Shown here: positions 1-64,000 of the stretch, piece by piece
Numbering within the stretch: the stretch's first letter is position 1
How the letters are laid out: every line of letters begins with the position of its first letter
Origin: Candidatus Omnitrophota bacterium
GTDB lineage: Bacteria > Omnitrophota > Gorgyraeia > Gygaellales > Profunditerraquicolaceae
DNA: 64,000 nt
Assembly: GCA_041650835.1 (NCBI GenBank)
Contig: JBAZKL010000001.1
Span: 171,931 to 235,930 of the forward strand
Reading direction: 5' to 3'
Notes under the pieces: model-generated
What the model saw: the letters and a program-made list of their open reading frames with translations, nothing else
Database searches by the model: none
Told to the model about the DNA's origin: nothing
Made by a program: the position numbers and the translations under genes

Positions 1-188
1 TTTCATTCATATAAGACGCCGGCTCCTTGATCAACCTTCCGGAACCAAGATATTTCTGGGGCATGGGGAAATATAAAGCTTCGAGAGTGTCCCTCTGCGC
101 TTCAAGAAGATCTAATGTTTTTGCGTTATAATTATACCCTATTGAAAATTTCATTGATTATGACCGGCGTTTGAACATTAATTATCCG

Positions 189-2225
189 CTATCTGACCCT
201 CTTTAATAAATCCACGGCTTTCCCGCTCTTGTCAAACCTAAGCACATAGCAGGGAACCTCCCGCGCTATTCTTTCCGCCACAGACAATGTCTTTTCCCAC
301 CAGTCAACAGTAACCAGAGGCTTGACTAAACACTCCAGAATTTTTTTAATTCTTTCTTTCCTGTCTTCCAAAGGTATAAGCCGATTTTCATCCGCTTTCT
401 CCAAGAACATGATCGCTCTTAACGCGGCTGAATTTGGCGATATATCCGGCACATCTCCATGGCTCCAGGTCCCGTAAATCTTAAAACCTTCGGGTTTTCT
501 TCTTATGATCATCCGGTCATCACAGAGTATTTCAGCCTTTCCCTTGAACATGGCAGCCATAGTGGATTTTCCCGCTTCGGAATGGCCGGCAAAAAGCAGG
601 CCTTTACCGTTGAAATTCACCCCGCTGGAATGCAAATAACATCCCTGCCTATCAGCTAAAACGCGCGCGATAAGCATCTGGTCCGAAGGGAACATAGTCA
701 GAGAATGTAAATTCCCCTGTAAGAACAATTCTTCCGTATCATTGTAAATTCTGCCGCGGCTGTGGTCAGCGTTAAATGACGCGACACGATGCAGCCCTTT
801 ATCCTCTGGCGCCGAAGGAATTCCCAAATATATCCACGAACCGTTATTTTTATATATTGCCCAGGGGGGCCTACGGTAAAACTCTTTGCCAAGGTCTTTA
901 TCGGCCAGGTCCGGCAGAAAAAAGTGCTGCCAAATAGAAATAGTATCTTCTCCCGGGCCATCTACTTCAAAAAGCTTGAATTTAGGGTGGAATGTATTAT
1001 TTTTGATCGGCAGATCAGATTCAACCCGCACGGTAATATCAGCGATTTTAAAGTAACGGCGGTGGAGTTTATGCCATTTTTCCCTGAACTTCCGGTTTTC
1101 TTTGGCAACGGAGCAAAGATATTCAACCTTATGGTTAAAATCCCGGGACTCAAGATACCCATAAACCGGGCAGAAACGGCAATCTTTACGCAGATCGCAA
1201 GAGCCGCAATTCTTCTTATATTCTTCTGTAATCTTAACTTTAGCTGCCAAAGAAGGGATAAATTTATCCCAACAATCCTTAAAACTGCCCTTTATTAAAT
1301 TGTAACGAAGATCAGGGTGCTTGATAAAACTGCAGAAGGTCATTTGCCCATAAGGATCAATGTGAAAATCACGCCTTAAATTTATGCAGGAGCTCAATAA
1401 CCGGCCATTTTCACTTATCATACGGCATTCGGGATCTTCCCCGTTCATCCGGTCATCATAAAACAAATCCGGTTTATCCAACTCAACGACTTTTTCAGGC
1501 GGCAGCCTCTGCCGCGTTATTTCTTTATTCCTTTCGGCATCACCGCAGGCAGACAGAAATAACCAGGCAGCGCCTATTCTATAATACTTACTGACGCGCC
1601 GGGACAACTTAACCATATCCTGAAACTGATGGTAATTATCCTTCATCGGGATTATCTGAACTATAAAACCAGCGCCGGCTTCTTTTAAGTATCGCAACCC
1701 ACGCATAGTCGCCTCAAAAGAGCCCGGGGTACGGGTTATATGATCGTGAATTTGAGCGCTTGCCCCGTAAAGCGCGACCATTTTTACCCCTTTTTTCGCC
1801 AGAAGCTTTGCTATTTTAGGAGTGATCAAAGTACCATTGGTATTTATGGAATAAGAATTGAACCTGCGGGTAAGATAATCAAAGATTTCAGGGAAATCCG
1901 GTCGCAGCAAGGGCTCACCGCCGGAGATAGACCACCTGCGGCAGCCCATTCTCCGCGCTTCATTCACAATTTCCTTAATTTGCGCTACGGCAAGTTCTTC
2001 TTTCTTTTGAGGTGAATTTACGGGGACTCTTAACCAACAATGGCGGCAATTATTATTACAACGGTAGGTAAGATCGATTTTGCCTTCTAAGGGCAAACGG
2101 GTAAACTTGTTTACTTTTATTTCTTGTGAATACTCCTGCGCCATAGTTATAGTTATACGCGGTAACCTAAGAAAATCCAATTCAAAAGCAGCCCAAGAAC
2201 CAAAGATCAAAAGAACGACCTGCAT
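189..2225 (-). CDS. Radical SAM/SPASM enzyme fused to a C-terminal HprK-like P-loop kinase domain
   Basis: N-terminal CxxxCxxC (CNNNCRHC) in TYRCNNNCRHCW. Mid-protein SPASM pattern CSFIKHPDLRYNLIKGSFKDCW ... CGSCDLRKDCRFC. C-terminal GKGLLFAGHSEAGKSTMAAMF...ILCDDRMIIRR closely matches the HPr kinase/phosphorylase C-terminal P-loop (LhhG.SG.GKS...haDD). The true start may be the internal Met (MAQEY, ~2144). Confidence 0.7.
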   Translation of the reverse strand: MQVVLLIFGSWAAFELDFLRLPRITITMAQEYSQEIKVNKFTRLPLEGKIDLTYRCNNNCRHCWLRVPVNSPQKKEELAVAQIKEIVNEARRMGCRRWSISGGEPLLRPDFPEIFDYLTRRFNSYSINTNGTLITPKIAKLLAKKGVKMVALYGASAQIHDHITRTPGSFEATMRGLRYLKEAGAGFIVQIIPMKDNYHQFQDMVKLSRRVSKYYRIGAAWLFLSACGDAERNKEITRQRLPPEKVVELDKPDLFYDDRMNGEDPECRMISENGRLLSSCINLRRDFHIDPYGQMTFCSFIKHPDLRYNLIKGSFKDCWDKFIPSLAAKVKITEEYKKNCGSCDLRKDCRFCPVYGYLESRDFNHKVEYLCSVAKENRKFREKWHKLHRRYFKIADITVRVESDLPIKNNTFHPKFKLFEVDGPGEDTISIWQHFFLPDLADKDLGKEFYRRPPWAIYKNNGSWIYLGIPSAPEDKGLHRVASFNADHSRGRIYNDTEELFLQGNLHSLTMFPSDQMLIARVLADRQGCYLHSSGVNFNGKGLLFAGHSEAGKSTMAAMFKGKAEILCDDRMIIRRKPEGFKIYGTWSHGDVPDISPNSAALRAIMFLEKADENRLIPLEDRKERIKKILECLVKPLVTVDWWEKTLSVAERIAREVPCYVLRFDKSGKAVDLLKRVR

Positions 2226-2440
2226 CCATCGTGTATTGAACCGGACCCGCCGATGCTGTATCCTTTACGCGGCCCTCTCCCTCCTGAGAACCCTGCTTTG
2301 TAAATTTAGATTGGAACTCGGGTACGAATATTATGGCAGATTGGTTCTATGCTACAATACAAACTGACAAAAGTCAAAATAATTCAGTTGCGCCGACAGT
2401 ATCCCCTCATAATAACCGCGGGCCCGCATGACGAACAGGC

Positions 2441-3760
2441 TCAATGATCCCATTTCCTTGATACCTTGTTCAACAAGTAACAAAACGAGGCCCAATGCGC
2501 CAGGCTGACCAGCGGATCACGCAAGAAAAACTTGAAATAATTATCGCATTCAACTCTCCGGCGCCTTGAAAAATAAATATCATAATAATGCTTAAGCATT
2601 GCTGAAACCGGGGGCAGCTTTCTGGTTTTCTTACCGGACAACAACTTTTCTTTTAAAAAAGCCTCCCCCCGAAGGAACAGGTAGAAAATAAATATACATA
2701 TATCGCGCGCCGGCCATACGAAAACAACCTCCCCCTTATCGGTTGATACCGGCAAAGCTACCGCCTTATTTTCGAAAAGAGACAGCGAGATCAGCGGGCC
2801 GTTCACCCCTTCCCTTACTTCCGACCAGGTCCCTTCGCTGATACGCACATTAACCTCCATCACTTTGTGCATGCCATCCCGCGCGTCAACTTTAAGCTGA
2901 ACATGGCCATAGCCGATAAATTGCTCACTCGCGAACAGCGAAACGATCTTGTTAAAATACGCAGGAAGGTTTTTCTTTATCAGCAGCAATCCAAAGTTTT
3001 GATGGATGGTCATTTCCGGCCTTTGACAAACCGCGCATGAACCCAGGAACAAAGTTCCATCCCGCCTCATGTAAACACGCGCGTACGCAATGGTATCGCC
3101 GGGGATATACTCCTGCACCACGAACTCATGAGCGCGCGCCTTGTTCTTTTGCCTCCAAGCCTCCCAATCCCCTCTGTCCTTAATAAAGCATATCCCCCGC
3201 GAGGCGCTTGCGAAACGCGGTTTGACCACAGCCACCGGGGAGGTGCTTCCCGTTTCCGGAAAACGCAGTTTATCCGCATCTTCAACAAGAAAGGTTTCCG
3301 GGCACCGAAGCCCTTGCTCCCGCGCCAGCCGTATTATGGTAAACTTATCCGCCATGCGTTTCAATACGGGATAATCGTTAACGGGGATGAAAACACCTTG
3401 TTCCTCGAATACTTTTTTGTATTTTGCCAGAATAAACACTTCCTCATCTCCGGAAGGGTATATAAGATTTACGCGCTCGCGCCGGCAAATATTTAAGATA
3501 TCATCTATGTATTCTTTTTCTGCGGCAACACAAGAACTTTCGTTCAAAGTGGTCACGCATCCGGCAGGTGATTTGCCGGTTTTTATTCTATACGTTTTAG
3601 CTATTAATCGCGAGTGTGAGGAAAACGAGAACACCCCGGGAACTATCCCATTCCCCTTGACGGTAACGATGATCCTCTCACACTGGTCAAAGAGCGCGCG
3701 GATAATGTCATATGACTGCGGCGTGCCCGGATCGGTAATTAACAGCCTCCAACGTTTCAT
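2441..3760 (-). CDS. ATP-grasp domain protein (carboxylate-amine/thiol ligase family)
   Basis: Pre-ATP-grasp N-domain (MKRWRLLITDPG...) and ATP-grasp-like central region (AVVKPRFASASRGICFIKDRGDWEAW...EFVVQEYIPGD). 4-nt overlap with the downstream gene. Confidence 0.5.
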   Translation of the reverse strand: MKRWRLLITDPGTPQSYDIIRALFDQCERIIVTVKGNGIVPGVFSFSSHSRLIAKTYRIKTGKSPAGCVTTLNESSCVAAEKEYIDDILNICRRERVNLIYPSGDEEVFILAKYKKVFEEQGVFIPVNDYPVLKRMADKFTIIRLAREQGLRCPETFLVEDADKLRFPETGSTSPVAVVKPRFASASRGICFIKDRGDWEAWRQKNKARAHEFVVQEYIPGDTIAYARVYMRRDGTLFLGSCAVCQRPEMTIHQNFGLLLIKKNLPAYFNKIVSLFASEQFIGYGHVQLKVDARDGMHKVMEVNVRISEGTWSEVREGVNGPLISLSLFENKAVALPVSTDKGEVVFVWPARDICIFIFYLFLRGEAFLKEKLLSGKKTRKLPPVSAMLKHYYDIYFSRRRRVECDNYFKFFLRDPLVSLAHWASFCYLLNKVSRKWDH

Positions 3761-4791
3761 GGCCGCTTTCCTTCTTTCTTCAACGGCTCACCCGGGAGCT
3801 CACAGAGATAAGCAATGATCCCCGGGAGAACCAACACCCAGTACTGCGAAAGCTGAAATTTGGGCAGGCCGACCAAAAAGAATATCAACCACAGGGAAAA
3901 CCACTTGATCACCGCGCCAAGACCTGCCGCCCCCTGCCGGACCTTTTCGAACAGGTAAAACAAAAAGGTGACACACGCGGACAAATAGCACAGCGTTACC
4001 ACGGCCGCCGCCCGCGCGCCCATGACCGGCAAAAGCAGATAATAAACATTCGGACTGCGAAACATCCAGGGGCTATAGAAATGCGCGGCCACCATGGATC
4101 CGCTCACCCTTGGCCCGAACAGAGCCTGCGTAAATTCCCGCGGGCCGGTAATGAAAAACGGCAAGAAGATCAAAACAATTGTCCCGGTAAAACACCAAAA
4201 ACTCTTTTTATCAACGCGCCAGAAATAAACCGAAGAAATCAACGCGAGAGGAAAATAAAACTGTTTTACCGACACAGCGCATGCCAGCGCGACCGCTGCC
4301 GCCGCAGGCAGCTTATAGCGCTCATGCAACAAAAGCGCAAGGATTATCCCGCCGGCGGCAACAATATCGTTGGATGCCGTAAACCCGGAAGTTATTTCCC
4401 GCGTGAACGGATTGAGCAAAAAAACAGCCGCAAGGAACATTCCCCAGCGCTCATCCCTGGCGCAGGCCAGCAGGCCGAACGCGGTGAACAGCGCGAAAAT
4501 AAAATTCAGCCAGCGGATATCCGCCCAACTCGCCAACAGGCTATAGCCCAATGCTCCTGCGGGTGGATAACTGTAATGCAGTGAATAAGCCGAATCGGCG
4601 GTCTTAATGATAAACGGCGACGAATAAGGATTCATCCCCTTGATTATCTTGAGCGACGCCAAGCGGTTTATTTCGTATATGTCGCTGGTATGGCCGATCG
4701 GAAATTGCCGGATATTTGCGTGAGTCAGTCCGGCGAACACTGCCACGAACGCTATTGCGATAAGCCATTTTACTAAAGCCTGCTCTTTCAC
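3757..4791 (-). CDS. Polytopic integral membrane protein (possible GT-C-like glycosyltransferase or polymerase; function unknown)
   Basis: About 10 predicted TM helices across the whole length with no soluble domain. Operonic between the ATP-grasp gene and a hypothetical gene. Confidence 0.35.
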   Translation of the reverse strand: MKEQALVKWLIAIAFVAVFAGLTHANIRQFPIGHTSDIYEINRLASLKIIKGMNPYSSPFIIKTADSAYSLHYSYPPAGALGYSLLASWADIRWLNFIFALFTAFGLLACARDERWGMFLAAVFLLNPFTREITSGFTASNDIVAAGGIILALLLHERYKLPAAAAVALACAVSVKQFYFPLALISSVYFWRVDKKSFWCFTGTIVLIFLPFFITGPREFTQALFGPRVSGSMVAAHFYSPWMFRSPNVYYLLLPVMGARAAAVVTLCYLSACVTFLFYLFEKVRQGAAGLGAVIKWFSLWLIFFLVGLPKFQLSQYWVLVLPGIIAYLCELPGEPLKKEGKRP

Positions 4792-4792
4792 G

Positions 4793-6040
4793 TCACTCCT
4801 TTACCTGGTAAATAAAATAAAACGGCCGATTATAACGGATGAGGGCCGCGCCATTCTCTGTCCTGCTGCGGTTTACCAGTAACGCAACATACATGCGCTG
4901 CGGGAACAGATCATAGGCAGAAAGATCGAACGCTCCCTGGCGGTTCGAGGGGATCCGGGCAAGGACCGGCCGGTCCGGCAGAAGAAAGTCTTTCCCGGCG
5001 GAATATAACTCAAGGGCGGTTTCTTCTCCTTCATCCATTCGCCAATCACGATCCATGACCGATTCGCCTCCGTCATAGGCCAAGGTATGCCCAAGCGGCG
5101 CGCGCGCGGGCGGAACAGGAATATTCACCACCATCTCCCCGCTGCCGTGAGACGCTTCCCAACTGATCCGGACATCCGGGATATTTACCGCCGGGATACT
5201 TTCCAAAAGAAGCGTTCGGGAAAAATTCTGTTCGCGTTCATCCCAATCCAGCGTAAAGGGTTGCGAGAAAAACGCCCCTTGCTTCACGCTCATTTTCTTT
5301 AGCTGCCGCAGCGTCACCGCTTCAAGGCGCAAGAAAACACTTTTGCCCGCCTCCAAAAATACCGCATGAACATCCGGACCGAAAGCATCATATGTCCGGG
5401 GGTGATATTCGAACATCCTGCTGGTCGCGCGGTCGCCGAGATACTTCGAAAACGCGGTGATCCTGAACACGCAGGAAGGGACCTGTTCAGGCACGAGAAA
5501 CCGCGGCCCGCACAGGTACGGGCTGGAATATATTATTTCCCCTTCCCGGTTAAAAAAATCCACCGTGTAGAATAACGCCGTCGCGCCGCCAGGCCATTCC
5601 AATAAACCACCCCGCTGTTCCACTTGTCCCACCGCGGAAACGAACAATCTGCGGGAACGCTCAACTGCCACTTCTTTCTTAAAAACAACCCCGTCCTCAA
5701 AGCAGACCTCCACATACAAATGCCGGGGCAGCGAATCATACGCGAGGCTCCCCTGAAACAGCGTTGTCCGCGGGATGTAACCGGAGCGCTCGCCGGTAAG
5801 CGGACCTATAACCTGTCCGGCTTCGTTCTTCAGCACTGCCCGCGTAATGCCGAGCTTATACGCCGGCTTCACCAGTACCACGAGGCGCTTGCCGGCATCA
5901 GCAAATACATGCAGCGCAGGCTTAACCAATATGATCCTTGGAGAAGGATCAAAAAAATACAAACGGATCCCTATAAAAAAAATGAAAAGGAATATAGCTG
6001 TATATTTAAGCGCAGGCTTCATTTTAATCATGCCGAGCAA
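4793..6040 (-). CDS. Membrane-anchored hypothetical protein (single N-terminal TM, large extracytoplasmic domain)
   Basis: N-terminal hydrophobic helix (AIFLFIFFIGIRLYFF), no recognisable motifs, tightly packed in the operon. Confidence 0.4.
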   Translation of the reverse strand: MLGMIKMKPALKYTAIFLFIFFIGIRLYFFDPSPRIILVKPALHVFADAGKRLVVLVKPAYKLGITRAVLKNEAGQVIGPLTGERSGYIPRTTLFQGSLAYDSLPRHLYVEVCFEDGVVFKKEVAVERSRRLFVSAVGQVEQRGGLLEWPGGATALFYTVDFFNREGEIIYSSPYLCGPRFLVPEQVPSCVFRITAFSKYLGDRATSRMFEYHPRTYDAFGPDVHAVFLEAGKSVFLRLEAVTLRQLKKMSVKQGAFFSQPFTLDWDEREQNFSRTLLLESIPAVNIPDVRISWEASHGSGEMVVNIPVPPARAPLGHTLAYDGGESVMDRDWRMDEGEETALELYSAGKDFLLPDRPVLARIPSNRQGAFDLSAYDLFPQRMYVALLVNRSRTENGAALIRYNRPFYFIYQVKE

Positions 6041-7470
6041 GCCGTCCTATAAACAAATTTTAATTTCTCACCGAGAGGAAAACGCGATATTCTCAAGGCC
6101 AAAACATATATTACGCCGGCAACGGACATCTTCAGCAAAAAATAGCCCATCGTTACCGGAAAGACCGCATTCATCCCGAGCAGGCACAGGACCATGACGG
6201 TCGAAGCGGCAATCACCGGCCATACATTCCGCAGATATATCTTTGCGGACACGCCGATCAGGCGGTTGGTTGCCGTAATGATCACCGGAAAATAGATCAG
6301 CTCCGCGAGCGTGACCGCCGCGGCTATACCGGCAATGCCGTAACGCCGGCCGATGAGAATTGCGCTGCAACTGACCAGGCAATAAAAGACCCCCCAGCGC
6401 CAGGTAAGGTCCGGCCTTCCCTTGGCATAAAAGATCGCCCTGATTATACCTCTGCGCAGCGTTTGCAGCAAGCCGTTCACGCAGAGTATCCGCAGCGCGT
6501 CTGCCGCGTTAAGCCATTTCCCGCCGAACAAGAACAAGATAACGTCTGTTGCGTTGACACAAACCGCCAGATGCAAGGGAACGCTCAATAAAGCCATGCC
6601 CTGGATGACTTTTAAATAAAACTCACCGAACAACGCGTTTTCATCGCGCATCCTGCTCAACGCCGGAAATAATACCCGGTAAAACACCGGCGCGGCCTGG
6701 TAGTAAAAATAATTGGAAACCGAATAGGCAAAATAATAGTAACCCATCGCCGCAACACCCAGGAATTTACTGATGATCAGAAAATCAAGATTAGCGCCGA
6801 TATAATTAAGGATCTCCGCGCCGAAAACATTTTTCCCGAAGCGGAGCATTTCTTTCAGCCTCCCGGCTTCAAAGCCAAGGGCCGGTTTCCACTCACTCGC
6901 CCGCCAGCTTAATAAACAGAGTACCGCGCTCTTGAGTACCAGCGCCCACACCAGGCTCCAAACGTTGCGAGTAAGAAACGCGATGCCCCCCCCGGCTACT
7001 CCATAGACGATCACCCCTGCCACCTGGGGGATCACGAGCCGTTTATAAGCCAGCTTTCTGCTTATGACCGCTTCGAAAATAGAGGTCAACGAATCGAAAA
7101 CAAAAGTGACGGAAAGCACCCTTAAGATCGCAGTCAACGGAGGATTGTGGAAGAAGCCCGCGATAAACGGGGCAACGATCACGGTGATCAAAGCCGCTAC
7201 CGTCGCGCTCGCCAGGTAAGAAGAAAAAGCGGTAACAAGATGCCGCTCATCCGTATCATCATTCTGAACCAGCGCTTCCGGTAAACCGAATCCCTGCAGC
7301 AGGACCTGGATACATTTAATATAGATATACGCGGTCGTGATCGTCCCGAAATGCTCCGGCAGCAATAACCGGGCAAGGATAATTGCCGAGACAAACTGTA
7401 TCACCTGGGAAATGATTTGCCCCAGGCTTACCCAGGTGAATCCCTGGGCGACTTTTTGCCGCATATTCAC
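6028..7470 (-). CDS. wzx: Wzx-type oligosaccharide flippase (MOP/polysaccharide biosynthesis protein family)
   Basis: 480 aa, ~12-14 TM helices. N-terminus MNMRQKVAQGFTWVSLGQIISQVIQFVSAIILARLL is typical of Wzx/RfbX. Confidence 0.75.
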   Translation of the reverse strand: MNMRQKVAQGFTWVSLGQIISQVIQFVSAIILARLLLPEHFGTITTAYIYIKCIQVLLQGFGLPEALVQNDDTDERHLVTAFSSYLASATVAALITVIVAPFIAGFFHNPPLTAILRVLSVTFVFDSLTSIFEAVISRKLAYKRLVIPQVAGVIVYGVAGGGIAFLTRNVWSLVWALVLKSAVLCLLSWRASEWKPALGFEAGRLKEMLRFGKNVFGAEILNYIGANLDFLIISKFLGVAAMGYYYFAYSVSNYFYYQAAPVFYRVLFPALSRMRDENALFGEFYLKVIQGMALLSVPLHLAVCVNATDVILFLFGGKWLNAADALRILCVNGLLQTLRRGIIRAIFYAKGRPDLTWRWGVFYCLVSCSAILIGRRYGIAGIAAAVTLAELIYFPVIITATNRLIGVSAKIYLRNVWPVIAASTVMVLCLLGMNAVFPVTMGYFLLKMSVAGVIYVLALRISRFPLGEKLKFVYRTACSA

Positions 7471-7519
7471 GATCGATCACCCCGCACGGTTTTAGCTTCA
7501 ACCAAAATTCATAGTATCC

Positions 7520-8506
7520 CTAATCCAGCAATCGAAGCAAAGAAACACACGACGCACAAATCTTTTCATCGCAGCGGCCCTGCCGCCGGAAACCAGTCCC
7601 CGGGAAACTCCCCGCGTCAAGATCATCCTTATGAACATCGCCTGCCGGCGGAAAATTACGGCAGCGATAGGCTTCGCCGTCCGCGTTCACAAATAACGAA
7701 CGCGCAGGAACAAAGCAACGGCCATCCACGCGCCCCGTTTCCAGGTAACGGATCAATCTTTGCGTCACCAAGCCGTTCCCCAGGGGATTGCGCCTGACGC
7801 TGCGCAGCGCTTGCCGTATCGCGCGCTTCTGCTCAGGGCTGAAAACAAAAGTACCGTTCTTTGAATTTTCTTCAAAATGCAGTGCATTGGTATATGACTT
7901 ATTATTTTCAACTATTTTAAAAACAAAACGCATACGCTTTTGCCGGAAATAGGCGGCAGCGCGTTCAATATCATCGTAGTTCCAGGGAGTAATGACAAAC
8001 TTCGCCTGTAAACCGGCCCAAGGGAATTTTTGTTGTATCAGAGCGATCGAATGTTGCGTTTGTCGCAACGCGCCCGGGGTCCGCGTCAAGCGGTCATGCG
8101 ATTGCAGCCCGTGAATGCTTAATTCCAGGACCAGACGCCGGTCGATCTTTATCCCCGTTAAAAAGTCACCTATCTCGCCGGTAAGCGTGCCGTTTGAAGA
8201 TATGAGCAGCGTCGATTTAGGAAACAATGACCGGGCATGAGAATAGAGCGAGCTCAGGTCCTTTCGCAAAAAAGGCTCGCCGCCGGTAAAGGTGATGTGT
8301 CGCGTTTTTTCGAGTGAGGGATGCTTGAGTACCCGCGTAACGGCATCACTTGATAGCTCATCACTACATTCGCCGTTTCTTTCCCATATATCGCACATGC
8401 GGCACTTCAAATTACACGCAGTGGTCAACGCAAGAGTAACCGAGGTAATTTCCAACCGGCCAAGATATGCGAGCAGGCAATTTTTAATCCGTTTCAATGT
8501 CTCCAT
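7520..8506 (-). CDS. Radical SAM protein with C-terminal SPASM/twitch-like Cys cluster
   Basis: CNLKCRMC near the N-terminus, GGEPFLRKD glycine-rich SAM motif, C-terminal CFVPARSLFVNADGEAYRC...CDEKICASC. Confidence 0.75.
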   Translation of the reverse strand: METLKRIKNCLLAYLGRLEITSVTLALTTACNLKCRMCDIWERNGECSDELSSDAVTRVLKHPSLEKTRHITFTGGEPFLRKDLSSLYSHARSLFPKSTLLISSNGTLTGEIGDFLTGIKIDRRLVLELSIHGLQSHDRLTRTPGALRQTQHSIALIQQKFPWAGLQAKFVITPWNYDDIERAAAYFRQKRMRFVFKIVENNKSYTNALHFEENSKNGTFVFSPEQKRAIRQALRSVRRNPLGNGLVTQRLIRYLETGRVDGRCFVPARSLFVNADGEAYRCRNFPPAGDVHKDDLDAGSFPGTGFRRQGRCDEKICASCVSLLRLLD

Positions 8507-8518
8507 ATTTTACGTCTT

Positions 8519-9577
8519 TCAACAGTCCGCGCGGGCACCGCAAAACCAGCTCCGTGGATTGCAGGCCTTCCTCATAACCCTTTGAAATACCGCTTCGTCT
8601 TGATAGTCGAAATATATCCGGGAAGCTATCCCGCTAAAAGCAAGCTCCGCGGCGCGCATCAACTTCCAGTACTTGCCTCCCTCAAAACAGTTATTGCGCA
8701 CGATCGCGCGGATATTCTCGTGCTTTTCCACGAACCGGCAGAATGCCCCCGTTTCAGCCGCCGTTTCCCGGCAGACGATAAAGATCAATTCCGTGATCTT
8801 ATCTTTTGGCCCCAGAAGCATCGTGATATTACGCATCACCCGTTCAAAATTATCCGCCCCCGTAACGGCACGATATGTTTGCCGGCTCATCCCGTAGAGA
8901 GAAACGGTAACGCCAATACCGCTTGAGATCCGGCCGAAGGTATCTAATAATATCCCGTTAGTAAGAATATGCAGCCTTTTCTCCGGGTAATGAGCGATCA
9001 CCCATTCAATGAATTCCCGCGTAACCGGCGCAAAAAGCGGTTCCCCTCCGGAAACAATGATATCCCGGGCCGCGGGTACCAGATCCTCCTTTATCTCTTT
9101 CATCAGCTCCTCGGATAACTGAGCGCATTGGCGGCGCCGGCGCATCCCGGACTGATAGCAAAAAGAACAATTATTGTTACAGGTAAAAGAAGGAACAACC
9201 ACGAGCATCGGCGGCGCGTAGTCAAGCTGAACCACTTTGTTCTTAAGAGCGTGCTTAACCGGATCATGGGCGGTGAAAGGGAAAAACGGGTCACGGCAAC
9301 AGTTCGCCCCGCGGCAAAAATCCCACGAACCACGGGAGATCATTGTCCTCTGAAACCGGAACTGCTTTGCATTCCAGGCTTCCCTGACCCCTTTTTTAAC
9401 GACCACCCGGTTCCCCGGGATAAACACATTGCTGAAACACGTGCTCAGTTGGGCTGCGCCCTGCTCCGCGGGAGAGATCTCTAACCGGTAATAGCCGCGG
9501 TGGCAGCGATACGGCTTTGTTTCGCCGGTATTTCCCCGAAAGATTGTCCGCGACACCAGTTGGAAATCCTTTATCAT
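8519..9577 (-). CDS. Radical SAM protein with ~125-aa Cys-rich N-terminal domain (paralog A)
   Basis: CNNNCSFC at ~aa 133, GGEP motif (VSGGEPLFAP). N-domain has C..YY...SP...STC...WNA..F..QR...G.W..C..G.C..PFF, which is conserved in the adjacent paralog. Confidence 0.7.
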   Translation of the reverse strand: MIKDFQLVSRTIFRGNTGETKPYRCHRGYYRLEISPAEQGAAQLSTCFSNVFIPGNRVVVKKGVREAWNAKQFRFQRTMISRGSWDFCRGANCCRDPFFPFTAHDPVKHALKNKVVQLDYAPPMLVVVPSFTCNNNCSFCYQSGMRRRRQCAQLSEELMKEIKEDLVPAARDIIVSGGEPLFAPVTREFIEWVIAHYPEKRLHILTNGILLDTFGRISSGIGVTVSLYGMSRQTYRAVTGADNFERVMRNITMLLGPKDKITELIFIVCRETAAETGAFCRFVEKHENIRAIVRNNCFEGGKYWKLMRAAELAFSGIASRIYFDYQDEAVFQRVMRKACNPRSWFCGARADC

Positions 9578-10695
9578 TCTGATCGGCCCTTTTGGGTAAC
9601 CTTAAGCGTTGGGTAAAAATACCGCGTGGTATAATACGGATCATACAACTTCTGTAACAACTTATCAGAAAAGGTTTCCCGGCAGTAACTGAATTTCAAA
9701 CGGGATGAAATACGGGCAAAGCGTGTTTCAAGTGAGCGCATCAAACCTTTGAATTTATTGCCGTCGGCGGAATTATTCCTTACGACGCCTTTCAAACGCC
9801 CCTCCGATTCGATGAATTGGCAAAATTGCATCGCCTCTGCCGCCGTAGTTCTCGAAACGATGAACGTCAAGTTTAAATTCTCACAGCCACAGGCAAGAAG
9901 TTGCGTAATAGCCCCCCAGGCGGCGTCAAAATAACCGGTCCCCGTTGTGTTCTTATATGTCTGCCGGCACATCCCGTAGAGAGAGATCACCGGGAATATA
10001 TTCGGACGGAGGACCTTCTCAATGCCAAATGCCTGCAAAAGCGTACCATTGGTAAGTATGGTGAGCTTTTTTTCCGGGAAATCCGTTATCATCCAGCGGA
10101 TAAGCTTCTGCGCGCACGCGGAGAAAAAAGGCTCGCCTCCGGAAACAACTATTTCCTGCGCTGACGGAACGACTTCTTCCCTCAGTTCTTTGAGGATGCC
10201 TTCGGAGAGCTGATAACAGCTGCCTCTATGGCCTTCTTTCCCATTATAGCAGAAAAAACAATTATTATTGCAAGCCAGAGACGGGATAATGTAAACTTTT
10301 TTGGCAAAATAACCCAGCTTTGTTCCACCGGTAAGGATGGCCTTGCCCACATCGGGATTATCGCCGATAAATTCTTTTTCCTGGAAAAAAGGATTAAAAA
10401 AACAATCTCCCGCTTTCCAGCAATAACTCCAATCGCCCTTACGCGTCAATGCCCTCTGGACCTGAAATTCCCGGGCGTTCCACGACGCGCAGATCCCGGC
10501 AGATACGATCCTGCGGTTCTTCGTCAGAAAAGCATTCTTGCAGCAGGTCGAAACCATCACCCGCCGCTCATCAACGGGAGACACCCACAGCGTATAATAG
10601 CAGGAATAACAATGCTTCAAATTCCCCATATCATTACTTAAACTCCCCATGCGATCAATAACAGTATTGTTATGATCATTCTTTCCCGTAAACAC
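9574..10695 (-). CDS. Radical SAM protein with Cys-rich N-terminal domain (paralog B, tandem duplicate)
   Basis: CNNNCFFC, VSGGEPFFSA. Colinear similarity to 8519..9577 throughout (ILTNG.LL..FG, SLYGM.RQTY, VRNN). 4-nt overlap with paralog A. Confidence 0.7.
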   Translation of the reverse strand: MFTGKNDHNNTVIDRMGSLSNDMGNLKHCYSCYYTLWVSPVDERRVMVSTCCKNAFLTKNRRIVSAGICASWNAREFQVQRALTRKGDWSYCWKAGDCFFNPFFQEKEFIGDNPDVGKAILTGGTKLGYFAKKVYIIPSLACNNNCFFCYNGKEGHRGSCYQLSEGILKELREEVVPSAQEIVVSGGEPFFSACAQKLIRWMITDFPEKKLTILTNGTLLQAFGIEKVLRPNIFPVISLYGMCRQTYKNTTGTGYFDAAWGAITQLLACGCENLNLTFIVSRTTAAEAMQFCQFIESEGRLKGVVRNNSADGNKFKGLMRSLETRFARISSRLKFSYCRETFSDKLLQKLYDPYYTTRYFYPTLKVTQKGRSE

Positions 10696-12112
10696 ATGCC
10701 GTTGAATATCCCTGTTTGAATCCTTTAAGCGGTTTCCAGCCGTATTTATCGATATATCGCTTCAGGTCCCGGGAATTATCCGACTGAGGCGAATAAACGA
10801 TTATATCCAGATCGTCATTATTGACCCGAAACCACGCATTCACCGCGTCAAGTGAGGGCTTATCAAAGAGTTCCCGCACGATAAGCGGCTTTTTCACATA
10901 CCCCAGTTCCGGATAACGTAAGGCCGAGGTTAACGGCCAGGACGCCGCGATGATCGCGCGCGGATAATTCCGCTCGACAAACCGCGCTGCCGCGGCGTGG
11001 ACATTCACGCAAGCTACATAGGACATATTCCGTTCCAGGCGGGCACCGCTGCCGAATGGTTCTTGCTCTTTCAACGGGAAAAAGCAAGATACCAGCAGGA
11101 AAACGACCGCGCCGGCCGCCAGCACGCGTCCGCCGTGCCGGGGAACGCCTTCTATGAGCATGACCGAGGCGGTAATAGCCAAGAAGGGATACAGCGGCAG
11201 CCAGTAACGGGGTATATTGATCTCGTATATGCTATAGAATAAGAACGATCCCGCGAGAAACGTCGCGCTCAGCAGGAGAAAACGAAGAGGATTGTCCTCC
11301 AACGGCTTTCGCGGCGAACGGATGGACCTCATGAGCAAAAAAACCATCGTTACCTGCGCCAACGGGCTGTCCGCAATGAACATTCCAGCCGTACGCGTCA
11401 ATACCCGCAGGTCCATTCCTGAAAGCGGGCGGACATGCCCGATATAGAACTCCCAAACCGCCTGCGTTATCCATAACGGCTTCAGGCAAACAAGCAAAAC
11501 GATGATCACCATGGTAAAGGAAAAAAAGATCCCATAGTATCTTTTACGCTGCTGCCGGTCGATCATCGCTAAGAGCGCCAATGCCAGGGCTATCATAACA
11601 GCGCCCAACACTCCGTTCTCCTTTGAAGCGGCTGCGGCTGTCAATGCGGCGATAAAAAGCCCCTTATTGCCGCTCATGAGCGCGTAAACCGTCAAAACCA
11701 TAAACAACGTCACGAGCATTTCGGGCAGCACCAGAACGCTTTGCGCGTAAAACAAAGGAGCGCACGCGAGTAATACCAGCGCGTAGACAGCGGTGTCCCT
11801 GGTAAAAAGAAGTGCCGCGAGTTTGTAGGTATAGAACAACGTTGCCGCCGCGCAGAGCATACTGAACAAATGGAAAAACGATATTGACATACCGAATATA
11901 CCGGCAATGCTTTTGAGTATAAAATGAAAAAGTGTTTTTCTTTCCGGAAAAGACTGCGCGGCAGCACCGACATAGGCAAGCTCATCCCAGTGCGGCAAAA
12001 CGTTTAATACAGGAACCTTGCTCAGAATGAATATCCCCAGGATATAGAATACCCCGGACGGATAAGTATCGCCGCCATTTTTGTCTTTGCTGGAATTATT
12101 CCGCGAACCCAT
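10676..12112 (-). CDS. GT-C fold membrane glycosyltransferase (GT39/GT83, PMT/ArnT-like)
   Basis: Polytopic N-terminal half with a first-loop DE motif (PHWDELAYV) and a C-terminal soluble domain. Start re-set to ATG at 12110..12112 (MGSRNN...), because the track ORF (to 12454) overlaps the upstream gene that stops at 12114. Confidence 0.6.
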   Translation of the reverse strand: MGSRNNSSKDKNGGDTYPSGVFYILGIFILSKVPVLNVLPHWDELAYVGAAAQSFPERKTLFHFILKSIAGIFGMSISFFHLFSMLCAAATLFYTYKLAALLFTRDTAVYALVLLACAPLFYAQSVLVLPEMLVTLFMVLTVYALMSGNKGLFIAALTAAAASKENGVLGAVMIALALALLAMIDRQQRKRYYGIFFSFTMVIIVLLVCLKPLWITQAVWEFYIGHVRPLSGMDLRVLTRTAGMFIADSPLAQVTMVFLLMRSIRSPRKPLEDNPLRFLLLSATFLAGSFLFYSIYEINIPRYWLPLYPFLAITASVMLIEGVPRHGGRVLAAGAVVFLLVSCFFPLKEQEPFGSGARLERNMSYVACVNVHAAAARFVERNYPRAIIAASWPLTSALRYPELGYVKKPLIVRELFDKPSLDAVNAWFRVNNDDLDIIVYSPQSDNSRDLKRYIDKYGWKPLKGFKQGYSTACVYGKE

Positions 12113-12113
12113 A

Positions 12114-13400
12114 TTATTTTGTAAAATAGATCCTTTTTGACTGCGCAACGGCGACAATATTGCCTTTGCCGGCCGCGGTCCGGTTAAACGCCCAGATCTC
12201 CGCGCATAATCTTTCCCCTGCTGCCCCGACTCCGTCAAGCTCCATCCTGGAACTGAGGGTTGAACGCCTGGCTGCCAGAAAAAGCAGCCCCCTGCTGTTT
12301 TCACGATAAACGTCAACTCTGTATTCTGAAGCTCCGGATACCGGCTGCCATACCACGCGTTGCTCCTGTCCGTCATACCTGATCCCCTGCGCAGGCAAAA
12401 TATCATGCCTTGCCCCGATGAAAACCCTTTCTTCCTGAACACGTAAAGAAGCATCCCGTATCGTCAGCGTATACTCACCCGGCGACAGCGCCTGCATGAG
12501 CTGCACCCTGAATACCGAAAGCATCGTATTAAAGGCTGCCTCCCAACGCCTGCCCCGCGCGTCCTTTATAAAAACCGACCTGACCGAGCCCGGATTATTT
12601 ATCGCCGCGTCAAAAAACATTGTTTTTTTAGTGCCTTCAAGAAAGTCGCAGCTGGTTACCGGTTTGATACGCCACGAAAATATATCCGCCTCCCCCCCCG
12701 TGAACGTAAAAGAATATTCTCCCGACAGGGCGGAATTTGCCGCGAGATAATATTCGCTTTTTTCCCGCGACTGCGTCAACATCGTATCAAAGCCTCTGAG
12801 CCTTACAAAATATTTTTGCCCTTCTTTAAACCTGCGTTGATCAAGGAACAAGACGCACTCGTCAGACTCTCTCACCGGACAGTACATCTGCCGGTATACC
12901 GGCCTTCCGCGGTAGTCATAGAATTGCAGGGAGTAACTCACCACACTTTCATCATTCTTCCAAAGAATATATCCATTCCTGAAATCAAGGCGCTCCGGTA
13001 AAACAATGCTGCGATACTGCCAATAGATACTTTCCCGCTGTACTTCGCCGTTTCGGTACTTAAGGGCCAATTCATATTTCCCGGGGCCCATCGGGAGCCC
13101 CGGAGTTCCCCGGGAACGATACCTGTTTTTAAACCCGGGAACCGAAGTAAAATCGCCTGCCGTAAGTTTTACCGGCGCGCTTACTGAAGGAGGGACCAAA
13201 ACGATCGAGGTTATTTCCGGAAGTTTTCTCACCGAAGAAAAAATAACATGAACAGAGCTCTTACCGTTGTTTTGTTCCGAAAGAAGAGAGAAATCCAGCC
13301 GATGATGCGTCCCGGCGGGACTCCCCGACAAAAACGCCCATGCAGCGCTGGTGAACAGCGCGGCGGACAGAAAACCATACGCCAAAACATTCCTTTTCAT
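12114..13400 (-). CDS. Secreted hypothetical protein (signal peptide)
   Basis: N-terminal MKRNVLAYGFLSAALFTSAAWAF signal peptide, no recognisable catalytic motifs, stop abuts the start of the GT-C gene. Confidence 0.5.
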   Translation of the reverse strand: MKRNVLAYGFLSAALFTSAAWAFLSGSPAGTHHRLDFSLLSEQNNGKSSVHVIFSSVRKLPEITSIVLVPPSVSAPVKLTAGDFTSVPGFKNRYRSRGTPGLPMGPGKYELALKYRNGEVQRESIYWQYRSIVLPERLDFRNGYILWKNDESVVSYSLQFYDYRGRPVYRQMYCPVRESDECVLFLDQRRFKEGQKYFVRLRGFDTMLTQSREKSEYYLAANSALSGEYSFTFTGGEADIFSWRIKPVTSCDFLEGTKKTMFFDAAINNPGSVRSVFIKDARGRRWEAAFNTMLSVFRVQLMQALSPGEYTLTIRDASLRVQEERVFIGARHDILPAQGIRYDGQEQRVVWQPVSGASEYRVDVYRENSRGLLFLAARRSTLSSRMELDGVGAAGERLCAEIWAFNRTAAGKGNIVAVAQSKRIYFTK

Positions 13401-13412
13401 CGCCGGATATAC

Positions 13413-14336
13413 TCAGCTATAATTCGCATACGTGCTTGCGCGCCGCAGTTTGTGCAAAACAAACCCGCACAATAAGCCTGACCGATACCAAAACGCGATC
13501 GCGATTAAAAATCCCGCGGCTAAAAAACGCCGGACCCCTTCTGCCTTTACCCGCTTGAGGACCGCCACCCACCAACAACGTGTTCCATTCCGGGAACCTT
13601 TGACCTTTCCGTTCTTAATGACCGAGTAAGCCTTGCCTAACCCCTGAAGCCACGACCCGTAGAGGTACGCGGACACGCTTCTTTTCGAAGGGACGTGCTC
13701 TGTGGAAAGTTCAGCCAGGAAATACAGCTTCCCGCCGCGTTGAAGGATCCGGTCATTCAACTCCGTCTCCGCGCTGCCATACCGGATAGTTTCATCAAAA
13801 CAACCGCAGTTTTGTAATGTTTCTTTCCTGTACGCGCTCCCGCCGCCGAGAAGGGCGATTGTCCGGTTATCTTGGGTGATATTTTGCTCAAGATAAAAAT
13901 TATCCAATTCATTGCGGCATACCGCGTACAAATCATCGTTATTCTTTCGCAGATACCCGCCGCCGACAGCCATCGCGTCTTTAAACCGTTGGAAAGCGGC
14001 ATAGGCCCGTACCAGCCAAAGATCGTCCGGCAACAGGCAATCATCATCCAGGAAACACAGTATTTTACCCTTTGCCGTCCCTATCCCCGCGTTGCGCGCG
14101 GCATTGGCTCCCGGAGACAAAGCGATAATATGTTGAACGAAAAGGCTTTCTTCCTTTTTTCGGGTGAGCCATTCTTTTGTTTCTGTATCCCGCTGGTCCA
14201 CGGCAATGATAATTTCATGCTCCACGGTTTCACTTACAGCCTGTTGCCGCAAAACAGACCCCAAACATTGCCTAAGCGCAGCCAGCCTGTTGCAGGTAGG
14301 TATAATGATCGATATGGAGGCTCGCGGACCGTTCAT
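13413..14336 (-). CDS. Family 2 glycosyltransferase
   Basis: ISIIIPTCNRLAALRQCLGSVLRQ N-terminal GT-A motif and DDD (FLDDDCLLP). Confidence 0.8.
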   Translation of the reverse strand: MNGPRASISIIIPTCNRLAALRQCLGSVLRQQAVSETVEHEIIIAVDQRDTETKEWLTRKKEESLFVQHIIALSPGANAARNAGIGTAKGKILCFLDDDCLLPDDLWLVRAYAAFQRFKDAMAVGGGYLRKNNDDLYAVCRNELDNFYLEQNITQDNRTIALLGGGSAYRKETLQNCGCFDETIRYGSAETELNDRILQRGGKLYFLAELSTEHVPSKRSVSAYLYGSWLQGLGKAYSVIKNGKVKGSRNGTRCWWVAVLKRVKAEGVRRFLAAGFLIAIAFWYRSGLLCGFVLHKLRRASTYANYS

Positions 14337-14366
14337 AAGGTTGATATTCCTGAAATCTTTTCCACA

Positions 14367-15437
14367 CTACAATTTATTGCTGTTCTTCCGGAAAAAAGGG
14401 TCATCGGCGAATCTGTCCCCCGTCGTATTAAACGCAACCGCGCGGCAGCCGTAAAAATGGCTATGCTTACCCTGCGCTCCGTTATATATATAGCCCCGGA
14501 TCTTTCTCACCTTTGCCGAAGACATAATTTCACTGAGGCTACGGCGCCGGGCATCGCCAAGGGTTTCCGCGAGATAGCCGCACATCTGGACTTTCCCGTC
14601 GCTGCCGACACAACAGCCGGTCTTAACAACCGAACACCCGAGCGCGGCGATCGGATAGGTATGCTCAGGGTCCCAGGAAAACCCGAATTCCTCGTCGATA
14701 AACCGCAGACGGATAAAAAGATCACGCAGTTTTTCAGGAGAAACCCTCAAGCCGTTAAAATATCTCTCGTTTTGATTCCGCGGCGGGACAAGTACTTGGA
14801 AATAGGGAATGATATTTCTGCGCCGGAACTCACCCCACATCTGCGGGATTTCAGCGTAATTACTCCGGCAGATCACCGTGTGGATAGACAGCCGGGACGG
14901 CTTTTTGGTAAAACCCGCTTGTTCAAGACAGCGCAGCCCCCGCAAGATTTTCCCTGAAGATCCTTTTACGCCGGTAAGCGAATCCTGAATACGCGGATCA
15001 AAACTGTTTAATTTACAGACGATCGTCACGTCAAGGCCATAGAGCACCTCAGCGGCGCGCTCATCGATCAGCGTATTATTGGTAAACACAACCACATTCA
15101 ACCCCAGGGAATTGGCATCCCGGATAAGCGCATAAATATCTTTGCCGGTCCGGTCATCCCTGTACATAAAGGGCTCTCCTTCCCCGATGATCGACAGGGA
15201 ACGAAGCCCCATTTCCGCGGCTTGAGACATAATCCGCGCAAAGCGCCCATACCCCAGCGCGCTACGGCTCCTTTGGCTGTAACAATACCGGCACTTCAAA
15301 TTACAGCCTACCGGTAATTTCAGGCTTAAACTTAAAAGCCGGTTCTTATCAATAGCTTCGCTGATCTGGCGCGCGGAAAAACTGCGGCTCAGCCGCGGCG
15401 GAGCATGCAATCTCTTTTTGTTACGCTCAGCACACAT
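14367..15437 (-). CDS. Radical SAM/SPASM domain protein
   Basis: CNLKCRYCY, IIGEGEPFMY, C-terminal SPASM (CCVGSDGKVQMCGYL...LGDARRRSLSEIM...C). Confidence 0.8.
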   Translation of the reverse strand: MCAERNKKRLHAPPRLSRSFSARQISEAIDKNRLLSLSLKLPVGCNLKCRYCYSQRSRSALGYGRFARIMSQAAEMGLRSLSIIGEGEPFMYRDDRTGKDIYALIRDANSLGLNVVVFTNNTLIDERAAEVLYGLDVTIVCKLNSFDPRIQDSLTGVKGSSGKILRGLRCLEQAGFTKKPSRLSIHTVICRSNYAEIPQMWGEFRRRNIIPYFQVLVPPRNQNERYFNGLRVSPEKLRDLFIRLRFIDEEFGFSWDPEHTYPIAALGCSVVKTGCCVGSDGKVQMCGYLAETLGDARRRSLSEIMSSAKVRKIRGYIYNGAQGKHSHFYGCRAVAFNTTGDRFADDPFFRKNSNKL

Positions 15438-17076
15438 ACGTATCCCTATTCAACGGCACTTCAAGGACATTTGTTACTTGCGCGGACAAAGCCTTACGCA
15501 AGGCCTTTCGAAATTCATCTTCGCCGGATACCCGGCACCCCACAGCGCCATTGGCCTGTGCCAAGCGCACAAAATCAACCTTCCCAAAATCAGTGATCGC
15601 AGGATTATGTCCCCCTAATCCCTTTTTTTGATAATGGCGGATAAGCCCGACTGAATTGTCGCAAAAAACGACACAAACCACCGGCAGCTTGTTTCGCACG
15701 CTTGTTTCCAATTCCGGGCTGCTCAAATGAAATCCCGCGTCCCCGCACACCGCGACGACGTTTCTTTCCGGACAAGCCCTTTTCGCCCCAAGAGCTGCCG
15801 GCAGGCCAAAACCCATGCTTCCCAAACCGTTCGAACAAAAGAAAGACTTCGGCTTTTTTGCTTCATAGTAAAGCGACACGTATTGTTTGTGTAAACCGAC
15901 ATCGGATATCAGGATATCCTGCGCTGAAAGTTCCTCATTAAGGACATTGACGATCGCAAATGGCGTAAGGCCGGAACGCTTCCCAAAAGTATCTTCCCGG
16001 TATTCCAACAGCTCTTTTTTAAGTTTTGCTGTTATTTTCAGGTCCCGCGGGGCCTCCCAGGATTTTCCGGTCAACCTCTCAGAGAACGTGCGATACGCCA
16101 TGCTGATATGCGCGTCCACGGGAATAAAGGCAAAGCTATCTTCCACGATCGAATTGATCGCGCACACTTTTTTCTCGCGGCCGAAGCGCCATAATTCCGG
16201 GGTTATCCCTTCAACCATATCGAAACCCGCAAGCAGGATACAATCGGTATCTTCGAATATTTTCTTTAATGTCCCGGGGATAAAACAATCCAGATACTTA
16301 CTGACGGTCCCCAGATAATACGGTGATTCTGGGGGGATCACTCCTTTTCCGCCATAAGTGGTAACAACCGGTATCCGCAAACGCCGCAACAGCTTTTGCA
16401 GCTGCGTTACTTCTGCCGCGCTCCTCACCGCGCTGCCTACGATACAGATCGGATCTTTGCTTTGCCTGATCAGCGTCAACAGATCCTTAATACCGGAAAA
16501 GCCGGCGGGGCGGGTATATACGCGGCTGTCTTTTCCTGCTAGAGCGATACCACCATCAGGCAACGGCCGGAACCCGGTTTTTGCCCTGAAAATATCCAGG
16601 GGAATACTTAAAAAACACGGGCCCGGGATCCCCGATTCAGCGATCGTCGCGGCCCTGAGAATTTCAAGCTGCAGCTCGGAAACAGAGCTTACTTCTTTAG
16701 CGTATTTCGTGATCGGACGCATCAAAGCAACCTGATCCACATACTGATGCGTGGAGGGATGGATCGACAACGATTCCACCTGAGCGGAAATTGCCAGCAT
16801 CGGGGCACGGTCTAAATACGCCGATGCGATACCGGTTGCCAAATTAGTTGCTCCCGGTCCGAACGTCGAATAACAGACTCCGATTTTACCGGTCAACCTT
16901 CCTTGTATATCAGCCATGAATGCCGCCGAGCGCTCATCGCGCGTGAGCATGAACTCCACGCCTTTAACCTCGTTAAACGCGATGGCCTCGGCTTCCCTGC
17001 CCACAATACCGAAGATATGCTTTGTTCCGCGGCTTTTGAGCGTCCGCAATAAGATGTGCGCGCCGGTAAGCATCAT
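15427..17076 (-). CDS. Thiamine-pyrophosphate enzyme, acetolactate-synthase-large-subunit-like (possible YerE-like sugar-branching enzyme)
   Basis: N-terminal TPP-Pyr domain GVCYSTFGPGATNLATGIASAYLDRAPMLAI, central and C-terminal TPP-binding domains (GLGSMGFGLPAALGA), 549 aa. Confidence 0.8.
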   Translation of the reverse strand: MMLTGAHILLRTLKSRGTKHIFGIVGREAEAIAFNEVKGVEFMLTRDERSAAFMADIQGRLTGKIGVCYSTFGPGATNLATGIASAYLDRAPMLAISAQVESLSIHPSTHQYVDQVALMRPITKYAKEVSSVSELQLEILRAATIAESGIPGPCFLSIPLDIFRAKTGFRPLPDGGIALAGKDSRVYTRPAGFSGIKDLLTLIRQSKDPICIVGSAVRSAAEVTQLQKLLRRLRIPVVTTYGGKGVIPPESPYYLGTVSKYLDCFIPGTLKKIFEDTDCILLAGFDMVEGITPELWRFGREKKVCAINSIVEDSFAFIPVDAHISMAYRTFSERLTGKSWEAPRDLKITAKLKKELLEYREDTFGKRSGLTPFAIVNVLNEELSAQDILISDVGLHKQYVSLYYEAKKPKSFFCSNGLGSMGFGLPAALGAKRACPERNVVAVCGDAGFHLSSPELETSVRNKLPVVCVVFCDNSVGLIRHYQKKGLGGHNPAITDFGKVDFVRLAQANGAVGCRVSGEDEFRKALRKALSAQVTNVLEVPLNRDTYVC

Positions 17077-17082
17077 ATACAG

Positions 17083-18009
17083 TTATTCCTGTAAGCGATT
17101 TTGATGTACAATTTTCCCCCCCAGCCACTCGCCCCTGACGATCTGGCCGAAATACCGGAAAAACCCGGGCAGATATGCCGGCGACCGCGCGCAGCGGAAA
17201 AAAACCGGAATAAGCCGCGGGCATAATAGGTTTAAAAAACTGAAACGGAATAAGAGCTTCCCCCACAAGCCAAAAACGGTATATCCTCCCTTGAGAAATC
17301 CCAACGCGTACCTGCGCTGATCCCGAACAAAACACGCCCAACCGGGATCGCCGCTCCATTTATGATGGATGACCCTGGCGGCAGGAGCGAACATGATAAC
17401 TTTTCCCCCGCGGACCAATTCGTCATTAAACAAACTGTCTTCAAACCCCAGCCCCTTATATGCTTCCGGAAATCCATGGCCCTCTATTTCTTTCGCCCTA
17501 TACGCGCTGTTGCAACCCGGAATGTTTTTTATCCTGCGCACCGCGCCCGCGGGAAACCAGGAAGAAAACTCAATGATATATGAAGCCCGGGATAACGCCG
17601 AGCCGCCCGCGTTCACGACACTGCCGCCGACGGCTGCCGCCTGCGGATAGCTGCGAAACACCTCCATAATTATCGAGAGCCAGTTAGCTTCCGGCCGGCA
17701 ATCATCATCCAGGAACACGATGATATCACCGCGGGCCATTTCCCTGCCCCGGTTACGCGCCGCGGCAACTCCACGATTCTCCGGGTTACGCACGGCCTGA
17801 AGCCGCTTTCCGCAGCGGCGCAACAGACTTTCTACCTCAGCGGCCGTAGCATCATCGGAGGCGTCATCCACGATAATGACCTCAAACCCATCCTGCGGAT
17901 AGTCAAGCCGAAGCACGCTCTCCACGCATTCGCGCAAACTCCCGGCGCGATTATACGTAGGGATCACGATGCTTACGTACGGCATACTCCGTTTAAGTCC
18001 TGCGCGCAT
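17083..18009 (-). CDS. Family 2 glycosyltransferase
   Basis: VSIVIPTYNRAGSLRECVESVLRL...IIVDDASDD. The track ORF runs to 18249 but overlaps the aminotransferase gene, so start placed at the internal Met (MRAGLK, 18009; alternative 17985). Confidence 0.7.
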   Translation of the reverse strand: MRAGLKRSMPYVSIVIPTYNRAGSLRECVESVLRLDYPQDGFEVIIVDDASDDATAAEVESLLRRCGKRLQAVRNPENRGVAAARNRGREMARGDIIVFLDDDCRPEANWLSIIMEVFRSYPQAAAVGGSVVNAGGSALSRASYIIEFSSWFPAGAVRRIKNIPGCNSAYRAKEIEGHGFPEAYKGLGFEDSLFNDELVRGGKVIMFAPAARVIHHKWSGDPGWACFVRDQRRYALGFLKGGYTVFGLWGKLLFRFSFLNLLCPRLIPVFFRCARSPAYLPGFFRYFGQIVRGEWLGGKIVHQNRLQE

Positions 18010-19243
18010 AATAGTGCCTGATTTCACGAGCGACTCTTTCAGCGTCTTTTTCCGGTAGCGTATGGGAGATCGGCAGCGAAATAATTTCTCCGCACCCCTG
18101 TTCGCAAGACGGAAAATCTCCCTCCCGGTACCCAAGATGACGGCATTCATTACGCAAATGAAGCGGTATCTTACAAAAAACCCTGGACTGGATCCCCTTA
18201 CCCGAAAGATGCTCCAGGAGCTCATCCCGCCTTTGGACCCGCAGCACATAGTTCCAATATACCTGCTCCCGGGTTTTCTCCGTCTGAATAACTGTGATTT
18301 GAGAAATACCTTCTAACAACGAATCATAGCATTGCGCGATCGTCCTGCGCTTGGCGACGATCTCGCGAAAATGAAGCAGCTTTACTTTTAAGAACGGGAT
18401 ATGCGCCGGGTCCAGGCAGCATGGAGAGCGATGGCTTTTCAAGATCCCGGAGCTATTGTGGACCGGCTGCCGCATTTCTCTGGCTTTTTGAGCAAGCAGC
18501 GGGTCGGATGTTACCAACATACCGCCGTCACCTAAGCCGCTGATAAATTTTGACGGATGAAAGCTAAAACACCCGGCGTTGCCGAATGAACCGACCTTGG
18601 CGCCGTTTATTGCCGCGCCCTGCGCCTGGCAGGCATCTTCGACCAGCGCTAAACGGTATTTCCGGGCAAGCGCGACGATCGCTTCGAGCGCGCACGGCCT
18701 GCCATAGGCGTGTACCGGCAGGAGCGCTTTTGTGCGCGGATTGATCTTTTCTTCGATCTTGTCCGGATCGATACTAAAATCATCGCCCGTGTCCACAAAA
18801 ACGGGGACCGCGCCGGCATCCATGATCGCCAGCACCGTGGCAATATAGGTGTGCGGGGTGGTGATCACTTCATCACCCGGGCCGATACCCAGGCCCAGTA
18901 AGCTGTAAGCCAGCGCCGCGGTGCCGGAAGCAAGCCCGACCGCCTCGGATACCCCGCAAAAATCAGCGTAAAGACGCTCGAATTCGCGCGTATAGAGCTC
19001 AATATCAAAATCGTTGCGCGCCCGTAATAGTTTATTCAATTCCCCGGTTATCTCTTCCAGATAAAGAGCGTTCTCCCCGGCATAATCGGAATAGGGAATA
19101 TCGTAGGTCGTCTGGACAAAAGAAACCGCCTTTAAGGTGATATCCCGCAGGAGACGCGCCCTCCGGAACCTGCCGCCACGCAGGCAGTTCCGAATGACCC
19201 GCCACGCGCTTCTTGCGGCACCCAATCCTGATATCATTTCCAC
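17993..19243 (-). CDS. DegT/DnrJ/EryC1/StrS-family PLP-dependent sugar aminotransferase
   Basis: SFHPSKFISGLGDGGMLVTSD active-site Lys region and the DxxQAxGA motif. Confidence 0.85.
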   Translation of the reverse strand: MEMISGLGAARSAWRVIRNCLRGGRFRRARLLRDITLKAVSFVQTTYDIPYSDYAGENALYLEEITGELNKLLRARNDFDIELYTREFERLYADFCGVSEAVGLASGTAALAYSLLGLGIGPGDEVITTPHTYIATVLAIMDAGAVPVFVDTGDDFSIDPDKIEEKINPRTKALLPVHAYGRPCALEAIVALARKYRLALVEDACQAQGAAINGAKVGSFGNAGCFSFHPSKFISGLGDGGMLVTSDPLLAQKAREMRQPVHNSSGILKSHRSPCCLDPAHIPFLKVKLLHFREIVAKRRTIAQCYDSLLEGISQITVIQTEKTREQVYWNYVLRVQRRDELLEHLSGKGIQSRVFCKIPLHLRNECRHLGYREGDFPSCEQGCGEIISLPISHTLPEKDAERVAREIRHYYARRT

Positions 19244-19248
19244 CTCTT

Positions 19249-20727
19249 CTATTGCGCGTATCCGATACTTTTCAATCTTTCTTTCATTTCACGGCTCAAG
19301 TCCGGCGCAGCTGCGGATGATGAGGGTAGGCGCCGGTAAGATCTTTTGTCCCGCTCAAACCCGTCCAATACTTTTTTAAGCTCCAGGAAGATCGCCTGCT
19401 GTGGCGCGGCCAATACGGGATCATTGAGCAGGTTATGAGCCTCCCCGGGGTCTTTGATCAGATCATACAATTCATAATCATTTTTGTAATAATCCCCCAC
19501 CTTAGAACGGAACCCCTGGCTTGCGTTTATCGCTTCCCGGCCAACATGGATCAATTTCCATTCCCGAGTACGCACGCTCAAAAGGCCGTCCTCCACATTA
19601 CTGAAGGCGTAGGAATAACTGCGGACGCTTTCTTCCGGAACGCTCTCCCACATACTTTTTCCTTCCATCTGCCGGGAATAACCGCGTATGCCGGCCATCT
19701 CCATTATCGTCGGCATCAGGTCAAGCAATCGCAGCTGACGGTCCGCAGGCGGATGATTCTTTAAACGGCGAGGGTCCCGGATGATCATCGGGACCTTAAG
19801 CGCGGTATCATAAAGCGTGAGCCCGTGCACAAAATAATCTTCATGCTCCCCCAATCCTTCTCCATGGTCGGACATGATTATAACGATCGTCTTACGGTAC
19901 AGGCCCAGCCGCTTGAGCTCAGCGACCAGTCGCCCCACCTGATCATCAGCCACGCGGATCTTTCCGTCATATTTTGCGCGATAGTAATCCACGTCGTCAA
20001 TGTTGTTTTCCACGACATATGTCGGAATACCGCCAAAATTTCCCGACTCCCCCGGCAAGCCGAGATCGATGATCGGCCTGCGCTCACCGGTTTTGAACAG
20101 CCCCTCGCGGTAAAATTCATCGCTATAGGGCAATGATGGATGATACGGCCCGTGGGGGGCCATGTAATACAGCCAGAGGAAAAAACTTTCATTTTTATGG
20201 TCATCGATCCATTCAAGCGCCCTGTCAGTCGCTCTCGCCGGATAAAGGTCTTCGAGCTCCATATACGAATCAAAACCCCGGGTGATCCCTTTCATTCTTC
20301 TTATGCTGTAGGGATGATTATTGATAAACGCGGTATGATATCCGTTATGCCTCAGCACGCGCGGAAAAGATATGATATCCGGATCGAAATACAAGACGTG
20401 CGTGCGGCCTACGACCCGGCGATGCACAAACGGGTAACGGGAGGTCAAGAACGACGGGACTGAACTCAGCGTATCCGGCCCCTGCGCGATCACCGGCTCA
20501 AACACCACTCCTTCTCTCGCCAGAAGGTCGATATTCGGGGATGTATTCCGGGAATAACCGTAACAGCCCAGATGGTCCGGCCGAAGCGCATCGAGGGTGA
20601 TCAAAACGATATTCGGTTTTTCTCCCGGGGTAGCGCGATAGCGCCAAAATAATAAGCCGGAGATAACCACCCCGCAGGCCAAAAAGAGCAACGCCGTTCT
20701 TTTACGTTTATCAGATATCATGACCAC
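19249..20727 (-). CDS. Sulfatase-like hydrolase/transferase (alkaline phosphatase superfamily), membrane-anchored
   Basis: N-terminal TM, then PNIVLITLDALRPDHLGCYG...TPNIDLLAREGVVFE. The formylglycine motif position reads LSSVPSF (S-x-P-x-F rather than C/S-x-P-x-R). Confidence 0.6.
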   Translation of the reverse strand: MVMISDKRKRTALLFLACGVVISGLLFWRYRATPGEKPNIVLITLDALRPDHLGCYGYSRNTSPNIDLLAREGVVFEPVIAQGPDTLSSVPSFLTSRYPFVHRRVVGRTHVLYFDPDIISFPRVLRHNGYHTAFINNHPYSIRRMKGITRGFDSYMELEDLYPARATDRALEWIDDHKNESFFLWLYYMAPHGPYHPSLPYSDEFYREGLFKTGERRPIIDLGLPGESGNFGGIPTYVVENNIDDVDYYRAKYDGKIRVADDQVGRLVAELKRLGLYRKTIVIIMSDHGEGLGEHEDYFVHGLTLYDTALKVPMIIRDPRRLKNHPPADRQLRLLDLMPTIMEMAGIRGYSRQMEGKSMWESVPEESVRSYSYAFSNVEDGLLSVRTREWKLIHVGREAINASQGFRSKVGDYYKNDYELYDLIKDPGEAHNLLNDPVLAAPQQAIFLELKKVLDGFERDKRSYRRLPSSSAAAPDLSREMKERLKSIGYAQ

Positions 20728-20749
20728 CCATTTACTTTTTTCGAATACG

Positions 20750-21817
20750 TCACAGCGCTTCTTGCGCGTAGTCCCTCTTTCGGCCGAAGTCGGAAGATTG
20801 ACACGATGCCAACACGCTTTTCCACCGCAGCGCCTCGAATAAGAACCCGGCGCCGTAGGCTAGATGTATCGTAGGAAAAAGCACAAGAAATACCCAGAAC
20901 AAGGAGCGATGTTGCGTTTCAATCGCTTTTTTCGCTGCATTAAAGAGACAAACCGTCAGATAAGCGTATCCCGGCAACAAATACCCCGGCCAGTGCCCTA
21001 CCAGGAGCGCGCCAAGATAAACCAGGAACATCGCCGGGATGCAATAAAGCAGATTATCCACGCGGAAACGGCATTTTGCAGCCTGGCATCTTCCCCTGCC
21101 GTAGGTAAAGATCTGCCGGCAGAATTCGGTGTAATTCTTGCGCCTTTCATGATAAACGGCCAATCCCGGAATATATACCGCCCTATAACCAGCGCACATT
21201 AATTCCTGAAGCAATAAGTTTTCTTCGGCGCAAATGATCGAATCGTTGAAGCAGATGTTGCTTTTCTCGAAAACCCGCATCCGGAACGCGAGGTTGCAAA
21301 GGATAAGCATCCGTTCATCGGCAGCAGACGGTTCCCCGCAGCGAGTATACCGCCGGCTCATCCATAACGTCCCGAAAAATGAACCCAGCACCGCGCCCTG
21401 GGCGACCTGGAACAGGTTACTTCCCGGCGGGGTCAGATTCGGCCCGCCGATTATATCCGCCCCAGGATAATTCTCCATACTTTCCAGCATCACCGAGCAT
21501 GTGTCGCCGGAAACAATCACGTCGTCATCCAGAAAATAAACCAATTCCGTCCGCACATGCCTCAGCAGGATATTACGCGCCTGGCCTTTTCTCGCTTTTT
21601 TTGCCTTCAGGAATTCAATGTTTTCGTATCGCGCGTGGTAGCGGGTGAGGATACTTTCAGTCGAGGGGCTCTCTCCGTTCAGGAGGATGAGTACGGCAAT
21701 TTCCCTGAAGCGTCGGCAATGCACGAGGCTTTCGAGAAACCGCTCCAAACTACCGTCCCGATCGCACGTTACTGTTACAATGGTCGCTTTCCTCATTTTT
21801 ATTATGCCGGCCGGCAA
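20750..21817 (-). CDS. Family 2 glycosyltransferase with C-terminal TM helices
   Basis: TIVTVTCDRDGSLERFLESL, YFLDDDVIV (DxD), hydrophobic C-terminus. Confidence 0.7.
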   Translation of the reverse strand: MPAGIIKMRKATIVTVTCDRDGSLERFLESLVHCRRFREIAVLILLNGESPSTESILTRYHARYENIEFLKAKKARKGQARNILLRHVRTELVYFLDDDVIVSGDTCSVMLESMENYPGADIIGGPNLTPPGSNLFQVAQGAVLGSFFGTLWMSRRYTRCGEPSAADERMLILCNLAFRMRVFEKSNICFNDSIICAEENLLLQELMCAGYRAVYIPGLAVYHERRKNYTEFCRQIFTYGRGRCQAAKCRFRVDNLLYCIPAMFLVYLGALLVGHWPGYLLPGYAYLTVCLFNAAKKAIETQHRSLFWVFLVLFPTIHLAYGAGFLFEALRWKSVLASCQSSDFGRKRDYAQEAL

Positions 21818-21972
21818 TCAGTATTTCCCAATTTGAGTTGTGGAGACGGAAATTTATACCGTACCCCACAGATACGATCATTAACAGGATTATCTTATCA
21901 TCTATCATACTGGACAACAAGACAAAAATCCGAGGAAAGCGTCTTGTTGAGCGCTGTCGCGAGAGGTAAGCC

Positions 21973-23616
21973 TTAACGGCATTGGAACAATTCAACTTCA
22001 AGGCCTCCGGCCTTACGGGCGTCTATCCTGGTAAACATATCCGCGAGCCGCGCGCGCACCTGTACCGCGTTTTCTTTAGGCTTCCACCCCTCATCAACGA
22101 TAGAGGATGCCAGCCATATCCTTTTCCACTCTCCCGGCTCAATGCCCAGGGCCTGAACCGTTGCTCCGGGCTTTGATTTTACGATATAAAGCGAAGTATC
22201 GCTTTCTTCAAAAGGACAAACAATCTCCCGCTGCTTCAACAACCAGATGATCACCCTGCTATAACGGGGAACAAAGAGCAGATACCGGCGGAAATTCCCT
22301 TCCGCCGGGGGTGGGGAGGGGAAATATCTTTTAAGAAGCACCTCGGATTCCTCGCAGGTAGCGGCAACAATATCGCCGTCCTGAAAATTATTCTTAATAT
22401 ATTCGATCGCCGGGGCATAATTCCTTTTGCTGCGCGTTCCCAGGTGATACTGAAAATATTTCTGTGACGTGGGCATAGTACCGGCGTAATGATCGGCTAA
22501 GGAGCTCACCAGCATCATCGCGGCCGCCGCCATTAAAGTGATCCGCAGAACACGGGAATTGGCCTGCGTCAATGCCAGCGCGACGAATATATACAACGAA
22601 AAGGCTACCGGCATCAATGCGCGGTCAAGGTAGACGGGGACCAGGCAATACGATACGGCATACGCGGCGGCGACCGGAACAATAAGAAAAGCGCTCAACA
22701 GCGCCAAGGCTTTCCGGTCGCTTCTCAGCGCAAACATCCCGTAGAGCGCCAGGGCGATAACCGCCGCCCCATAAACAAGATAGCGCTGTGGTGAATTATT
22801 ATATCCAATGATAACGTTGGTCAAGGTGATCAACGGCGCCTGCGGCGCAGGAAGGTTGATCCACCAAAAACAGTGTAGTGCCGAGGATATATCCCGCCCC
22901 ACAACAACGGCCATCAAAAACGCGGGAACAGCTATGCAGAAAGTCGATACTACCCAGGCCCCGGCAGCCGTTCGGCCCTGCTTACTCCACAGCGATACTA
23001 CTGAAGCCGCGATCAGGAATATGAACATATAATTCGTGTAAAACGCGGCGATCCCTGATAACGTGCAAACAATCCAATGAACATTTCTGCGGGTACGCAG
23101 TGCCCGGACATAATAATACGCCCAGAGCAGGCTTAAGAGCGTGCTCAAGGCGTACCCGCGCGCTTCCTGCGCGTACCAGACCTGCATCGGGCTCAACAGG
23201 AATAACGCCATTGCCGCCAGGCTTACCCTCCGGTCCAGGAAGAGCCGGGTAAATTTATACATCAGCGCGCCGGCAGCCACATTGAGTATCACCGAAAGGA
23301 CGCGTAAAGCATACGCGCTATCACCGAAAAGAAAAGTCCAGGGAAAGATCAGAAGGTAATACAGCGGCGAGTGCCGGTCGGCCGCGAAAGAGCGCGCCAT
23401 AAACTCCGGGATGGACTCCGCTGCCCAGCCTGCCATGGCAACAAGATTTTGATAGCTCCATCCGAAGGTAATAACTTCATCATACCAAAGATCGTACTTA
23501 CCGAGCTGATATAAACGCAGCGCTATAGCCGCCGCAAGCAGAATAAGAAACCACAACGCCTCTACCCTTGACGGCAAACTCCGTATCTTCCGGAATATAT
23601 CCTTAATTGTATCCAA
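21973..23616 (-). CDS. GT-C fold membrane glycosyltransferase (GT39/PMT_2-like)
   Basis: About 11 TM helices, first-loop DLWYDEVITFGW (DE motif), C-terminal ~170-aa soluble domain. Confidence 0.55.
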   Translation of the reverse strand: MDTIKDIFRKIRSLPSRVEALWFLILLAAAIALRLYQLGKYDLWYDEVITFGWSYQNLVAMAGWAAESIPEFMARSFAADRHSPLYYLLIFPWTFLFGDSAYALRVLSVILNVAAGALMYKFTRLFLDRRVSLAAMALFLLSPMQVWYAQEARGYALSTLLSLLWAYYYVRALRTRRNVHWIVCTLSGIAAFYTNYMFIFLIAASVVSLWSKQGRTAAGAWVVSTFCIAVPAFLMAVVVGRDISSALHCFWWINLPAPQAPLITLTNVIIGYNNSPQRYLVYGAAVIALALYGMFALRSDRKALALLSAFLIVPVAAAYAVSYCLVPVYLDRALMPVAFSLYIFVALALTQANSRVLRITLMAAAAMMLVSSLADHYAGTMPTSQKYFQYHLGTRSKRNYAPAIEYIKNNFQDGDIVAATCEESEVLLKRYFPSPPPAEGNFRRYLLFVPRYSRVIIWLLKQREIVCPFEESDTSLYIVKSKPGATVQALGIEPGEWKRIWLASSIVDEGWKPKENAVQVRARLADMFTRIDARKAGGLEVELFQCR

Positions 23617-23703
23617 CCTTCTTACCCCCTATGCCCCGCTCGTCGTACCCGCGCCCTCACGCATGTTCCCGGGATTACCCCCGGTCATTCAATAGCCACT
23701 TTT

Positions 23704-24834
23704 TTAACCTGTTCTTTTACGAAATCCCCATGAACTCAACGTAACAATCGATATCCCGATCATCAAAAGCGCCAGCATGTGGGGCCAAAGCACATCAAAA
23801 CCGCTGCCTTTTAAGAATATCCCCCTGATAATAACCAAATAATATCTCAGCGGATTAACTAACGTAGCAATACGCACTATTTGAGGCATATGAGCGATCG
23901 GGAAGATGAATCCGGACAACAGCGTCATCGGCTGTGCCACCATGAACATGGACATAAGCGCTTCTTGCTGAGTATTAGCCCGCGCGGAAATAAGCAGCCC
24001 CAGCCCTAACGTATTTATCATAAAAAGGCAGGAACCGGCAAGCAGCAACAGAAAACTCCCGCGGACAGGGACCTTAAGCAAGAAGATGGCTACAGCGGTA
24101 ATAATAAAGATATCGATAATGCCCACAATGGCAAAAGGAATGAGTTTCCCCAGAATAAGTTCGAAAGGCCGGATAGGACTCACTATTAACTGTTCAATAG
24201 TACCTATCTCCTTTTCTTTAACAATTGCCATTGCCGTCAAAAGCAGCGTGACCAGCATGACGATCATGCCTATGACCCCCGGGATATAATAATTGCGCGA
24301 CTCTAAGTTTTCATTGAACCAGCTGCGGCTTTGCAGTTCTACGCGAGGGATATCGCGGGCGCCATTTAACTGTACCTGCAACCTCGAGCCTTCGATCGTA
24401 GATGAATACCGTCCGACTATTTGGGTCGCGTAGCGTAAAATGCTCATTGCGGTATTTGAATCAGTCCCATCGACAATAAGCTGCACATACGCGGTCCGCG
24501 CGGAATGTAAATCCCGGGAAAAACCGCGGTTAATGCGAATTACGGTACTGACCAGGGTTTTATCCACAAGATCATTTTGCTCGGCATCTTTTGATATATA
24601 AAACTTCGGCAAAAAGTATTTAGTAGAAGTAAAACTATCGATCAATTCGCGGCTTTCTTTGGTATTGTCGAGATCGTAAACAGCAGTCGGGATTTTCTTA
24701 ACATCGGTTGAAACCGCGAAGCTCATAATGACCAACTGGATGACCGGGGTCACGAACATCACCATCCGCATTTTGGGGTCGCGCAGGGCTTGAACGAACT
24801 CTTTAATGATTATGGTCTTTATGCGTTCCCACAT
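23704..24834 (-). CDS. ABC-2 family transporter permease (YbhR/YbhS-like)
   Basis: N-terminal cytoplasmic segment, large periplasmic loop, 5 C-terminal TM helices. Paralogous to the adjacent gene. Confidence 0.75.
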   Translation of the reverse strand: MWERIKTIIIKEFVQALRDPKMRMVMFVTPVIQLVIMSFAVSTDVKKIPTAVYDLDNTKESRELIDSFTSTKYFLPKFYISKDAEQNDLVDKTLVSTVIRINRGFSRDLHSARTAYVQLIVDGTDSNTAMSILRYATQIVGRYSSTIEGSRLQVQLNGARDIPRVELQSRSWFNENLESRNYYIPGVIGMIVMLVTLLLTAMAIVKEKEIGTIEQLIVSPIRPFELILGKLIPFAIVGIIDIFIITAVAIFLLKVPVRGSFLLLLAGSCLFMINTLGLGLLISARANTQQEALMSMFMVAQPMTLLSGFIFPIAHMPQIVRIATLVNPLRYYLVIIRGIFLKGSGFDVLWPHMLALLMIGISIVTLSSWGFRKRTG

Positions 24835-25995
24835 TTATGCTACTCTTTTCTTAAATTTAGCATTTGTCAAGACGATCATCGCCAAAGCAAAGATCAGTAA
24901 AAATAAAGCCTGGGGCCATAGAACATCGAACCCCGCTCCTTTTAGGTATATACCCTTCAATATGGTAACAAAATGCCGGGCGGGGATAATATACGTGAGC
25001 AACTCTATCGGCTTTGGCATATTGATAATAGGGAACGCGAAACCGGAAAGCAAAAATGCCGGAAGGAAAGTAGTAATAAAGGAGATCTGGCTTGCCATAA
25101 ACTGATTTTTAGTTACTACTGAAATAAAGATCCCCCAGCACGATATTCCAGTCAGGAAAATCGCGGATAAAACAAAAAACTCCGCGATATTGCCGCGAAA
25201 AGGCACATGAAAAACAAATTGCCCCATAGTCACCGCGATCAGGATATCAACCACGCCGATCACAAAATAAGGGATAAATTTTCCGACGAGGAGTTCTTCT
25301 GATTTAACCGGAGTGGAGATAAGCTGCTCCATAGTGCCCCTCTCCCATTCTCTTGCCACGGTCAATGAGGTAAGGAGCGCGCAGACGATCATCATGATCA
25401 CCCCTATGAGCCCCGGAATTATGAAATTCTTGCTCAGCAGCGTTTCGTTGAACCAAACCCGGGGGCGCAATTCAACCGCATCAGTATAACGGGCGCCCTT
25501 ACGGCTCAACGCGTCGCCGGCAAGTGTCCTGTTAAACGCGCCGACTACCCCCTCAACATAGCCTAAACCGATGGAAGCGGTATTAGAATCGCTTCCATCG
25601 ACGATCAATTGCACCGGCGCTCTCTGTCCGGCCCCGAGTGAATGCGAAAAATCCTTTGGGATGACCAGGGCCATAAGGGCATTATTCCTGTTGATCTGCT
25701 CATCGATCTGGCCATATGTATCAGCGTAAGCTACTATTTTAAAATAACGCGAATTTTTAAAATTCAGGATAAGATCCCGGGAAACCGAACTATGGTCCTG
25801 GTCACGGATCATCAAGGGAACGTTGTCGACGTCCAGGGTAAGGGCGTATCCGAATAAAACAAGCATCATGACCGGTATAGCTATAGCCATCCACAAGCTC
25901 CGGTAATCACGAAAAACCTGGATGAATTCTTTCCTGATCAAAGCTTTAATTCTTTGGGGATTCATGAAAGCCATTTCCTCTATCGTGGGTTTCAA
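24835..25995 (-). CDS. ABC-2 family transporter permease (YbhS/YbhR-like)
   Basis: Same architecture as 23704..24834, directly adjacent (1-nt gap). Confidence 0.75.
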   Translation of the reverse strand: MKPTIEEMAFMNPQRIKALIRKEFIQVFRDYRSLWMAIAIPVMMLVLFGYALTLDVDNVPLMIRDQDHSSVSRDLILNFKNSRYFKIVAYADTYGQIDEQINRNNALMALVIPKDFSHSLGAGQRAPVQLIVDGSDSNTASIGLGYVEGVVGAFNRTLAGDALSRKGARYTDAVELRPRVWFNETLLSKNFIIPGLIGVIMMIVCALLTSLTVAREWERGTMEQLISTPVKSEELLVGKFIPYFVIGVVDILIAVTMGQFVFHVPFRGNIAEFFVLSAIFLTGISCWGIFISVVTKNQFMASQISFITTFLPAFLLSGFAFPIINMPKPIELLTYIIPARHFVTILKGIYLKGAGFDVLWPQALFLLIFALAMIVLTNAKFKKRVA

Positions 25996-26917
25996 TCAGC
26001 GAAACAAATACGTCTTCCAGTGTCGGCGGTATCTTCTTAAGCGCGTACTCTTTGATCTTTGATCTCCGGAATAATTCTTTAACTGCGATTATGGAACCTT
26101 CCGCATCCGCGCTGATGGCGTGGATCACCGAACCAAAAAGCGCGGTATCTTTTATTTGCGCGACGCCTTTAAGCTTATCCAGCCACGTTTCAGGTTGAGC
26201 TACCAGGACCTGTAAAACTTCCTCCCTCATAAAATTTGTTTTTAATTCCACCGGAGTGCCTGCGGCAATAATATCGCCTTTATAAATAAGGGCGATGCGG
26301 TCGCAATTCTCAGCTTCGTCCATATAGTGCGTGGTTACAAACACCGTAACGCCGTTTTTCGCCATCGTTTTAATAAGGTCCCAGAACCGTTTCCGGGAGA
26401 TCGGGTCAGTTCCCGAAGTAGGCTCATCTAAAAACAAGATCCGCGGCTCATGGATGATCGCGCAGCCCAAAGCAAGCCGCTGCTTCCAGCCTCCGGACAA
26501 TGTTTGCGTAAGGTGAATACGAAGCTCATCCAACCCGGCCATTTTTAATACCCAATCCTTGCGCTCTTGCCTTTTAGCTTTGGGTATCCGGTAAATACCG
26601 GAATAAAAATTTATATTCTCTTCAACCGTAAGGTCGTTGTAGAGAGAAAATTTTTGCGACATATACCCGATCGTCTGCTTGATAAAATCCTGCTGGCGAA
26701 TAATGTCGTATCCACCGACATGCCCCTCCCCGGAGGTCGGAGAGATTATGCCGCAGAGCATTCTGATAGTGGTAGATTTTCCCGCGCCGTTAGGCCCGAG
26801 AAATCCGAATATTTCTCCTCTTCTTACCGAGAAGCTGATCTTATTGACAGCGACAAAACTACCGTACTTTTTCTCGATAGCTTCGACTTCAACCGCGTTT
26901 TGGTCATTGATGGTCAT
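25946..26917 (-). CDS. ABC transporter ATP-binding protein (second YbhF-like half)
   Basis: Walker A GPNGAGKST, signature LSGGWKQRL, Walker B ILFLDEPTSG, plus a C-terminal extension. Confidence 0.85.
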   Translation of the reverse strand: MTINDQNAVEVEAIEKKYGSFVAVNKISFSVRRGEIFGFLGPNGAGKSTTIRMLCGIISPTSGEGHVGGYDIIRQQDFIKQTIGYMSQKFSLYNDLTVEENINFYSGIYRIPKAKRQERKDWVLKMAGLDELRIHLTQTLSGGWKQRLALGCAIIHEPRILFLDEPTSGTDPISRKRFWDLIKTMAKNGVTVFVTTHYMDEAENCDRIALIYKGDIIAAGTPVELKTNFMREEVLQVLVAQPETWLDKLKGVAQIKDTALFGSVIHAISADAEGSIIAVKELFRRSKIKEYALKKIPPTLEDVFVSLIETHDRGNGFHESPKN

Positions 26918-27635
26918 ATTTATTTATGGTTGAAATAAACGCCCCTTCAAGGGTTTGCGCGGAAAATTCTTTTTTGATCGCGTACGGGGATTCGCAGCGA
27001 AGCAGCTTCCCTTTATGCATAAGGCCTATGCGCTTACACCGTTCCGCTTCATCCAGATAAGCGGTCGAAAAGAATATCGTTACTTTCTCTTTTAACAGTT
27101 CGTAGAGGATGTTCCAAAAGTCCCTGCGGGATACCGGGTCTACCCCGTTTGTCGGCTCATCGAGGAAAAGGATCTTAGGCGTATGGATAAGCGCGCAGGC
27201 AAGGCCTAACTTTTGCTTCATCCCCCCGGACAGGTTACCGGCGAGCCTGTTTTGGAAAGGAAGCAGACGCGTAAAATCCAACAGCCGTTTTATTCGCGCG
27301 GGCCGCTGGCTTAAAGGCGTCATATAAACATCGGCATAAAAATTAATGTTCTCCATGACCGTAAGGTCTTCATACAGCCCAAAACGCTGCGGCATATACG
27401 CGATCATTTCTTTAAGCTTCTCGGAATCCTTTACGATATGGCACCCCGCGACCCACGCTTCACCGGAAGAAGGCTCAAGTATCCCCGTCAAGAGCCGCAT
27501 GACAGTGCTTTTACCGGCGCCGTCAGGGCCCACCAGGCCGAAGATCTCGCCCTCCGCGACATCGAGATCGAGATCGTCAACCGCGCGAGTCTTACCAAAG
27601 TCTCTGCGTAAACTGATCGTCTTTATAATTGACAT
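26904..27635 (-). CDS. ABC transporter ATP-binding protein (first YbhF-like half)
   Basis: GPDGAGKST, LSGGMKQKL, ILFLDEPTNGVD. Confidence 0.85.
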   Translation of the reverse strand: MSIIKTISLRRDFGKTRAVDDLDLDVAEGEIFGLVGPDGAGKSTVMRLLTGILEPSSGEAWVAGCHIVKDSEKLKEMIAYMPQRFGLYEDLTVMENINFYADVYMTPLSQRPARIKRLLDFTRLLPFQNRLAGNLSGGMKQKLGLACALIHTPKILFLDEPTNGVDPVSRRDFWNILYELLKEKVTIFFSTAYLDEAERCKRIGLMHKGKLLRCESPYAIKKEFSAQTLEGAFISTINKYDHQ

Positions 27636-27636
27636 A

Positions 27637-28473
27637 CTATTGTGCCGTTATAAAAGCGTCTGCCGGCATGCCCGGCTTAAGTTCAAGATCCGCGTTGTCA
27701 ACCGCGATCTTGATCCTATACACCAGTTTTACCCGTTCCTCTTTGGTCTGGATCTGTTTAGGCGTGAATTCTGCTTCCTGCGAAATAAATGAGATCCGGC
27801 CTTTGTAGGTTTTACCCGGATAGGTATCGGTCCTGATACCGGCATCCTGATTCAATTTAACTTTCCCCAGGTCCGTTTCATTAACATACGCGGTAAGCCA
27901 GATATTTTTCAGGTCAGCAACCGTAAAAATAGTCGCTCCCTCCGGGACAACTTCTCCCGCTTCTGCGCTTTTGGTAAGGATAAAGCCGTCAATGGGCGAA
28001 GTTAATTCCGCGAAGCCAAGCCGCGTAACCGCCAGCTCCAGCGTTGCGCGCAGGGCATCAAGATTTGCTTGCGCGCTATCGGCATTCGTTTTAGCGGCAT
28101 CCCGCTTTTGAGCGGAGATCGCGCCTGCCTGAAAAAGATTTTCCGACCTGCCATAATCGTCTTTAGCCCTTTCATAAATAAATTCAGCGGACCTCAAAGA
28201 CGCTTCCGCCTCATTTCTGATTTTCTCAAGTTCATCGATCTCAAGCCTTGCGACCGCCGCGCCCGCCTTGACCATTTCACCTTCATCGGTTAAGAGCTCC
28301 CTGATCTTGCCTGGGGCCCTAAAGGCAAGGCGAACGCCAGTTGTTTCAATATTCCCGGAAACATCGAGTGTTTTATGATTTAAATCTTTTCCCCTCCCTG
28401 CGTACCATACCGAGACACTCGCGATCAAAGCTATCGCTACAACAGGTATAATAATCCTAATTGGTTTTTTCAT
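27637..28473 (-). CDS. HlyD-family membrane fusion protein (YbhG-like)
   Basis: N-terminal TM, coiled-coil region, beta-barrel/lipoyl-like segments. Directly upstream of the ABC ATPases. Confidence 0.8.
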   Translation of the reverse strand: MKKPIRIIIPVVAIALIASVSVWYAGRGKDLNHKTLDVSGNIETTGVRLAFRAPGKIRELLTDEGEMVKAGAAVARLEIDELEKIRNEAEASLRSAEFIYERAKDDYGRSENLFQAGAISAQKRDAAKTNADSAQANLDALRATLELAVTRLGFAELTSPIDGFILTKSAEAGEVVPEGATIFTVADLKNIWLTAYVNETDLGKVKLNQDAGIRTDTYPGKTYKGRISFISQEAEFTPKQIQTKEERVKLVYRIKIAVDNADLELKPGMPADAFITAQ

Positions 28474-29821
28474 TACGGGCCTCCCTTATGAAACTTTGCC
28501 CCATGGTCCGGTCCAAATAAATCTCCGCCATGAGATAATCGTAAATGCCTTCCGACAAGTTTTTCTCAACCTGGCTTAATGAAACCTGCGCGTCCATAAC
28601 ATCCAGGTTAGTCCCCTCGCCGTTATCATATCTGACTCCGGCGATCTTCAAAGCTTCCCTGGCTTCCTCTATGCCGTCTTTTTGCGAATCAATAACAGAC
28701 CGCGCTTTTTGCAGCTCAAGACAGGCCTTCCTGATATCCACCGCGACCTTATCCCCCAGATCCTCTTTTTGTAATTTTGCCTGCGCGTAACGCGCCTTAG
28801 CCTCGTCGACTTTTGCCTTCGTTGAAAACCCGTCGAAAATAGGGATACGCACGCTGACCCCCGCCTGCCAATTACTATGCCGGCTGTTAATCATGTCCCC
28901 GGTATCGTTGGACCTGTACTGGGACCCAAGTTGAAGATTTATCTGCGGCTTACTGCCTGCCTTAGCCATTTCTATCGACCATTTATTTATATCGACGCCC
29001 AGAGCCATGAGCGTCATTTCAGGTTGCTCCAGGTATGCGAGCTTCAAGAATTCGCTTTCTTTAATTTCTATCGGGCTATATATAAACCGGTCTTTTAACC
29101 TGATCGGATCCTGCATTTTAAGGCCGAGGAATCTTTTTAATTCCGCCTCGATCAGATCTACGGCATTCTTTGCCTTGATGAGCTCCGGACCCAGCCTTGA
29201 AACCTGCACGCTGGACTGTAAACGGTCAAAACGGGAAGCGCTGCCCTGCTCATATTTATTCTTCACATTTTCAAAATGAGACCTGGCCTGATCAAGAAGA
29301 TTTTGCGCGATCCTGAGGGTTTCATGAGCCAAAAGCAGCCCGTAATAAAGCCTTTTTACTTCAAATTCAGCATCAAGTTTACGCGCGCGCAGGGTTTCCT
29401 TCTGAATTCTCAATTTAACCTGTTTTTGCTGAAGATTAACGGTATTGGCTCCTCCGTTGTATATAGCCTGCTCCAATTCCAGCCCCACTTTATTATCATT
29501 ACGGTACCCTGAATGAATACCCGGGTCTTTTTTTGTGTTTTGCGTTTGAGGCAGGCTCAAAACGCTGTCAACATGTTCATAGCCGGCATTCGCGCTTAAT
29601 TTTGGCAGGAATTCGCTTCGCGCCCCCAGGAGAGCTGCTTGCGCCGCGCTGATTTCCTGCTCTTCCATCTGAATATCCAAATTATTCTTAAAAGCGGCCC
29701 TTATTGCCTCCTCCAGGGAAAGGTTATACACGGTTGACATTTCTTCCCCCGCGGCAAAACAACAGGAAATACCGCAAATGCAAACTAAAAAGATAACGAA
29801 TAAACTATTGGTTTTTTTCAT
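28457..29821 (-). CDS. TolC-family outer membrane efflux protein
   Basis: Signal peptide, two repeats of long alpha-helical/coiled-coil segments, ~450 aa. Confidence 0.75.
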   Translation of the reverse strand: MKKTNSLFVIFLVCICGISCCFAAGEEMSTVYNLSLEEAIRAAFKNNLDIQMEEQEISAAQAALLGARSEFLPKLSANAGYEHVDSVLSLPQTQNTKKDPGIHSGYRNDNKVGLELEQAIYNGGANTVNLQQKQVKLRIQKETLRARKLDAEFEVKRLYYGLLLAHETLRIAQNLLDQARSHFENVKNKYEQGSASRFDRLQSSVQVSRLGPELIKAKNAVDLIEAELKRFLGLKMQDPIRLKDRFIYSPIEIKESEFLKLAYLEQPEMTLMALGVDINKWSIEMAKAGSKPQINLQLGSQYRSNDTGDMINSRHSNWQAGVSVRIPIFDGFSTKAKVDEAKARYAQAKLQKEDLGDKVAVDIRKACLELQKARSVIDSQKDGIEEAREALKIAGVRYDNGEGTNLDVMDAQVSLSQVEKNLSEGIYDYLMAEIYLDRTMGQSFIREARNEKTN

Positions 29822-29825
29822 GGCG

Positions 29826-30419
29826 TTAAGATCTTGTCCTCATGATCGATTTAAAAATAATTTCTTTCACTGTATCCCTTATTTCATCCGCCGTGTTATC
29901 TTTCACTCCGAAATGCAGTTTGATGATATTGAATTGCATCATCCCCAGAAGGCTCGAAGCTATAATATTCGAACTTACCGATTGGAACTCTGCCGAATGG
30001 ATGCCTTGAATGACAATATGCTCAATGATCCGCTGGTAAGGCAAAATGATAGTTTTAAGCACGTAAGGAAAAGGGACTATCGCGTCCCCTGACTTACCGA
30101 ACAGGATCTGAAAAATATGGACCTTACCCGTGAAATACCGGAAATGGAAATCTATCAGCCTTTCAAGCTTATCCCCGGCAGACTTCGCTTCATTGATCTC
30201 ACTCTTTAACCGGCCCAGGAACTCTTCGGCGTTTTCCTTAATAACCGCCAGAAAAAGTTCATGCTTACCGGAAAAATAATGATAGATGATCCCCTCGGAA
30301 CAATCCGCTTCCCGGGCAATTTCCCTGGTCGTCGCTTGAGTAAACCCCGATCGCGCCGCGATGGTGATCGCGGCTTCGATGATCCTCTTGCGCGTATCGA
30401 TCATTACAGCTTCCTGCAT
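29826..30419 (-). CDS. TetR/AcrR-family transcriptional regulator
   Basis: TRKRIIEAAITIAARSGFTQATTREIAREADCSEGIIYHYF HTH. Start set to ATG 30417..30419, preceded by AGGGGG. The track ORF begins at a GTG inside the operator palindrome. Confidence 0.8.
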   Translation of the reverse strand: MQEAVMIDTRKRIIEAAITIAARSGFTQATTREIAREADCSEGIIYHYFSGKHELFLAVIKENAEEFLGRLKSEINEAKSAGDKLERLIDFHFRYFTGKVHIFQILFGKSGDAIVPFPYVLKTIILPYQRIIEHIVIQGIHSAEFQSVSSNIIASSLLGMMQFNIIKLHFGVKDNTADEIRDTVKEIIFKSIMRTRS

Positions 30420-30430
30420 AGCACCCCCTA

Positions 30431-30450
30431 TTGAGTGAGCACTCACTCAA
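30431..30450. promoter_or_regulatory. Perfect 9-2-9 inverted repeat TTGAGTGAG-CA-CTCACTCAA; candidate TetR operator
   Basis: Read directly from the sequence. Lies ~12 nt upstream of the tetR ATG (30419) at the head of the efflux operon. Confidence 0.45.
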
Positions 30451-30519
30451 TATGAGTTTAACATAAAAACCCGCGGACCGTCAATCTTTTTTCCGGATAA
30501 TTTCCGCGGGCTTAAACTA

Positions 30520-31572
30520 TTACTGTTTTAAGTTACGGTCTTCATTAATGGCGCGGATCAACTCAAAAAGCCGCCCGTAATCGCGCAGGTTAAACTTCAT
30601 CACCAGTCGGGGAAGATCAGGGTACTCTGACTTTTCAAGCTCTTCTTTCAAAGCAGAAGCTGCTGTGATCTCACCCTCGCTCAAGATATCCTTGAATTCG
30701 AGGTTGATCGCCCTTAAGGCCTCCCCGGAAAGCGGCCTGTTCAATCGTAACACCGTAAGGCCGGACACATAACGCAAAGAATGATATACTCTATAAAAGT
30801 TCTCTATATACTTAACCGCCTCATCGGCGCTACGGGCTACCTTGAAAAGATTAAGGTCATGTTTATTAATATAACCGTTCTTGATTAATTGCTCTTTTAC
30901 AAAACTGATCCAGCTTGCCCAATAGGTAGAGCCCTCAGGCTCCATGAGAACCACCGGGCGGGGGCGTGATTTACCGGTTTGGATCAGAGTGAGCGCTTCA
31001 AAGCCTTCATCATTGGTGCCGAAGCCTCCGGGAAAAAGCGTTGTGGCATCGGTTTCTTTGATAAAGATAAGCTTGCGGGTGAAGAAATATTTATAGTTGA
31101 TCAACCGTTCTTTTTCGTCAAGATAAGGATTCGGCTTTTGCTCAAAAGGAAGGCGGATATTCAAGGCGAAATCCTTTCCCGCGCCGGCCCCTTTATTACC
31201 CGCCTCCATGACCCCGGGCCCGCCGCCGGTTACCACCATATAGCCTTTTTTAGTGATCTTTCCCGCGAACTCTTCTGACATTTTATATTCTGCCGAATCC
31301 TTCCCCGACCTCGCAGAACCGAAGATGATCGCTTTTTTAACGTTTCTATAGGGAGCGAATATCTTGAAGGAATAACGTAATTCTTTCAGGCAATTATTTA
31401 TCAGCTTGAGGTCGCCGATATCATGAGACTCCATTCCCAGCTTAACACAGGTGGTAAGTATCTCCCGCATCAGAGATTCCGTGCCTGCGCAAGAACAAAG
31501 CTTAATAAGTTTACCGATTGCATCATCGGCGTCCTTATCGAAAACCTTATATTCCTTTGACATTTTTATCAT
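30520..31572 (-). CDS. LOG-family protein (PpnN/YgdH-like nucleotide 5'-monophosphate nucleosidase)
   Basis: IFGSARSGK...MVVTGGGPGVMEAGNKGA and FPGGFGTNDEGFEALTLIQTGK LOG motifs, plus long C-terminal extension as in PpnN. Confidence 0.75.
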   Translation of the reverse strand: MIKMSKEYKVFDKDADDAIGKLIKLCSCAGTESLMREILTTCVKLGMESHDIGDLKLINNCLKELRYSFKIFAPYRNVKKAIIFGSARSGKDSAEYKMSEEFAGKITKKGYMVVTGGGPGVMEAGNKGAGAGKDFALNIRLPFEQKPNPYLDEKERLINYKYFFTRKLIFIKETDATTLFPGGFGTNDEGFEALTLIQTGKSRPRPVVLMEPEGSTYWASWISFVKEQLIKNGYINKHDLNLFKVARSADEAVKYIENFYRVYHSLRYVSGLTVLRLNRPLSGEALRAINLEFKDILSEGEITAASALKEELEKSEYPDLPRLVMKFNLRDYGRLFELIRAINEDRNLKQ

Positions 31573-31598
31573 AGTATCCTCTAATATTTTAACTCCAT

Positions 31599-32126
31599 CT
31601 AAATCTTTTTCTTTTCAAACAAACTAAAGCACGCTATAAAGATCATGCTCAACACGATAATAACAATCCAATGATTCACGCCTAACCCGTCTGCCAGGGA
31701 TATTTTTCCCCAGTCCTTCCAGGTAAGCACTGTCTGCTTAAAGAAAGGGAATAACTCCGCGAATACGCCGGCTCCCGCGATCATCCCCATAATTGCCCAT
31801 ATCGCATGCCAACGTCCTTCCGCGACCGCGCCGACAGAAGTGCCGGGACAGAATCCCATGACCGACCAACCTAACCCAAAAAGCATCCCCCCGATTACCG
31901 TTGCCCCTAAATTCATTGTTTTATGCTTAAGCTCAATAACCCCAAGATCATTAAGCAAATAAATCCCCGCCATTCCGACAATGATCGCCGAAAGCATGAA
32001 CTTAAGGATTGTCATATCTTTAAGCAGCAACGCGCCGATTTGCTTTTCGAAGCGCAGCACACGTCCTTTTTGCAATAAGAAACCAAAGATTACGCCTGTT
32101 ATAAGACCAACCATCTGCTCGTTCAT
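31599..32126 (-). CDS. YeeE/YedE-family membrane protein (sulfur-compound transporter half)
   Basis: About 4 TM helices with GxxxGxxMGFCPG-like motif (MGFCPGTSVG), adjacent to its partner half. Confidence 0.6.
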   Translation of the reverse strand: MNEQMVGLITGVIFGFLLQKGRVLRFEKQIGALLLKDMTILKFMLSAIIVGMAGIYLLNDLGVIELKHKTMNLGATVIGGMLFGLGWSVMGFCPGTSVGAVAEGRWHAIWAIMGMIAGAGVFAELFPFFKQTVLTWKDWGKISLADGLGVNHWIVIIVLSMIFIACFSLFEKKKI

Positions 32127-32665
32127 GACCGGCCTCCTTTATATATAAATCGGCTCGCGACAATGCCTGTTAGAAAGAAGAAGATCACCGCCACCAATCC
32201 GCTCACTGATAACTGCATCATTCCGCTTAAACCATGGCCGCTCGGGCACCCATCCGCTAAACGAGCACCGATCATCGCGATAATACCCCCTACAAAAGCG
32301 CCTATAGCTCTTTTACTTACTGAAGGGCCAAAACGTTTTAGCCATATTGGCGGGACTGCCTCGGACTTAAAGCTTCGGTCGGCAACTGAAGAGATCAAAG
32401 CTCCCAGAAAGATCCCGGCCACCAGCATGAATTGCCAATCGATCTTAACCTTCTCTTTAGCGAAATATTCATTTTGAGCGACATGTTCCGGGGAAAAAAC
32501 CCTCTCAATCAATCCTGCCACCCTCACAAATGTAGTTGAAGCGCCCAGGTAATTCGGCTTGTTAATTAATTTGGTAGTCACCAACACCGAAGCCACCGCC
32601 AACAGGCCGACAAGCGCGCCTGCCAAGTACGGGTTCCAACCGCCATCCCCTGTTTTTATTTTCAT
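32123..32665 (-). CDS. YeeE/YedE-family membrane protein (partner half)
   Basis: TM protein with ADGCPSGHGLSGM motif, 4-nt overlap with the second half. Confidence 0.6.
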   Translation of the reverse strand: MKIKTGDGGWNPYLAGALVGLLAVASVLVTTKLINKPNYLGASTTFVRVAGLIERVFSPEHVAQNEYFAKEKVKIDWQFMLVAGIFLGALISSVADRSFKSEAVPPIWLKRFGPSVSKRAIGAFVGGIIAMIGARLADGCPSGHGLSGMMQLSVSGLVAVIFFFLTGIVASRFIYKGGRS

Positions 32666-32758
32666 GCTCCCCTCCTTTTTACCAGGCTTTCTTTTTTTAA
32701 ACCCTGAAATTATAAGACATTACGCTTAATTATAAACTGACTTGGAAAGAAATGACTG

Positions 32759-33961
32759 TCACCGCTTTTCACCCTCACCGAGCCCGGGAGGAGATTTCCT
32801 CCAAGGATATCCTTCTGAAGCTTCCTTAAAGCCCAGATCAAAGAGTGCCTGCATTTCAACGGGATCAAAAAATTCCTTTGCATTCGATACATGGGTTGCG
32901 GGGATATAAGCAAGATTAAAATCCCCCCTGCCGCCGTCTTTAGCAAATACATAGAGCTGGTAAAGATCCCCGATACTTTGAGCATTGATCATGGTATCGA
33001 CCGCGCGCTCGGCGATCGCGGAAAGCTTATCGCGGACTTCTTTATAAAACGGGTCAACATATCCGTTTCTTATCACATAGATCGTATATTTAGTCCGGGA
33101 GGCATCGCGCCCCTTCTCCTGGAAAGCCTTGTCAAACCCCTGTAAAACATCATAAAGAAAAAACACCTGCCTGGTTACTCCTCCGTCAACGTGCATCTCA
33201 TCATAGGTCTTATCATCAACTTCTACTTTTAAATAAACAGGAGGAAAAGCGATCGGCATTGAGGCGGATGCCAATATGATCTTACGGAACAATTTCAAGG
33301 CTAAATCATCTCCTAAAGAGGCGATCTTTCCCATATCCCAGACCACAAGCCGCTGCGCGTCCAGGTTAGTAGTTCCCACATAAAGCCGCCGGCCTTTGTT
33401 ATATTCTACAGCTATCTTTTTCAGCAATTCAGCGTCAAAATACCGCCCGATCAAACGCTCCAGCGGGCGCATATTCGCGAAGGAATTAGTAAAGGGGATA
33501 TGTATGCGCGCGATATGCTTCGTTGAATATTTAGTATAGAATTCCTTCAAAGTAGCATCGTATTTGCTTCCCAGGAAAGCGATCGGCGCGATGATCGCTC
33601 CCGTACTTATGCCGGTAACCACCTTAAATACCGGGCGCCTCCCGGACTGCGACCAGCCGTTAAGTAATCCGGCCCCATACGCTCCGTTAGCCGCGCCCCC
33701 GGAAACAGCAAGTACGTTATAAGTCCGGTCGTCATTAAAACTAACGCCGGAAGGGCTAACTTTCTCTTCCTGCGCGAATAACTTAATCAGGTCTTTTTTA
33801 AAATAATCGCTCGGGCTCCCGCTGAACGCCCTGATATCCCGCATACCGAAAACTCGCGCGTCGCTTAACAGCTCCGGAGGGACAGCATGCCTGAGACTAG
33901 CGCAACCGGAAAGAATAAACACAAAAACACTGAATGAGCAGATCCGCTTTACTATTTCCAC
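32759..33961 (-). CDS. Patatin-like phospholipase, lipoprotein
   Basis: Lipobox ILSGC. Oxyanion GGAANGAYGAG, GISTG (GxSxG) nucleophile elbow, DGG in the C-terminal half. Confidence 0.8.
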   Translation of the reverse strand: MEIVKRICSFSVFVFILSGCASLRHAVPPELLSDARVFGMRDIRAFSGSPSDYFKKDLIKLFAQEEKVSPSGVSFNDDRTYNVLAVSGGAANGAYGAGLLNGWSQSGRRPVFKVVTGISTGAIIAPIAFLGSKYDATLKEFYTKYSTKHIARIHIPFTNSFANMRPLERLIGRYFDAELLKKIAVEYNKGRRLYVGTTNLDAQRLVVWDMGKIASLGDDLALKLFRKIILASASMPIAFPPVYLKVEVDDKTYDEMHVDGGVTRQVFFLYDVLQGFDKAFQEKGRDASRTKYTIYVIRNGYVDPFYKEVRDKLSAIAERAVDTMINAQSIGDLYQLYVFAKDGGRGDFNLAYIPATHVSNAKEFFDPVEMQALFDLGFKEASEGYPWRKSPPGLGEGEKR

Positions 33962-34061
33962 TTGGAATTAACTCCTGAGGTTTTAGTTTTACCGCGACTG
34001 AACAAGATATACGTATAATTATATCATGACAAGAACAGCATGGCGCACATCAGCTTCAATT

Positions 34062-35150
34062 TCAACTCTTATGCCCTGAGGTGATGGCCTTAATTTGCTC
34101 TGTTCTTCGCGCTTTTTCTTTTGCGTCAAAAACATCTTTCATACCGTAGGCCTTTGTTCCTTTATGCCGGTTAAAGATATTAATAGTGAATTTATCGAAA
34201 TAGTGCAATATAGATATGGTTTTCTGAAAATCATCAGCTGTTTCTGTCGGAAAACAGTAAATTATGTCCGTTTCAATAAGTATCCCCGGGGAAAGCCTCC
34301 TTAATTCCTTTACCATCTTTTTGATATCTTCAACAGTGTATTTCCTGTTCATATCTTTGAGCACTTTGTTGCTGCCTGACTGGATAGCCAAGAATAAATA
34401 AATAATTTTTTTTGTTTTAAAGTACTTCCTCAACTCATCAAAATACTTAAGGAAATTGCCGGGCTCAAAACCGAAAACACTCAGGGTAAATTCTTTTTTT
34501 TCTTTGAATAGAGCGGCAAACAAATCAACGACGCTCATACCTATATCTTTACCATACAACGACACATCGGTCCCCAATATTGAGAAATTGCGGAACCCTT
34601 TCTTTATCCCGTTTCGGAACTCTTTTTTGACTATCGAGAAATCCCGGCTTTTCACGGCAGGAAAGATCTTATTTTTTATACAATACGAGCATTTATTATT
34701 ACACCCTAATGAAACCAGGATATTATATATTTTTTCCTTATTTGTTCCTTTTTCCGATCCAGGGCCAAAAACATTCGCGGAAATCTGTTCAAGGGGGACC
34801 TTGGGTTTAAAAAGATCGTCAAACAAACCCGCATTAAGCGGGCTATAGTAACTCGTAGTTTTGCTTAAAACAGACAGATTTTTCTCCAGGAAACATCCGG
34901 TTATGATGATCTTTTTATCCGGGTATTGCTTTTCATAAGACTTTATCACTTCCAAAGCTAAAACGATCTTTCTTTCGAAATTGCTGCATACAACAACAAT
35001 AATTATATCTGCCTCCGGAAGAGGCGTCATCTTTACCTGATTCCGCTTAAAATATCCAACTAATTGCGCAGCGAATAGATCAGTAAAAATACAGGTATTC
35101 TCTTTAATATGTATAAATACCTTCAATGGGTGTTTTTTTTCTGTTTTCAT
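34062..35150 (-). CDS. Radical SAM protein with B12-binding/MTTase-like N-terminal domain (no TRAM domain)
   Basis: CNNKCSYC; N-domain has three spaced Cys (NTCIF, VVVCSNFERK, IITGCFLE) as in MiaB/RimO-type N-domains. The gene is strongly AT-rich (~30% GC in sampled 60-mers versus ~50% in flanking genes). Confidence 0.55.
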   Translation of the reverse strand: MKTEKKHPLKVFIHIKENTCIFTDLFAAQLVGYFKRNQVKMTPLPEADIIIVVVCSNFERKIVLALEVIKSYEKQYPDKKIIITGCFLEKNLSVLSKTTSYYSPLNAGLFDDLFKPKVPLEQISANVFGPGSEKGTNKEKIYNILVSLGCNNKCSYCIKNKIFPAVKSRDFSIVKKEFRNGIKKGFRNFSILGTDVSLYGKDIGMSVVDLFAALFKEKKEFTLSVFGFEPGNFLKYFDELRKYFKTKKIIYLFLAIQSGSNKVLKDMNRKYTVEDIKKMVKELRRLSPGILIETDIIYCFPTETADDFQKTISILHYFDKFTINIFNRHKGTKAYGMKDVFDAKEKARRTEQIKAITSGHKS

Positions 35151-35242
35151 TTTATTCTATTTCCATGGAACACGCCAGCCGGTCGCGCGGGAATTTACTT
35201 AAATGCCTGTCCCCAAAAGTGACTGTCACCGTTCTTCCGTTC

Positions 35243-35869
35243 TTATTTTATCTCCAGAGACTTCACAAAAGCGGCATGAACATGCGACATACAGAAAGAA
35301 AGCGGCTCTTTTTTACCGTTACGCGTTATCGCGGCGTGCTTATAAAGGACTCCGGAAAACGAGACCGTATCCCCTGCTTTTATTTTCATTACGGTTGCTT
35401 TAACGCCGTCTACGGTCGGCAATATGCCAATACCAAACTTGGTGACGTTCAAATATTGGAAATCCCTGCTTGTCTGATTGACCCTCGCCCAGGCTTTTTT
35501 ATCCCGCGCGTTGAACTCAGGTACGCCCGCGCTTAATTCCCTGATCGCGCGTAACGCTCTTTTATCGTTCGCGGGAACGATATTAATAGTCCTCACAAAC
35601 GCATCTTCAGGAGCTGGTTTGTGCTCCGAAGTAAAGCTCAAAGAATCGGTATCAACGACCACGTACCGTTTCTTGTTCAGGACCGCTTTCCTCTTAAGGG
35701 TATAGGTATAAGCGCCGCGGCTGACTTTTAAGGTCCTTTTATACGCCTTGAGCGTAAATATCGACGGTATATCATCAAGTTTGATGATCTCACCCGATGG
35801 GCTCTGACAGCCGGAAACCCCCAGAGAAAAAACAATTATTGCTGCTATAATCGTTATCTGCCGCGCCAT
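35243..35869 (-). CDS. Hypothetical lipoprotein
   Basis: Signal peptide plus lipobox VSGC; no recognisable domains. Confidence 0.5.
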   Translation of the reverse strand: MARQITIIAAIIVFSLGVSGCQSPSGEIIKLDDIPSIFTLKAYKRTLKVSRGAYTYTLKRKAVLNKKRYVVVDTDSLSFTSEHKPAPEDAFVRTINIVPANDKRALRAIRELSAGVPEFNARDKKAWARVNQTSRDFQYLNVTKFGIGILPTVDGVKATVMKIKAGDTVSFSGVLYKHAAITRNGKKEPLSFCMSHVHAAFVKSLEIK

Positions 35870-35966
35870 AACTCTCCGATAAAGAACACATCTAATTAAT
35901 TAACATGATAGTATATATAATTATATCACGGTAAGAAAAGTATGGAACAACTCTTTACGAAGGTTG

Positions 35967-36010
35967 GATTCCCGCTTATAGCTAATGAAGAGAACGGGAA
36001 TGACAAAAAA
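35967..36010. repeat. Repeat R1 copy a (upstream of lipoprotein gene 35243..35869)
   Basis: GGATTCCCGCTTATAGCTAATGAAGAGAACGGGAATGACAAAA, ~88% identical to 36829..36872. Followed by a second shared block AAGTCAAAAGG after a ~70-nt insertion. Confidence 0.6.
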
Positions 36011-36186
36011 AAGAATGGTAATGAAGAATAGCAGGAACGATACCCTTTCATGCCATCCCCGCGAAAACGGGGGTGACATGAAAAGTCAAAAGGAAAAATT
36101 TAACCCCAATAACACGAGAGGTCACTTATACGCTTTCTTTAAGCCTGCGATTGGGGTGATTTTCTGCATATCTATCCCTTCTTTCA

Positions 36187-36717
36187 TTATGAGCCGCCTG
36201 AATTTTTCATCTTGGAGAAGAAATTTTTGGCTTCCTCATCTATCTGCTGAGCGGTGAGATCCCGCGTATGAGTAGCGACCGACCAGGTATGTCCAAAGGG
36301 GTCCCGTAACTGCCCGACCCTATCCCCCCAAAACATCTCCTGCACCGGCATGATCTGGGTAGCGCCGGCCTTGAGCGCCCGGCTGAAAACTTCATCGGCA
36401 TTTTCTACATAGAGGTAAAAACTGGCGGTGTTCCCTTTCAATATAGACGGAGAAACGGAACAATTTTGCTCATGACCGGGATGAGGGTCACAATCATCGG
36501 CCAACATAAAGATAGAATCCCCGATCTTCAGTTCCGCGTGCATAAGCTTACCTCCCGGCTTATCCATGCGGCTTAATTCCTGGGCGGCAAAAGCGCTCTT
36601 GTAGAATCTTATCGCCTGCGCGCCGCCGCTGACCACCAGATGAGGTGTAAGTGTATGATACCCTTCAGGTATTGGTTTTAAATCTTGAGCCATATTTTCC
36701 TCCTTTGTTAAGACCAA
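36187..36717 (-). CDS. VOC-family protein (glyoxalase/bleomycin resistance/PhnB-like)
   Basis: Two betaalphabetabetabeta modules; HAELKIGDSIFMLAD and later H/E metal ligands typical of PhnB-like VOC proteins. Confidence 0.7.
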   Translation of the reverse strand: MVLTKEENMAQDLKPIPEGYHTLTPHLVVSGGAQAIRFYKSAFAAQELSRMDKPGGKLMHAELKIGDSIFMLADDCDPHPGHEQNCSVSPSILKGNTASFYLYVENADEVFSRALKAGATQIMPVQEMFWGDRVGQLRDPFGHTWSVATHTRDLTAQQIDEEAKNFFSKMKNSGGS

Positions 36718-36828
36718 TAGGTCCCTTGCCCTCTTTACTTATTTATATCACTATTAAGAACATTAACAATTGGCTATTTCCACGGATTATTGACTTTTTT
36801 CCACTCCAACGGGATTACGTCAAGGATT

Positions 36829-36872
36829 TGATCCCCGCTTATAGATCATTAAGAGACCGGGAATGACAAAAC
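36829..36872. repeat. Repeat R1 copy b (upstream of VOC gene 36187..36717)
   Basis: TGATCCCCGCTTATAGATCATTAAGAGACCGGGAATGACAAAA. Confidence 0.6.
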
Positions 36873-36914
36873 AAGTCAAAAGCCAAAAGGAAAAAGACCG
36901 CCTGCTTTGACTTG

Positions 36915-36949
36915 AAAAAAAACCTCTCTACCGCTTGACGATAGAGAGG
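36915..36949 (-). terminator. Intrinsic terminator (8-bp perfect stem CCTCTCTA/TAGAGAGG, 11-nt loop, T8 tract) after gene 36997..37800
   Basis: Minus strand reads CCTCTCTATCGTCAAGCGGTAGAGAGG TTTTTTTT. Confidence 0.6.
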
Positions 36950-36996
36950 TTATTAAAATAATTTAAATGTCCCTTAATTTTTGCGCGGGCCGCTAT

Positions 36997-37800
36997 TTAT
37001 TTTATTCCTAAGATCTGGATTTCTCCGCCTTCAGTTTTAGAAAAATCAATTTCTTTGACCAGTGGAGCGCCTCCGCCAAAATCAAAGCTCAAAAAGAGGG
37101 TATATTTACCCTGGGGCATTTTGGGAGGGATCTCCGTCTTAAAAACAGCCTTTTCTCCTGAAGGAAGATAAACCCCCTGCAGCGTTCCTCTACTTAAAAC
37201 AACGCCTTTTTCATCAATTACATGGAAAGTCGGATTAGAAACCAGCAAAACATTACCGATGTTGGTAATATTTCCTTGAATAGCGCCCTTAACAAAAGAC
37301 GCGCCATCTATTGTCGCTTTCTTTATTTTATCGCCTGTCTCTAAAAATAATGTATAGCCCCAACTTATGGCTAAACTCACACTGGCTTTATCATCGACCT
37401 GACCTGAGGCGGTTTTCTCGAAATAAATCGTCCCGTAATAACTCCCCTTTACTGCCTCCGGCACATTTATAATGTAGTCCACTGCCAGCTTGCCAAACGC
37501 GGGGATATTGAACGACTCAGGCGAAACCTTGATCCACGTGTTGATAGAATAAGGAGTCGACCCTGCGGGTAGAATTTCTTTTTTTCCGTCAAATGGCCGG
37601 ACAAACTTGATATCTTTCAAATATGTCTTCAAAAAGAGGATTTTGTCGGAAGTGTTTCTAAGAGTAATTGTCCCTTTAACAGCCTGCCCAGGCGCAATAT
37701 CCACTCTCTCACTGTATTTATCCAAAGCTAACTGCGCGAACGCAGGACAATTCCAACTTGCCGATAAGACTAATGCTAAAGAAATGATATATTTCTTCAT
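36997..37800 (-). CDS. Secreted hypothetical protein, two Ig-like repeats (possible periplasmic pilus-chaperone-like fold)
   Basis: Signal peptide MKKYIISLALVLSASWNCPAFA. Two internally similar beta-rich halves (…GTITLRNTS… / …GNITNIGNV…). Confidence 0.4.
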   Translation of the reverse strand: MKKYIISLALVLSASWNCPAFAQLALDKYSERVDIAPGQAVKGTITLRNTSDKILFLKTYLKDIKFVRPFDGKKEILPAGSTPYSINTWIKVSPESFNIPAFGKLAVDYIINVPEAVKGSYYGTIYFEKTASGQVDDKASVSLAISWGYTLFLETGDKIKKATIDGASFVKGAIQGNITNIGNVLLVSNPTFHVIDEKGVVLSRGTLQGVYLPSGEKAVFKTEIPPKMPQGKYTLFLSFDFGGGAPLVKEIDFSKTEGGEIQILGIK

Positions 37801-37883
37801 TAAGATTTTCTCCTGTTTTCCCGTTAATTTGCCTCAAATAATAAAGGAGGCAGGATCTTTTCTGCCTCCCTTATCAAAATATT

Positions 37884-38525
37884 CTAACCTATTCTTATTG
37901 TTAACGTCCCGGAATAAGTCCCCGCGGGAGTATTGTAGCTGAAAATATGCTTAGCGGCTTCAACGGGGTCGGTAAACCCAAAGAGAGCCGGGTCGGTGAT
38001 AATGCCCACATATATCCTCACCCAATGCCCATCATAAGACGCCTCTGAATTTACAGCGCCCGGGGTGCCGGCATTTATTAATTGCGTGGCAAAAGTCTCT
38101 TCAGTACTTTCGGTCGCGCTTTTCCAAGTCATTAACTTATAGGTAGCCCCGACTCTATCTCCCAACCCCAATGACCCATGATCAGACCACTCTACAGCTA
38201 TTCCCGGGAAAACAGGCTTACCTCCCCCGCTGATCCCGATATCGACAGCGTAGTACCTATTATCTCTCGGCGCGAAAACACCTAATTTTTTGCCGCTTAT
38301 GTCCGATATTTCCGCCAACTCACCGAAAGTCATTGTATTTACTTGTCCTATTGTGGTCCAGTCGTCAGGGCCGCTTGGCGATACATATAGAATACCTGTA
38401 ATCGTCGCCCCATACGAACCCGTCGGAATTGTCGCTGAGACTTCGACCGTTTGTCCGAATACCCGGGGATAAATACCTAAACCTATGCCTGCCAAAGCCA
38501 GTAATATTACAAAAACTTTTTTCAT
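37884..38525 (-). CDS. Secreted hypothetical protein
   Basis: Start set to MKKVFVILLALAGIGL, preceded by AAGGAGGG; beta-rich, Gly/Thr-rich. Confidence 0.45.
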   Translation of the reverse strand: MKKVFVILLALAGIGLGIYPRVFGQTVEVSATIPTGSYGATITGILYVSPSGPDDWTTIGQVNTMTFGELAEISDISGKKLGVFAPRDNRYYAVDIGISGGGKPVFPGIAVEWSDHGSLGLGDRVGATYKLMTWKSATESTEETFATQLINAGTPGAVNSEASYDGHWVRIYVGIITDPALFGFTDPVEAAKHIFSYNTPAGTYSGTLTIRIG

Positions 38526-38729
38526 TTTGCCCTCCTTAATTTTAACCGGTACTTTATAAATATGCTGAATTTGAAACATCCTTTCTCCGTTTTTTCGCTA
38601 AAACCCAGTTCCTCGGGAACCGATATAACTATATGATATCATATTTTATTACAAAAAAACTATATTTGTCTATTACCTGACACCTTTATTTATTGACTTT
38701 CTTCCACCTAATAGGGACCGGCCTATTAA

Positions 38730-39551
38730 TTACCCCTTTCTTCCTGAAAACAACGACAGCCCTGCGGATATGATCAACGCCAAACCAAAACAGGTAACCA
38801 CAGAGGCTCCGGTAGGTAAATCGCATTTGGCTGAAAAAAACAAACCAAAAACGCTTACTAAAAATCCTATTATCCAACCCAGAACGAGCCTTTTGAATAT
38901 ACCCTTTGTTAAAAGCATCGCGCAGGTTGCGGGAACAACAAGGTAGCTAAAAACTAAAAGCACACCGGCAATCTTTACTGAACTGGTAACTACAAAACCA
39001 AAGGTGATATAAAAAAGGAAGTCCCAAAGCACGACTTTAACCCCTTGCCTTCTGGCCTCCCCTGCATCTTGTGATATAAGAAAGAATCTCCGGCGAAAGA
39101 CAAAATGAAAAACCCCCACAGCTGAATAAATCAGCAGGATCTTTATAACCTCATGCCAATTGACATAGAGTATACTTCCCACGAGCATAGCCTGCAGCGC
39201 TTCATGGCCATGGGGCGCGCGGTCTAAAATCAAGATCGCCGCTGCGGAAAAAACCGCATAGGCTATTCCAATGATCGCCTCCTGCGGAACAACTTTTTCA
39301 CGGAAACGGCCTAAAGCAAATATCCCCGCCCCAACAAAGGTAAAAAACAGAGAAAAAATATAAGCCTGAATACTGGCAAGCTCATATCCAAAGTACAAGG
39401 CTAAAGTAGCTCCAAAGGCAGCGATCTGAGCCAAAGCTAGATCAACGAATATCACTCCCCTGGTGACGATATGCAGCCCTAAATAACAATGTATTCCTGT
39501 AAGGATTAAGCAGACTGCGAACGGCGCAGCCATCAAAATTAACATTTCCAT
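38730..39551 (-). CDS. Metal ABC transporter permease (ZnuB/MntB/TroC-like, ABC-3 family)
   Basis: 273 aa, 8-9 TM helices, directly downstream of the ZnuA-like gene. Confidence 0.7.
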   Translation of the reverse strand: MEMLILMAAPFAVCLILTGIHCYLGLHIVTRGVIFVDLALAQIAAFGATLALYFGYELASIQAYIFSLFFTFVGAGIFALGRFREKVVPQEAIIGIAYAVFSAAAILILDRAPHGHEALQAMLVGSILYVNWHEVIKILLIYSAVGVFHFVFRRRFFLISQDAGEARRQGVKVVLWDFLFYITFGFVVTSSVKIAGVLLVFSYLVVPATCAMLLTKGIFKRLVLGWIIGFLVSVFGLFFSAKCDLPTGASVVTCFGLALIISAGLSLFSGRKG

Positions 39552-39569
39552 GATTTCCGCTCTCCTCTT

Positions 39570-40484
39570 TTATGGGCGAAGGCCTTGCACAAGATTATCT
39601 ATGATTGTATCCATAAGGCTGAAATAATCTTGCGCCTCTTTTGTGCCGCCGACAGAATTCGGCACTACTGCTACTTTAACGCCTGCCCGCTCCGCAACAA
39701 ACCGCGCCGGCTTCTCATCGTAAAAAACCTCCATCAGGATCACCTTAACATTCTGCTGCTTAATGGTCTCAATAATCTTTCTCAAATGTTCCGGTGAAGG
39801 CGGTATACCCGGCTTAGGCTCAAGCTCACAGGCAATTTCCAGGCCGAACCTGTTAAAGAAATACGGCCAGCTACGGTGATAAATAGCGATCTTCTCTCCT
39901 TCAAACGGCGCCATTTTTGTCTTCCACCCAATCAGTTTCTCATCTATTTTATGGTTGAAATCAGAAAGGTTCTTATTAAAATATGCTTCATCTTCCGGAC
40001 GAAGCTCACCCAGGCGCTCCGCGATATTAAAAGCTATTATTTTAACGTTCAAGGGGTCAAGCCAATAATGCGGATTCCCCATAGGATGCACATCGCCCAT
40101 TGAACGGTCTATCTTGGTTGTCGTGGGGACTTCCAATAAAAGCGCTCCTTCTGATACATCAAGATGCCCAAGCTCACCGATCCTTATCTTTTGATTTCGG
40201 GAGCCGTCAATGATCGGTTCTTCATAGCCGATCTCCAGCTCTAAGCCGACACGGACAAAAAGATCGGCTTTCTTTGCCTTTATCATAAAAGACGGCTTTG
40301 CTTCCACGAAATGCGGGTCCTGGCAACCCATTGCCAGACTATCTACCTTGACTTTGTCTGCGCCGATAAATTCAGCTACAGATTTAAGATCAGCGGTTGT
40401 TGTAAGTATATTGATCTTGTCTTGAGCGAAGGAATACGAAGCTGACCCCGCCAATAAAACTAAAATAAAGAATATCTTTTTCAT
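39570..40484 (-). CDS. Metal ABC transporter substrate-binding protein (ZnuA/TroA-like)
   Basis: Signal peptide, metal-binding His residues, NPHYWLDP motif characteristic of TroA-family binding proteins. Confidence 0.75.
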   Translation of the reverse strand: MKKIFFILVLLAGSASYSFAQDKINILTTTADLKSVAEFIGADKVKVDSLAMGCQDPHFVEAKPSFMIKAKKADLFVRVGLELEIGYEEPIIDGSRNQKIRIGELGHLDVSEGALLLEVPTTTKIDRSMGDVHPMGNPHYWLDPLNVKIIAFNIAERLGELRPEDEAYFNKNLSDFNHKIDEKLIGWKTKMAPFEGEKIAIYHRSWPYFFNRFGLEIACELEPKPGIPPSPEHLRKIIETIKQQNVKVILMEVFYDEKPARFVAERAGVKVAVVPNSVGGTKEAQDYFSLMDTIIDNLVQGLRP

Positions 40485-40502
40485 TTTATTTCCTCCCAAG
40501 AA

Positions 40503-41771
40503 TTAATATTCGTGTTTTCTATGCGGCCCTAAACCAAAATTACATTGCAGCCAGACCTCATTGCTATCCTTACCATAATCCCGGTCCGTATGCTTAAATT
40601 GCAATCGCCAGAAACAATATTCACTCTGTGCGAAAGTAAATCCTCCTGAGAAAGCATTATCGCGCCTATCAGAATAATCCGGGAATTCCGAAAGATCATA
40701 TCTGCCGAAAACCGAACAGCGTTTTGCAAATTGATATTGCAATGAAGAATACATGCCCCAGGAATCAATTTGTTTCGGGCCTGAGCCTTCTTCAGCGATC
40801 ACGTTATCTTTTTGGCTGAAGAATGCCTCATTTTGGAAAACAAGAGACCTGTATAAACCTTCTTTTAAAGGTTTCCATTTATAGGTAAGGTCTATTCCTT
40901 CAAGAGTGGTCCTGTTTTTTCCATGGCCGTCATCATTAGGCCCCGTTGCTAAACTCCCTCCCAGCTCCAAGGTTGATACGTCATTGATATCAAAAAAACT
41001 TTTTAAGTGTGACACATAAACCATATTTCTGCCCTGGTTTCCGGCGAAACTGGCAGCATTGCGGTTATTCATAGCCTCCAATGAAAATTCCATATACTTA
41101 TCCCATGGATTAGGGATCAAGTAGTTTACTGAAACTCCCGGAAGGCTCATTCCCTCTTCACCAAAATAGTTGGCGAGGACATTGGGATAATCGACCCAGG
41201 GAAGTGAATGCAGGTGAAGCCTGTTTATCTTGCCGAAATTAGCTTTAAACTTTCCTATTTTGCCCTGTAGATCCTCAACAGGCAGATTGAGCAACGTCAA
41301 ATATCCTTCGCATAGTCCCACATGCCATTCTTCGCCTTCCGGCTCAACATGCAAAAATAGATCCGCCCTCGAGTAAGGGTCAACCGGGGCAGAAAAAGCC
41401 AATTCCGCCTGGCGCATCTTAAACTGGTCATATTGCTCATCGTCTTTTTTATCCGTACCATGATACGTAAGATCACCGATAACGCTTATATCGGGATTAA
41501 AGCTTTGAAAATACCTCCCTACTCTTGACTGCGAAGGCGGGACAACCTGAGCCGCATTGCCAGAAGCCGGCGTATTCTGCGGCAAGACCTGTTCAACTTT
41601 AGACTCAAGCTGATCGATCTTTCTTTTATAACGAGCCCTCATTTCTTCAAACTGTGATTTCAACAACTTTATCTCTTCTTTTAGATCATCCACTTCTCGA
41701 GGATCTGTTTCCGCGTATAAACAGGTAACCGCAAAAAACATGATCATAAAAAACACTAATATTCTTTTCAT
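40503..41771 (-). CDS. Putative outer-membrane beta-barrel (porin-like) with N-terminal coiled coil
   Basis: Signal peptide, ~40-aa coiled coil (DLKEEIKLLKSQFEEMRARYKRKIDQLESKVEQV), then alternating amphipathic beta-strand pattern rich in aromatics. Immediately upstream of znuA-like gene (3-nt gap). Confidence 0.4.
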   Translation of the reverse strand: MKRILVFFMIMFFAVTCLYAETDPREVDDLKEEIKLLKSQFEEMRARYKRKIDQLESKVEQVLPQNTPASGNAAQVVPPSQSRVGRYFQSFNPDISVIGDLTYHGTDKKDDEQYDQFKMRQAELAFSAPVDPYSRADLFLHVEPEGEEWHVGLCEGYLTLLNLPVEDLQGKIGKFKANFGKINRLHLHSLPWVDYPNVLANYFGEEGMSLPGVSVNYLIPNPWDKYMEFSLEAMNNRNAASFAGNQGRNMVYVSHLKSFFDINDVSTLELGGSLATGPNDDGHGKNRTTLEGIDLTYKWKPLKEGLYRSLVFQNEAFFSQKDNVIAEEGSGPKQIDSWGMYSSLQYQFAKRCSVFGRYDLSEFPDYSDRRDNAFSGGFTFAQSEYCFWRLQFKHTDRDYGKDSNEVWLQCNFGLGPHRKHEY

Positions 41772-41821
41772 AATTATGCACCTCCGCAGGACCGGTAATT
41801 AATGTATAAACGACGGCGATT

Positions 41822-42145
41822 TTATAAGAGGCGCAAAGAAGGCGGAGAGCGAAGGTATTGGATCATACAGCACGGTTTGGAGAAAAGAGCGGGGATATTG
41901 TCATAAAAGAACGCCTGAGGTTTTTTTAATAAAGATCCGAGGCAGACAAGAACACATAAGAACACAACGGTATTAATTATCGACACCCACGAACAGACAG
42001 GACAATCGGCATGGAAATCCCGATCGCCGTGATTATGAAAGAATTCCGCTCCTACGGAAAAAAAGGTAAAAAGGAGGACAAGGAAACAACAAATAGCTTT
42101 AAAACTTACATTCTTATTCATACGCATAAAATTAATGATACCCAT
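41822..42145 (-). CDS. Small membrane protein with His/Cys motif (HNHGDRDFHADCPVC)
   Basis: Two TM helices flanking a potential metal-binding H/C cluster. Weak gene call. Confidence 0.25.
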   Translation of the reverse strand: MGIINFMRMNKNVSFKAICCFLVLLFTFFSVGAEFFHNHGDRDFHADCPVCSWVSIINTVVFLCVLVCLGSLLKKPQAFFYDNIPALFSKPCCMIQYLRSPPSLRLL

Positions 42146-42221
42146 GAAACGGTTTAATCAAGACAAGCGGAACTCACGCGCCGCGGCCTATGCACACCCC
42201 TCATCAACAAGCCCCATTCAT

Positions 42222-42944
42222 TCATAACTCTATGCTATCCCCCTCAACCGCTTTTATACAACGGCCGCCAAACTCATGACGCATCATTTTTTCGGCCCGC
42301 GTACCGGTGCAATGCATCGGGACGATCTTAGAAATACCGGCATCCTTAAGCTCCCGGATAATATTCATATTCACTTCATCCGGATTATCCTTTAAATGAA
42401 ACCCTCCCAGGACAGAATAAACCTTCTCTTTCTGGAATTGCTTTTGAACGGTATGAATAATATTAATAATTCCCGGATGAGCGCAGCCCGTAACTATGGT
42501 CAGGTTGTTTAAAGACTTAATAACCAGCGCCTGCTCGAAGATCCTGCGGTCAGCGCACGAAGCAAATATTTGCCCGCTGGAAAACATATCTTTATTAATC
42601 TCTGTCAGCGGCTCTACCTCAACGAGGCGCGCGCCAAAAGAGGCTATCCTGTCTTTTAATTCCTGTTTGAACCTCGGGCAAATATAAACAGTGATATCGG
42701 GCCGGTTTTGCAGCAAATACCATAACCCCGCGATATGGTCCCAATCGTCATGCGACAACACGATGTTCTTGATCTTTGCCGTATCAACACCGAATTTCCT
42801 AATATTATTCAGCAATATCCCCGGATCGCCGAAGGTATCAAAAAGCAGGTCATCACCGATGAGGAAAGAAACGCCCCAATGATGGATCAAACGTTCGAAT
42901 TTACTTGAGCCTGTAGCTAAAATCCTGATTTTCATATTCTTCAC
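42222..42944 (-). CDS. MBL-fold metallo-hydrolase
   Basis: HxHxDH-type motif (LSHDDWDHIAG) and downstream His/Asp ligands. Confidence 0.75.
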   Translation of the reverse strand: MKNMKIRILATGSSKFERLIHHWGVSFLIGDDLLFDTFGDPGILLNNIRKFGVDTAKIKNIVLSHDDWDHIAGLWYLLQNRPDITVYICPRFKQELKDRIASFGARLVEVEPLTEINKDMFSSGQIFASCADRRIFEQALVIKSLNNLTIVTGCAHPGIINIIHTVQKQFQKEKVYSVLGGFHLKDNPDEVNMNIIRELKDAGISKIVPMHCTGTRAEKMMRHEFGGRCIKAVEGDSIEL

Positions 42945-43034
42945 GAGCTATTTTACGCGGCACAACACATAAACGCTGCTTCCATCAATGCGCCGGCGGG
43001 AAGACTGGTCGGCGATAAGGCCCGCATTGACCTT

Positions 43035-43442
43035 TTACTTCTTGAATAGATAATCCGCTATCGCGCGATAAAGCGCGCTGACTGAAAGTATCGAACAGTG
43101 CAGATGATCATCGGGTAAACCCTTAAGTTTCTTGATCACTTCTCCCGCGGAAATAGAAAGCGCCTCTTTTACGGTTTTACCCCCTGCCAGCTTCGCCGCC
43201 ATGGCCGCGCAGGCCCTTGTAGCATGGCAACCTTCGGTATAATATTTAATTTCGGCGATCAAGTCATTTTCGATCACCAGATAAAACTCCATCGCGTCCC
43301 CGCATGGCCCCTTTACATGCGAAAAGCCCACCGGATCATTCATCCTTCCAAAATATCTTTGATTATTAATAAGGTCGATTACCTCCTGCGGATATTCAGC
43401 AAGCCCTTCCTGCCTGTTATTCATCATCGCAATCCCTCCCAA
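43035..43442 (-). CDS. NifU/IscU-like Fe-S cluster scaffold protein
   Basis: GPCGDAMEF..., YTEGCHATRAC..., HCSILSVSALYRAIADY match the three conserved Cys regions of IscU/NifU N-domain. Confidence 0.7.
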   Translation of the reverse strand: MGGIAMMNNRQEGLAEYPQEVIDLINNQRYFGRMNDPVGFSHVKGPCGDAMEFYLVIENDLIAEIKYYTEGCHATRACAAMAAKLAGGKTVKEALSISAGEVIKKLKGLPDDHLHCSILSVSALYRAIADYLFKK

Positions 43443-44272
43443 ATATTTTTCACTTCATCTGCCGCCGCACACGCCGCGTATTCGACAATGGTCTTACCTT
43501 CTACAAGCGCCTCCACGACCGTCTTATCAAAGGGAATCCTGCCTATGACCGGAATGCCTATCTCCCGGCAAAACGCCTCAATTTTTTCTGTGACGGCCGT
43601 ATTCAGGTCGTATTTATTCACTACCAGCTTGACCGGGATATTAAAATGCCTGGCTACATCCATAACGCGCCCGGCATCATGCAGGCCGGACAGTGTCGGC
43701 TCAGTCACGATTAAAGCGCAATCAACGCCCGACAGCGACGCGATAACCGGGCACCCTATACCAGGAGGGCCGTCAATGATCACGTATTCGAAACACTTCT
43801 TTTCCGACAATTCTTTGGCGATCTGCCTGATCTTCGCCACAAGCTTGCCGGAATTCTCCTCGGCTATCCCCAATTTAGCATGAACAAACGGGCCGTAACG
43901 AGTATCGGAAATAAACCACTCACCTGCCACGTTCTCTTCCATCCGGATGGCCCCATACGGACACACATGGCTGCAGAGAGCGCACCCTTCGCAGGAAAAA
44001 CGCTCAACCGCAAAATCATCACGTATAGCCCCAAATCTGCATACAAAGATGCATTTACCGCATTTCTTACAAAGTTCCTTATCAATAACCGCGGCTTGCC
44101 CGCTTCTAAACTCATGGCGTTCTTTTACCGTAGGATGCAACAAAAGATGCAGGTCCGCCGCGTCCACGTCGCAGTCAACCATGACTTTATTTTTAGCCAA
44201 AGCGGCAAGCGCCCCCGCAACCACAGTCTTGCCTGTGCCGCCTTTTCCGCTAATGACGACTATTTGCTTCAT
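43424..44272 (-). CDS. MinD/ParA-superfamily P-loop ATPase with 2x[4Fe-4S] ferredoxin insert
   Basis: Deviant Walker A SGKGGTGKT; CKKCGKCIFVC and CEGCALCSHVCPYGA ferredoxin motifs. Confidence 0.75.
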   Translation of the reverse strand: MKQIVVISGKGGTGKTVVAGALAALAKNKVMVDCDVDAADLHLLLHPTVKERHEFRSGQAAVIDKELCKKCGKCIFVCRFGAIRDDFAVERFSCEGCALCSHVCPYGAIRMEENVAGEWFISDTRYGPFVHAKLGIAEENSGKLVAKIRQIAKELSEKKCFEYVIIDGPPGIGCPVIASLSGVDCALIVTEPTLSGLHDAGRVMDVARHFNIPVKLVVNKYDLNTAVTEKIEAFCREIGIPVIGRIPFDKTVVEALVEGKTIVEYAACAAADEVKNIWEGLR

Positions 44273-45119
44273 TCTTTATTCCACGAATATTGATATATAA
44301 ATTAATAAATTTATCCTGATAAGAAGCGTTCTTTTCCACGATAGGTATACCCTCAGAACAACTTACTGCTATTTCTCTGCTAAAAGGGAGCTTCATTAAA
44401 ATAGGGATACGCTCTGCCCTGCAATAATCCTCCACCTTGCCGTCTCCGATATCAGAGCGATTAACAACCACACCAAATGATATCTGTAATTTTCGTAATA
44501 CCTCTACAGCCAAAATCAGATCATTTAAACCGAATGGCGTTGGCTCTGTCACTAATACGCAGTAGTCGCTCCCCTTAACTGCCGTGATAACCGGACACGA
44601 AGTCCCGGGAGGAGCGTCAATAATCACCGTCCTTGTAGGATTTACATAACTTTTCACCTGCCGGATCAAAGGCGGAGACATTGCCTCCCCTATATTAAGG
44701 CGGCCATGAATAAACTGCATATTGCCTTTCGATCCGATCTCTATTGTTCCGATCTCTTTATTAACTTCTTTTATTGCCCCTTGAGGACAAAGCAAACTAC
44801 ACGCCCCGCATCCATGACAGAGATGCGGAAAGATCAAAACACTCCCCTTGTGAGCGTTATTACCCGGTAGCACTGCGATAGCATGGTACGCGCATACCTG
44901 CCGGCACTTACCGCAATACGTGCACTTGTCCTCATCATCCTCCGGCACCGGAATAAACGCCTTCACTTCATCATTTATGCGTGGCTTAATAAACAAGTGC
45001 GCGTTCGGCTCCTCTACGTCGCAATCAAGAAGCTGGATATTCTTAAGCGACAAGGCCAAATTAACCGCGATCGTCGTTTTTCCTGTCCCGCCTTTTCCGC
45101 TGGCGATTGAAATGATCAT
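44250..45119 (-). CDS. MinD/ParA-superfamily P-loop ATPase with 2x[4Fe-4S] ferredoxin insert (paralog)
   Basis: ASGKGGTGKTT; CTYCGKCRQVC and CHGCGACSLLCPQGA. Confidence 0.75.
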   Translation of the reverse strand: MIISIASGKGGTGKTTIAVNLALSLKNIQLLDCDVEEPNAHLFIKPRINDEVKAFIPVPEDDEDKCTYCGKCRQVCAYHAIAVLPGNNAHKGSVLIFPHLCHGCGACSLLCPQGAIKEVNKEIGTIEIGSKGNMQFIHGRLNIGEAMSPPLIRQVKSYVNPTRTVIIDAPPGTSCPVITAVKGSDYCVLVTEPTPFGLNDLILAVEVLRKLQISFGVVVNRSDIGDGKVEDYCRAERIPILMKLPFSREIAVSCSEGIPIVEKNASYQDKFINLYINIRGIKNEANSRH

Positions 45120-45748
45120 ATTAATTCCTGCCTCACCGGCAGGCAGGGATGGTATGCAATTAAGACGTCTTGAAATTTACTGCTTGCTTTATTAACCCTA
45201 AAGCCCTTGCCTGCTAAATACTCCTCTATATCGGATAACGTGGTTTTGCCGACCTCATGCTTATTGCCTTCGCTGGCATGGATTTTATCCATAAGCGCCA
45301 AGCCATCTTTGGTAAAATCGCTTAGGATCAGCTTGCCTTTAAAAGAAAGCACGCGCAACAACTCATCGATCACCTTATAAGGATTGATCAAATGATGCAG
45401 GGTATTGACCGAGAAGACAGCGTCAAAAACTCTATCCTGGAAGCTTAAGGTTTCTCCGTTTTCAATACGAAAATCAACCTGCCTGTCTAAGCCGAAATAC
45501 CTGAGGTTGAGTTTCGCGAAAGCCTGCTCGGTTTCCGAGATATCAAAGGTGATAAAACTGTAGCCGGCCTTTGCCAACTCGAGCGCAAAGTGGCCCTTCC
45601 CGGTCCCGGCTTCAAGGATATCGCCGTAAAGAGGCCGGGCCTTCTCTAAAATAAAAGCCCGCTCTTTATCGACATCATAACCAAGACTGCTATATAATGC
45701 CTTACGCTCTAAATAGCGTTTATGATTTGTTAAAAGCGCTTCTTCCAA
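45116..45748 (-). CDS. Class I SAM-dependent methyltransferase
   Basis: Motif I ILEAGTGKGHFALELAK, motif post-I DISE, 210 aa. Confidence 0.7.
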   Translation of the reverse strand: MEEALLTNHKRYLERKALYSSLGYDVDKERAFILEKARPLYGDILEAGTGKGHFALELAKAGYSFITFDISETEQAFAKLNLRYFGLDRQVDFRIENGETLSFQDRVFDAVFSVNTLHHLINPYKVIDELLRVLSFKGKLILSDFTKDGLALMDKIHASEGNKHEVGKTTLSDIEEYLAGKGFRVNKASSKFQDVLIAYHPCLPVRQELI

Positions 45749-45753
45749 AACGG

Positions 45754-46122
45754 CTATTTTCCCATCCCGAACTTAGAGCCGACACTCGGCCTTTCGGTCA
45801 TCTTTAACTTCCCGCTCTTATAAGTATCAACGGCCTCTTTTACCGTACCGGATACATTGGTATAGATCTGGATACCCGCCTTATCCAGGATCTCAAAGGC
45901 ATTAGGCCCGACATTACCGGTAAGCACTACCTTTGCGTCTTTAGAGCTTACCATCTGGGCTGATTGGATCCCCGCGCCTCCCTGGAACTGCGCGTTAGCA
46001 TTCTCCTGCGCTTCAAACTTACCGGTGTCCGTGTCAAAAAAGATAAAATTCCGGCACCTGCCGAAACGGGGATCTACCGTAGAATCCGGATTTTTCCCTT
46101 CCGAGGTAATACATATCTTCAT
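45754..46122 (-). CDS. NifX/NafY/NifB-C-terminal-like (dinitrogenase FeMo-cofactor-binding family) protein
   Basis: MKICITSEG...VDPRFGRCRNFIFFD pattern and ~120 aa length typical of this family. Confidence 0.65.
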   Translation of the reverse strand: MKICITSEGKNPDSTVDPRFGRCRNFIFFDTDTGKFEAQENANAQFQGGAGIQSAQMVSSKDAKVVLTGNVGPNAFEILDKAGIQIYTNVSGTVKEAVDTYKSGKLKMTERPSVGSKFGMGK

Positions 46123-46137
46123 TTTGGGCCTTTCTTC

Positions 46138-46518
46138 TTAATGACAACTACCGCCGCCGTGGCCGTGATCCTTGCACGCATCAAGACCGCCCAAGGCGTT
46201 ATTCATAAGATCATCAAGCGCTTTTTGCACATTGCCCGCATATCCAAACACTGCAACCCCGGCTTGAGCAAATTTCTGCTGAGCCCCCATTCCCATACCG
46301 CCGGCAATAACATGGGTGATTTTATGCTTTAATATCTCATCAACTGCAACGCATCCTCCACCGCCATGCACTGCGGTATTCGGCAGAATGCGCGTATGAA
46401 TAATCTTTTTCTTATCTTTATCAACATCGGCCAATAAGAAATACCTGCACTGCCCAAAATGCGCGCAGACATTACCGTCTACTCCATTTTCATCTTCCAA
46501 TACGACTCCCACCCTCAT
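46138..46518 (-). CDS. NifX/NafY-like cofactor-binding family protein (second copy)
   Basis: MRVGVVLED...HFGQCRYFLLADVD, Gly-rich C-terminus. Confidence 0.65.
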   Translation of the reverse strand: MRVGVVLEDENGVDGNVCAHFGQCRYFLLADVDKDKKKIIHTRILPNTAVHGGGGCVAVDEILKHKITHVIAGGMGMGAQQKFAQAGVAVFGYAGNVQKALDDLMNNALGGLDACKDHGHGGGSCH

Positions 46519-46551
46519 CTTTAAACCCTCCCTTTTCTGTAGAAACTGCAG

Positions 46552-46803
46552 TTATTTTTTATCGGACCCCTGCCGGCCTTGAGCGAAACCAAAAGGCATT
46601 CCCTTTTGTCCCCTCATCCAGCCGGGAAGCCCTGTGGCATAGAAACAATTACGTCGTCCTCTGCCGCCTCTTATCCCAACAGCCCCTTTTCCGGATTGCA
46701 TTCCAACCCCGTCAACGGGCATAGCGCAATAACCCCTTCCGCCGCCCGTCATTGCACCTTGACCTCCCGGTCCTGTTCCGTCAAAACCTGGCATCGTTAC
46801 CAC
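46552..46803 (-). CDS. DUF5320-like Gly-rich small protein
   Basis: MPGFDGTGPGGQGAMTGGGRGYC... matches the DUF5320 pattern (MPxxDGTGPxGxGPMTGRGxGYC) that commonly sits beside NifX-like/MinD-Fd genes. Confidence 0.55.
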   Translation of the reverse strand: MVTMPGFDGTGPGGQGAMTGGGRGYCAMPVDGVGMQSGKGAVGIRGGRGRRNCFYATGLPGWMRGQKGMPFGFAQGRQGSDKK

Positions 46804-46858
46804 CTTCCCTTCTCTTAATGAAAATCATTTTCATTAAAATACAAAAAAAATAAAACCC

Positions 46859-47332
46859 TTAGTTTTTTCCCTCACATTGTTCACATATACCGTAAAACTG
46901 TATCAGGTGATTAGTGATCTTAAACTTGTATTTCTGCCCCAATCCCTTCTCTGTTTGATTAAGCAGCTCGACTTCATCATCAATAAAGTCAGTGTAATCG
47001 ATGACCTTATTGCATTGCGTGCACACCAGGTGGTGATGATGATGCGCTCCCTTGGGGCCTTCGGCAAACTCATAGCGCGCCCTGCCATCGCCAAAATCAA
47101 GCTTATATACCATACCCAGGTTCGATAATACATCCAGCGTCCGGTAAACGGTAGTCAAACCTACCCCGGGGAACTTTGGATGGACCTTCATATAAATATC
47201 TTCGGCGCTCAGATGGCCTTCTTCCTTGGATAAAATATCAAGGATCGCCTCGCGGCCCAACGTAAGCCTATACCCGCAATCCCTGAACTTCCCATGCCAC
47301 CAGCCCTGCCCCTTACATTCACCTCTATGCAT
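46859..47332 (-). CDS. fur: Fur-family metalloregulator
   Basis: DNA-binding N-domain (…SAEDIY…TVYRTLDVL), C-terminal HHHHLVCTQC...CEQC metal sites. Start set at the second Met (47330..47332), because the promoter -10 lies at 47367..47372. Confidence 0.75.
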   Translation of the reverse strand: MHRGECKGQGWWHGKFRDCGYRLTLGREAILDILSKEEGHLSAEDIYMKVHPKFPGVGLTTVYRTLDVLSNLGMVYKLDFGDGRARYEFAEGPKGAHHHHHLVCTQCNKVIDYTDFIDDEVELLNQTEKGLGQKYKFKITNHLIQFYGICEQCEGKN

Positions 47333-47350
47333 GTAACGCCCCTTATTGGA

Positions 47351-47369
47351 AATGATTACCATTATTAAT
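47351..47369. promoter_or_regulatory. Fur-box-like palindrome (minus-strand reading TAATAATGGTAATCATT)
   Basis: 14 of 15 match to core of GATAATGATAATCATTATC. Sits immediately downstream of, and overlapping, the -10 of the fur promoter. Confidence 0.5.
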
Positions 47370-47395
47370 ATACATCACCGGACTGTTTTTGTCAA
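47367..47395 (-). promoter_or_regulatory. Sigma70-type promoter of fur: TTGACA-N17-TATATT
   Basis: Minus strand: TTGACA (47390..47395), 17-nt spacer, TATATT (47367..47372). About 35 nt upstream of the fur ATG at 47332. Confidence 0.5.
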
Positions 47396-47415
47396 TCTTT
47401 TTTATTCCAAGACAT

Positions 47416-47457
47416 CCCCTCACGTAAGCATTTGTAAATTCCTTCGCCTCCTGGACT
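47416..47457. repeat. Repeat R2 copy a (between cgs stop and fur promoter)
   Basis: CCCCTCACGTAAGCATTTGTAAATTCCTTCGCCTCCTGGACT, ~80% identical to 56600..56640, with a 22-nt identical core AAATTCCTTCGCCTCCTG. Confidence 0.6.
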
Positions 47458-47525
47458 GGATTTAACGGTAGATAGATATCAAAAGCCCACCTAAAAGAGA
47501 TAGACATCAGGCTTGTTTTCTATGT

Positions 47526-50500
47526 TCATCCGATCTTCACTTCCACTGAATGCTCTACCCGATCATCAATGAGCTGTACCGCCATTTCCTTCTGCGCGAC
47601 ACCATCCACCTCAATAGACGTCAAACGGCCTGACGGTCCCAAACACACAAATGTAATGTGATAAAAAGTCTCCCTGTATCGGTAATGCAGCTTCCAAGAA
47701 GTCCAGCCCGCGGGAAGACACGGCTCGAAATAGATCCTGTCCACTTTCAACCGAATCCCCAGTAAATACTTCACGATAAGCTGATACATCCAACCGGCGG
47801 ATCCGGTGTACCATGTCCATCCACCGCGTCCGGTGAGGCCGGCAGAGGCATACACATCCGCCGCCATCACGAACGGCTCCACCTTGTAAACAGCGCACTT
47901 ATCCGCAGTATCGCAATGACGCACCGGGTTGATCATATCGAACAACTCCCAGGCCCGTTTTTTATCACCCAATACCGCGAACGCGATCGCCGCCCAGATC
48001 GCAGCATGCGTGTACTGTCCCCCGTTCTCCCTCACTCCGGGGACATAGCCTTTGATGTATCCCGGGTTAGGAAAAGCCTTATCAAAAGGAGGATCGAACA
48101 ATCTCACGAGCGCGTGCTTCCTGTCGACAAGCTGCCGGTCCACCTGCTCCATGGCCTTTCGGGCTCTGTCCCCCTGAGCCGCGCCCGAAAGAACCGCCCA
48201 GGATTGCGGGATCGAATCGATCCGGCATTCGCTGTTCAAGGAAGAACCCAAAGGTTCCCCATTGTCAAAATAGGCCCGGCGATACCATTGCCCGTCCCAG
48301 CCATACTTTTCAATATTCTTGGAAAGCTTCTCTGACTCCTCAACACAGAATTCCGAAAAAACCTTATCCTCACGCTGAGCTGCCAGGGCCGCCATCGACT
48401 TAAGGACATCGAAAAGAAAAAAAGCAAGCCAAACGCTTTCGCCTTTTCCTTCGCGCCCGACCAGATTCATCCCGTCATTCCAGTCACCGCTTCCCATAAG
48501 AGGAAGGCCATGAACGCCGAACTGCAAACCTCTTTTCACGCTTAAAACACAATGTTCATAAAGTGTCCCGGTACGAGCGGAGATTCTCGGCATATCGTAG
48601 TAAGATTCTTCTCCCTGCTTGACCAGGGGCCCTTCCAGGAACCCAGCAATTTCATCAAGGATCCCTGTATCCCCGATATTTTCGACATACAGGCAGGTCA
48701 CCAACGGAAGCCATAAATAATCATCCGAACACAGACTACGGACCCCCCGGCCGGAAGGCGGATGCCACCAGTGCTGCACATCTCCCTCCACAAACTGGCG
48801 CGCGGCAAAGCTCAGCAATTGTTCCCGGACCATTTCCGGCTTCGAATGGAGGAGCGCCATCACATCCTGGAGCTGGTCCCGGAAGCCGAAAGCCCCGCCG
48901 GATTGATAAAAACCGCTTCGGCCCATGAGGCGTGAGCTTATGAGCTGATATTGCAGCCATCCGTTGACGAGAAAATTGATCGAGGCATCGGAGGTTTCCA
49001 CATACACAACGCCCAGGGTACGTTTCCAGTATTCCCACACCCTTTCAAGCTCCTGACGTGCCGCCTCGACACCGCCAAAACGCCGGACGAGGTCCCGCGC
49101 CTCGTCCATCGTTCTCCCGGATCCAAAAGTAAAAACTATCTCTTTCTGCTGACCATCCTCTATTTCAAACTTCACCTGCGTGGCAACGCACGGATCAATC
49201 CCCGCGCCCACTTTTCCGGAAAGCCTATCCCTTCGCATCACGGAAGGCGATCGCATAGTGCCGTTCCTTCCGATAAATTCGATCCGGTCCCCGGTCACGA
49301 ATCGCGCCGGTTCGCTCACATCCAAAAAAACAGCGCGGGCAGGGAATTCCTTGTTATAAGGATTACGGGCGAACAGGGCGCCGCTTTTAGGGTCGACCTC
49401 GGTAAGGATATGCATGTGGTATTTATCCCGAGAAGGCCCCATGACCAGCTCATAGTACGACGTCACGGACAGGCGCCTGCGGCGGCCGGAAATATTCCTG
49501 ATCTTCAGGGCAGAGAATTTGACTCGGTCCTCCAGGGAAACGAATACCGTTAACTCCGAAACAATCCCGTTTTCGACATGCTCAAAAACGCTGTACCCGA
49601 ATCCATGGCGCGAGGTGTAACCGGCCTCGCCCCGAGCGGGTAGCGGGGTCGGTGACCAAAATCTCCCGCTCTCCTCATCGCGAATATAGAGCGCCTCTCC
49701 CGAAGCGTCCGTAACAGGATCGTTCTTCCAAGGCGTTAAACGAAATTCATGCGCGTTCTCGCTCCAGGTAAAAGCGCTGCCGCTTTCGGAAACCACCGTG
49801 CCGAAATGCCGGTTCGCCAACACATTTACCCACGGAGCGGGAGTGGTCTTCGAGCGCGAGGTCATGATCACATATTCCCGACCATCCCCGGTAAACCCTC
49901 CCAAGCCATTAAAGTAAACCAGATGAGAGCGCTCTGCGGGATCCCGGGGCTCTTCTTCCGGATCATCTTTCCTGGTGGGAACAAATGGAAGAAAATGCGC
50001 CTTGGGCTGTGTCATATCCGTCAACTGCTCCGTCAGCGTACCCCCGCGGTCAGAAATAATGATCCGCGCGGCCGTTTGCATGAGGATCCGGTCCTCATCC
50101 GACATCTGATCGGCGCGCCTTAAAAAAATACCTCCGTTACGGCCGGCTTGTTCCTTGGTATTGGCAACGATCAACCCGCTGATCCTCTCACCCAGACTAT
50201 CACGATAAATAGAACTATCTTCATTCCATATAAGAAGATCGACCGCCAGTCCTTTCATCTGCCAATAGGCATGGGCTTGCACCATCTGCACGACGAGATC
50301 GATATTGTCCTGATTTTCGATGCGGACGAGGACGATCGGGAGGTCCCCCGAAATACTGTATCCCCAAAGATCGGGCTGGCCCCGGTTATTCCGCCGCAAA
50401 ATACTCGCGCTCGCCCGCCAGGCGGGATTGGCGTACACAATAGCGCTGGTCAGACGGCCGTAGAGCTGAGCGGCCGCCTCCGTCGCATTGATCTGTTGCA

Positions 50501-53500
50501 AAACAACCTGCCCGTGGGTCCACGCCAGGTTAAAAACGCGATCAGCCAGATTCCGGTCCCTGTATTTTTCCATGAGCGCCTGCGCGGCTTCCCGGCTCTC
50601 GCATATTCCGGTTACATAATCGATCACCGCCGATTCATCCGGCTCCAGTTCGATACGGCTGCGTATGGAAACGATTGGATCGAGCACAGAACCTTCGCTG
50701 TCCGAAAGACGTCCGCTCTCCATCATCGCCGCGGGATCAGCCACCGTGCGGCCTCGCCCGATGAATTTGCCGCGGTCAGTTTCATAGGAGGCGCCCTCGA
50801 CCGCATTCCCGTGAACGGCCATCAGATGCAGCATCAAGGGAAACGCTTCTTTGTCGGAGCGCGGCCGCCTCCGGCAAAGGATCGCCTGATGGGACCTGAT
50901 AATTTCGGTCTGGACGAACAGATTACTGAATGTCCGGTGGGCCTGGTCGCTTGCCGGATCATTCAAAACGACTTCCGCGTAACTGGTAATTTCTATGATA
51001 CGCCTATTGCGGGACTGGTTGGTGATCGTCACCCGGCGAAGCTCGATATCATCTTCCGGAGAAACCGCGATCTCGGTATGCGTCTCGATCTGATGGTCCC
51101 TGCGTTTAAATTCTACCCACGCCTGGGAAAACAAGGCTTCATAATACTTAGGGGTTTTTTGTGCCGGCTGATACGCCGAAGACCAGAACTTGCCGGACTC
51201 CGCGTCCCTGAGATAAATAAATGTCCCGTCATTATCCAACGCCGAATCCTCGCGCCAGCGCGTCACGGCGATATTTTGCCAGCGGCTGTACCCGCCTCCG
51301 GCGTTGCTGACCATCACATGGTAGCGGCCGTTGGAAAGCGGATGGACCTCCGGCACCGGAGTTTGAGGGGTTGTGAACACCCTCAAAAGGGTTTCCCTGT
51401 CCCCGAATTTCCTAAGCATTCCGGTTACTTCGAAATCGTAGAGGAAAGGCTCGATGGTGGGAACCCGCTCTTGAAGAAGAAGTTCGGCTGATTTAAACAT
51501 CGGCTCGGCAAGAAAACGTCTTTGCATAGGCCGGTCCAGAAGCACGCAGGCCAGAGATAACAAACTCATACCCTGATGATGCGCCATAAAAGATTTAACG
51601 ATCGCCCGGGTTTCATCCGGAGCAAGGCGCGCGGGCGTGTAATCAATCGCTTCATAGAAGCCATAGAGCCCTCCGGCTCCTTCATCGAATAAGCGTTCGA
51701 GATTTTCGCAAGCCTTCTCCGGCGCCACCATCAAAGCCAGCATCGAAGCATAGGGAGCCACGACAAGATCCTCGGCGAGGCCACGCTTGAAACCCATGTT
51801 CGGAATTCCGAACGACTGATACTGATACACCTTGGTCGCGTCGACCTTATTGTAACCGGACTCTGAGATCCCCCAGGGAATATTGTTCTCGGCCGCATAG
51901 CGGATCTGGCCGCTGACCGCGGCCTTGCAGGTCTCATCCAGCAGGCTCCCCGCATAGGTCGGCATCACCAGGAGCGGCATGAGATACTCAAACATCGACC
52001 CACCCCAGGAAACCAAAACAGGATCTCCTTCGCATTTTGCGATCATCCTGCCGAGCTTGAACCAATGATCCTGGGGCATTCTCCCCTGGGCGATGGCGAC
52101 AAAACTGCAAAACCTGGCCTCGGAGGCCAAAAGGTCATAACAACCCCGCTCCATCTTGTGCTCGCTGACATTGTATCCGATGGAAAGAAGATGGGTATTT
52201 TTATCATAGAGGAATTCATATTCTATACCGGAGATCTCGTTACAGCGCAGCACGATATAATCGATGGCTTTGATCCTTTCGGTGGAACGTGTCCCGGCAT
52301 TCTTGATCGTGTCACGAAGCTTCAAAAACCATTCGCGGACCTTTTTCGACTCATCATCTATGACAGGCATGGCCCTCAGGATCTCCTCGATAAGCGGGAC
52401 CAGCTTCTGCTCAAGCCTCGCTACTTCCCCAAGTATGGGGATCTCGTCCAAATACCGCAAAGCCTCCCTAAGCTGAACAAGCCGTTCCTGCTGATGTTCA
52501 TCCCCCCCATCCCACATCCCCGGTATTTCCGGCGCGAGCAAGATCCAGGGAGCGATAAAAGACATATCCTCCAGAAAGTCGTAATACTGCCGCTCGAAGG
52601 CGCGGGCCCATTTTTTGCTTTGCTCAGAATGCTTATGGTCCAGACCCGTTAAAACCTTTGCAATATCCGTGGAAAGTTGGCGTAAAAACGTATAGATCTC
52701 CGAAAGACGCGCGGGGGACAACGCGCACTTTTCCTGAAATTGCTTGATCTTTTCGGGAAATTGCGCCAGGGATCCGGCGACATCACCCTTGCAGCTTTTC
52801 TCAAGCTCGGCCACACTTTGACGCAGTATCTCCAGGGTATCTCTCAGCCCGTCAAATATCTTCGCGGAGACGATCTTCTGAAGGTTCAATTCCGCAAGCC
52901 CCGAACGCAGGACCAGCAAATGGCCAACCAAGTTCCCGCTATCCACCGATGAGATATACAGAGGCGTCAGGGGCTTAAGCGTCTGGGTGTCGTACCAATT
53001 GTAAAAATGCCCCCTGAATCTTTCCATAAGATTCAGAGTATCAAATGTTTTTTCTGTCCTGTTAAACATCATCCCCATGGAAATATATCCGAAATCATAG
53101 GCGGTCAAATTTGCAAGAAGCGACAGGCCGATATTCGTCGGCGAAGTCCTATGGGCCAGAACGCTGACAGGCTCTTCCTGAAAATTGTCAGGCGGCAGCC
53201 AATGGTCATTCTCGGTAACAAAATTCTCAAAGAACGCCCAGGTCATCCGGGCAAGCTTCCTTAAGAAAAGTACCTGCGACTGGGAAAGCATGATCTTCCG
53301 GGGAGAGGAAGGCTGACTGATCATATACGCCGCCGCGGGAGAAACGAACCACAGGCTTAAAAAGATCAAAGCCAATCCGTCGAAGCGCGGGAATAGCCCC
53401 GAAAAAAGAACCATCAGCACAACGGCGGCAACCGGCGTAAACCACATGCTCCTGTAGTAGCCTGAAATATGGGTCGATGAGGAAACTTCCGATTCAAGGG

Positions 53501-56315
53501 AAGTATTCCAATTCAACAAACGTTTCCTTGACACTGACATTCTCCACAACGTCCGCGCGATCGCGTCCAGGCAATAAAAAGCCTCGTGCAGCAAAAAAAC
53601 AAACGAGAAGAAAAACCGGAGCGTGTTCTTCTTAAGCGAGGATAACACCAATTCAAAATGGGCCTTGAAGGTCAAGTGCTCCGATTTCCTCACCGCCTCC
53701 GCTAAAGACATCGGCACAAGGGGAAAACCAAGCAGAGCGATGACGAAAGCCGACCATATCCAAGAGGGCTGATAAAACATCCAACCTGATAAAAGCAGTA
53801 TCACTGTCGATAAAGGAACGAGGCTGCGCCTCAAGTTATCGGCGATCTTCCATTGGGACAGCCAGGAGATCGGATTCTTGACTTTTGAGCCATTGGCCCC
53901 GGGTACCGAAGAGAACAGCCAGGGGGAGATCTGCCAGTCCCCGCAAACCCAGCGATGCCTGCGCCTTGAGTCATTAAGATACCCCGGAGGATACCCCTCG
54001 TAAAATTGGATATCGGTCACAAGCCCTGACCGGGCGTAACATCCTTCCAAAAGATCATGGCTCAGTATACGATTTTCCGGAAAACGGCCTTCCATGGACC
54101 GTTCGAAGGCAGCCACATCATAAAGCCCTTTCCCGATAAAAGACCCCTCGAAGAAAAAATCCTGGTACACATCGGAGACCGCTTTGGTATAAGGATCAAT
54201 CCCGGTATCGCCTCCGAAGATCCTCACGAACAAAGAAGGATTTTCTCCCGGATAGCTGGATTCTACCCTGGGCTGGAGGATCCCGTAGCCGGAAATAACA
54301 CGTTGTTTTTTTTCATCATAAACCGGCCGGTTAAGGGGATGCGCGATGACCCCCACCAGATCCCGGGCCGCGTTGCGGGACATCCGGGTATCCGCGTCCA
54401 GCGTAATGACATATTTGACCTCATGAAGCCTCTGGAGATTGCCGATAATCACGCTAAAACGGCCCTCGCCTTTTCCGCGAAGGAAAGCGTTCAGATCACC
54501 CAGCTTACCCCGCTTGCGTTCGTACCCCATCCACACCTTTTCTCTTTCATTCCATAGGCGGGGCCTGTGGAAAAGAGAGAAAACTTGATCTTTCTGCCGC
54601 CGGTATTTGTAATTCAACTGCTCGATCCCGTTTATGACCTGCGCCAGAAGCGCTTCATCCTCCGCCATCGTCTCCTGTTGCGCATCGCAAAAATCCGTCA
54701 AAAGCGCGAAATCCGTATTCGCGTCAATATTCGCCAAATACCGGACCTCCAATCCTTCCAGAAGCGAGTCAATTGTCCGCGCGTCTCTGATCATACAGGG
54801 AACCACGGCCAGTGTATGAGCATAGGCGGGAATTCCTTCTGAAAAGTCCATCCGGGGAAGATTTTGGGGCCGCACGAGCATCATGGAAAACCAATTCACC
54901 AGCGAAACTGCCGTCTGGCTTGACGTAAGCATAAGCGATACCCCGAATAAAACAAGCCACGGCCGGCTCAAGATCACCGCCGGCCGCAACCAATACAAAA
55001 CGCCGATGGTAAAAACAAGAGTCACAAAAACAATAGAACCGAAAAATAAAAAAGACGACCAATAAGTTTTTTTTGCCTGCAGATACTGGCTCAGTGGCAA
55101 ACGCAGGCCCAATTCGCGGCAAAAAAACGCCAATCCCCGGTCGAGAAGGTAAAAACCTACATGCGCCGTGACGTGAGCGGGGCCTTTTTCCGTTTTCGCT
55201 TTCTTCGCCAGCAGGATGGCGCGCGCCGCAACCTCTTCCTCCGAGATCCTGCTTCTCAAGGAAAGTTTCTCAATGACATGCCGGTAGCGGTCGCGGGTGG
55301 CGAAAGACATCAGGGGATAATCCCCCGAGGGATCCTGACCTAAAACTTTTTCCATAAAGCTCAGGGCTTCGACAAAATCATGCCAATCGGTACCCCCCAG
55401 AAGACGCAGGCTCCCGATCGTATTCGCGATCGAAACCTGGTCAGCCGCCTGTTTCTGGCCGGTCGCCCGGATCATCCTATCAAGGGTCTCCCCTTGCTCC
55501 GAAAGCTTCTTTTCCAGCCAGGTAAAAGGAAGATTAAGCGCCTGACTCTGGCTATGCAAACGCCGGGTGAATTCCGCGACAAAAACATCGGAAAGCGGAG
55601 GGTTACTCCTGGACATCGCCGCTATTTCAAAGATCACCCCGTCGGAATCTTTGGCTGAGACCTCCAGGATCCGCGTCGCCCAATAATTCGCCTTATCTCT
55701 TTCTGTTTGCGCTACGATCAACCGGGAGGAAACGCGCCTTAAATTCTCAATAAGCGCGAGCCTTAACATGATAGGAATAGCCCAGAGTTCGCCGAGCTTC
55801 AAGTGGCTGACGCTTTGATAGGCAGTGACAAACTCCGTAAGCCCCTGGTTATCCAGCCGTCCGTCGCCGTGAGAAACAAGTTCCATGGCAAGCTCATACA
55901 CGCGAGGATAACCGACAAACGGCCCCGAAGAAAGATGGGGTAATTCACGAATGTAATTCTCCGGAAGATATTTCTGGGCGAGCCGTATCTGCTCCTCAAT
56001 AAGGTAATAGTTATCCAGAAGCCATTCTCCGGCAGGGGAGATCTTTCGTTTGGATTTACCGGTCACATTAAGGAGTTCATGGACCTCGGCAAGGACCTTT
56101 TCATTCTGCTTCAGCCGCAGCAATAGCCTGTTGCGTCCCTTTTTGTAGCTGACCAGGCGGCCATGGGCCAGGCTTTTTGCGTGCGCCTTGAACTGCTCAA
56201 TGTTAAAAAGCTCGGCGCGCAGAGGCTGTTCCTCGGCAATCCTGTTCCTATCCAGAAAATCGCCAAGACGCATTTTAAAAGGCAGCATATAGTCTTGAAA
56301 AGGCTTCTGCGGCAA
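47526..56315 (-). CDS. cgs: Cyclic beta-1,2-glucan synthase (Cgs/NdvB/ChvB-like; GT84 glycosyltransferase + GH94 phosphorylase domains)
   Basis: 2929 aa. N-terminal region, then TM segments, a GT domain (LDADT, ILQPRV), more TM helices, and a C-terminal GH94 cellobiose-phosphorylase-like catalytic domain (FGFRDQLQDVMALL…WYTGSAGW). Size and order match Cgs/NdvB (~2830-2870 aa). Confidence 0.85.
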   Translation of the reverse strand: MPQKPFQDYMLPFKMRLGDFLDRNRIAEEQPLRAELFNIEQFKAHAKSLAHGRLVSYKKGRNRLLLRLKQNEKVLAEVHELLNVTGKSKRKISPAGEWLLDNYYLIEEQIRLAQKYLPENYIRELPHLSSGPFVGYPRVYELAMELVSHGDGRLDNQGLTEFVTAYQSVSHLKLGELWAIPIMLRLALIENLRRVSSRLIVAQTERDKANYWATRILEVSAKDSDGVIFEIAAMSRSNPPLSDVFVAEFTRRLHSQSQALNLPFTWLEKKLSEQGETLDRMIRATGQKQAADQVSIANTIGSLRLLGGTDWHDFVEALSFMEKVLGQDPSGDYPLMSFATRDRYRHVIEKLSLRSRISEEEVAARAILLAKKAKTEKGPAHVTAHVGFYLLDRGLAFFCRELGLRLPLSQYLQAKKTYWSSFLFFGSIVFVTLVFTIGVLYWLRPAVILSRPWLVLFGVSLMLTSSQTAVSLVNWFSMMLVRPQNLPRMDFSEGIPAYAHTLAVVPCMIRDARTIDSLLEGLEVRYLANIDANTDFALLTDFCDAQQETMAEDEALLAQVINGIEQLNYKYRRQKDQVFSLFHRPRLWNEREKVWMGYERKRGKLGDLNAFLRGKGEGRFSVIIGNLQRLHEVKYVITLDADTRMSRNAARDLVGVIAHPLNRPVYDEKKQRVISGYGILQPRVESSYPGENPSLFVRIFGGDTGIDPYTKAVSDVYQDFFFEGSFIGKGLYDVAAFERSMEGRFPENRILSHDLLEGCYARSGLVTDIQFYEGYPPGYLNDSRRRHRWVCGDWQISPWLFSSVPGANGSKVKNPISWLSQWKIADNLRRSLVPLSTVILLLSGWMFYQPSWIWSAFVIALLGFPLVPMSLAEAVRKSEHLTFKAHFELVLSSLKKNTLRFFFSFVFLLHEAFYCLDAIARTLWRMSVSRKRLLNWNTSLESEVSSSTHISGYYRSMWFTPVAAVVLMVLFSGLFPRFDGLALIFLSLWFVSPAAAYMISQPSSPRKIMLSQSQVLFLRKLARMTWAFFENFVTENDHWLPPDNFQEEPVSVLAHRTSPTNIGLSLLANLTAYDFGYISMGMMFNRTEKTFDTLNLMERFRGHFYNWYDTQTLKPLTPLYISSVDSGNLVGHLLVLRSGLAELNLQKIVSAKIFDGLRDTLEILRQSVAELEKSCKGDVAGSLAQFPEKIKQFQEKCALSPARLSEIYTFLRQLSTDIAKVLTGLDHKHSEQSKKWARAFERQYYDFLEDMSFIAPWILLAPEIPGMWDGGDEHQQERLVQLREALRYLDEIPILGEVARLEQKLVPLIEEILRAMPVIDDESKKVREWFLKLRDTIKNAGTRSTERIKAIDYIVLRCNEISGIEYEFLYDKNTHLLSIGYNVSEHKMERGCYDLLASEARFCSFVAIAQGRMPQDHWFKLGRMIAKCEGDPVLVSWGGSMFEYLMPLLVMPTYAGSLLDETCKAAVSGQIRYAAENNIPWGISESGYNKVDATKVYQYQSFGIPNMGFKRGLAEDLVVAPYASMLALMVAPEKACENLERLFDEGAGGLYGFYEAIDYTPARLAPDETRAIVKSFMAHHQGMSLLSLACVLLDRPMQRRFLAEPMFKSAELLLQERVPTIEPFLYDFEVTGMLRKFGDRETLLRVFTTPQTPVPEVHPLSNGRYHVMVSNAGGGYSRWQNIAVTRWREDSALDNDGTFIYLRDAESGKFWSSAYQPAQKTPKYYEALFSQAWVEFKRRDHQIETHTEIAVSPEDDIELRRVTITNQSRNRRIIEITSYAEVVLNDPASDQAHRTFSNLFVQTEIIRSHQAILCRRRPRSDKEAFPLMLHLMAVHGNAVEGASYETDRGKFIGRGRTVADPAAMMESGRLSDSEGSVLDPIVSIRSRIELEPDESAVIDYVTGICESREAAQALMEKYRDRNLADRVFNLAWTHGQVVLQQINATEAAAQLYGRLTSAIVYANPAWRASASILRRNNRGQPDLWGYSISGDLPIVLVRIENQDNIDLVVQMVQAHAYWQMKGLAVDLLIWNEDSSIYRDSLGERISGLIVANTKEQAGRNGGIFLRRADQMSDEDRILMQTAARIIISDRGGTLTEQLTDMTQPKAHFLPFVPTRKDDPEEEPRDPAERSHLVYFNGLGGFTGDGREYVIMTSRSKTTPAPWVNVLANRHFGTVVSESGSAFTWSENAHEFRLTPWKNDPVTDASGEALYIRDEESGRFWSPTPLPARGEAGYTSRHGFGYSVFEHVENGIVSELTVFVSLEDRVKFSALKIRNISGRRRRLSVTSYYELVMGPSRDKYHMHILTEVDPKSGALFARNPYNKEFPARAVFLDVSEPARFVTGDRIEFIGRNGTMRSPSVMRRDRLSGKVGAGIDPCVATQVKFEIEDGQQKEIVFTFGSGRTMDEARDLVRRFGGVEAARQELERVWEYWKRTLGVVYVETSDASINFLVNGWLQYQLISSRLMGRSGFYQSGGAFGFRDQLQDVMALLHSKPEMVREQLLSFAARQFVEGDVQHWWHPPSGRGVRSLCSDDYLWLPLVTCLYVENIGDTGILDEIAGFLEGPLVKQGEESYYDMPRISARTGTLYEHCVLSVKRGLQFGVHGLPLMGSGDWNDGMNLVGREGKGESVWLAFFLFDVLKSMAALAAQREDKVFSEFCVEESEKLSKNIEKYGWDGQWYRRAYFDNGEPLGSSLNSECRIDSIPQSWAVLSGAAQGDRARKAMEQVDRQLVDRKHALVRLFDPPFDKAFPNPGYIKGYVPGVRENGGQYTHAAIWAAIAFAVLGDKKRAWELFDMINPVRHCDTADKCAVYKVEPFVMAADVYASAGLTGRGGWTWYTGSAGWMYQLIVKYLLGIRLKVDRIYFEPCLPAGWTSWKLHYRYRETFYHITFVCLGPSGRLTSIEVDGVAQKEMAVQLIDDRVEHSVEVKIG

Positions 56316-56599
56316 AGCGGGCTCCTGTTCCTATTCGGTAAGCGAGACGTTGGAAAGATAAAATTTTTAGGATGATGAATGCTTCAAAGATTATTATACA
56401 CCTCAAAGCGAAATTTCTGCTATACAAAATCTCCGAGCTGATCTTATATACCGGCCCCCTCACTCTTACGAACATCGCTACTTCAAAAGGCCCATAACCG
56501 CTGGCGCGACCATAGACCTCCCTTGGTTATATTATACCAAAAGAGTTACCTAATTACTGAGCATTAACAATGCTTCTCATCCTAAGCAGTCTATATTTG

Positions 56600-56640
56600 C
56601 CCCTCGCCTAAACACTTGCAAATTCCTTCGCCTCCTGACT
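56600..56640. repeat. Repeat R2 copy b (far upstream of cgs start, just after the stop of 56653..57591)
   Basis: CCCCTCGCCTAAACACTTGCAAATTCCTTCGCCTCCTGACT. Confidence 0.6.
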
Positions 56641-56652
56641 AAGTCAGTCGGC

Positions 56653-57591
56653 CTATCGTAACGTCAGTTTATCAAGTATCTGATACAAAACCCCTCCTGC
56701 GACGTCAAGTTTGGGGAACATATATTTGCGCGCGGAAATCGTAATTTCAGTCTTATTGTCTACGCCTTTCCTGAATATAAGCGCCACCATCGCTCCATGA
56801 ATATTGGCTTTGATCACTCCATCTGACGCAAGATCTTTAGTGATTTTACCCATACGCTTTACCACCTCGAGACTTACTTTATAGACATGTTCAAAACCGG
56901 CATCGACGGTTTGCTGCACATAATCTTTACCTATAAATGTCGCTGCTACGGCAACCGGCAGCACCGCTACACCCGTTAACAGAGCAGCGCCGTAGATCTT
57001 GGCGTTCTTTATTGCGGCAGCCTTCATAGGTTCTGCAAGCACAAGCAAAGCCAACTGTTGAGCAGAGGGAACACCCTTATAACTTTTATGCCTATTAACA
57101 TCATAGACTCGCACACCGGGTTGGGTGCCGGCCGTGTAGTCCTTGTAAACAATCTTGCCGATGCTTAAGGTGAGGAGATCGATTTGCATAGGAGTAGACG
57201 GAGAAGACTTTGATTCTTTCGCTATCTTTAATGAATCCACATTGAGTTTGCCTTCAGTATTTTTTGTAAGCCCCATCTCTTTTAATTCGATCTCCACAAG
57301 TAAAAAATGACGCTTCTGCTTAAATAAGGTCGCTCGATCATATATGACTTTTATTTTAGGACAAGATACCAGTATGCCTTCAGGGAAGCCTCCGGGATTA
57401 TACATTTTAAATCCGGATATGTGTATAGTTGAGCTTAAAAGATTCAATGAGAAACCGTCCATATGTACCGGTGCTCCTGTGATGCGCGAGGCGGCCGTTG
57501 TTACCACGGATTTAATGATCAGATTTTTAAAAATTGAGATACACGCCAAAGAAATGAACACTATCACGAGCACTATAAGAAATTTCTTCAT
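56653..57591 (-). CDS. Membrane-anchored hypothetical protein
   Basis: N-terminal TM (LIVLVIVFISLACISIF), beta-rich periplasmic portion; family not recognised. Confidence 0.4.
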   Translation of the reverse strand: MKKFLIVLVIVFISLACISIFKNLIIKSVVTTAASRITGAPVHMDGFSLNLLSSTIHISGFKMYNPGGFPEGILVSCPKIKVIYDRATLFKQKRHFLLVEIELKEMGLTKNTEGKLNVDSLKIAKESKSSPSTPMQIDLLTLSIGKIVYKDYTAGTQPGVRVYDVNRHKSYKGVPSAQQLALLVLAEPMKAAAIKNAKIYGAALLTGVAVLPVAVAATFIGKDYVQQTVDAGFEHVYKVSLEVVKRMGKITKDLASDGVIKANIHGAMVALIFRKGVDNKTEITISARKYMFPKLDVAGGVLYQILDKLTLR

Positions 57592-57752
57592 AGGAGCCTC
57601 CCCATCACGCTCATTCTGCCTTCACGAGAACCCTTCTTGATTCCGAGCTAAACCTAAAAACCCAACTACTCAGGCGGCCGATCAAGCGATCAGACGCCAG
57701 AGTGCCTTGCCAGTAGGTGCGCCCGCATCATTCATTTCCTGATTTACGCCCT

Positions 57753-58214
57753 TTATTTCGTGTTTAAAGCAATACGCGTATTTTGTATTCCCGGTAAAAC
57801 TTCGGCAAAACGCACCATCATCTCATCAAGAGACGTTAATTTTGAGATTTGCACGTCATCCTGGTTGAGCTTTACCGAATATCCTGTTTCTTCTTTGATG
57901 ATACTCTCAATAGTTGCATTGGTACAATGCTTAGGATCAAACTTTACCTGTTTTAGATCTTTAGGGCCCAGGAAACTGTGAGCTGTACCCGGCAGGTAAA
58001 TCGTCCCATTAGAAAAATCTACAGCGTACGCGATGATACCCGGAATTATAAAAAACAATAAACCAATTCCGTCTAACACCGCGACCCCTGCGTCGATCCT
58101 GCCTGCTTTTTGCCCTCTGCGTTCAGGATACATAAGGGTCCCGCAGCCTGCCAACTGGATGATCAAAACTGCACCCACTAACACATACAACGATTTCAAC
58201 AGCTTTTTAACCAT
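57753..58214 (-). CDS. Lipoprotein, YceK/YidQ (DUF1375)-like
   Basis: Lipobox LAGC followed by GTLMYPERRG… and a hydrophobic DGIGLLFFIIPGIIAYAVDF segment resembling YceK. Confidence 0.4.
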   Translation of the reverse strand: MVKKLLKSLYVLVGAVLIIQLAGCGTLMYPERRGQKAGRIDAGVAVLDGIGLLFFIIPGIIAYAVDFSNGTIYLPGTAHSFLGPKDLKQVKFDPKHCTNATIESIIKEETGYSVKLNQDDVQISKLTSLDEMMVRFAEVLPGIQNTRIALNTK

Positions 58215-58392
58215 ACTTCCACCTCTTATTAATTAGAGTAATTTTATTAAAAATCTCCGCGCTCGGCAATGGGCTAATTCCTTTCTTCAGACTCACACAC
58301 CATTTCTGCGCTGCCTTGACCACTTTGGATTTTAATATGCGGTTCTTGTTCCGGTGGCGGTGTTGGAGTAGCGCACCCCATTGTTCTCTTAC

Positions 58393-58770
58393 CTAAAATA
58401 TCCATCCTATCAAACCGCCAACGAGCCTAAAGGGCAAAGCAATAACCCAGCCAACCGCATGCAAGGTAGCCCCTAAGACACTCTGATGCCCGGCTTTCGC
58501 CTCAGTACTTGTAACAGTAGTCGTCTCCTCACTTTTCTGAGTAACCAAATTATTTTGTTGATCATTCGAAGTGGCCACGCTCGCGGTTTTCATAAGATAT
58601 CCCTTATTACCCTCATTGGCGGGATACGTTTCTGTTGTTTTTGTTGTCGTTGTTTTCGTTGTCTTATGAGAACTAGCACACCCGACACCCATAGCAACAA
58701 CAATAAAGAATGCGAGGTATATACAAACACTGCTCTTATTTACCGATATTTTCAATATGCCCTCCTGCAT
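58393..58770 (-). CDS. Putative small lipoprotein with Thr/Lys-rich linker and C-terminal amphipathic/hydrophobic tail
   Basis: Possible lipobox AMGVGC, KTTKTTTTKTTET low-complexity run. Its 5' end overlaps the entericidin-like ORF in another frame, so the start is uncertain. Confidence 0.3.
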   Translation of the reverse strand: MQEGILKISVNKSSVCIYLAFFIVVAMGVGCASSHKTTKTTTTKTTETYPANEGNKGYLMKTASVATSNDQQNNLVTQKSEETTTVTSTEAKAGHQSVLGATLHAVGWVIALPFRLVGGLIGWIF

Positions 58771-58867
58771 TCTTTAGATCTGTTCCCGCGCCTCTGGCCG
58801 CGTTACATCCTGCAAGTGAAGCCATTACTATCACGGCTAACAAGCTCAATAAAGCAAGTTTTCTCAT
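58736..58867 (-). CDS. Entericidin (EcnA/EcnB)-like 43-aa lipoprotein, not in the supplied ORF track
   Basis: Minus-strand ATG at 58865..58867 preceded by AGGAGA. MRKLALLSLLAVIVMASLAGCNAARGAGTDLKNAGGHIENIGK* has a lipobox LAGC followed by the CN..RG.G.D....GG.I entericidin signature. Confidence 0.5.
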   Translation of the reverse strand: MRKLALLSLLAVIVMASLAGCNAARGAGTDLKNAGGHIENIGK

Positions 58868-58893
58868 ATCGTTCTCCTTTCGTAGAAAGCGGA

Positions 58894-58921
58894 CACCTTG
58901 GCCATCCGATAGGCCAAGGTG
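58894..58921. terminator. 10-bp perfect hairpin CACCTTGGCC-N8-GGCCAAGGTG between BON gene and entericidin-like gene
   Basis: Read from the sequence. U-rich flank is much stronger on the plus strand (TTTGTCTGAGTTATTTTTT) than on the minus strand (TCCGCTTTCTAC). Confidence 0.4.
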
Positions 58922-58989
58922 TTTGTCTGAGTTATTTTTTCTATAAATGCTCCTTAAACACGACCTTGACTCCCCTCATTAGCTATCTA

Positions 58990-59745
58990 TCAACCGGTAG
59001 TCATGTTATTGATCACCTGTGTTACGCCATGCACACTACCTGCTACCTGAGTGGCCATATCTTTCGCTGCCCCACTCGTAGCGTTCCCCGTTAACGTAAC
59101 CACGCCGTTGGTTGTCGTAACCCCGGTTTTAAACGCGCTGGTTGAGTGATGCGTCAAGAATGCCATCTTAACCTGAGCGGTGATGGATGCGTCATCGATT
59201 TTCTCACCCAAGGTCATTTTTGATTCGCTTGGGATTTGCGCTATAGTCATTTCATTCTTTACATCTTTAACGCCTTTAATGTCTGCGGCGTATTGACCTG
59301 CCAGATCCTTTTGAGCCTGGTTTCCGGCTTCGCCTTTCAAAGTTACGATCCCATCATTTACAAAAACCTGAGTTCTGATACCGCTAACATTTCGATTGTA
59401 AAGAAGCGAATATTTTACCTGAATACTGATCCATCCATCAGAATTCTCAGCCAGACGCTCACCTTTGAGTTCCAATTGATTGTCTACGCTTTTGACTCCG
59501 GGCAGGCTCGCCACGGTCTCGTACGCCAATGATTTGCTGGCTTCCTCGGCGACAGTTCCCGTCAAAGTAACAACGCCTTCCTGGGACTGGATTTTAATAT
59601 TATCGCTCTTGAGATAGGTTTTGAACACGTAAGACTGCTTAGCCGATGATTCGATACGTGAATCCATTTCGGAAGCGCATGCCCATACGCTCGTAAACAA
59701 CACAAGAGCCATTACAACAAGTACTTTCATATAATTTTGCTTCAT
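58990..59745 (-). CDS. BON-domain periplasmic protein (OsmY-like, three BON repeats)
   Basis: Signal peptide; three repeats of …VVTLTGTV…A…A…GV..V.N.L…. Confidence 0.75.
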   Translation of the reverse strand: MKQNYMKVLVVMALVLFTSVWACASEMDSRIESSAKQSYVFKTYLKSDNIKIQSQEGVVTLTGTVAEEASKSLAYETVASLPGVKSVDNQLELKGERLAENSDGWISIQVKYSLLYNRNVSGIRTQVFVNDGIVTLKGEAGNQAQKDLAGQYAADIKGVKDVKNEMTIAQIPSESKMTLGEKIDDASITAQVKMAFLTHHSTSAFKTGVTTTNGVVTLTGNATSGAAKDMATQVAGSVHGVTQVINNMTTG

Positions 59746-59820
59746 AATATACCTTCCTTTATTTTTTATTCCTCTGCGGATAGAACCATCTATCCGCTTC
59801 TCTTAAACACAAAATTGCTC

Positions 59821-60090
59821 CTATACTGCCACTTGCCTTACAACCAAGCGCGTCAGTCCCACCAAAACTAATGCTCCCGCGAGTGCCACTAAGAATGCGC
59901 CTATCGAACTGCTGGTATAGAGCCCCATTCCTCTGGCAATCCATCCGCCAAGCATAGCTCCCACGATCCCGACCACTATGTCTCCGATGATCCCAAACCC
60001 CCGGCCTCTAATGATCAGCCCCGCTAACCACCCGATTACCCCACCGATAAAGAGAAACCACACCCAATATGTAACAGTACTATTTTCCAT
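59821..60090 (-). CDS. GlsB/YeaQ/YmgE-family stress membrane protein
   Basis: 89 aa; GWLAGLIIRGRGFGIIGDIVVGIVGAMLGGW signature. Confidence 0.7.
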   Translation of the reverse strand: MENSTVTYWVWFLFIGGVIGWLAGLIIRGRGFGIIGDIVVGIVGAMLGGWIARGMGLYTSSSIGAFLVALAGALVLVGLTRLVVRQVAV

Positions 60091-60286
60091 ATTTTCACCC
60101 TCCTTTTTATGTTATCCGTTACCGTGTTACAGTCGCATGCCTCCTTCCACCATAAATACACACCGGTTCAAATCCAGATATTTTTGCCATTGAGGCACAT
60201 TTTACTCCCTTGAATGTAAATTTGTTTCTTTGACTTGACATTTGAGCGCCCATCCTTACGCTGTACCATTTCTCGCTTCTGATACC

Positions 60287-60314
60287 ATTATAGGAAGGGC
60301 AAGAATAAAATCAA
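60287..60314 (-). promoter_or_regulatory. Sigma70-type promoter TTGATT-N16-TATAAT upstream of the yeaQ-like gene
   Basis: Minus strand: TTGATT (60309..60314), 16-nt spacer, TATAAT (60287..60292). The -35 is embedded in repeat R3. Confidence 0.4.
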
Positions 60315-60332
60315 TTGTACGCGGGTATACGC
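60308..60332. repeat. Repeat R3 copy a (abuts stop of pqiC-like gene; contains -35 of the yeaQ-like promoter)
   Basis: AAATCAATTGTACGCGGGTATACGCC. Confidence 0.6.
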
Positions 60333-60971
60333 CTACTCGTTTGTTTTAGGATGCGCATCAAGCGTTGCCAGTTCCTCTGATATCTGACTGCTTAATGACG
60401 CGCAAACCGCGCTGAGCGTTTTGGCTAAACCGGAGTAATCCTGCGGAATGATCGGCTGCCGGAATTCCGCTCTTTTCATGATCAGAGTTTTCGAATTTTC
60501 GGTATCGATCACCAGCCATTGAGCAGCAAAAAACATGCCCTCATCAAATTCGCTATCCAATTCAACAATTTCTACGACCACCTGGTATTTGACCGGGACA
60601 GATGAATTCCAGGGATATAAGGAAAACTTTGCATCCGGGAGCATGACGGTGAGATATTCTCGGATCAGGCGCGCCACCCCAAGGTCAAGAGATTCCCCCC
60701 AACGGTCGAATTGAGCAAAGGTAATCATCTTTTCTTTGCTCTGGGTCACCATTTGCGGCCTATCCAGGTATTCCGGGATTTTAACCGGCCCAACGCCAAT
60801 AAACACATCAGAAGCAATATTTATTTTTTTACTGACCTTGTTTTCATTTACGGCAGAAAGCAGGTAAAACCGCGGCGCCGGGCTTTTTTGTACCGATATG
60901 CAACCGCTCAAGACCAAAACAACACACGCCACGCTAATAACCATACAGGAATCAACCAAAATTTGTCTCAT
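60333..60971 (-). CDS. ABC-transport auxiliary lipoprotein (PqiC/YmbA-like)
   Basis: Lipobox LSGC, ~210 aa, immediately downstream of the MCE gene (1-nt gap), the canonical pqiC position. Confidence 0.6.
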   Translation of the reverse strand: MRQILVDSCMVISVACVVLVLSGCISVQKSPAPRFYLLSAVNENKVSKKINIASDVFIGVGPVKIPEYLDRPQMVTQSKEKMITFAQFDRWGESLDLGVARLIREYLTVMLPDAKFSLYPWNSSVPVKYQVVVEIVELDSEFDEGMFFAAQWLVIDTENSKTLIMKRAEFRQPIIPQDYSGLAKTLSAVCASLSSQISEELATLDAHPKTNE

Positions 60972-60972
60972 C

Positions 60973-61707
60973 TTATTCCCCCTTAATAACAGGTTTTCCT
61001 TTTAAGATCGCTTCAGGATGCTGCTCAAGATATTCAGTAAGCAAGCGGATCGATCGCATTGCCTGTTTGGTCTCCTGAAGGGTATTACGCATCTCGTAAA
61101 GGCTTCTTTCTAAGTCGTTGGAATTGACCAATCGATCAATCCCTTTGGCGGTAGCAGCGAGGTTCTTCGAGATCTCTTTAATGGGTATTTCATTCATAAG
61201 CTCAAAAATATCGGGTGAGATAGGAAGCGTGGGCAGCTCCGGATATTGATTCAGGATGCCGCGGAACGCTACAGGCTTATCCGGATAAAAGTCAAATGAG
61301 ATCATAAGCTGGCCGGTCAAAAAACTCTGAACTTCGAGCTTCCCCCGCAAACCAAGCTCGATCATCTTCTTGGGGCCGTCTTTTTCCCCAAAGCTCGGGG
61401 CACCCTTAATACGGCCCTCTTCGATCTCGACAATAACAGGAAGCATGATAGTCCCGGCTTTTGAGTCATAGATCAGGCTGATATCTTTAATTATTCCTAT
61501 ACTGACACCCCTGAACATTACCGGTGCCCCTACTGAAAGGCCTTTAACGGAACCATCAAAATACAGGACAAATTTATTAGTCCGCTTAAAAAGCACCCCC
61601 GAACCAAAAACCGCTATTCCTATTATTAACAATACTAAGGCCCCTACGACAAATAAACCGATCACTGTTTTGTTTACTTTTCTACTCATGTGTTTGCTCC
61701 TGGCCAT
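60973..61707 (-). CDS. MCE-family protein (MlaD-like)
   Basis: N-terminal TM (VIGLFVVGALVLLIIGIAVF), then an MCE domain (…GLSVGAPVMFRGVSIGIIKDISL…). Confidence 0.75.
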   Translation of the reverse strand: MARSKHMSRKVNKTVIGLFVVGALVLLIIGIAVFGSGVLFKRTNKFVLYFDGSVKGLSVGAPVMFRGVSIGIIKDISLIYDSKAGTIMLPVIVEIEEGRIKGAPSFGEKDGPKKMIELGLRGKLEVQSFLTGQLMISFDFYPDKPVAFRGILNQYPELPTLPISPDIFELMNEIPIKEISKNLAATAKGIDRLVNSNDLERSLYEMRNTLQETKQAMRSIRLLTEYLEQHPEAILKGKPVIKGE

Positions 61708-62461
61708 CTGCCGCTCTGGTTAAAAACTGGATGACTCTGGGGTCCTTAGAATTATCCAACAAGGACCGGGGGTTGCCCGTGGCGATCATCGTCTTACTTG
61801 CTGCGTCAAGAAACACGGAATTATTACCCACGGCAAAAATACTGGCGAGTTCATGCGTTATTACGACTATGGTAGCTTTTAACCCGTCTCTTAACTCAAG
61901 GATCAGGTCATCAAGCTTGCGCGCGTGTATCGGGTCAAGCCCGGCCGAAGGTTCATCAAAGAAAATAATACCCGGATCAAGGGCGATTGCCCGCGCAAGA
62001 CTGGCACGTTTGCGCATCCCGCCGCTTATTCCCGAAGGAAAATAATCCCCGAATCCGTCCAATCCCACGAGTGAAAGTTTTAATGTTACTATTTCCTGTA
62101 TCTGCCGGCCGGATAACTTTGTATACATCCGTAAAGGAAGCGCGACATTTTCCCCCACCGTCAAAGAGCTCCACAACGCTCCGCCTTGAAAAAGGACCCC
62201 AAACCCCCGCATAAGAGCGTGCTGGGCTGTTTCATCTTCATCCCAATAGCTCTTTCCGTCGTATAAGACCTTGCCCTGAGACGGCGCCTTAAGGCCGATC
62301 AAACTCTTAAGCAACGTGCTCTTGCCGCAACCATTGACCCCCATGACAATAAAAACGTCGCCTTTATTCACACTGAAATTAAGATTGCGCAGCACCGGGG
62401 AATCGTTATACCCCAGATCAAGGTCCCGCACCTCAAGAACCGGCTGAATGTTTTGGCCCAT
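61682..62461 (-). CDS. ABC transporter ATP-binding protein (MlaF-like)
   Basis: GVNGCGKSTLLK, SGGMRKRASLARA, IIFFDEPSAGLDP. Confidence 0.85.
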   Translation of the reverse strand: MGQNIQPVLEVRDLDLGYNDSPVLRNLNFSVNKGDVFIVMGVNGCGKSTLLKSLIGLKAPSQGKVLYDGKSYWDEDETAQHALMRGFGVLFQGGALWSSLTVGENVALPLRMYTKLSGRQIQEIVTLKLSLVGLDGFGDYFPSGISGGMRKRASLARAIALDPGIIFFDEPSAGLDPIHARKLDDLILELRDGLKATIVVITHELASIFAVGNNSVFLDAASKTMIATGNPRSLLDNSKDPRVIQFLTRAADGQEQTHE

Positions 62462-62464
62462 GCG

Positions 62465-63592
62465 TTATACTCCCAATATCTGGCAAATAAATGTGATCGC
62501 CGCAGTCGCAATTACAATTCCGGTTATCCCGGTAACAACGGCCGAAGTAGTTGCGAATCCCACACCGGCGGCGTTTCTTTCGCACTTAATACCGCGCAGG
62601 CAACCCGCGACTGCAATGATCACACCGAACACCAAACTATGAATTAACCCGATCCACACGTAACTAAGCTTTACCGCGGCTTGCGTATGGTTCAAATATT
62701 CTATCCCATTAAGATGAAGCATCCCCGCGCTGATCACAAAACCGCCTACTATGCCCATAAGGTCCGCGTAAATAACCAGGACCGGCATCATAAGTACTAC
62801 TGCCAGAAGGCGCGGCATGACCAAAAACTCGACAGGGGAAATCCCTAATGTTTTAAGCGCGTCGATCTCCTCGCTTGTCTGCATCATCCCCAGCTCAGCC
62901 GCAAAAGATGCTCCGACGCGGCCGGACATAATAATACCCGTCATTACCGCCGACAATACGCGCACCATGGCGATCCCCACTATATCGGCAATAAAGATCT
63001 GGGCCCCGAACATCTTAAGCTGGATCGAGCCGACAAAAGCAAGGATCATGCCTACTAATAAACTTATCAAAGAAACAAGCAGAAACGAATCGACTCCGCA
63101 TCTTTTTACGAGAAGGTAAAAATCATCCCGGCGAAAATACGCTTTACCGGTAAGCAGGCGGCCGAAAGAAACAGCGATATCCCCTAAAAACTCAAGCTCA
63201 GAGCTCAAGCTTTCGCTGATTTGCAAAGCTTTTGCCCCGGCCCGCTCAAGGAACGGCTCGCGCGCTTTTTGAGCGGTAACTCCCTTAACACGCACCTTTA
63301 AGGCCAGCACAAGCAGTTTCTGCGCTTCTTGCGGCAAGCCTTCACGAGCGACTTGAATATTCCTTTGTTCACACTCCTTGACCAGCTTCAACAAAAAAGC
63401 AATAAGCCCACTGTCCCACTGTAACTCTTCTGAAACAGTAAAATTGACCTGCGCGATATCCGGATGGCTAACCAGTTGCGAGGCAACCTCAAGCACCGGC
63501 ACAACGCCCGCGGAAATCCGCCAATCTTTGCTTAACGCGATAAGGAGTGTCTTAGGTTTTGAATAATCGAGGGAAAGCTTTTCCTGAATCAT
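62465..63592 (-). CDS. MlaE-like ABC permease fused to an N-terminal STAS (MlaB-like) domain
   Basis: C-terminal ~260 aa with 5-6 TM helices typical of MlaE/YrbE. N-terminal ~110 aa soluble domain with STAS-like alternating beta/alpha pattern. Confidence 0.7.
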   Translation of the reverse strand: MIQEKLSLDYSKPKTLLIALSKDWRISAGVVPVLEVASQLVSHPDIAQVNFTVSEELQWDSGLIAFLLKLVKECEQRNIQVAREGLPQEAQKLLVLALKVRVKGVTAQKAREPFLERAGAKALQISESLSSELEFLGDIAVSFGRLLTGKAYFRRDDFYLLVKRCGVDSFLLVSLISLLVGMILAFVGSIQLKMFGAQIFIADIVGIAMVRVLSAVMTGIIMSGRVGASFAAELGMMQTSEEIDALKTLGISPVEFLVMPRLLAVVLMMPVLVIYADLMGIVGGFVISAGMLHLNGIEYLNHTQAAVKLSYVWIGLIHSLVFGVIIAVAGCLRGIKCERNAAGVGFATTSAVVTGITGIVIATAAITFICQILGV

Positions 63593-63597
63593 AGGAT

Positions 63598-63626
63598 ATT
63601 ATTGCAAGATACAGGAATTAAATCAA
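63598..63626 (-). promoter_or_regulatory. Possible promoter TTGATT-N17-AATAAT upstream of the mla operon (would give a leaderless or near-leaderless mlaE)
   Basis: Same -35/upstream sequence as the yeaQ-like promoter. The -10 lies only 5 nt from the ATG. Confidence 0.3.
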
Positions 63627-63646
63627 TTGTACGCAGGTATAACCGC
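63620..63646. repeat. Repeat R3 copy b (between response-regulator stop and mlaE start)
   Basis: AAATCAATTGTACGCAGGTATAACCGC. Confidence 0.6.
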
Positions 63647-63665
63647 TGATTTTATCGAGGGATAA

Positions 63666-64000
63666 TTACTTCGGGGGCGGGATAATGCCCGCTTTTTGCG
63701 CTAAATGGATAAGCTCGGTAACGGTTCTGGCTTGCATCTTTTGCATGACCCGGCCGCGGTGAACTTTTATCGTCTGAAGGACAGTTCCCCGCTTAAAGGC
63801 AATTTGTTTGCTCAGCATCCCACTGGCGACTAAACGGAAGACTTCAAGTTCTTTAGGGGAGAGTAACTTAATATTTCGCCAGATTTTTGCCGTTTCATTT
63901 TGTTTCTTAATGATGGCTTTGCTTTTCGCGATCGCAAGCGCAATGGCATCCAGAAGCTTTGACGCGGTAAAAGGCTTAAGAAAGAAATCTATGGCTCCGG
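63666..64000 (-). CDS. Response regulator, LuxR/FixJ-type HTH output domain (C-terminal part; 5' end beyond window)
   Basis: Manual minus-strand translation gives …FLKPFTASKLLDAIALAI…LSPKELEVFRLVASGMLSKQIAFKRGTVLQTIKVHRGRVMQKMQARTVTELIHLA…: receiver-domain end plus LuxR HTH. Stop at 63666..63668. Confidence 0.6.
   Translation of the reverse strand, partial: GAIDFFLKPFTASKLLDAIALAIAKSKAIIKKQNETAKIWRNIKLLSPKELEVFRLVASGMLSKQIAFKRGTVLQTIKVHRGRVMQKMQARTVTELIHLAQKAGIIPPPK

Follow-up and report, generated by a model that had tools for sequence, protein, structure and literature searches.

The 64-kb stretch of DNA analysed here (the window), from an uncultured Candidatus Omnitrophota bacterium, carries genes for glycan assembly intermixed with genes for radical SAM (rSAM) enzymes, which raises the question of where this locus begins and ends, and whether its rSAM enzymes act upon a sugar or a peptide.

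Extent and composition of the locus

An earlier sequence-only reading of this region proposed a glycan-assembly unit of ~23 kb with five rSAM genes. All of the gene classes that it listed were recovered by HMM searches at the positions assigned to them, all on the minus strand, and the presence of DegT, Wzx, GT2, and GT-C genes bears out its description as a glycan-assembly island. However, the unit is smaller than was proposed: the island spans positions 2441–23616 (minus strand, 17 genes, ~21 kb) and includes four rSAM genes, whereas the stretch 189–2225, which encodes the fifth, is excluded by synteny, composition, and a promoter-like gap. The GC content of the island is 0.516 versus 0.44–0.47 in its flanks, and its individual genes have GC values of 0.47–0.55 and GC3 values of 0.54–0.63, as compared with 0.444 and 0.468, respectively, for the gene at 189–2225. 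At the other boundary, the first island gene (21973–23616) has a GC of 0.527 versus 0.458 for the ABC-2 gene upstream of it, and the efflux genes upstream of the island range from 0.45 to 0.50. The genes from 21817 down to 2441 overlap or are closely spaced; as all genes of the window are co-directional, a shared direction provides no evidence for a single unit. The downstream end of the island is the ATP-grasp gene (2441), as placed by synteny: in a 77%-identical relative the order sulfatase-DegT-GT2-TPP-rSAM-GT2-GT-C-three rSAMs-Wzx-412 aa-354 aa-ATP-grasp is retained, and synteny stops after the ATP-grasp gene, which is followed there by unrelated genes and not by the rSAM-ScmC gene. Composition concurs with this placement, as does the 215-bp gap beyond the ATP-grasp gene, which holds a promoter-like TTGACT-17-TAGCAT site at 2377–2349. 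Elsewhere in the window, genes for Mla, AsmA-like, BON, and OMP proteins indicate a diderm context.

The excluded gene (189–2225, minus strand) encodes an rSAM/SPASM protein (Radical_SAM 91 bits), which aligns full-length to SPASM families and is fused to an HPr-kinase-like P-loop domain, ScmC (Pfam PF27840). This C-terminal domain scores 36.5 bits for TIGR04249 ScmC, 31 for HprK_rel_B, and 20 for HPr(Ser) kinase. The protein has >2,400 homologues, the best 120 of which show 64–74% identity, nearly all of the named ones being from Omnitrophota. The gene is the first of a RiPP-type cassette, which runs past position 1 at the left edge of the window and is conserved across Omnitrophota together with precursor peptides. 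The 77% relative and loci L005–L010 and L023 have the core module of the island (see below) but not this cassette, and the cassette occurs without the core module in L002, L003, L039, and L040. The protein is thus a RiPP-type maturase of an adjacent, independently conserved peptide cassette, and not a part of the island pathway.

Radical SAM enzymes of the island

A CxxxCxxC motif and a Radical_SAM score above the Pfam cut-off (29.5 bits; 21.5 bits for SPASM) were found in all five rSAM proteins, i.e., the four of the island and that at 189–2225. The proposal that at least three of the five carry SPASM or twitch domains is exceeded, with auxiliary-cluster evidence in all five, but the fifth lies outside the island. 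Within it, the conserved-core signature is an rSAM with an N-terminal SPASM-like four-Cys domain (rSAM a, 9574–10695, minus strand; Radical_SAM 41 bits; AF2 pLDDT 77.8), in which C29, C51, C92, and C98 are invariant in alignment, along with a CNNNCxFC motif. In its distant relatives, the Pfam SPASM domain is placed N-terminal to Radical_SAM, and what extends the core rSAMs at their N-terminus resembles SPASM and is not an RRE. Its paralogue rSAM b (8519–9577, minus strand; 37% identity, 57 bits) has a start overlapping the stop of the upstream gene. This core family is extremely rare: 9 word-seeded homologues of rSAM a were found among 5.8e9 proteins, a search of 1.84 billion representatives yielded only 18 clusters of the family at E≤1e-30, and 185,579 species genomes contained 3 loci. 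The third core enzyme (7520–8506, minus strand; 45 bits) is of the twitch/short-SPASM type, its family showing a weak SPASM match and three invariant C-terminal Cys.

The fourth rSAM (14367–15437, minus strand; Radical_SAM 51.5 and SPASM 26.7 bits) has a C-terminal SPASM domain and is an accessory outside of the conserved core, with no orthologue in L005–L010. Its top NCBIfam matches are AhbD (83 bits versus a cut-off of 500) and NirJ2, the best match aligning across nearly its full length is GeoRSP, and its PDB sequence matches, SkfB and BlsE, are both weak.

A match to housekeeping rSAM families would have counted against the earlier reading. However, all of the rSAMs stay below the curated cut-offs of the named NCBIfam families, and the scores for MoaA, AhbD/NirJ, anSME, PqqE, and BlsE are 3- to 10-fold under theirs. 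The allusion in the earlier reading to sulfatase maturation also fails, the anSME model TIGR03942 giving 27 bits versus a cut-off of 349. The nearest solved fold to the twitch enzyme is the sugar-nucleoside decarboxylase BlsE, and in fold searches the peptide maturases SkfB, SuiB, and CteB, and also anSME, are almost as near as the sugar enzymes.

A rare module shared by related loci

About a dozen loci share the rare conserved module that forms the basis of the island and consists of one to three N-SPASM rSAMs, a twitch rSAM, DegT, ATP-grasp, and GT2s, often with a PMT_2 GT-C. The N-SPASM rSAM adjoins full-length orthologues of island genes in L005–L010, L023, L024, L027, L028, and two JGI contigs, with identities of 28–55% for ATP-grasp, 48–53% for DegT, 39–42% for the twitch rSAM, and 38–51% for the three GT2s. 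A GT-C gene is present in only two related loci with flanks (L006/L007, PMT_2) and Wzx only in L009 (53% identity) and the 77% relative, Wzx being missing beside the tailoring core in most related loci. The tailoring genes are therefore more firmly linked to one another than to delivery by GT-Cs. Beyond the core, the genome of the window possesses a TPP enzyme, the C-terminal SPASM rSAM, Wzx, a second GT-C, and a sulfatase-fold protein.

The DegT/DnrJ/EryC1 sugar aminotransferase (17993–19243, minus strand; Pfam E 2e-87), a core protein with the SFHPSK Lys motif, is under the cut-off of all NCBIfam equivalogs, the best being PseC, WecE, and LegC, and has orthologues in L005–L008, L010, L023, and L024. 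The ATP-grasp ligase (2441–3760, minus strand), the last island gene and likewise core, has a PylC-like N domain (31.5 bits, cut-off 27) and is carbamoyl-phosphate-synthase-like (NCBIfam PRK12767 83 bits; PDB match 2pn1); full-length orthologues are present wherever the flank of a related locus is long enough. The TPP-dependent enzyme (15427–17076, minus strand), which contains all three TPP_enzyme domains, had been called acetolactate synthase (ALS)-like. It is a TPP enzyme, but its best solved relative is carboxyethylarginine synthase (CEAS; 1upa, E 3e-98, 333 bits versus 254 for catabolic ALS); it is under all NCBIfam cut-offs and, among the loci compared, is limited to the window and the 77% relative. 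The sulfatase-fold protein (19249–20727, minus strand; Pfam Sulfatase E 5e-46), a member of the alkaline-phosphatase superfamily with one N-terminal TM anchor, reads T-L-S-S-V at the C-x-P-x-R position in alignment to the arylsulfatase 6hhm, with Thr in place of the formylglycine Cys. As the formylglycine motif is absent, no anSME is needed.

Glycosyltransferases and membrane proteins

Two GT-C glycosyltransferases exceed the PMT_2 cut-off (26.1 bits): the ArnT-PMT-like protein encoded by the first island gene (21973–23616, minus strand; 547 aa, ~9 TM, 36.9 bits), which shows 25% full-length identity to the PMT_2 gene adjoining DegT in L006/L007, and a second (10676–12157, minus strand; 33 bits), which the gene call on the source contig (L001) gives as 493 aa. 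A possible third is the polytopic protein at 3757–4791 (minus strand; 344 aa, ~8–9 TM), which has a 354-aa counterpart in the 77% relative, a sub-threshold DUF6239 match only, and no PDB sequence match, and which does not resemble either PMT_2 protein. The earlier count of two to three GT-Cs thus holds for two, and this protein could be a GT-C-like transferase or, alternatively, a Wzy/ligase of divergent sequence. Between it and the Wzx/MOP-family flippase (6028–7470, minus strand; Polysacc_synt_3 E 6e-72) lies a 415-aa protein (4793–6040, minus strand) without Pfam or NCBIfam matches, which has a 412-aa counterpart in the 77% relative and is probably periplasmic beyond its single N-terminal TM anchor.

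All three GT2 genes are on the minus strand. GT2-a (20750–21817; Glycos_transf_2 59 bits, Glyco_trans_2_3 33 bits) has two C-terminal TM helices and orthologues (38–40%) in L005, L010, and L024. The GT2-b gene (17083–18009; 116 bits) has an open frame to 18249 and a likely start at ~18009, the orthologue in the 77% relative being 316 aa; others (47–51%) occur in L006–L009 and L023. GT2-c (13413–14336; 78 bits, one C-terminal TM) is a core protein with orthologues (39–46%) in L005–L009, L023, and L028. Its gene is in the same frame as the next one (12114–13400, minus strand), separated by TGA and 4 codons, which encodes a 428-aa protein with an N-terminal hydrophobic leader and no Pfam or NCBIfam match. 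One 742-aa GT2 gene stands in place of both in the 77% relative, and the two proteins probably work together. The GT2s are generic, with higher PDB sequence scores to chondroitin synthase and PglI than to DPMS, ArnC, and GtrB; they may act as polyprenyl-phosphate sugar synthases.

Proposed pathway and alternative explanations

The explanation that we favor, and hold to be somewhat probable, is that this compositionally distinct envelope-glycan locus, formed around a rare tailoring module, carries out oxygen-independent tailoring of an amino sugar followed by carrier-lipid-linked glycosylation of the envelope by GT-Cs. The domain assignments and synteny are observed; the order of the steps and the chemistry of each are proposed by analogy. 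A sugar linked to a nucleotide or a carrier would be modified in the cytoplasm without oxygen, the twitch rSAM (7520–8506) and the two N-SPASM rSAMs (8519–10695) catalyzing radical oxidation, deoxygenation, decarboxylation, or epimerisation-type steps, DegT installing an amino group, and the ATP-grasp ligase joining an amino acid or carboxylate to it through an amide bond. In the genome of the window and its closest relative, the CEAS-like enzyme and the further SPASM rSAM may add a lineage-specific C-N or C-C substituent. The three GT2s, two of them membrane-anchored, would place the sugar(s) on a polyprenyl-phosphate carrier or extend them there, and Wzx would flip the lipid-linked glycan, after which the two PMT_2-type GT-Cs, and perhaps the 344-aa protein, could transfer it at the periplasmic face to an acceptor (LPS, another glycan, or a protein); a phospho-substituent would probably be added or removed by the alkaline-phosphatase-superfamily enzyme with its Thr nucleophile. 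Against this explanation, the island lacks an initiating phosphoglycosyltransferase, a nucleotidyltransferase, and a 4,6-dehydratase, which would define the starting sugar and the lipid linkage.

It is unlikely, in our assessment, that this is an ordinary Wzx/Wzy O-antigen or exopolysaccharide locus in which the 344-aa protein is a divergent polymerase, the rSAMs are sugar-tailoring accessories only, and genes located elsewhere supply the initiating transferase, chain-length regulator, and ligase. The flippase scores (250 bits for the MOP equivalog, cut-off 273; 191 for TuaB; 171 for the O-glycosylation flippase model), the location of the 344-aa protein two genes downstream of Wzx, and the three GT2 genes, as for repeat-unit assembly, are consistent with it, and Wzy proteins are known to escape HMMs. 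The earlier inference that Wzy, Wzz, and Wza are absent is accordingly qualified: Wzy_C, Wzz/GNVR, Poly_export, Bac_transf, and MraY-type models have no match within the 64-kb window, which speaks against such a locus, but a divergent Wzy could be encoded by the 344-aa gene near Wzx. Wzy-dependent loci also do not have two bona fide PMT_2 GT-Cs as standard parts, and the tailoring core is without Wzx in most related loci. RiPP maturation is the setting in which SPASM/twitch rSAMs are best known, RiPP pathways include ATP-grasp and GT2 enzymes, and PMT-family GT-Cs O-glycosylate proteins. A further possibility, to which we assign a low probability, is that the rSAM, ATP-grasp, and GT2/PMT_2 enzymes of the island act by modification and glycosylation on a secreted protein or a ribosomal peptide, possibly the product of the ScmC cassette. 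The top Foldseek matches of both modelled rSAMs include SkfB, SuiB, and CteB, and the ScmC cassette is directly downstream here and lies among glycan genes (Wzy_C, GT4, PMT_2, Poly_export, GNVR) in four other Omnitrophota loci; its usual partner, NTP_transf_5, belongs to a family adding hexoses to phosphorylated lasso peptides (PMC8498205). However, precursor-like ORFs, PqqD/RRE domains, and peptide (ABC) exporters were found neither in the island nor in ~12 related loci, which also argues against the hybrid glycan-peptide suggested earlier; the core extension is not an RRE, the module and the cassette each occur without the other, and composition and the promoter-like gap divide them. Because DegT, Wzx, GT2, and GT-C are glycan enzymes, and these peptide-related features are lacking, a sugar substrate is preferred.

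Comparison with known systems

In a small-molecule pathway, the twitch rSAM and DegT could be BtrN/BtrS-type partners, with ATP-grasp and CEAS-like enzymes as in butirosin and clavulanate chemistry. A diffusible glycosylated product of aminoglycoside or nucleoside type, exported by the MOP-family protein, is nevertheless very improbable: the B12-rSAM, Peptidase_U32-family protein, and ABC importer of related loci form a secondary-metabolite-like mix, but up to three GT2s and up to three polytopic GT-C-type proteins with periplasmic partners fit poorly with a small soluble product, related loci also include PMT_2 genes and a gene for an outer-membrane porin of the Alginate_exp type, and the island has no scaffold-forming enzyme (cyclitol synthase, NRPS, or PKS). 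The earlier suggestion of a product with no described counterpart is supported, as the search for close synteny to characterised loci found none, every syntenic locus being an uncharacterised MAG or metagenomic contig. As a glycan cluster the locus is an unusual variant and not a new kind of system, and within the favored envelope-glycan pathway the pairing of rSAM and DegT enzymes would follow the logic of BtrN/BtrS and DesI/DesII.

Gene Content and Boundaries of the Probable Glycan Island

All substantial ORFs of the 64-kb window are present on the minus strand, and hence co-direction by itself provides no evidence that any group of them constitutes one unit. The gene inventory proposed in the sequence-only reading, comprising glycosyltransferases, a flippase, an aminotransferase, a TPP enzyme, a sulfatase-like protein, an ATP-grasp ligase and five radical SAM (rSAM) proteins, was borne out by Pfam and NCBIfam HMM scans. 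Five proteins, encoded at positions 189-2225, 7520-8506, 8519-9577, 9574-10695 and 14367-15437 (minus strand, as are all genes that follow), scored above the Pfam threshold for Radical_SAM and contain the CxxxCxxC motif. They are accompanied by three GT2 genes (GT2-a, 20750-21817; GT2-b, 17083-~18009; GT2-c, 13413-14336), two PMT_2 GT-C genes (10676-12157 and 21973-23616; 33.0 and 36.9 bits against a gathering score of 26.1), a DegT aminotransferase (17993-19243), a three-domain TPP enzyme (15427-17076), a sulfatase-fold protein (19249-20727), an ATP-grasp ligase (2441-3760) and a Wzx/MOP flippase (6028-7470), which matched Polysacc_synt_3 with an E value of 6e-72 and the MOP flippase model with 250 bits, just below its cut-off of 273. 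Three further proteins belong to no family: a polytopic membrane protein of 344 aa (3757-4791), which shows no similarity to the two PMT_2 proteins of the island, and two proteins, 415 and 428 aa long, that are membrane-anchored or secreted and not similar to each other. The window lies within an 868-kb metagenome contig from ENA, and proteins identical to those it encodes are present in NCBI from a Candidatus Omnitrophota bacterium MAG (MFA5117373.1 and MFA5117375.1). That the envelope is diderm is indicated by the window's Mla, AsmA-like, BON and TolC-like genes.

No match to the Wzy_C, Wzz/GNVR, Poly_export, Bac_transf or Glycos_transf_4 HMMs was found in the 50 window ORFs that were scanned. 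The absence of Wzz and Wza/Wzc genes, which had been noted from the sequence, thus holds for the window; that of Wzy holds as regards Wzy_C, but the 344-aa polytopic protein could be a divergent Wzy. A PDB sequence search gave no match for this protein, for an N-SPASM rSAM (see below) or for the GT-C encoded at 21973-23616. In their PDB scores the GT2 enzymes are generic, with chondroitin synthase (58 bits) and PglI (51 bits) ranking above DPMS (38), ArnC (27) and GtrB (22), and two of the three possess C-terminal TM helices. The GT2-c gene and the 428-aa ORF (together 12114-14336) share one frame, with only a TGA and four codons lying between them. In the closest relative, on a 37-kb JGI contig, their slot is occupied by a single 742-aa gene, which argues that the two proteins act together. 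The break between them could be a natural split, a site of read-through or an assembly error.

The limits of the island are based upon several observations. The rSAMs of the JGI contig are 74–77% identical to those of the island, and its genes are arranged in the order sulfatase, DegT, GT2, TPP, rSAM, GT2, GT-C, three rSAMs, Wzx, 412-aa protein, 354-aa protein and ATP-grasp, following which are DUF2284, Smr and methyltransferase genes rather than the gene for an rSAM fused to a ScmC domain that is found here at 189-2225. The GC content of the island genes is 0.47–0.55 (mean 0.516; GC3 0.54–0.63), compared with 0.444 (GC3 0.468) for the rSAM-ScmC gene and 0.45–0.50 for the upstream efflux operon. 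Additionally, although the genes from 21817 to 2441 are overlapping or tightly packed, the ATP-grasp gene is separated from 189-2225 by a gap of 215 bp, in which a TTGACT-17-TAGCAT site is located. Based upon the synteny in the relative, the GC and GC3 values and this gap with its promoter-like site, the island ends downstream with the ATP-grasp gene. Its upstream neighbour (23704-30446) is a self-contained efflux operon coding for a TetR regulator, a TolC-like outer-membrane factor, an HlyD adaptor, two ABC ATPases and two ABC-2 permeases (RbbA/YbhFSR-like); its composition is unlike that of the island, to which it is probably unrelated. The island therefore extends from 2441 to 23616 and consists of 17 genes, including four rSAMs. 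Thus, of the earlier proposal of one unit with five rSAM genes, the high density of these genes is genuine, but the fifth is part of a separate RiPP cassette that is conserved throughout the Omnitrophota.

Radical SAM Protein Families of the Island

The rSAMs encoded at 8519-9577 and 9574-10695, referred to here as the N-SPASM rSAMs, are paralogues showing 37% identity. They contain an N-terminal extension of about 125 residues, in which C29, C51, C92 and C98 are invariant, before the CNNNCxFC motif. This family is rare: a word-seeded search of 5.8 billion proteins identified nine homologues, and when 1.84 billion cluster representatives were searched exhaustively with a HMMER profile, 18 had E values ≤1e-30, 17 of them ≤1e-53. 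Only three loci were present in 185,579 species genomes (two Omnitrophota MAGs and one labelled Planctomycetales), six additional loci were detected in a metagenome scan, and tblastn against 72,556 plasmids gave no match. The weak pattern matches in loci L012-L022 and L029-L038 were rejected as generic rSAM arrays without homologues of the island proteins.

The relationship of the N-terminal extension to SPASM domains is derived from distant full-length relatives, which aligned from the start of the profile and in which the Pfam SPASM domain is N-terminal to Radical_SAM. Searches with the N-terminal domains alone, taken from six members of the family, gave no Pfam match, and the single weak NCBIfam match was to a SPASM region (E 0.042). 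Due to the position of SPASM in the distant relatives and this weak match, the extension is best read as a SPASM/twitch-like auxiliary-cluster domain and not as a peptide-recognition element; the N-terminus is an unusual placement for such a domain. The NCBIfam model NF033640 (N_Twi_rSAM; cut-off 170 bits) was not reached by the twitch rSAM 7520-8506 (58.6 bits, core region only) or by 14367-15437 (28 bits), which carries a C-terminal SPASM domain. It was not among the best 25 families listed for each N-SPASM paralogue, nor was it matched by their isolated N-terminal domains. The family of 7520-8506 is small as well: in a word-seeded search of the 5.8 billion proteins, about 15 had E values ≤1e-53, with identities of 38–76%. 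It is characterized by three invariant C-terminal Cys residues.

None of the rSAMs reached the curated cut-off of any NCBIfam family. The highest scores were 72 bits for MoaA (cut-offs 231–325), 119 for AhbD (500) and 68 for PqqE (381), those for anSME and NirJ being likewise far below. On this basis, membership in the housekeeping families considered (MoaA, AhbD/NirJ, PqqE, NrdG and QueE) was ruled out; matches to well-known housekeeping families had been named at the outset as a finding that would count against an unusual island.

The Conserved Core Module

When all related loci were searched by tblastn with the island proteins, the recurrent set consisted of one to three copies of the N-SPASM rSAM, the twitch rSAM (39–42% identity), DegT (48–53%), ATP-grasp (28–55%) and GT2-a, -b and -c (38–51%), accompanied in some loci by a PMT_2 GT-C (L006, L007) or Wzx (L009). 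Confined to this genome and the closest relative were the three hit-less proteins, the GT-C at 10676-12157, the sulfatase-fold protein, the TPP enzyme and the rSAM with C-terminal SPASM; because of this restricted distribution, the TPP gene is an accessory and not a part of the core. More distant loci (L005, L006-L008 and the JGI contig of P0124) have the rSAM/DegT/ATP-grasp module interspersed with additional genes, which code for an NMT1/SsuA-type ABC importer, a Peptidase_U32-family protein (this being the family of O2-independent hydroxylases), a B12-binding rSAM, an Alginate_exp porin and a CapK_C protein. These genes hint at further anaerobic tailoring and outer-membrane export. Literature searches on rSAM/O-antigen/ATP-grasp combinations and on CEAS homologues in polysaccharide loci found nothing relevant, and an Omnitrophota genome preprint mentions rSAM and GT modules solely within giant proteins.

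The Neighbouring rSAM-ScmC Cassette

The product of 189-2225 is an rSAM/SPASM protein fused to a ScmC domain (precomputed Pfam PF27840). The C-terminal 289 residues of this protein match three models, ScmC, HprK-related kinase B and HPr(Ser) kinase, without reaching the cut-off of any. The protein has more than 2,400 homologues, of which the 120 best listed are 64–74% identical over the full length, and nearly all of the named ones are from Omnitrophota. The cassette was found in five loci (L001, which is the source contig around the left edge of the window, L002, L003, L039 and L040). In L002, L039 and L040, the gene order is NTP_transf_5, one or two small ORFs, rSAM-ScmC, a second rSAM, PqqD, a third rSAM and an ABC exporter; L003 contains the part up to and including rSAM-ScmC, where the contig ends. 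In L001, the cassette continues past window position 1 (L001:12201-22022) with a TPR protein, an rSAM, PqqD and two YcaO-TPR proteins. The small ORFs constitute a precursor family in which the leader KKKW-x-KPKL-x-VL-x-RG-x-PEE precedes a Cys-rich core and the C-terminal residue is Ser, and a 59-aa member of it is encoded at L001:20184-20363.

Homologues of HPr kinase phosphorylate the C-terminal Ser of lasso-peptide precursors, and a nucleotidyltransferase associated with such a homologue places hexoses on that phosphate (PMC8498205); in view of this precedent, a peptide is the natural reading for the substrate of 189-2225. The NCBIfam Scm models were all matched below their cut-offs (ScmC 36.5 against 125, ScmF 93 against 400, ScmE 72–81 against 400 and ScmD 24.5 against 100), and we read the cassette as apparently related to the SynChlorMet family without being an equivalog member of it. 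It shares with the SynChlorMet and lasso HPr-kinase systems an rSAM/SPASM and a ScmC/HprK-like P-loop domain, a second rSAM, PqqD, conserved leader-bearing, Cys-rich precursors ending in Ser and, in other genomes, NTP_transf_5 and an ABC exporter. However, the rSAM and ScmC are fused here, two YcaO-TPR proteins are present in this genome, and the cassette lacks the lasso cyclase and protease genes. A search of the SynChlorMet literature found nothing relevant. The cassette may be more novel than the island itself. In two of the loci from other Omnitrophota (L002:1-1990 and L003:1-171), fusions of Radical_SAM, SPASM and GT4 domains, 787–816 aa in length, are located beside Wzy_C and GT genes, which suggests that rSAM-glycosyltransferase coupling recurs in this phylum.

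Other Features of the Window

Throughout the window (1-64000), all real-looking ORFs of at least 150 aa are on the minus strand and the cumulative GC skew falls steadily, which is consistent with a single replichore having a strong gene-strand bias. A 2,929-aa ORF (47526-56315, minus strand) contains a GT2-type region, a Glycoamylase domain and GH94 supersandwich (E 1e-171) and catalytic (E 5e-122) domains. Cyclic beta-1,2-glucan synthases (Cgs/NdvB) have the same architecture, and the ORF is therefore an ordinary giant gene and not an Omnitrophota-specific giant protein. The regions 43424-45119 and 34062-35150 (both minus strand) code for two adjacent ParA/NUBPL-type P-loop ATPases with inserted 4Fe-4S ferredoxin domains and also for a sixth rSAM of the window, of the MiaB/UPF0004 methylthiotransferase type, none of which is connected to the island.

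Probable Substrate and Function

For the twitch rSAM, AlphaFold gave a confident model (pLDDT 87.6). Below the twitch-type decarboxylase BlsE, its closest solved fold, SkfB, SuiB, ChlB, anSME, MoaA, viperin and DesII appear in the ranking, and Foldseek gave the same mix of folds. The matches of the N-SPASM rSAM model (pLDDT 77.8) were equally non-discriminating, and hence fold comparison alone is insufficient to decide between a sugar and a peptide substrate. The gene context leans towards a sugar, as the pairing of an rSAM with DegT is well established from BtrN/BtrS and DesI/DesII and no peptide-pathway component is found beside the module in any locus. The best solved relative of the TPP enzyme is carboxyethylarginine synthase (CEAS; E 3e-98, 333 bits), followed by acetolactate synthases (254 bits), which may hint that the enzyme adds a three-carbon unit through a C-N or C-C bond and does not form acetolactate. 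In the sulfatase-fold protein, Thr-Leu-Ser-Ser-Val aligns opposite Cys-Ala-Pro-Ser-Arg of the arylsulfatase 6hhm; it is therefore no formylglycine sulfatase and requires no anSME. Within this superfamily, a Thr nucleophile is typical of the phospho-transferases and phosphodiesterases. Among the matches listed, the best to the anSME model TIGR03942 was 27 bits against a cut-off of 349. The link to sulfatase maturation raised from the sequence has hence fallen, an anSME and sulfatase pair being ruled out by this score and the missing C/S-x-P-x-R motif.

On balance, the locus probably, though by no means certainly, assembles an envelope glycan. Its domain content, boundaries and conserved core were observed directly; for the order of steps, the substrate and the acceptor, we infer the following. 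A sugar would be tailored in the cytoplasm by oxygen-independent radical chemistry and then transaminated and amidated; the GT2 enzymes would load it onto a polyprenyl-phosphate carrier, Wzx would flip the lipid-linked glycan, and the PMT_2-type GT-Cs would transfer the glycan on the periplasmic face. A more specific proposal, which we regard as doubtful, is that the module of paired N-SPASM rSAMs, BlsE-like twitch rSAM, DegT and ATP-grasp represents an oxygen-independent pathway, not described before, to modified amino sugars of a new class, which GT-Cs would attach to the envelope of ultra-small Omnitrophota and which, in this genome, the CEAS-like TPP enzyme would further N- or C-alkylate. 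In a bolder version, the glycan would be placed on the phospho-Ser C-terminus of the Cys-rich peptide of the ScmC cassette, yielding a glycan-RiPP conjugate. To our knowledge, radical SAM chemistry on sugars comes almost entirely from antibiotic pathways; if it does form the conserved core of an envelope-glycan locus, it would be extended to the cell-surface biology of strictly anaerobic, uncultured bacteria. The locus provides a defined gene set (two new rSAM subfamilies, DegT and ATP-grasp) for new anaerobic sugar modifications, and the N-terminal SPASM-like architecture could inform how auxiliary clusters function. Its practical value is limited, as the organism is uncultured and uncharacterised glycan loci are common in metagenomes; the island merits the attention of biochemists, although it overturns no concept and opens no long-standing question.

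Alternative Explanations and Comparison with Known Systems

An ordinary Wzx/Wzy locus, in which Wzy has gone undetected, is an unlikely explanation. With O-antigen and capsule loci of this kind the island shares Wzx, several GT2s and a sugar aminotransferase on one strand, and the 344-aa protein provides a candidate for the polymerase; however, it has no detectable Wzy, Wzz/Wzc, Wza or initiating phosphoglycosyltransferase, and contains instead GT-Cs and four rSAMs. A peptide- or protein-directed system, including a glycan-peptide hybrid such as was initially suggested, is less probable still. In the core rSAMs, the match of the N-terminal domain is to SPASM and not to PqqD, and the hybrid was not borne out within the island, since no precursor peptide, RRE/PqqD or peptide exporter/protease was found in its gaps, its proteins or the related loci. 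The least probable of these readings is a secreted glycoside natural product. 

Among the closest known systems are the rSAM and DegT pairs BtrN/BtrS (butirosin) and DesI/DesII (desosamine) and the twitch-type decarboxylase BlsE. These differ from the island in belonging to antibiotic clusters and not to a GT-C/Wzx glycan locus. Sequence identity is 15–18%, all scores are far under the family cut-offs (16–49 bits against 400 for the BlsE model), and the island adds a second, new rSAM type with an N-terminal SPASM-like domain.

Other parallels are the Arn (ArnB-ArnC-ArnT) pathway for lipid A aminoarabinose and Gtr-type three-component glycosylation, with which the island shares a DegT aminotransferase, membrane-associated GT2s, a flippase step and ArnT/PMT-type (PMT_2) GT-Cs on the periplasmic face. 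However, it contains neither ArnA nor ArnD, its flippase is Wzx and not ArnE/F or GtrA, its GT2s are not specifically ArnC- or GtrB-like, and its four rSAMs, ATP-grasp and TPP enzyme have no counterpart in the Arn or Gtr systems. The TPP enzyme resembles CEAS in being a three-domain member of the ALS superfamily, but the arginine and clavam genes of the clavulanate pathway are lacking; ALS-like TPP enzymes are capable of modifying nucleotide sugars, as in the case of the sugar-branching enzyme YerE. In kind, the island belongs with the known lipid-linked glycan assembly loci, of which it is an unusual variant; it contains two rare rSAM subfamilies, one of them with a novel N-terminal SPASM-like arrangement.

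Follow-up and report, generated by a model that had tools for sequence, protein, structure and literature searches.

What does a single protein do that carries a radical SAM (rSAM)/SPASM enzyme in its N-terminal half and an HprK-like kinase module in its C-terminal half? The gene that raises this question lies at the left end of a 64,000-nucleotide stretch of DNA (the window). Its open reading frame is free of internal stop codons and lies on the minus strand, which corrects the strand of the initial annotation (Table 1). The first codons are probably untranslated; M28 is the likely start because homologues are about 650 aa long and an alignment with 100% coverage begins at this residue. A protein identical to that of the window is present in public data (P0001), where it is encoded on an 868-kb contig. 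A scan for promoters and terminators around the gene gave counts no higher than in shuffled sequence, and an Rfam scan of the whole window matched zero families.

Table 1. Positions in the window of the fusion gene, its domains and motifs, and the neighbouring downstream gene.
Feature	Window position	Strand	Description
Whole open reading frame	189..2225	minus	678 codons, the N-terminal extension probably not translated; stop codon at 189-191
Likely true start, ATG (M28)	2142-2144	minus	gives a 651-aa protein
Radical SAM core	1605..2072	minus	ORF aa 52-207; PF04055 91.1 bits, E 1.1e-25
CX3CX2C motif CNNNCRHC	2037..2060	minus	site of the SAM-cleaving [4Fe-4S] cluster; direct sequence reading
SPASM-type auxiliary-cluster domain	1113..1388	minus	seven Cys, CX12GX4C ... 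CX2CX5CX2C ... C
ScmC unit	192..1058	minus	ORF aa 390-678, 289 aa; two-lobed PEPCK/HprK fold
Walker A / P-loop GHSEAGKST	561..587	minus	direct sequence reading
LCDDR motif	513..527	minus	counterpart of the HprK 'ADD' catalytic/Mg2+ acidic pair; direct sequence reading
Start of downstream gene	1..154	minus	467-aa protein with a weak U32-like N-terminal half and TPR; extends past the window edge

As the initial annotation had proposed, the N-terminal half consists of a radical SAM domain followed by SPASM; it belongs to the peptide-modifying enzymes of this type. Both hallmarks of the radical SAM superfamily are present: a PF04055 score far above the gathering threshold (29.5 bits) and the CX3CX2C motif, whose cysteines (C29, C33 and C36 in the numbering of the 651-aa protein) are invariant in 38 fused homologues (the triad is at least 90% conserved). 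The SPASM domain is defined by a seven-cysteine motif, CX9-15GX4C - gap - CX2CX5CX3C - gap - C. The fusion protein follows this pattern except that its last spacing is shorter by one residue (CX2C, not CX3C), and each of the seven cysteines (C253, C271, C313, C316, C322, C325 and C344) is at least 90% conserved in the 38 fused homologues. The SPASM HMM TIGR04085 remains below its threshold (22.3 bits; cut-off 27), and the Pfam model of SPASM (PF13186) gives no match on the fusion protein. The fold of the N-terminal 360 aa matches those of SuiB, SkfB, anSME, PqqE and CteB (E 8e-13 to 1e-9), with which the fusion shares the CX3CX2C triad and the seven-cysteine SPASM motif, and the full-length predicted model superposes on SuiB, anSME, PqqE and CteB. 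Like PqqE, the fusion appears to rely on a PqqD/RRE partner; in contrast to the peptide-modifying rSAM/SPASM enzymes, it lacks an N-terminal RRE domain, its RRE being encoded separately. Among the peptide-modifying rSAM/SPASM enzymes solved or described so far, none is known to carry a C-terminal module with a PEPCK/HprK fold.

The C-terminal 289 aa are a ScmC-family P-loop module with the PEPCK/HprK fold, and the residues of its nucleotide-binding and catalytic sites are conserved. It comprises a P-loop lobe preceded by a beta-rich N-lobe, and is thus considerably larger than the kinase domain of about 150 aa first described; no catalytic role is assigned to the N-lobe. The two motifs quoted in that description, GHSEAGKST and LCDDR, are indeed present. 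G520, S522, G525, K526, S/T527 and T528 of the Walker A region are kept in 70-74 of the 76 stand-alone homologues and in 35-38 of the 38 fused ones; an acidic residue (D or E) occupies the position of D542 in 69 of 76 sequences and that of D543 in 74 of 76, and R544 is found in 69 of 76. An upstream histidine (H505), the Walker A motif and D542-D543-R544 are conserved in fused and stand-alone ScmC alike, and the Walker A Lys/Ser/Thr, the histidine and the Asp-Asp-Arg series persist in sequences down to 25-30% identity.

Family models place the module with ScmC. The public protein and its 120 top homologues carry a precomputed match to Pfam ScmC (PF27840) with no weak or faint mark, and the best NCBIfam match of the C-terminal unit is 'SynChlorMet cassette protein ScmC' (TIGR04249, 36.5 bits, E 3.4e-9, under the equivalog cut-off of 125 bits). 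The claim that the architecture fits no described family was therefore overstated. The proposed likeness to HprK holds for the P-loop fold and the equivalents of the catalytic site; it does not extend to the Pfam model Hpr_kinase_C (PF07475), which reaches 14-16 bits where the gathering score is 33.3. HprK-related kinase B (TIGR04355) reaches 31.3 bits (E 1.1e-7, cut-off 200) and HPr(Ser) kinase (TIGR00679) 20 bits (E 2.9e-4, cut-off 240). In a search of PDB sequences with a profile of the ScmC unit, HprK 1jb1 was the longest non-P-loop match (3.5e-4). Judged by sequence, homology to HprK is well supported at the superfamily level. Kinase chemistry is extrapolated, because the scores against HprK and HprK-related models lie far under the family cut-offs, and the superfamily across which the analogy would run also holds PEPCK and HprK/P phosphorylase activity. 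ScmC is nonetheless probably an active phosphotransferase.

In the full-length predicted structure (pTM 0.80) the first ScmC strand continues the last SPASM helix with no linker, so that the model shows the two halves to be rigidly fused. More than 120 full-length homologues (64-74% identity) all have the rSAM-ScmC architecture, and the best 120 database matches to the fusion protein are all about 650 aa long. The fusion is present in at least 79 species-level genomes (79 loci) from many bacterial phyla and from methanogens; hosts are found among Omnitrophota, Aminicenantes, Desulfobacterota, Chlorobiaceae, Anaerolineae, WOR-1/3, Methanothrix and Methanolinea. The single gene of the initial annotation, with no misread frameshift or stop, is borne out by this record. 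An artefact of two merged genes is refuted, to a probability close to nil, because the architecture stays uninterrupted across more than 120 clusters of database proteins and in 79 independent genomes; the junction, a continuous and confidently modelled transition between secondary-structure elements, also speaks against it. The opposite case is seen at one long-read locus (L140), where a fused gene is broken by a frameshift.

Identity between stand-alone ScmC proteins and the fused unit reaches 56% across all 289 aa, and the stand-alone proteins occupy the same type of cassette as the fusion. Fused and split forms are interleaved in an NJ tree of ScmC units; the tree is crude, and only the interleaving is taken as established, the at least 19 switches between fusion and fission being suggested by it. 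A metagenome scan with a single stand-alone ScmC (P0137) as the query returned no matches. The two partners united in the fusion were already catalogued as occurring together, and public databases contain many entries of the fused protein under the label 'radical SAM protein'.

Most of the cassette sits just past the left edge of the window, out of view of the initial annotation: the second and third rSAM genes (rSAM2 and rSAM3), PqqD, the peptidase and the precursors all lie there. On the extended contig (L001), the region beyond position 1 encodes rSAM2, PqqD, two YcaO-TPR proteins, a precursor, an S24-like peptidase and rSAM3, with the precursor gene 8 kb away from the fusion gene. The conserved cassette comprises the fusion, a second rSAM, PqqD, an S24-like/signal-peptidase-like peptidase and a third rSAM, frequently with an ABC exporter and a nucleotidyltransferase of the NTP_transf_5 type. 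The latter adjoins the cassette in about 40% of loci and is missing from many; none was found near the fusion gene on the window's own contig. Every ScmC cassette holds at least one rSAM enzyme. The elements that mark a RiPP pathway occur together: co-located precursor gene(s), a PqqD/RRE protein and an rSAM/SPASM enzyme. The fusion is very probably a RiPP maturase of this cassette.

The precursors form a family of small peptides, encoded by one to ten genes per cassette, with a leader of the form W/YxxPxL...PEExVLxxCK and a core rich in Gly, Ser and Cys. The core usually has three cysteines and a terminal serine at a fixed distance past the last of them: six residues follow the last cysteine in fused cassettes (C-x5-S) and five in a divergent stand-alone subfamily (C-x3-G-S). 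The peptide encoded on the window's own contig reads MKKKKWKKPKL...CSWQTSS, and a peptide of the Desulfofustis glycolicus locus (L071) has the C-terminus ...QGRSGGVS. There were 103 precursor matches, spread over 61 of 82 loci; contigs of four stand-alone ScmC loci (L083-L086) are short and lack the flank, and gave none. Serine is terminal in 93 of 102 distinct precursors, against a background of 9.7%, the three-cysteine core occurs in 82 of 100, and six residues follow the last cysteine in 73 of 100. An independent metagenome set has the terminal serine in 43 of 46 peptides (13/15 with fused and 30/31 with stand-alone ScmC). A database search independent of ScmC found at least 1,214 members of the family, labelled "hypothetical"; among the best 120 of these, 117 end in Ser and three in Thr, a count made slightly circular by the terminal serine column of the precursor profile.

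The link between the terminal serine and ScmC is not absolute. When loci were looked up from the precursor, ScmC was found in four of six informative cases. At L135 the precursor ends in Ser and is accompanied by PqqD and rSAM genes, with no ScmC within 7 kb; the precursor of L139 is an orphan. Conversely, the peptides of L045 and most of those of the archaeal locus L068 have no terminal Ser or Thr, yet the ScmC motifs there are intact; precursors without the serine showed no correlation with degenerate kinase motifs. Co-occurrence does not separate the kinase-like module from the rSAM enzymes as the partner of the serine, because an rSAM enzyme is present in every ScmC cassette.

Among known systems, the closest catalogued is SynChlorMet (SCM), which consists of ScmC (TIGR04249), the PqqD relative ScmD (TIGR04248) and the rSAM/SPASM proteins ScmE and ScmF (TIGR04250, TIGR04251). 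The same types of protein share one cassette here, and the best match of the C-terminal unit is ScmC; all scores, however, are far under the equivalog cut-offs. The neighbouring PqqD protein scores 27.5 bits with the ScmD model (cut-off 100), and both neighbouring rSAMs score 81-87 bits with ScmE and 66-69 bits with ScmF (cut-off 400 for each), which rank among their top matches, with models of heme-pathway rSAMs scoring equally well or better. ScmD, ScmE and ScmF are thus represented by homologous gene types below the equivalog level. In contrast to SynChlorMet, ScmC shares one polypeptide here with a further rSAM/SPASM domain, the third, an S24-like peptidase belongs to the conserved genes, and a precursor family can be assigned. 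To our knowledge, the SCM precursor has never been identified, and there is no experimental study of the SCM cassette. Literature searches found no published work on the SynChlorMet cassette and no paper on a RiPP cassette with an HPr kinase, a radical SAM enzyme and PqqD; searches for Omnitrophota radical SAM RiPPs gave nothing beyond general surveys of BGCs, those for an HPr kinase with a radical SAM enzyme and a precursor peptide gave only a remark on lasso peptides, and those for phosphorylating SPASM RiPP pathways with PqqD only a general review.

ScmC shares with HprK/P the fold of the P-loop lobe and the series of active-site motifs (His, Walker A and acidic pair), whereas it lacks the HprK N-terminal domain, misses the PF07475 and TIGR00679 thresholds, and occurs in a genomic context other than carbon catabolite control. 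Identity to the ATP- and GTP-dependent PEP carboxykinases is 8-12%; ScmC is about half their size, gives no match to that family by sequence, and has peptide maturation as its context. The lasso-peptide kinases (paeninodin-type; pseudomycoidin) have a similar setting: they combine an HprK-fold P-loop protein with a PqqD-type RRE protein, often with a nucleotidyltransferase, and a Ser-terminated precursor. The HPr-kinase homologues of these pathways transfer phosphate to the C-terminal serine of the precursor, at its hydroxyl, the remaining peptide mattering little, and a neighbouring nucleotidyltransferase puts hexoses on the serine phosphate (PMC8498205). In contrast, the partners of ScmC are radical SAM enzymes, ScmC has its own beta-rich N-lobe, and neither a lasso cyclase (Asn-synthase-like) nor a B2 protease occurs in the gene and Pfam tables of the three loci examined (L001-L003).

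With an rSAM/SPASM half and an HprK/PEPCK-fold half in one gene, the bifunctional maturase proposed by the initial annotation is the most reasonable reading; that it phosphorylates and radical-modifies one and the same substrate, as was also proposed there, is an inference. The explanation as a whole, a bifunctional RiPP maturase of a pathway related to but distinct from SynChlorMet together with the steps set out below, is given a probability of roughly 55%. By analogy, the near-universal terminal serine suggests phosphorylation by the kinase-like half; this is the best functional guess because the lasso-peptide HPr-kinase homologues phosphorylate a C-terminal serine. That the serine is the target of ScmC is itself put at slightly less than even odds. 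In the proposed sequence of events, PqqD would bind the leader, the rSAM/SPASM domains would introduce crosslinks at cysteine residues (most likely of the thioether type), and ScmC would place a phosphate on the last serine of the precursor. Where NTP_transf_5 is present, the phosphate might be decorated further, as in pseudomycoidin; a protease would then remove the leader, and the product would be exported via the ABC transporter. The rigid fusion would allow one polypeptide to hold the C-terminal serine in the kinase site while showing the nearby cysteine to the radical SAM site.

The fixed distance from the last cysteine to the serine suits a ring or a ruler equally well as a kinase site, and ScmC could instead be a docking or clamp domain, nucleotide-dependent or not, that binds the C-terminal tail and offers the core to the radical SAM sites without any phosphorylated product. 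The serine would then be a recognition element, or would itself accept a radical-SAM crosslink from the cysteine five or six residues upstream; since every cassette has an rSAM enzyme, the serine could belong to rSAM chemistry, and it is retained in L135, where ScmC is absent. A beta-rich lobe with no assigned catalytic role is consistent with such a domain. The deep conservation of the Walker A, His and Asp-Asp-Arg residues is hard to reconcile with a purely structural module, however, and of the best 120 database peptides the three that do not end in Ser all have Thr, which retains the hydroxyl. Docking is considered unlikely.

A second alternative retains phosphorylation by ScmC as a transient activation of the serine, with no simple phosphate in the mature product. 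The phosphoserine might be eliminated to dehydroalanine, leading to a lanthionine-like ring with the nearby cysteine or to cleavage to a C-terminal amide, or its phosphate might be passed to NTP_transf_5, which would attach glycosyl or nucleotidyl groups. The pseudomycoidin precedent, the NTP_transf_5 genes beside many cassettes and a Cys-Ser spacing compatible with ring closure all favor this route, whereas no lyase or elimination domain is seen in the conserved cassette, NTP_transf_5 is missing at many loci including that of the window, and nothing separates transient from stable phosphorylation; its probability is judged to be low. Finally, the fusion might belong to the polysaccharide/lipid cluster upstream of it in the window (ATP-grasp, flippase, PMT_2 and rSAM genes) and act on a small molecule or sugar phosphate. 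The other 81 loci conserve none of these upstream genes beside the fusion, but they do conserve rSAM2, PqqD, the S24 peptidase, rSAM3 and the precursors, and the cassette occurs with different flanks in unrelated phyla, which makes this assignment highly improbable.

The rSAM/SPASM-ScmC fusion is a real, widely conserved two-part enzyme of an uncharacterised peptide natural-product cassette. The analysis defines its precursor family, with a conserved leader and a nearly invariant C-terminal serine, and the full set of conserved genes. The occurrence of fused and split forms is a Rosetta-stone case, which predicts a physical complex of ScmC with an rSAM/SPASM enzyme in the split systems too. 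A broader and more doubtful view is that ScmC modules mark a large, unrecognised class of RiPPs in which an ATP-dependent serine modification is coupled to radical SAM crosslinking of cysteine. Such a class could extend over bacteria and methanogenic archaea, with at least 1,214 clusters of precursors; the crosslinked cysteine would lie a fixed five or six residues upstream of the serine, the rigid rSAM-ScmC fusion would serve as a molecular ruler that grips the two sites of the tail simultaneously, and NTP_transf_5 might use the phosphoserine as an anchor for adding glycosyl or nucleotidyl groups. A cultured organism that carries the fusion and could serve as a source of the cassette is available in Desulfofustis glycolicus DSM 9705 (L071). 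If the proposed function is true, it would be the first for the ScmC family and for SCM-like cassettes, which have long been catalogued in databases, and the repertoire of radical SAM RiPPs would gain phosphorylation or a phosphate-dependent tailoring.

The gene at the left end of the window encodes one protein in which a radical SAM/SPASM enzyme is joined to a C-terminal ScmC unit (aa 390-678) of the HprK/PEPCK fold. The initial annotation had proposed such a single fused protein, and this is borne out by the uninterrupted reading frame, by the best 120 database clusters (all about 650 aa, full coverage, 64-74% identity), by 79 loci of the same architecture among genomes scanned at one per species, and by the AlphaFold model, in which the last SPASM helix (341-361) runs straight into the first ScmC strand (362). 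Genuine and common, the fusion is also old, and its sources include bacteria (Omnitrophota, Aminicenantes, Acidobacteriota, Desulfobacterota, Chlorobiaceae, Anaerolineae, WOR-1, WOR-3, Saganbacteria, and Margulisiibacteriota) and methanogens (Methanothrix, Methanolinea, and Methanospirillum); one is a cultured strain, Desulfofustis glycolicus DSM 9705. The true start is probably the ATG listed in the table, given that homologues are about 650 aa long and that their alignment with the protein begins at M28 (MAQEYSQ...). An identical protein (P0001) is already public on an 868-kb metagenome contig; NCBI lists that contig's precursor peptide as hypothetical and assigns it to a Candidatus Omnitrophota MAG.

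The protein belongs to the radical SAM superfamily (Pfam Radical_SAM, 91 bits, E 1e-25, aa 52-207). The top NCBIfam matches of its N-terminal half are peptide- or cofactor-modifying radical SAM/SPASM enzymes (AhbD, NirJ2, MftC, ScmF, ScmE, PqqE, and AlbA), all scoring far under equivalog cut-offs. In 38 fused homologues, conservation is 90% or more for a CX3CX2C triad and for seven further cysteines (CX12GX4C ... CX2CX5CX2C ... C). By HMM, the SPASM domain is sub-threshold on TIGR04085 (22 bits vs a cut-off of 27) and unmatched in Pfam SPASM. The full-length AlphaFold model (pLDDT 90.4, pTM 0.80) superposes on the SPASM enzymes SuiB, SkfB, anSME, BlsE, PqqE, and CteB; given this and the cysteine pattern, the earlier description of a radical SAM enzyme with a full SPASM domain was right. 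No solved structure compared with the model spans both halves.

The C-terminal half fails the Pfam Hpr_kinase_C model (14-16 bits vs a gathering score of 33.3), the kind of model on which the initial annotation had staked its HprK assignment; the HprK-like fold itself stands. Scanned alone against NCBIfam, aa 390-678 match "SynChlorMet cassette protein ScmC" (3.4e-9), "HprK-related kinase B" (1.1e-7), HPr(Ser) kinase/phosphatase (2.9e-4), and "HprK-related kinase A" (0.015). When a 76-sequence profile of the unit was searched against PDB sequences, ABC transporters matched at the bare P-loop, and the only longer matches were the HPr kinases 1jb1/2qmh (3.5e-4), 3tqf, and 1ko7. The PDB and NCBIfam matches together confirm an HprK-type fold, which is a two-lobed, PEPCK-like unit of 289 aa rather than the domain of about 150 aa first described. 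Counterparts of the HprK active site are conserved in fused and stand-alone relatives: H505, the Walker A residues (G520, S522, G525, K526, S/T527, T528), and D542-D543-R544. An invariant aspartate (D488) and a GTW motif are family-specific. Precomputed annotation of the identical protein gives PF04055 and PF27840, the latter being ScmC. The protein is thus a Pfam ScmC member and, by curated thresholds, is not an HprK/P, a SynChlorMet equivalog, or a lasso-type kinase. The architecture, once considered unplaceable in any described family, therefore has a home.

When the 289-aa unit served as query in an exhaustive search, 5,831 relatives were recovered, 166 of them with E values no higher than 1e-30, and among the best 150, stand-alone proteins of about 290-320 aa are mixed with fused ones. 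Stand-alone ScmC proteins reach 56% identity across the entire unit, and the two states interleave in a crude neighbor-joining tree. They occupy the same sort of cassette: ScmC-rSAM-PqqD-S24 (L085; L-numbers denote compared loci) and NTP_transf_5-ScmC-PqqD-S24 (L083); a divergent soil subfamily has the order PqqD-rSAM-precursor-ScmC(-S24). This Rosetta-stone pattern implies that ScmC and the radical SAM/SPASM enzyme work together as partners, probably in physical contact. The fusion gene is present twice at some loci (L015, L035, and L061), and several loci also have additional, far more divergent HprK/ScmC-like paralogues close by. In L140, a frameshift within the ScmC unit breaks the fused gene; its contig bears a name that points to long-read assembly, which makes a sequencing error probable, rather than a pseudogene.

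Features of the window and of compared loci (L001 is the window's own contig, extended past the window's left edge)
Feature	Location	Strand	Details
Fusion ORF	window 189..2225	minus	678 codons, no internal stops
Probable start ATG of fusion	window 2142-2144
Next gene downstream of fusion	window 1-154, on into L001 12057-13460	minus	467 aa
Tandem YcaO-TPR fusion proteins	L001 15957-17957, 17962-19989		two, inside the cassette; YcaO E 1e-51
ATP-grasp (PylC-like N), two membrane proteins, Polysacc_synt_3 flippase, three radical SAMs, PMT_2 glycosyltransferase	window 2441-12454	minus
Radical SAM genes of this run	window 7520-8506, 8519-9577, 9574-10695	minus
Giant ORF	window 47526-56315	minus	2,929 aa
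Divergent HprK/ScmC-like paralogues	L063 5528-6643, L081 1621-2556, L035 3374-4279, L046 6609-7289
Frameshifted fusion gene	L140 1116-3213
Tandem precursor arrays	L087 8977-16612; L138 3-2592		10 genes; at least 8 genes
Peptidase_C25/CLIPPER-repeat protein	L136 8175-14174, L137 8142-14180, L139 9558-12917		1,100 to >3,000 aa

The window ends 188 nt past the fusion gene, so the conserved cassette was invisible to the initial annotation. In the window's contig and in other genomes alike, the fusion is followed by genes for a second radical SAM/SPASM protein (usually directly downstream of the fusion, 50-71% identity across phyla), a PqqD protein of 100 aa, an S24/signal-peptidase-I-like protease, and a third radical SAM/SPASM protein; an ABC exporter is often present, and an NTP_transf_5 nucleotidyltransferase occurs in about 40% of loci. 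The cassette is related to SynChlorMet and is not SynChlorMet itself, because the partners score far under the equivalog cut-offs (ScmE 81-87 bits vs 400, ScmF 66-69 vs 400, ScmD 27.5 vs 100). The window's contig has a single precursor gene, 8 kb downstream of the fusion, and several extras: a secreted 276-aa protein, two YcaO-TPR fusions, and, between the fusion and the second radical SAM gene in this contig only, a gene whose product has a weak Peptidase_U32-like N-half (21.2 bits vs a cut-off of 22.4) and a TPR C-half. In L005, L017, L023, and L035, too, YcaO homologues are found close to the fusion; their presence hints that some cassette variants may perform additional backbone chemistry (azoline or thioamide). 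The window genes upstream of the fusion, from ATP-grasp to PMT_2, are not conserved with it at other loci. Nearly all long ORFs in the 64 kb are on the minus strand, and an Rfam scan of the whole window found no family, tRNA included, at gathering score.

In L001-L003, the small ORFs beside the fusion have a leader and a Cys-rich core in common. Searching with a profile of these peptides gave 103 such ORFs across 61 of 82 loci, 96 on the fusion's strand and often in tandem. The leader consensus, KKKW-x-KP-x-L-x-VL-x-R-x-x-PEE-x-VL-x-x-CK, is followed by a Gly/Ser-rich core. Among 100 precursors, 82 have three core cysteines, 86 space the last two by x2 or x3, and 73 have exactly six residues past the last. 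Serine is C-terminal in 93 of 102 distinct precursors, compared with 9.7% of other small ORFs in the same loci. In an independent metagenome set, fused loci gave terminal Ser in 13/15 and the six-residue tail in 12/15; stand-alone loci gave terminal Ser in 30/31, with five residues past the last cysteine and a Gly-Ser end in 24/31. A protein-database search with the precursor profile, independent of ScmC, returned 1,214 members, all named "hypothetical protein" and none with a Pfam domain; the best 120 end in Ser (117) or Thr (3). The precursors match no NCBIfam model. Very large tandem arrays occur, and Thr termini commonly replace Ser in L138. A giant Peptidase_C25/CLIPPER-repeat gene follows the soil stand-alone cassette and one orphan precursor; its product may be a processing or target protein.

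In lasso-peptide clusters, HPr-kinase homologues place a phosphate on the side chain of the Ser that ends the precursor, the remaining sequence mattering little, and in pseudomycoidin an adjoining nucleotidyltransferase then adds hexoses to the Ser phosphate (review, PMC8498205). Because ScmC cassettes share with these systems an HprK-fold protein, a PqqD-type RRE, a Ser terminus, and frequently a nucleotidyltransferase (in ScmC cassettes, an uncharacterised one), the best-supported hypothesis, by analogy, is that ScmC would phosphorylate the terminal Ser while the radical SAM/SPASM domains would crosslink the precursor's cysteines. Both modifications may take place on one bound tail, as the rigidity of the fusion and the fixed distance from Cys to Ser suggest. 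A role of the terminal Ser in radical chemistry or in recognition is just as possible, since every ScmC cassette also has a radical SAM enzyme. Look-ups starting from the precursor found ScmC at L136, L137, L140, and L141, four of the six loci that were informative. Counter-examples to a link between Ser and ScmC are L135, with a Ser-terminated precursor, PqqD, and radical SAMs but no ScmC within 7 kb; L139, with an orphan precursor; and L045 and L068, where termini are mostly non-Ser and ScmC motifs are intact.

The architecture is not new, since the pairing of ScmC with radical SAM/SPASM and PqqD proteins is already catalogued in family names and fused proteins are numerous in databases. A literature search found no paper on the cassette, fusion, or precursor family. 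What is new is the delineation of a conserved three-radical-SAM cassette, the fused/split relationship, and a precursor family with a Ser terminus and fixed spacing. The system offers RiPP enzymology a good lead that can be tested, though one unsurprising to a specialist versed in SynChlorMet and lasso-kinase systems.

Follow-up and report, generated by a model that had tools for sequence, protein, structure and literature searches.

Our analysis makes it somewhat probable that A and B, two overlapping genes in the 64,000-nucleotide stretch of Omnitrophota DNA considered here (the window), encode rare radical SAM paralogs that are apparently restricted to this phylum, carry an auxiliary-cluster twitch domain at their N-terminus and act as radical sugar-tailoring enzymes, of the oxidoreductase or epimerase type, in the synthesis of a decorated glycan. 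As judged from their sequences, both proteins belong to the radical SAM superfamily, with a CX3CX2C motif, a GGE motif and PF04055 (Radical_SAM) scores of 57.3 bits for A (residues 128-255) and 40.7 bits for B, above the gathering threshold of 29.5 bits. The CNNNCxFC form of the first motif, which the initial annotation placed near residue 130 of both proteins, was found there (Table 1), and together with SGGEP it is invariant or nearly so (at least 27 of 33 sequences) in an alignment of 33 family members; every catalytic and cluster motif is retained in A as well as in B. Pfam detects Radical_SAM/Fer4_12 alone in the two proteins, starting from about residue 128, and the Foldseek matches of a full-length model of A are generic radical SAM cores (SkfB, SuiB, MoaA, BlsE, viperin and anSME).

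The description of the two genes as adjacent, colinear paralogs with a 4-nt overlap was borne out: an ATGA at 9577-9574 is common to the start codon of A and the stop codon of B, and BLASTP aligns the two proteins over 325 colinear residues at 40% identity (E=1e-86), far beyond chance, the pattern of long-diverged paralogs. A is 100% identical to P0001, deposited as 'MAG: radical SAM protein [Candidatus Omnitrophota bacterium]'. Since the GTG from which B was called overlaps the upstream gene by 20 nt and the orthologue P0012 begins at a methionine equivalent to M23 of B (ATG 10629), the true B protein is probably 351 residues long. An HMM search of the whole window yielded no copies of the family beyond A and B. 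The radical SAM gene next to A was considered as a further paralog and rejected, having only 24% identity over 106 residues and lacking the N-terminal domain; its own orthologue lies at 12773-13756 of locus L003 (39% identity).

Table 1. Coordinates of A, B and neighbouring features in the window.
Feature	Position	Strand	Remarks
Co-directional glycan-biosynthesis cluster (whole)	189..23616	minus	
Wzx-type polysaccharide flippase (Polysacc_synt_3)	6028..7470	minus	
Third radical SAM enzyme	7520..8506	minus	328 aa; conventional C-terminal twitch-like Cys motif
ORF A, radical SAM enzyme with N-terminal twitch-like domain	8519..9577	minus	352 aa
A radical SAM partial TIM-barrel core	8558..9205	minus	aa 125-340; SGGEP 176-180, TNG 206-208
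A CX3CX2C motif CNNNCSFC	9158..9181	minus	aa 133-140
A N-terminal twitch-like domain (predicted)	9206..9514	minus	about aa 22-124; alignments, hhalign, AF2
A invariant Cys	C25 9503-9505, C47 9437-9439, C88 9314-9316, C93 9299-9301	minus	family alignment
ORF B, paralogous radical SAM enzyme	9574..10695	minus	373 aa as called, from GTG 10695
B CX3CX2C motif CNNNCFFC	10249..10272	minus	aa 142-149 (GTG numbering)
B N-terminal twitch-like domain (predicted)	10297..10620	minus	aa 26-133 (GTG numbering)
B invariant Cys	C29, C51, C92, C98		GTG numbering
PMT_2 / GT-C glycosyltransferase	10676..12454	minus	immediately upstream of B
Radical SAM/SPASM enzyme	14367..15437	minus	
DegT/DnrJ/EryC1 sugar aminotransferase	17993..19243	minus	present in every related cluster

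The domain of about 100 residues ahead of CNNNCxFC contains four cysteines with the spacing C-x21-C-x40-C-x4/5-C, and these (C25, C47, C88 and C93 in A numbering) are as invariant in the 33-member alignment as the CX3CX2C triad; P36, W68, N69, F73 and R77 are invariant too, and position 76 is a glutamine in 32 of the 33 sequences. The residues of the conserved skeleton first proposed for this domain were right, apart from trivial slips of spacing (C-x3-YY, not C-x2-YY), and its description as unrecognised also stood, no annotated model matching the first ~125 residues. Pfam gave no match on four N-domains even at E<=10, including the SPASM model PF13186, NCBIfam gave none on the N-terminal halves of A and B, including NF033640, and a sequence search of the PDB with the N-domain alone returned only noise (MWFE, RNase A). 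In two independent sets of genomes, an HMM of the N-domain gives weak matches to radical SAM proteins encoded nearby, within their C-terminal SPASM region, and these matches place all four cysteines in register. Profile-profile comparison by hhalign scored the N-domain against two sets of C-terminal twitch/SPASM regions, of 45 and 37 sequences, at 91.9% (E=6.8e-7) and 92.4% (E=5.2e-7) probability, respectively; the observed scores of 38-40 compare with a maximum of 17.5 among 100 column shuffles. The bridging twitch/SPASM profile in turn finds as its best PDB match the twitch domain (a twitch being a half-SPASM domain) of BtrN (E=5.8e-13), with the SPASM/twitch regions of CteB, anSME, SkfB, SuiB and PqqE ranked lower. 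A significant match requires these deep profiles of 37-45 sequences: against a four-sequence SPASM alignment, the single BtrN twitch or a single N-terminal twitch from Paracoccus, hhalign gave weak results (P=0.0006-0.0035). The AF2 model of the A N-domain, in which confidence is higher in the full-length prediction (pTM 0.79) than for the domain alone, shows, between the Cys pairs, a beta-hairpin (31-36/42-45) and then two helices (64-67 and 71-81).

On this profile evidence the N-domain is probably a highly divergent auxiliary Fe-S domain of the twitch/SPASM type, located N-terminal to the core, and not a new fold. The initial annotation had supposed an extra metal- or substrate-binding module, and the metal-binding part of that idea can be refined accordingly: by homology, the four cysteines would ligate an auxiliary [4Fe-4S] cluster with full cysteine coordination, as in BtrN. 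Four-Cys sites can also bind Zn, and the domain might be a Zn-binding or purely structural or substrate-binding Cys4 module, leaving A and B as single-cluster radical SAM enzymes. Consistent with this, Foldseek matched the N-domain model to no PDB entry below E=1 and to no twitch domain, and HMMER alone made no connection between N-domain and SPASM at database scale. We nevertheless consider it quite improbable, given a profile-profile match to twitch/SPASM regions well above the shuffle controls with all cysteines in register, the bridge to NF033640 described below and a W-N-x3-F-x2-(Q)R helix that mirrors that of BtrN.

The family to which A and B belong is very rare and appears to be restricted to Omnitrophota: 1.84 billion representative proteins contain 20 of its clusters, as defined by 50% identity, and the named source genomes are nearly all from this phylum. 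Some relatives match NF033640 ('N_Twi_rSAM'), an NCBIfam subfamily model for twitch domain-containing radical SAM proteins of uncharacterised function, with 33 bits for P0038, 31 for P0030, 21 for P0032 and 19 for P0036, the matches of the divergent members P0038 and P0036 being colinear from residue ~4-10. These matches, together with that to the twitch profile, indicate at the sequence level that the A/B family is an unannotated and remote offshoot of an architecture that is catalogued, though uncharacterised.

The number of copies varies from one to four per gene cluster, with a single copy in loci L002-L004 and three or four in some others. An obligate heterodimer of A and B is conceivable, with one catalytic subunit and one that serves as a scaffold or relays electrons; the ATGA overlap suggests translational coupling, and tandem pairs recur with overlaps of 4 nt on the P0002 contig, 4 nt in L006 and 1 nt on the P0014 contig. 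We regard such an arrangement as decidedly unlikely, since both paralogs keep all catalytic and cluster motifs, clusters with one copy or with three or four exist, some tandem pairs are spaced 7-37 nt apart and pairs in other lineages come from different clades. A division of the whole family into two conserved clades, one of A and one of B, was rejected on a neighbour-joining tree in which the tandem pair of L001 is made of clades other than those of A and B. The paralogs, and the one to four copies in sister clusters, most likely serve different positions, different sugars or consecutive steps instead of working as an obligate pair.

The initial annotation had described a glycosyltransferase-rich operon with a GT-C enzyme next to the pair, and the cluster indeed encodes three GT2 and two PMT_2/GT-C glycosyltransferases, one PMT_2 gene abutting B, along with five radical SAM enzymes, a Wzx flippase, a DegT aminotransferase, a TPP enzyme, a PylC-like ATP-grasp protein and a sulfatase-fold protein. 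All examined loci of the A/B family share a glycan context (two GT2, PMT_2, DegT, PylC-like ATP-grasp and other radical SAM enzymes), and this context is retained across members that are only 35-43% identical. In three related clusters the gene directly upstream of the N-twitch pair is that of DegT, and none of the A/B-family clusters examined contains an SDR or a NAD-dependent sugar dehydratase or dehydrogenase. The unrelated N-twitch radical SAM gene of Paracoccus is also found among glycosyltransferase genes. From this conserved gene context we infer that A and B act in the biosynthesis of a decorated glycan and not on a ribosomal peptide, and that sugar tailoring is their most likely role.

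Tandem radical SAM paralogs are a typical feature of paired peptide-maturase systems, and an analogy to HxsB/HxsC and ScmE/ScmF had been raised at the outset; on such a reading the pair would modify a small precursor peptide. HxsC is in fact the best NCBIfam match of both A and B. The analogy did not hold up, and we consider a peptide-maturase couple very unlikely. HxsC (TIGR03977) reaches 51 bits against a cut-off of 268, HxsB (TIGR03978) 25 against 370 and ScmE (TIGR04250) 24-27 against 400, while ScmF (TIGR04251) is absent among the matches listed (23-51 bits against cut-offs of 268-400 for the comparison as a whole); the matches span the generic core only, and A and B come without an RRE domain or a SPASM C-terminus. 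The genes of the window cluster are packed, with just two gaps of 215 and 155 bp, and these gaps hold no plausible precursor ORF, including one for a His-Xaa-Ser repeat precursor of the HxsA type. The family is moreover single-copy in L002-L004, and glycan genes are present in every locus examined.

The TIGRFAM scan of the HxsB/HxsC, SynChlorMet and anSME models gave scores far below cut-off throughout, the anSME model (TIGR03942) reaching 27 bits for A against 349. It is highly improbable that A and B are anSME/AslB-type protein maturases that activate the sulfatase-fold enzyme or another protein of the cluster, even though P0002, P0003 and P0014 carry the JGI name 'sulfatase maturation enzyme AslB' and both the window and two related contigs hold a Sulfatase-family gene. 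In anSME enzymes the SPASM domain is C-terminal and carries two auxiliary clusters, as opposed to one N-terminal four-Cys site in the A/B family; the sulfatase-fold protein of the window reads SSVPSF where C/S-x-P-x-R is needed, lacking the arginine; and loci L001-L004 carry the A/B family with no sulfatase gene in the 17-20 kb shown.

The target could also be a non-sugar moiety of the glycan or the lipid carrier, for example an amino-acid or acyl group added by the PylC-like ATP-grasp or a CapK-type ligase, in a mutase, C-C bond-forming or desaturation reaction. All clusters examined have the ATP-grasp gene and two have CapK_C, while an NMT1-type ABC importer is missing only from the window and the P0002 contig, a distribution that suggests ligation of an imported small molecule onto the glycan. 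This alternative seems unlikely to us, though nothing specific speaks against it. The known twitch enzymes of glycoside pathways, BtrN (PMC9012708) and BlsE, act on the ring itself.

If A and B tailor sugars as we propose, the reduced radical SAM cluster would cleave SAM to generate a 5'-deoxyadenosyl radical, which would take a hydrogen from a C-H bond of a sugar linked to a nucleotide or polyprenyl carrier, or of a group appended to that sugar, and the electron of the substrate radical would then pass to the auxiliary cluster. The outcome may be a two-electron oxidation to a keto-sugar, following the logic of BtrN and feeding the DegT aminotransferase of the cluster, or an epimerisation, with quenching from the other face of the radical. 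A further-reaching idea, which we hold to be doubtful, is that N-terminal-twitch enzymes constitute a distinct, circularly permuted class of catalysts for anaerobic sugar tailoring, which in Omnitrophota replaces NAD-dependent SDR dehydratases, dehydrogenases or epimerases in making keto-, amino- or epimerised sugars. The five-radical-SAM, SDR-free cluster would in that case build its glycan by a largely radical pathway, each of the one to four diverged N-twitch paralogs installing a different modification. The tandem arrays may also preserve a trace of how the permutation came about, through a fusion that spanned the junction between two neighbouring core-twitch genes.

The A/B family suggests that an auxiliary-cluster module can function at the opposite terminus and can diverge past the reach of Pfam and NCBIfam, so that multi-cluster radical SAM enzymes are probably under-counted. 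The N-twitch architecture itself was in the catalogues before, the family has very few members and the function is deduced from homology and context. Omnitrophota are an uncultured, anaerobic phylum of ultra-small cells, and a conserved glycan pathway that combines five radical SAM enzymes with an aminotransferase and is free of NAD-dependent sugar oxidoreductases offers a tractable place to seek new radical carbohydrate chemistry.

Among known systems, the SPASM maturases (anSME/AslB, PqqE, SuiB and CteB), HxsB/HxsC and ScmE/ScmF resemble A and B in having a related core and an auxiliary-cluster domain homologous to theirs. In these enzymes a seven-Cys SPASM domain with two clusters sits at the C-terminus, an RRE is often present and the substrates are peptides or proteins; A and B differ in having one four-Cys site, at the N-terminus, with neither RRE nor precursor, in a glycan context, and Pfam finds no C-terminal SPASM domain in them. 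The twitch-type GTP 3',8-cyclase MoaA is the second-best NCBIfam match to the A/B core (44-50 bits against cut-offs of 231-325) and a Foldseek match of the A model. Its twitch domain is C-terminal, and its auxiliary cluster is held by three cysteines, leaving an open Fe site that binds the substrate (PMC9012708), in contrast to the four invariant cysteines of A and B. Twitch and SPASM domains were defined as C-terminal extensions of the radical SAM core (PMC9012708), a location that the A/B domain, lying upstream of the CX3CX2C motif, does not share. Our literature search for an N-terminal version found no paper, NF033640 alone, a database model, describing one. Like A and B, the proteins of that model have a twitch-type Cys domain of ~100 residues followed by a radical SAM core, profile positions 2-130 matching the N-terminal Cys domain of the Paracoccus protein, the one example inspected, which also has glycosyltransferase neighbours. 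The family of A and B stands apart from it as a clade of its own with very few members, NF033640 not being among the 25 best matches of either protein (below 23.9 bits for A and 16.3 bits for B; cut-off 170). Another related system is BtrN (PDB 4M7T), the 2-deoxy-scyllo-inosamine dehydrogenase of butirosin biosynthesis and the archetypal twitch radical SAM enzyme, which is the best, if weak, PDB sequence match of the A core (E=0.01). Its twitch domain is C-terminal, in contrast to that of A and B, and the direct comparison of the two domains is marginal and confined to the helix (hhalign P=0.0035). BtrN and the A/B proteins nevertheless have in common a radical SAM core with one four-Cys auxiliary cluster site and the motif C-hairpin-C ... 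W-x-N-x2-F-x2-F/Q-R helix ... C-x2-5-C, in which W-H-N-D-K-F-x2-F-R of BtrN is mirrored by the helix of the A/B family. In BtrN, the four-Cys auxiliary cluster goes with the two-electron oxidation of a carbohydrate-type substrate, in a pathway with an aminotransferase partner (PMC9012708).

Our analysis indicates that the Cys-rich region of about 100 residues ahead of the radical SAM core in the adjacent paralogs A and B is very probably an auxiliary Fe-S domain of the twitch type that has moved to the N-terminal end. Pfam matches of both proteins are confined to PF04055/PF13353, from about residue 128 onward, and for the first ~125 residues neither Pfam nor NCBIfam gives a match, even with E-values up to 10 allowed, in keeping with the initial annotation, which had not recognised this N-domain. 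Its layout (Cys, beta-hairpin, Cys, a W-N-x3-F-x2-Q-R helix, C-x4-C) resembles the twitch/SPASM auxiliary-cluster domain, whose usual place is after the core. When every ORF of the related loci was searched with an N-domain HMM, the family itself was hit, and there was also a weak match in the SPASM region at the C-terminus of a radical SAM/SPASM protein encoded nearby, with all four Cys in register (11 bits in loci L002-L004, 14 bits in L007, from the Omnitrophota MAG nzgw296). A bridging profile was made from 45 C-terminal regions excised from homologues of this neighbouring protein, mostly annotated PF13186. In hhalign, the N-domain alignment matched it over 70 columns with 91.9% probability (E=6.8e-7, score 38.2), and a 37-sequence version with 92.4% (E=5.2e-7); as controls, 100 column-shuffled N-domain alignments reached no more than 17.5, and reversing the alignment gave 11.4. 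Judged by sequence comparison, the bridging profile is itself a genuine twitch/SPASM profile, since its best PDB match is the BtrN twitch domain (E=5.8e-13), followed by the SPASM/twitch regions of CteB, anSME, SkfB, SuiB and PqqE. The AlphaFold2 model, from a 16-sequence alignment (pLDDT 76.6, pTM 0.79), has a hairpin (31-36/42-45) between C25 and C47 and helices (64-67 and 71-81) before C88/C93. Model confidence for the N-domain is higher in the full-length protein than in the isolated domain, suggesting that it packs on the core. The earlier proposal of an extra metal-binding module is borne out by the twitch-type assignment, and the domain would be expected to bind a [4Fe-4S] cluster.

A and B are colinear paralogs, as first described, with 40% identity over 325 residues (BLASTP, E=1e-86); the reported 4-nt overlap is the tetranucleotide ATGA common to A's ATG and B's TGA, and the CNNNCxFC motif placed near aa 130 spans residues 133-140 of A and 142-149 of B. 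The residue skeleton proposed for the N-domain was right in its residues, with small slips in spacing; the cysteines are arranged C-x21-C-x40-C-x4/5-C. The product of B is likely to be 351 aa, starting at ATG 10629, because a start at the GTG gives a 20-nt overlap with the upstream PMT_2 gene and the orthologue P0012 (77% identity) has its first Met where B has M23. The A clade alone carries an extra Cys-rich C-terminal tail, absent from B and the remaining family.

The N-twitch family, comprising A, B and relatives with the same N-domain, is small: word-indexed searches of 5.8 billion proteins returned about eight homologues per paralog, and an exhaustive HMMER search of 1.84 billion cluster representatives with the N-domain profile found 20 proteins only, all with a match that starts near the N-terminus; those of full length are ~300-350 aa long and are radical SAM proteins. 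Among 185,579 species genomes scanned, the family turned up at five loci, of which four lie in Omnitrophota MAGs and the fifth in a MAG that bears the label Planctomycetales. Throughout a 33-member alignment, C25, C47, C88 and C93 (A numbering) show the same invariance as the Cys triad of the radical SAM motif, and P36, W68, N69, F73 and R77 are invariant too; position 76 is Q in all members but one (32/33). There is one N-twitch enzyme in each of L002-L004, two each in the window and the P0002 contig, three in L001 and at least four in nzgw296. In a neighbour-joining tree A and B fall in different deep branches and the L001 pair belongs to other clades, so A and B duplicated long ago and the family is dynamic.

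Both genes lie in a co-directional glycan cluster with a DegT aminotransferase and five radical SAM genes. In 3'→5' order on the coding strand, it encodes the 678-aa radical SAM/SPASM-like protein, a PylC-like ATP-grasp protein, two unknown proteins, a Wzx flippase, a radical SAM enzyme with a C-terminal twitch-like motif, A, B, a PMT_2/GT-C enzyme, one unknown protein, a GT2, a radical SAM/SPASM enzyme, a TPP enzyme, a GT2, DegT, a membrane-anchored sulfatase-fold protein, a GT2 and a second PMT_2. Because SSVPSF replaces the C/S-x-P-x-R motif of formylglycine-dependent sulfatases, the sulfatase-fold protein probably acts in the periplasm as a transferase or hydrolase, not as a classical sulfatase. 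The same gene set recurs around family members of only 35-43% identity: two GT2s, PMT_2, DegT, a PylC-like ATP-grasp protein and SPASM- or twitch-type radical SAM enzymes, frequently joined by an NMT1-type ABC importer, Peptidase_U32, a B12-radical SAM enzyme, Alginate_exp and CapK. In three clusters, the gene immediately upstream of the N-twitch pair is DegT. Elsewhere in the window, a giant ORF has the architecture of a cyclic beta-1,2-glucan synthase (Cgs/NdvB-like).

Features of the window and their coordinates
Feature	Position	Strand	Remarks
Glycan cluster	189-23616		
Radical SAM protein, 678 aa	189-2225	(-)	first ~380 aa resemble AhbD/NirJ/mycofactocin-type SPASM enzymes; ~300 C-terminal residues without Pfam match
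Third radical SAM gene, directly after A	7520-8506	(-)	conventional C-terminal motif C-hairpin-C...C-x4-C-x2-C; orthologue of L003 12773-13756
ORF A	8519-9577	(-)	352 aa
C-terminal tail of A	8519-8560	(-)	…WFCGARADC; orthologues …WFCSACADC and …ARADC
ORF B	9574-10695	(-)	373 aa counted from GTG
TPP enzyme	15427-17076	(-)	acetolactate-synthase-like; 11-nt overlap with radical SAM/SPASM gene
Sulfatase-fold protein	19249-20727	(-)	N-terminal TM helix
Tripartite efflux operon, bordering glycan cluster	23704-30446	(-)	TetR regulator, then OEP, HlyD, two ABC ATPases, two ABC-2 permeases
Giant ORF, 2929 aa	47526-56315	(-)	GT2-like, glucoamylase-like, GH94 supersandwich and catalytic domains

All radical SAM motifs and auxiliary-site Cys are kept in both A and B. 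Each would bind two [4Fe-4S] clusters; the 5'-deoxyadenosyl radical would take a hydrogen from an intermediate of the glycan pathway, and the electron would be handled by the auxiliary cluster, ligated by Cys alone. In characterised twitch/SPASM enzymes such as BtrN, a four-Cys low-potential auxiliary cluster accompanies two-electron oxidation, whereas the three-Cys cluster of MoaA serves in substrate binding (PMC9012708). The single most likely reaction, put forward tentatively, is a keto-sugar-forming dehydrogenation, favoured because DegT is present and no SDR-type or NAD-dependent sugar dehydratase, dehydrogenase or epimerase occurs in the window cluster or the related clusters, including L001-L004. 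The TPP enzyme could form a two-carbon branch on a keto-sugar. In L002-L004, the dehydrogenase may instead be another radical SAM/SPASM enzyme, whose C-terminal domain is BtrN-like and whose gene is overlapped by DegT. Second in likelihood for A and B is epimerisation, for which C280 (Cys in 29 of the 33 members) could be the hydrogen donor; further candidate reactions are dehydration, decarboxylation and the modification of an appended side group.

The observation of tandem paralogs with a shared N-terminal Cys-rich domain is real, but the analogy first drawn with the paired peptide maturases HxsB/HxsC and ScmE/ScmF did not hold: family-model scores do not support membership of HxsB/C, ScmE/F or anSME, and no plausible precursor peptide is encoded in the cluster's only two intergenic gaps (215 and 155 bp). 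The closest kind is the NCBIfam model NF033640 (N_Twi_rSAM), of identical architecture, for which literature searches returned no publications. A and B are far under its 170-bit cut-off. Two divergent family members, P0038 and P0036, match it colinearly from their N-termini (33 and 19 bits); the window's best match to its core is the third radical SAM gene (58.6 bits). A tblastn search with A also found a Paracoccus plasmid protein with a Cys domain N-terminal to its core. This 510-aa 'radical SAM protein' (WP_101754483.1, L010 5488-7020, P. zhejiangensis plasmid pPZ01) has its N-terminal twitch domain at aa ~148-215, with ~145 more residues ahead, and matches NF033640 over positions 2-312 at 61 bits, under the cut-off; its gene sits between GT25 and glycosyltransferase genes. 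The domain first left unrecognised is very probably a divergent and permuted form of the twitch domain, and the architecture of an N-terminal twitch followed by a radical SAM core is already catalogued. In cluster chemistry, the closest characterised analogue is BtrN, in which the domain order is the opposite of that in A and B.
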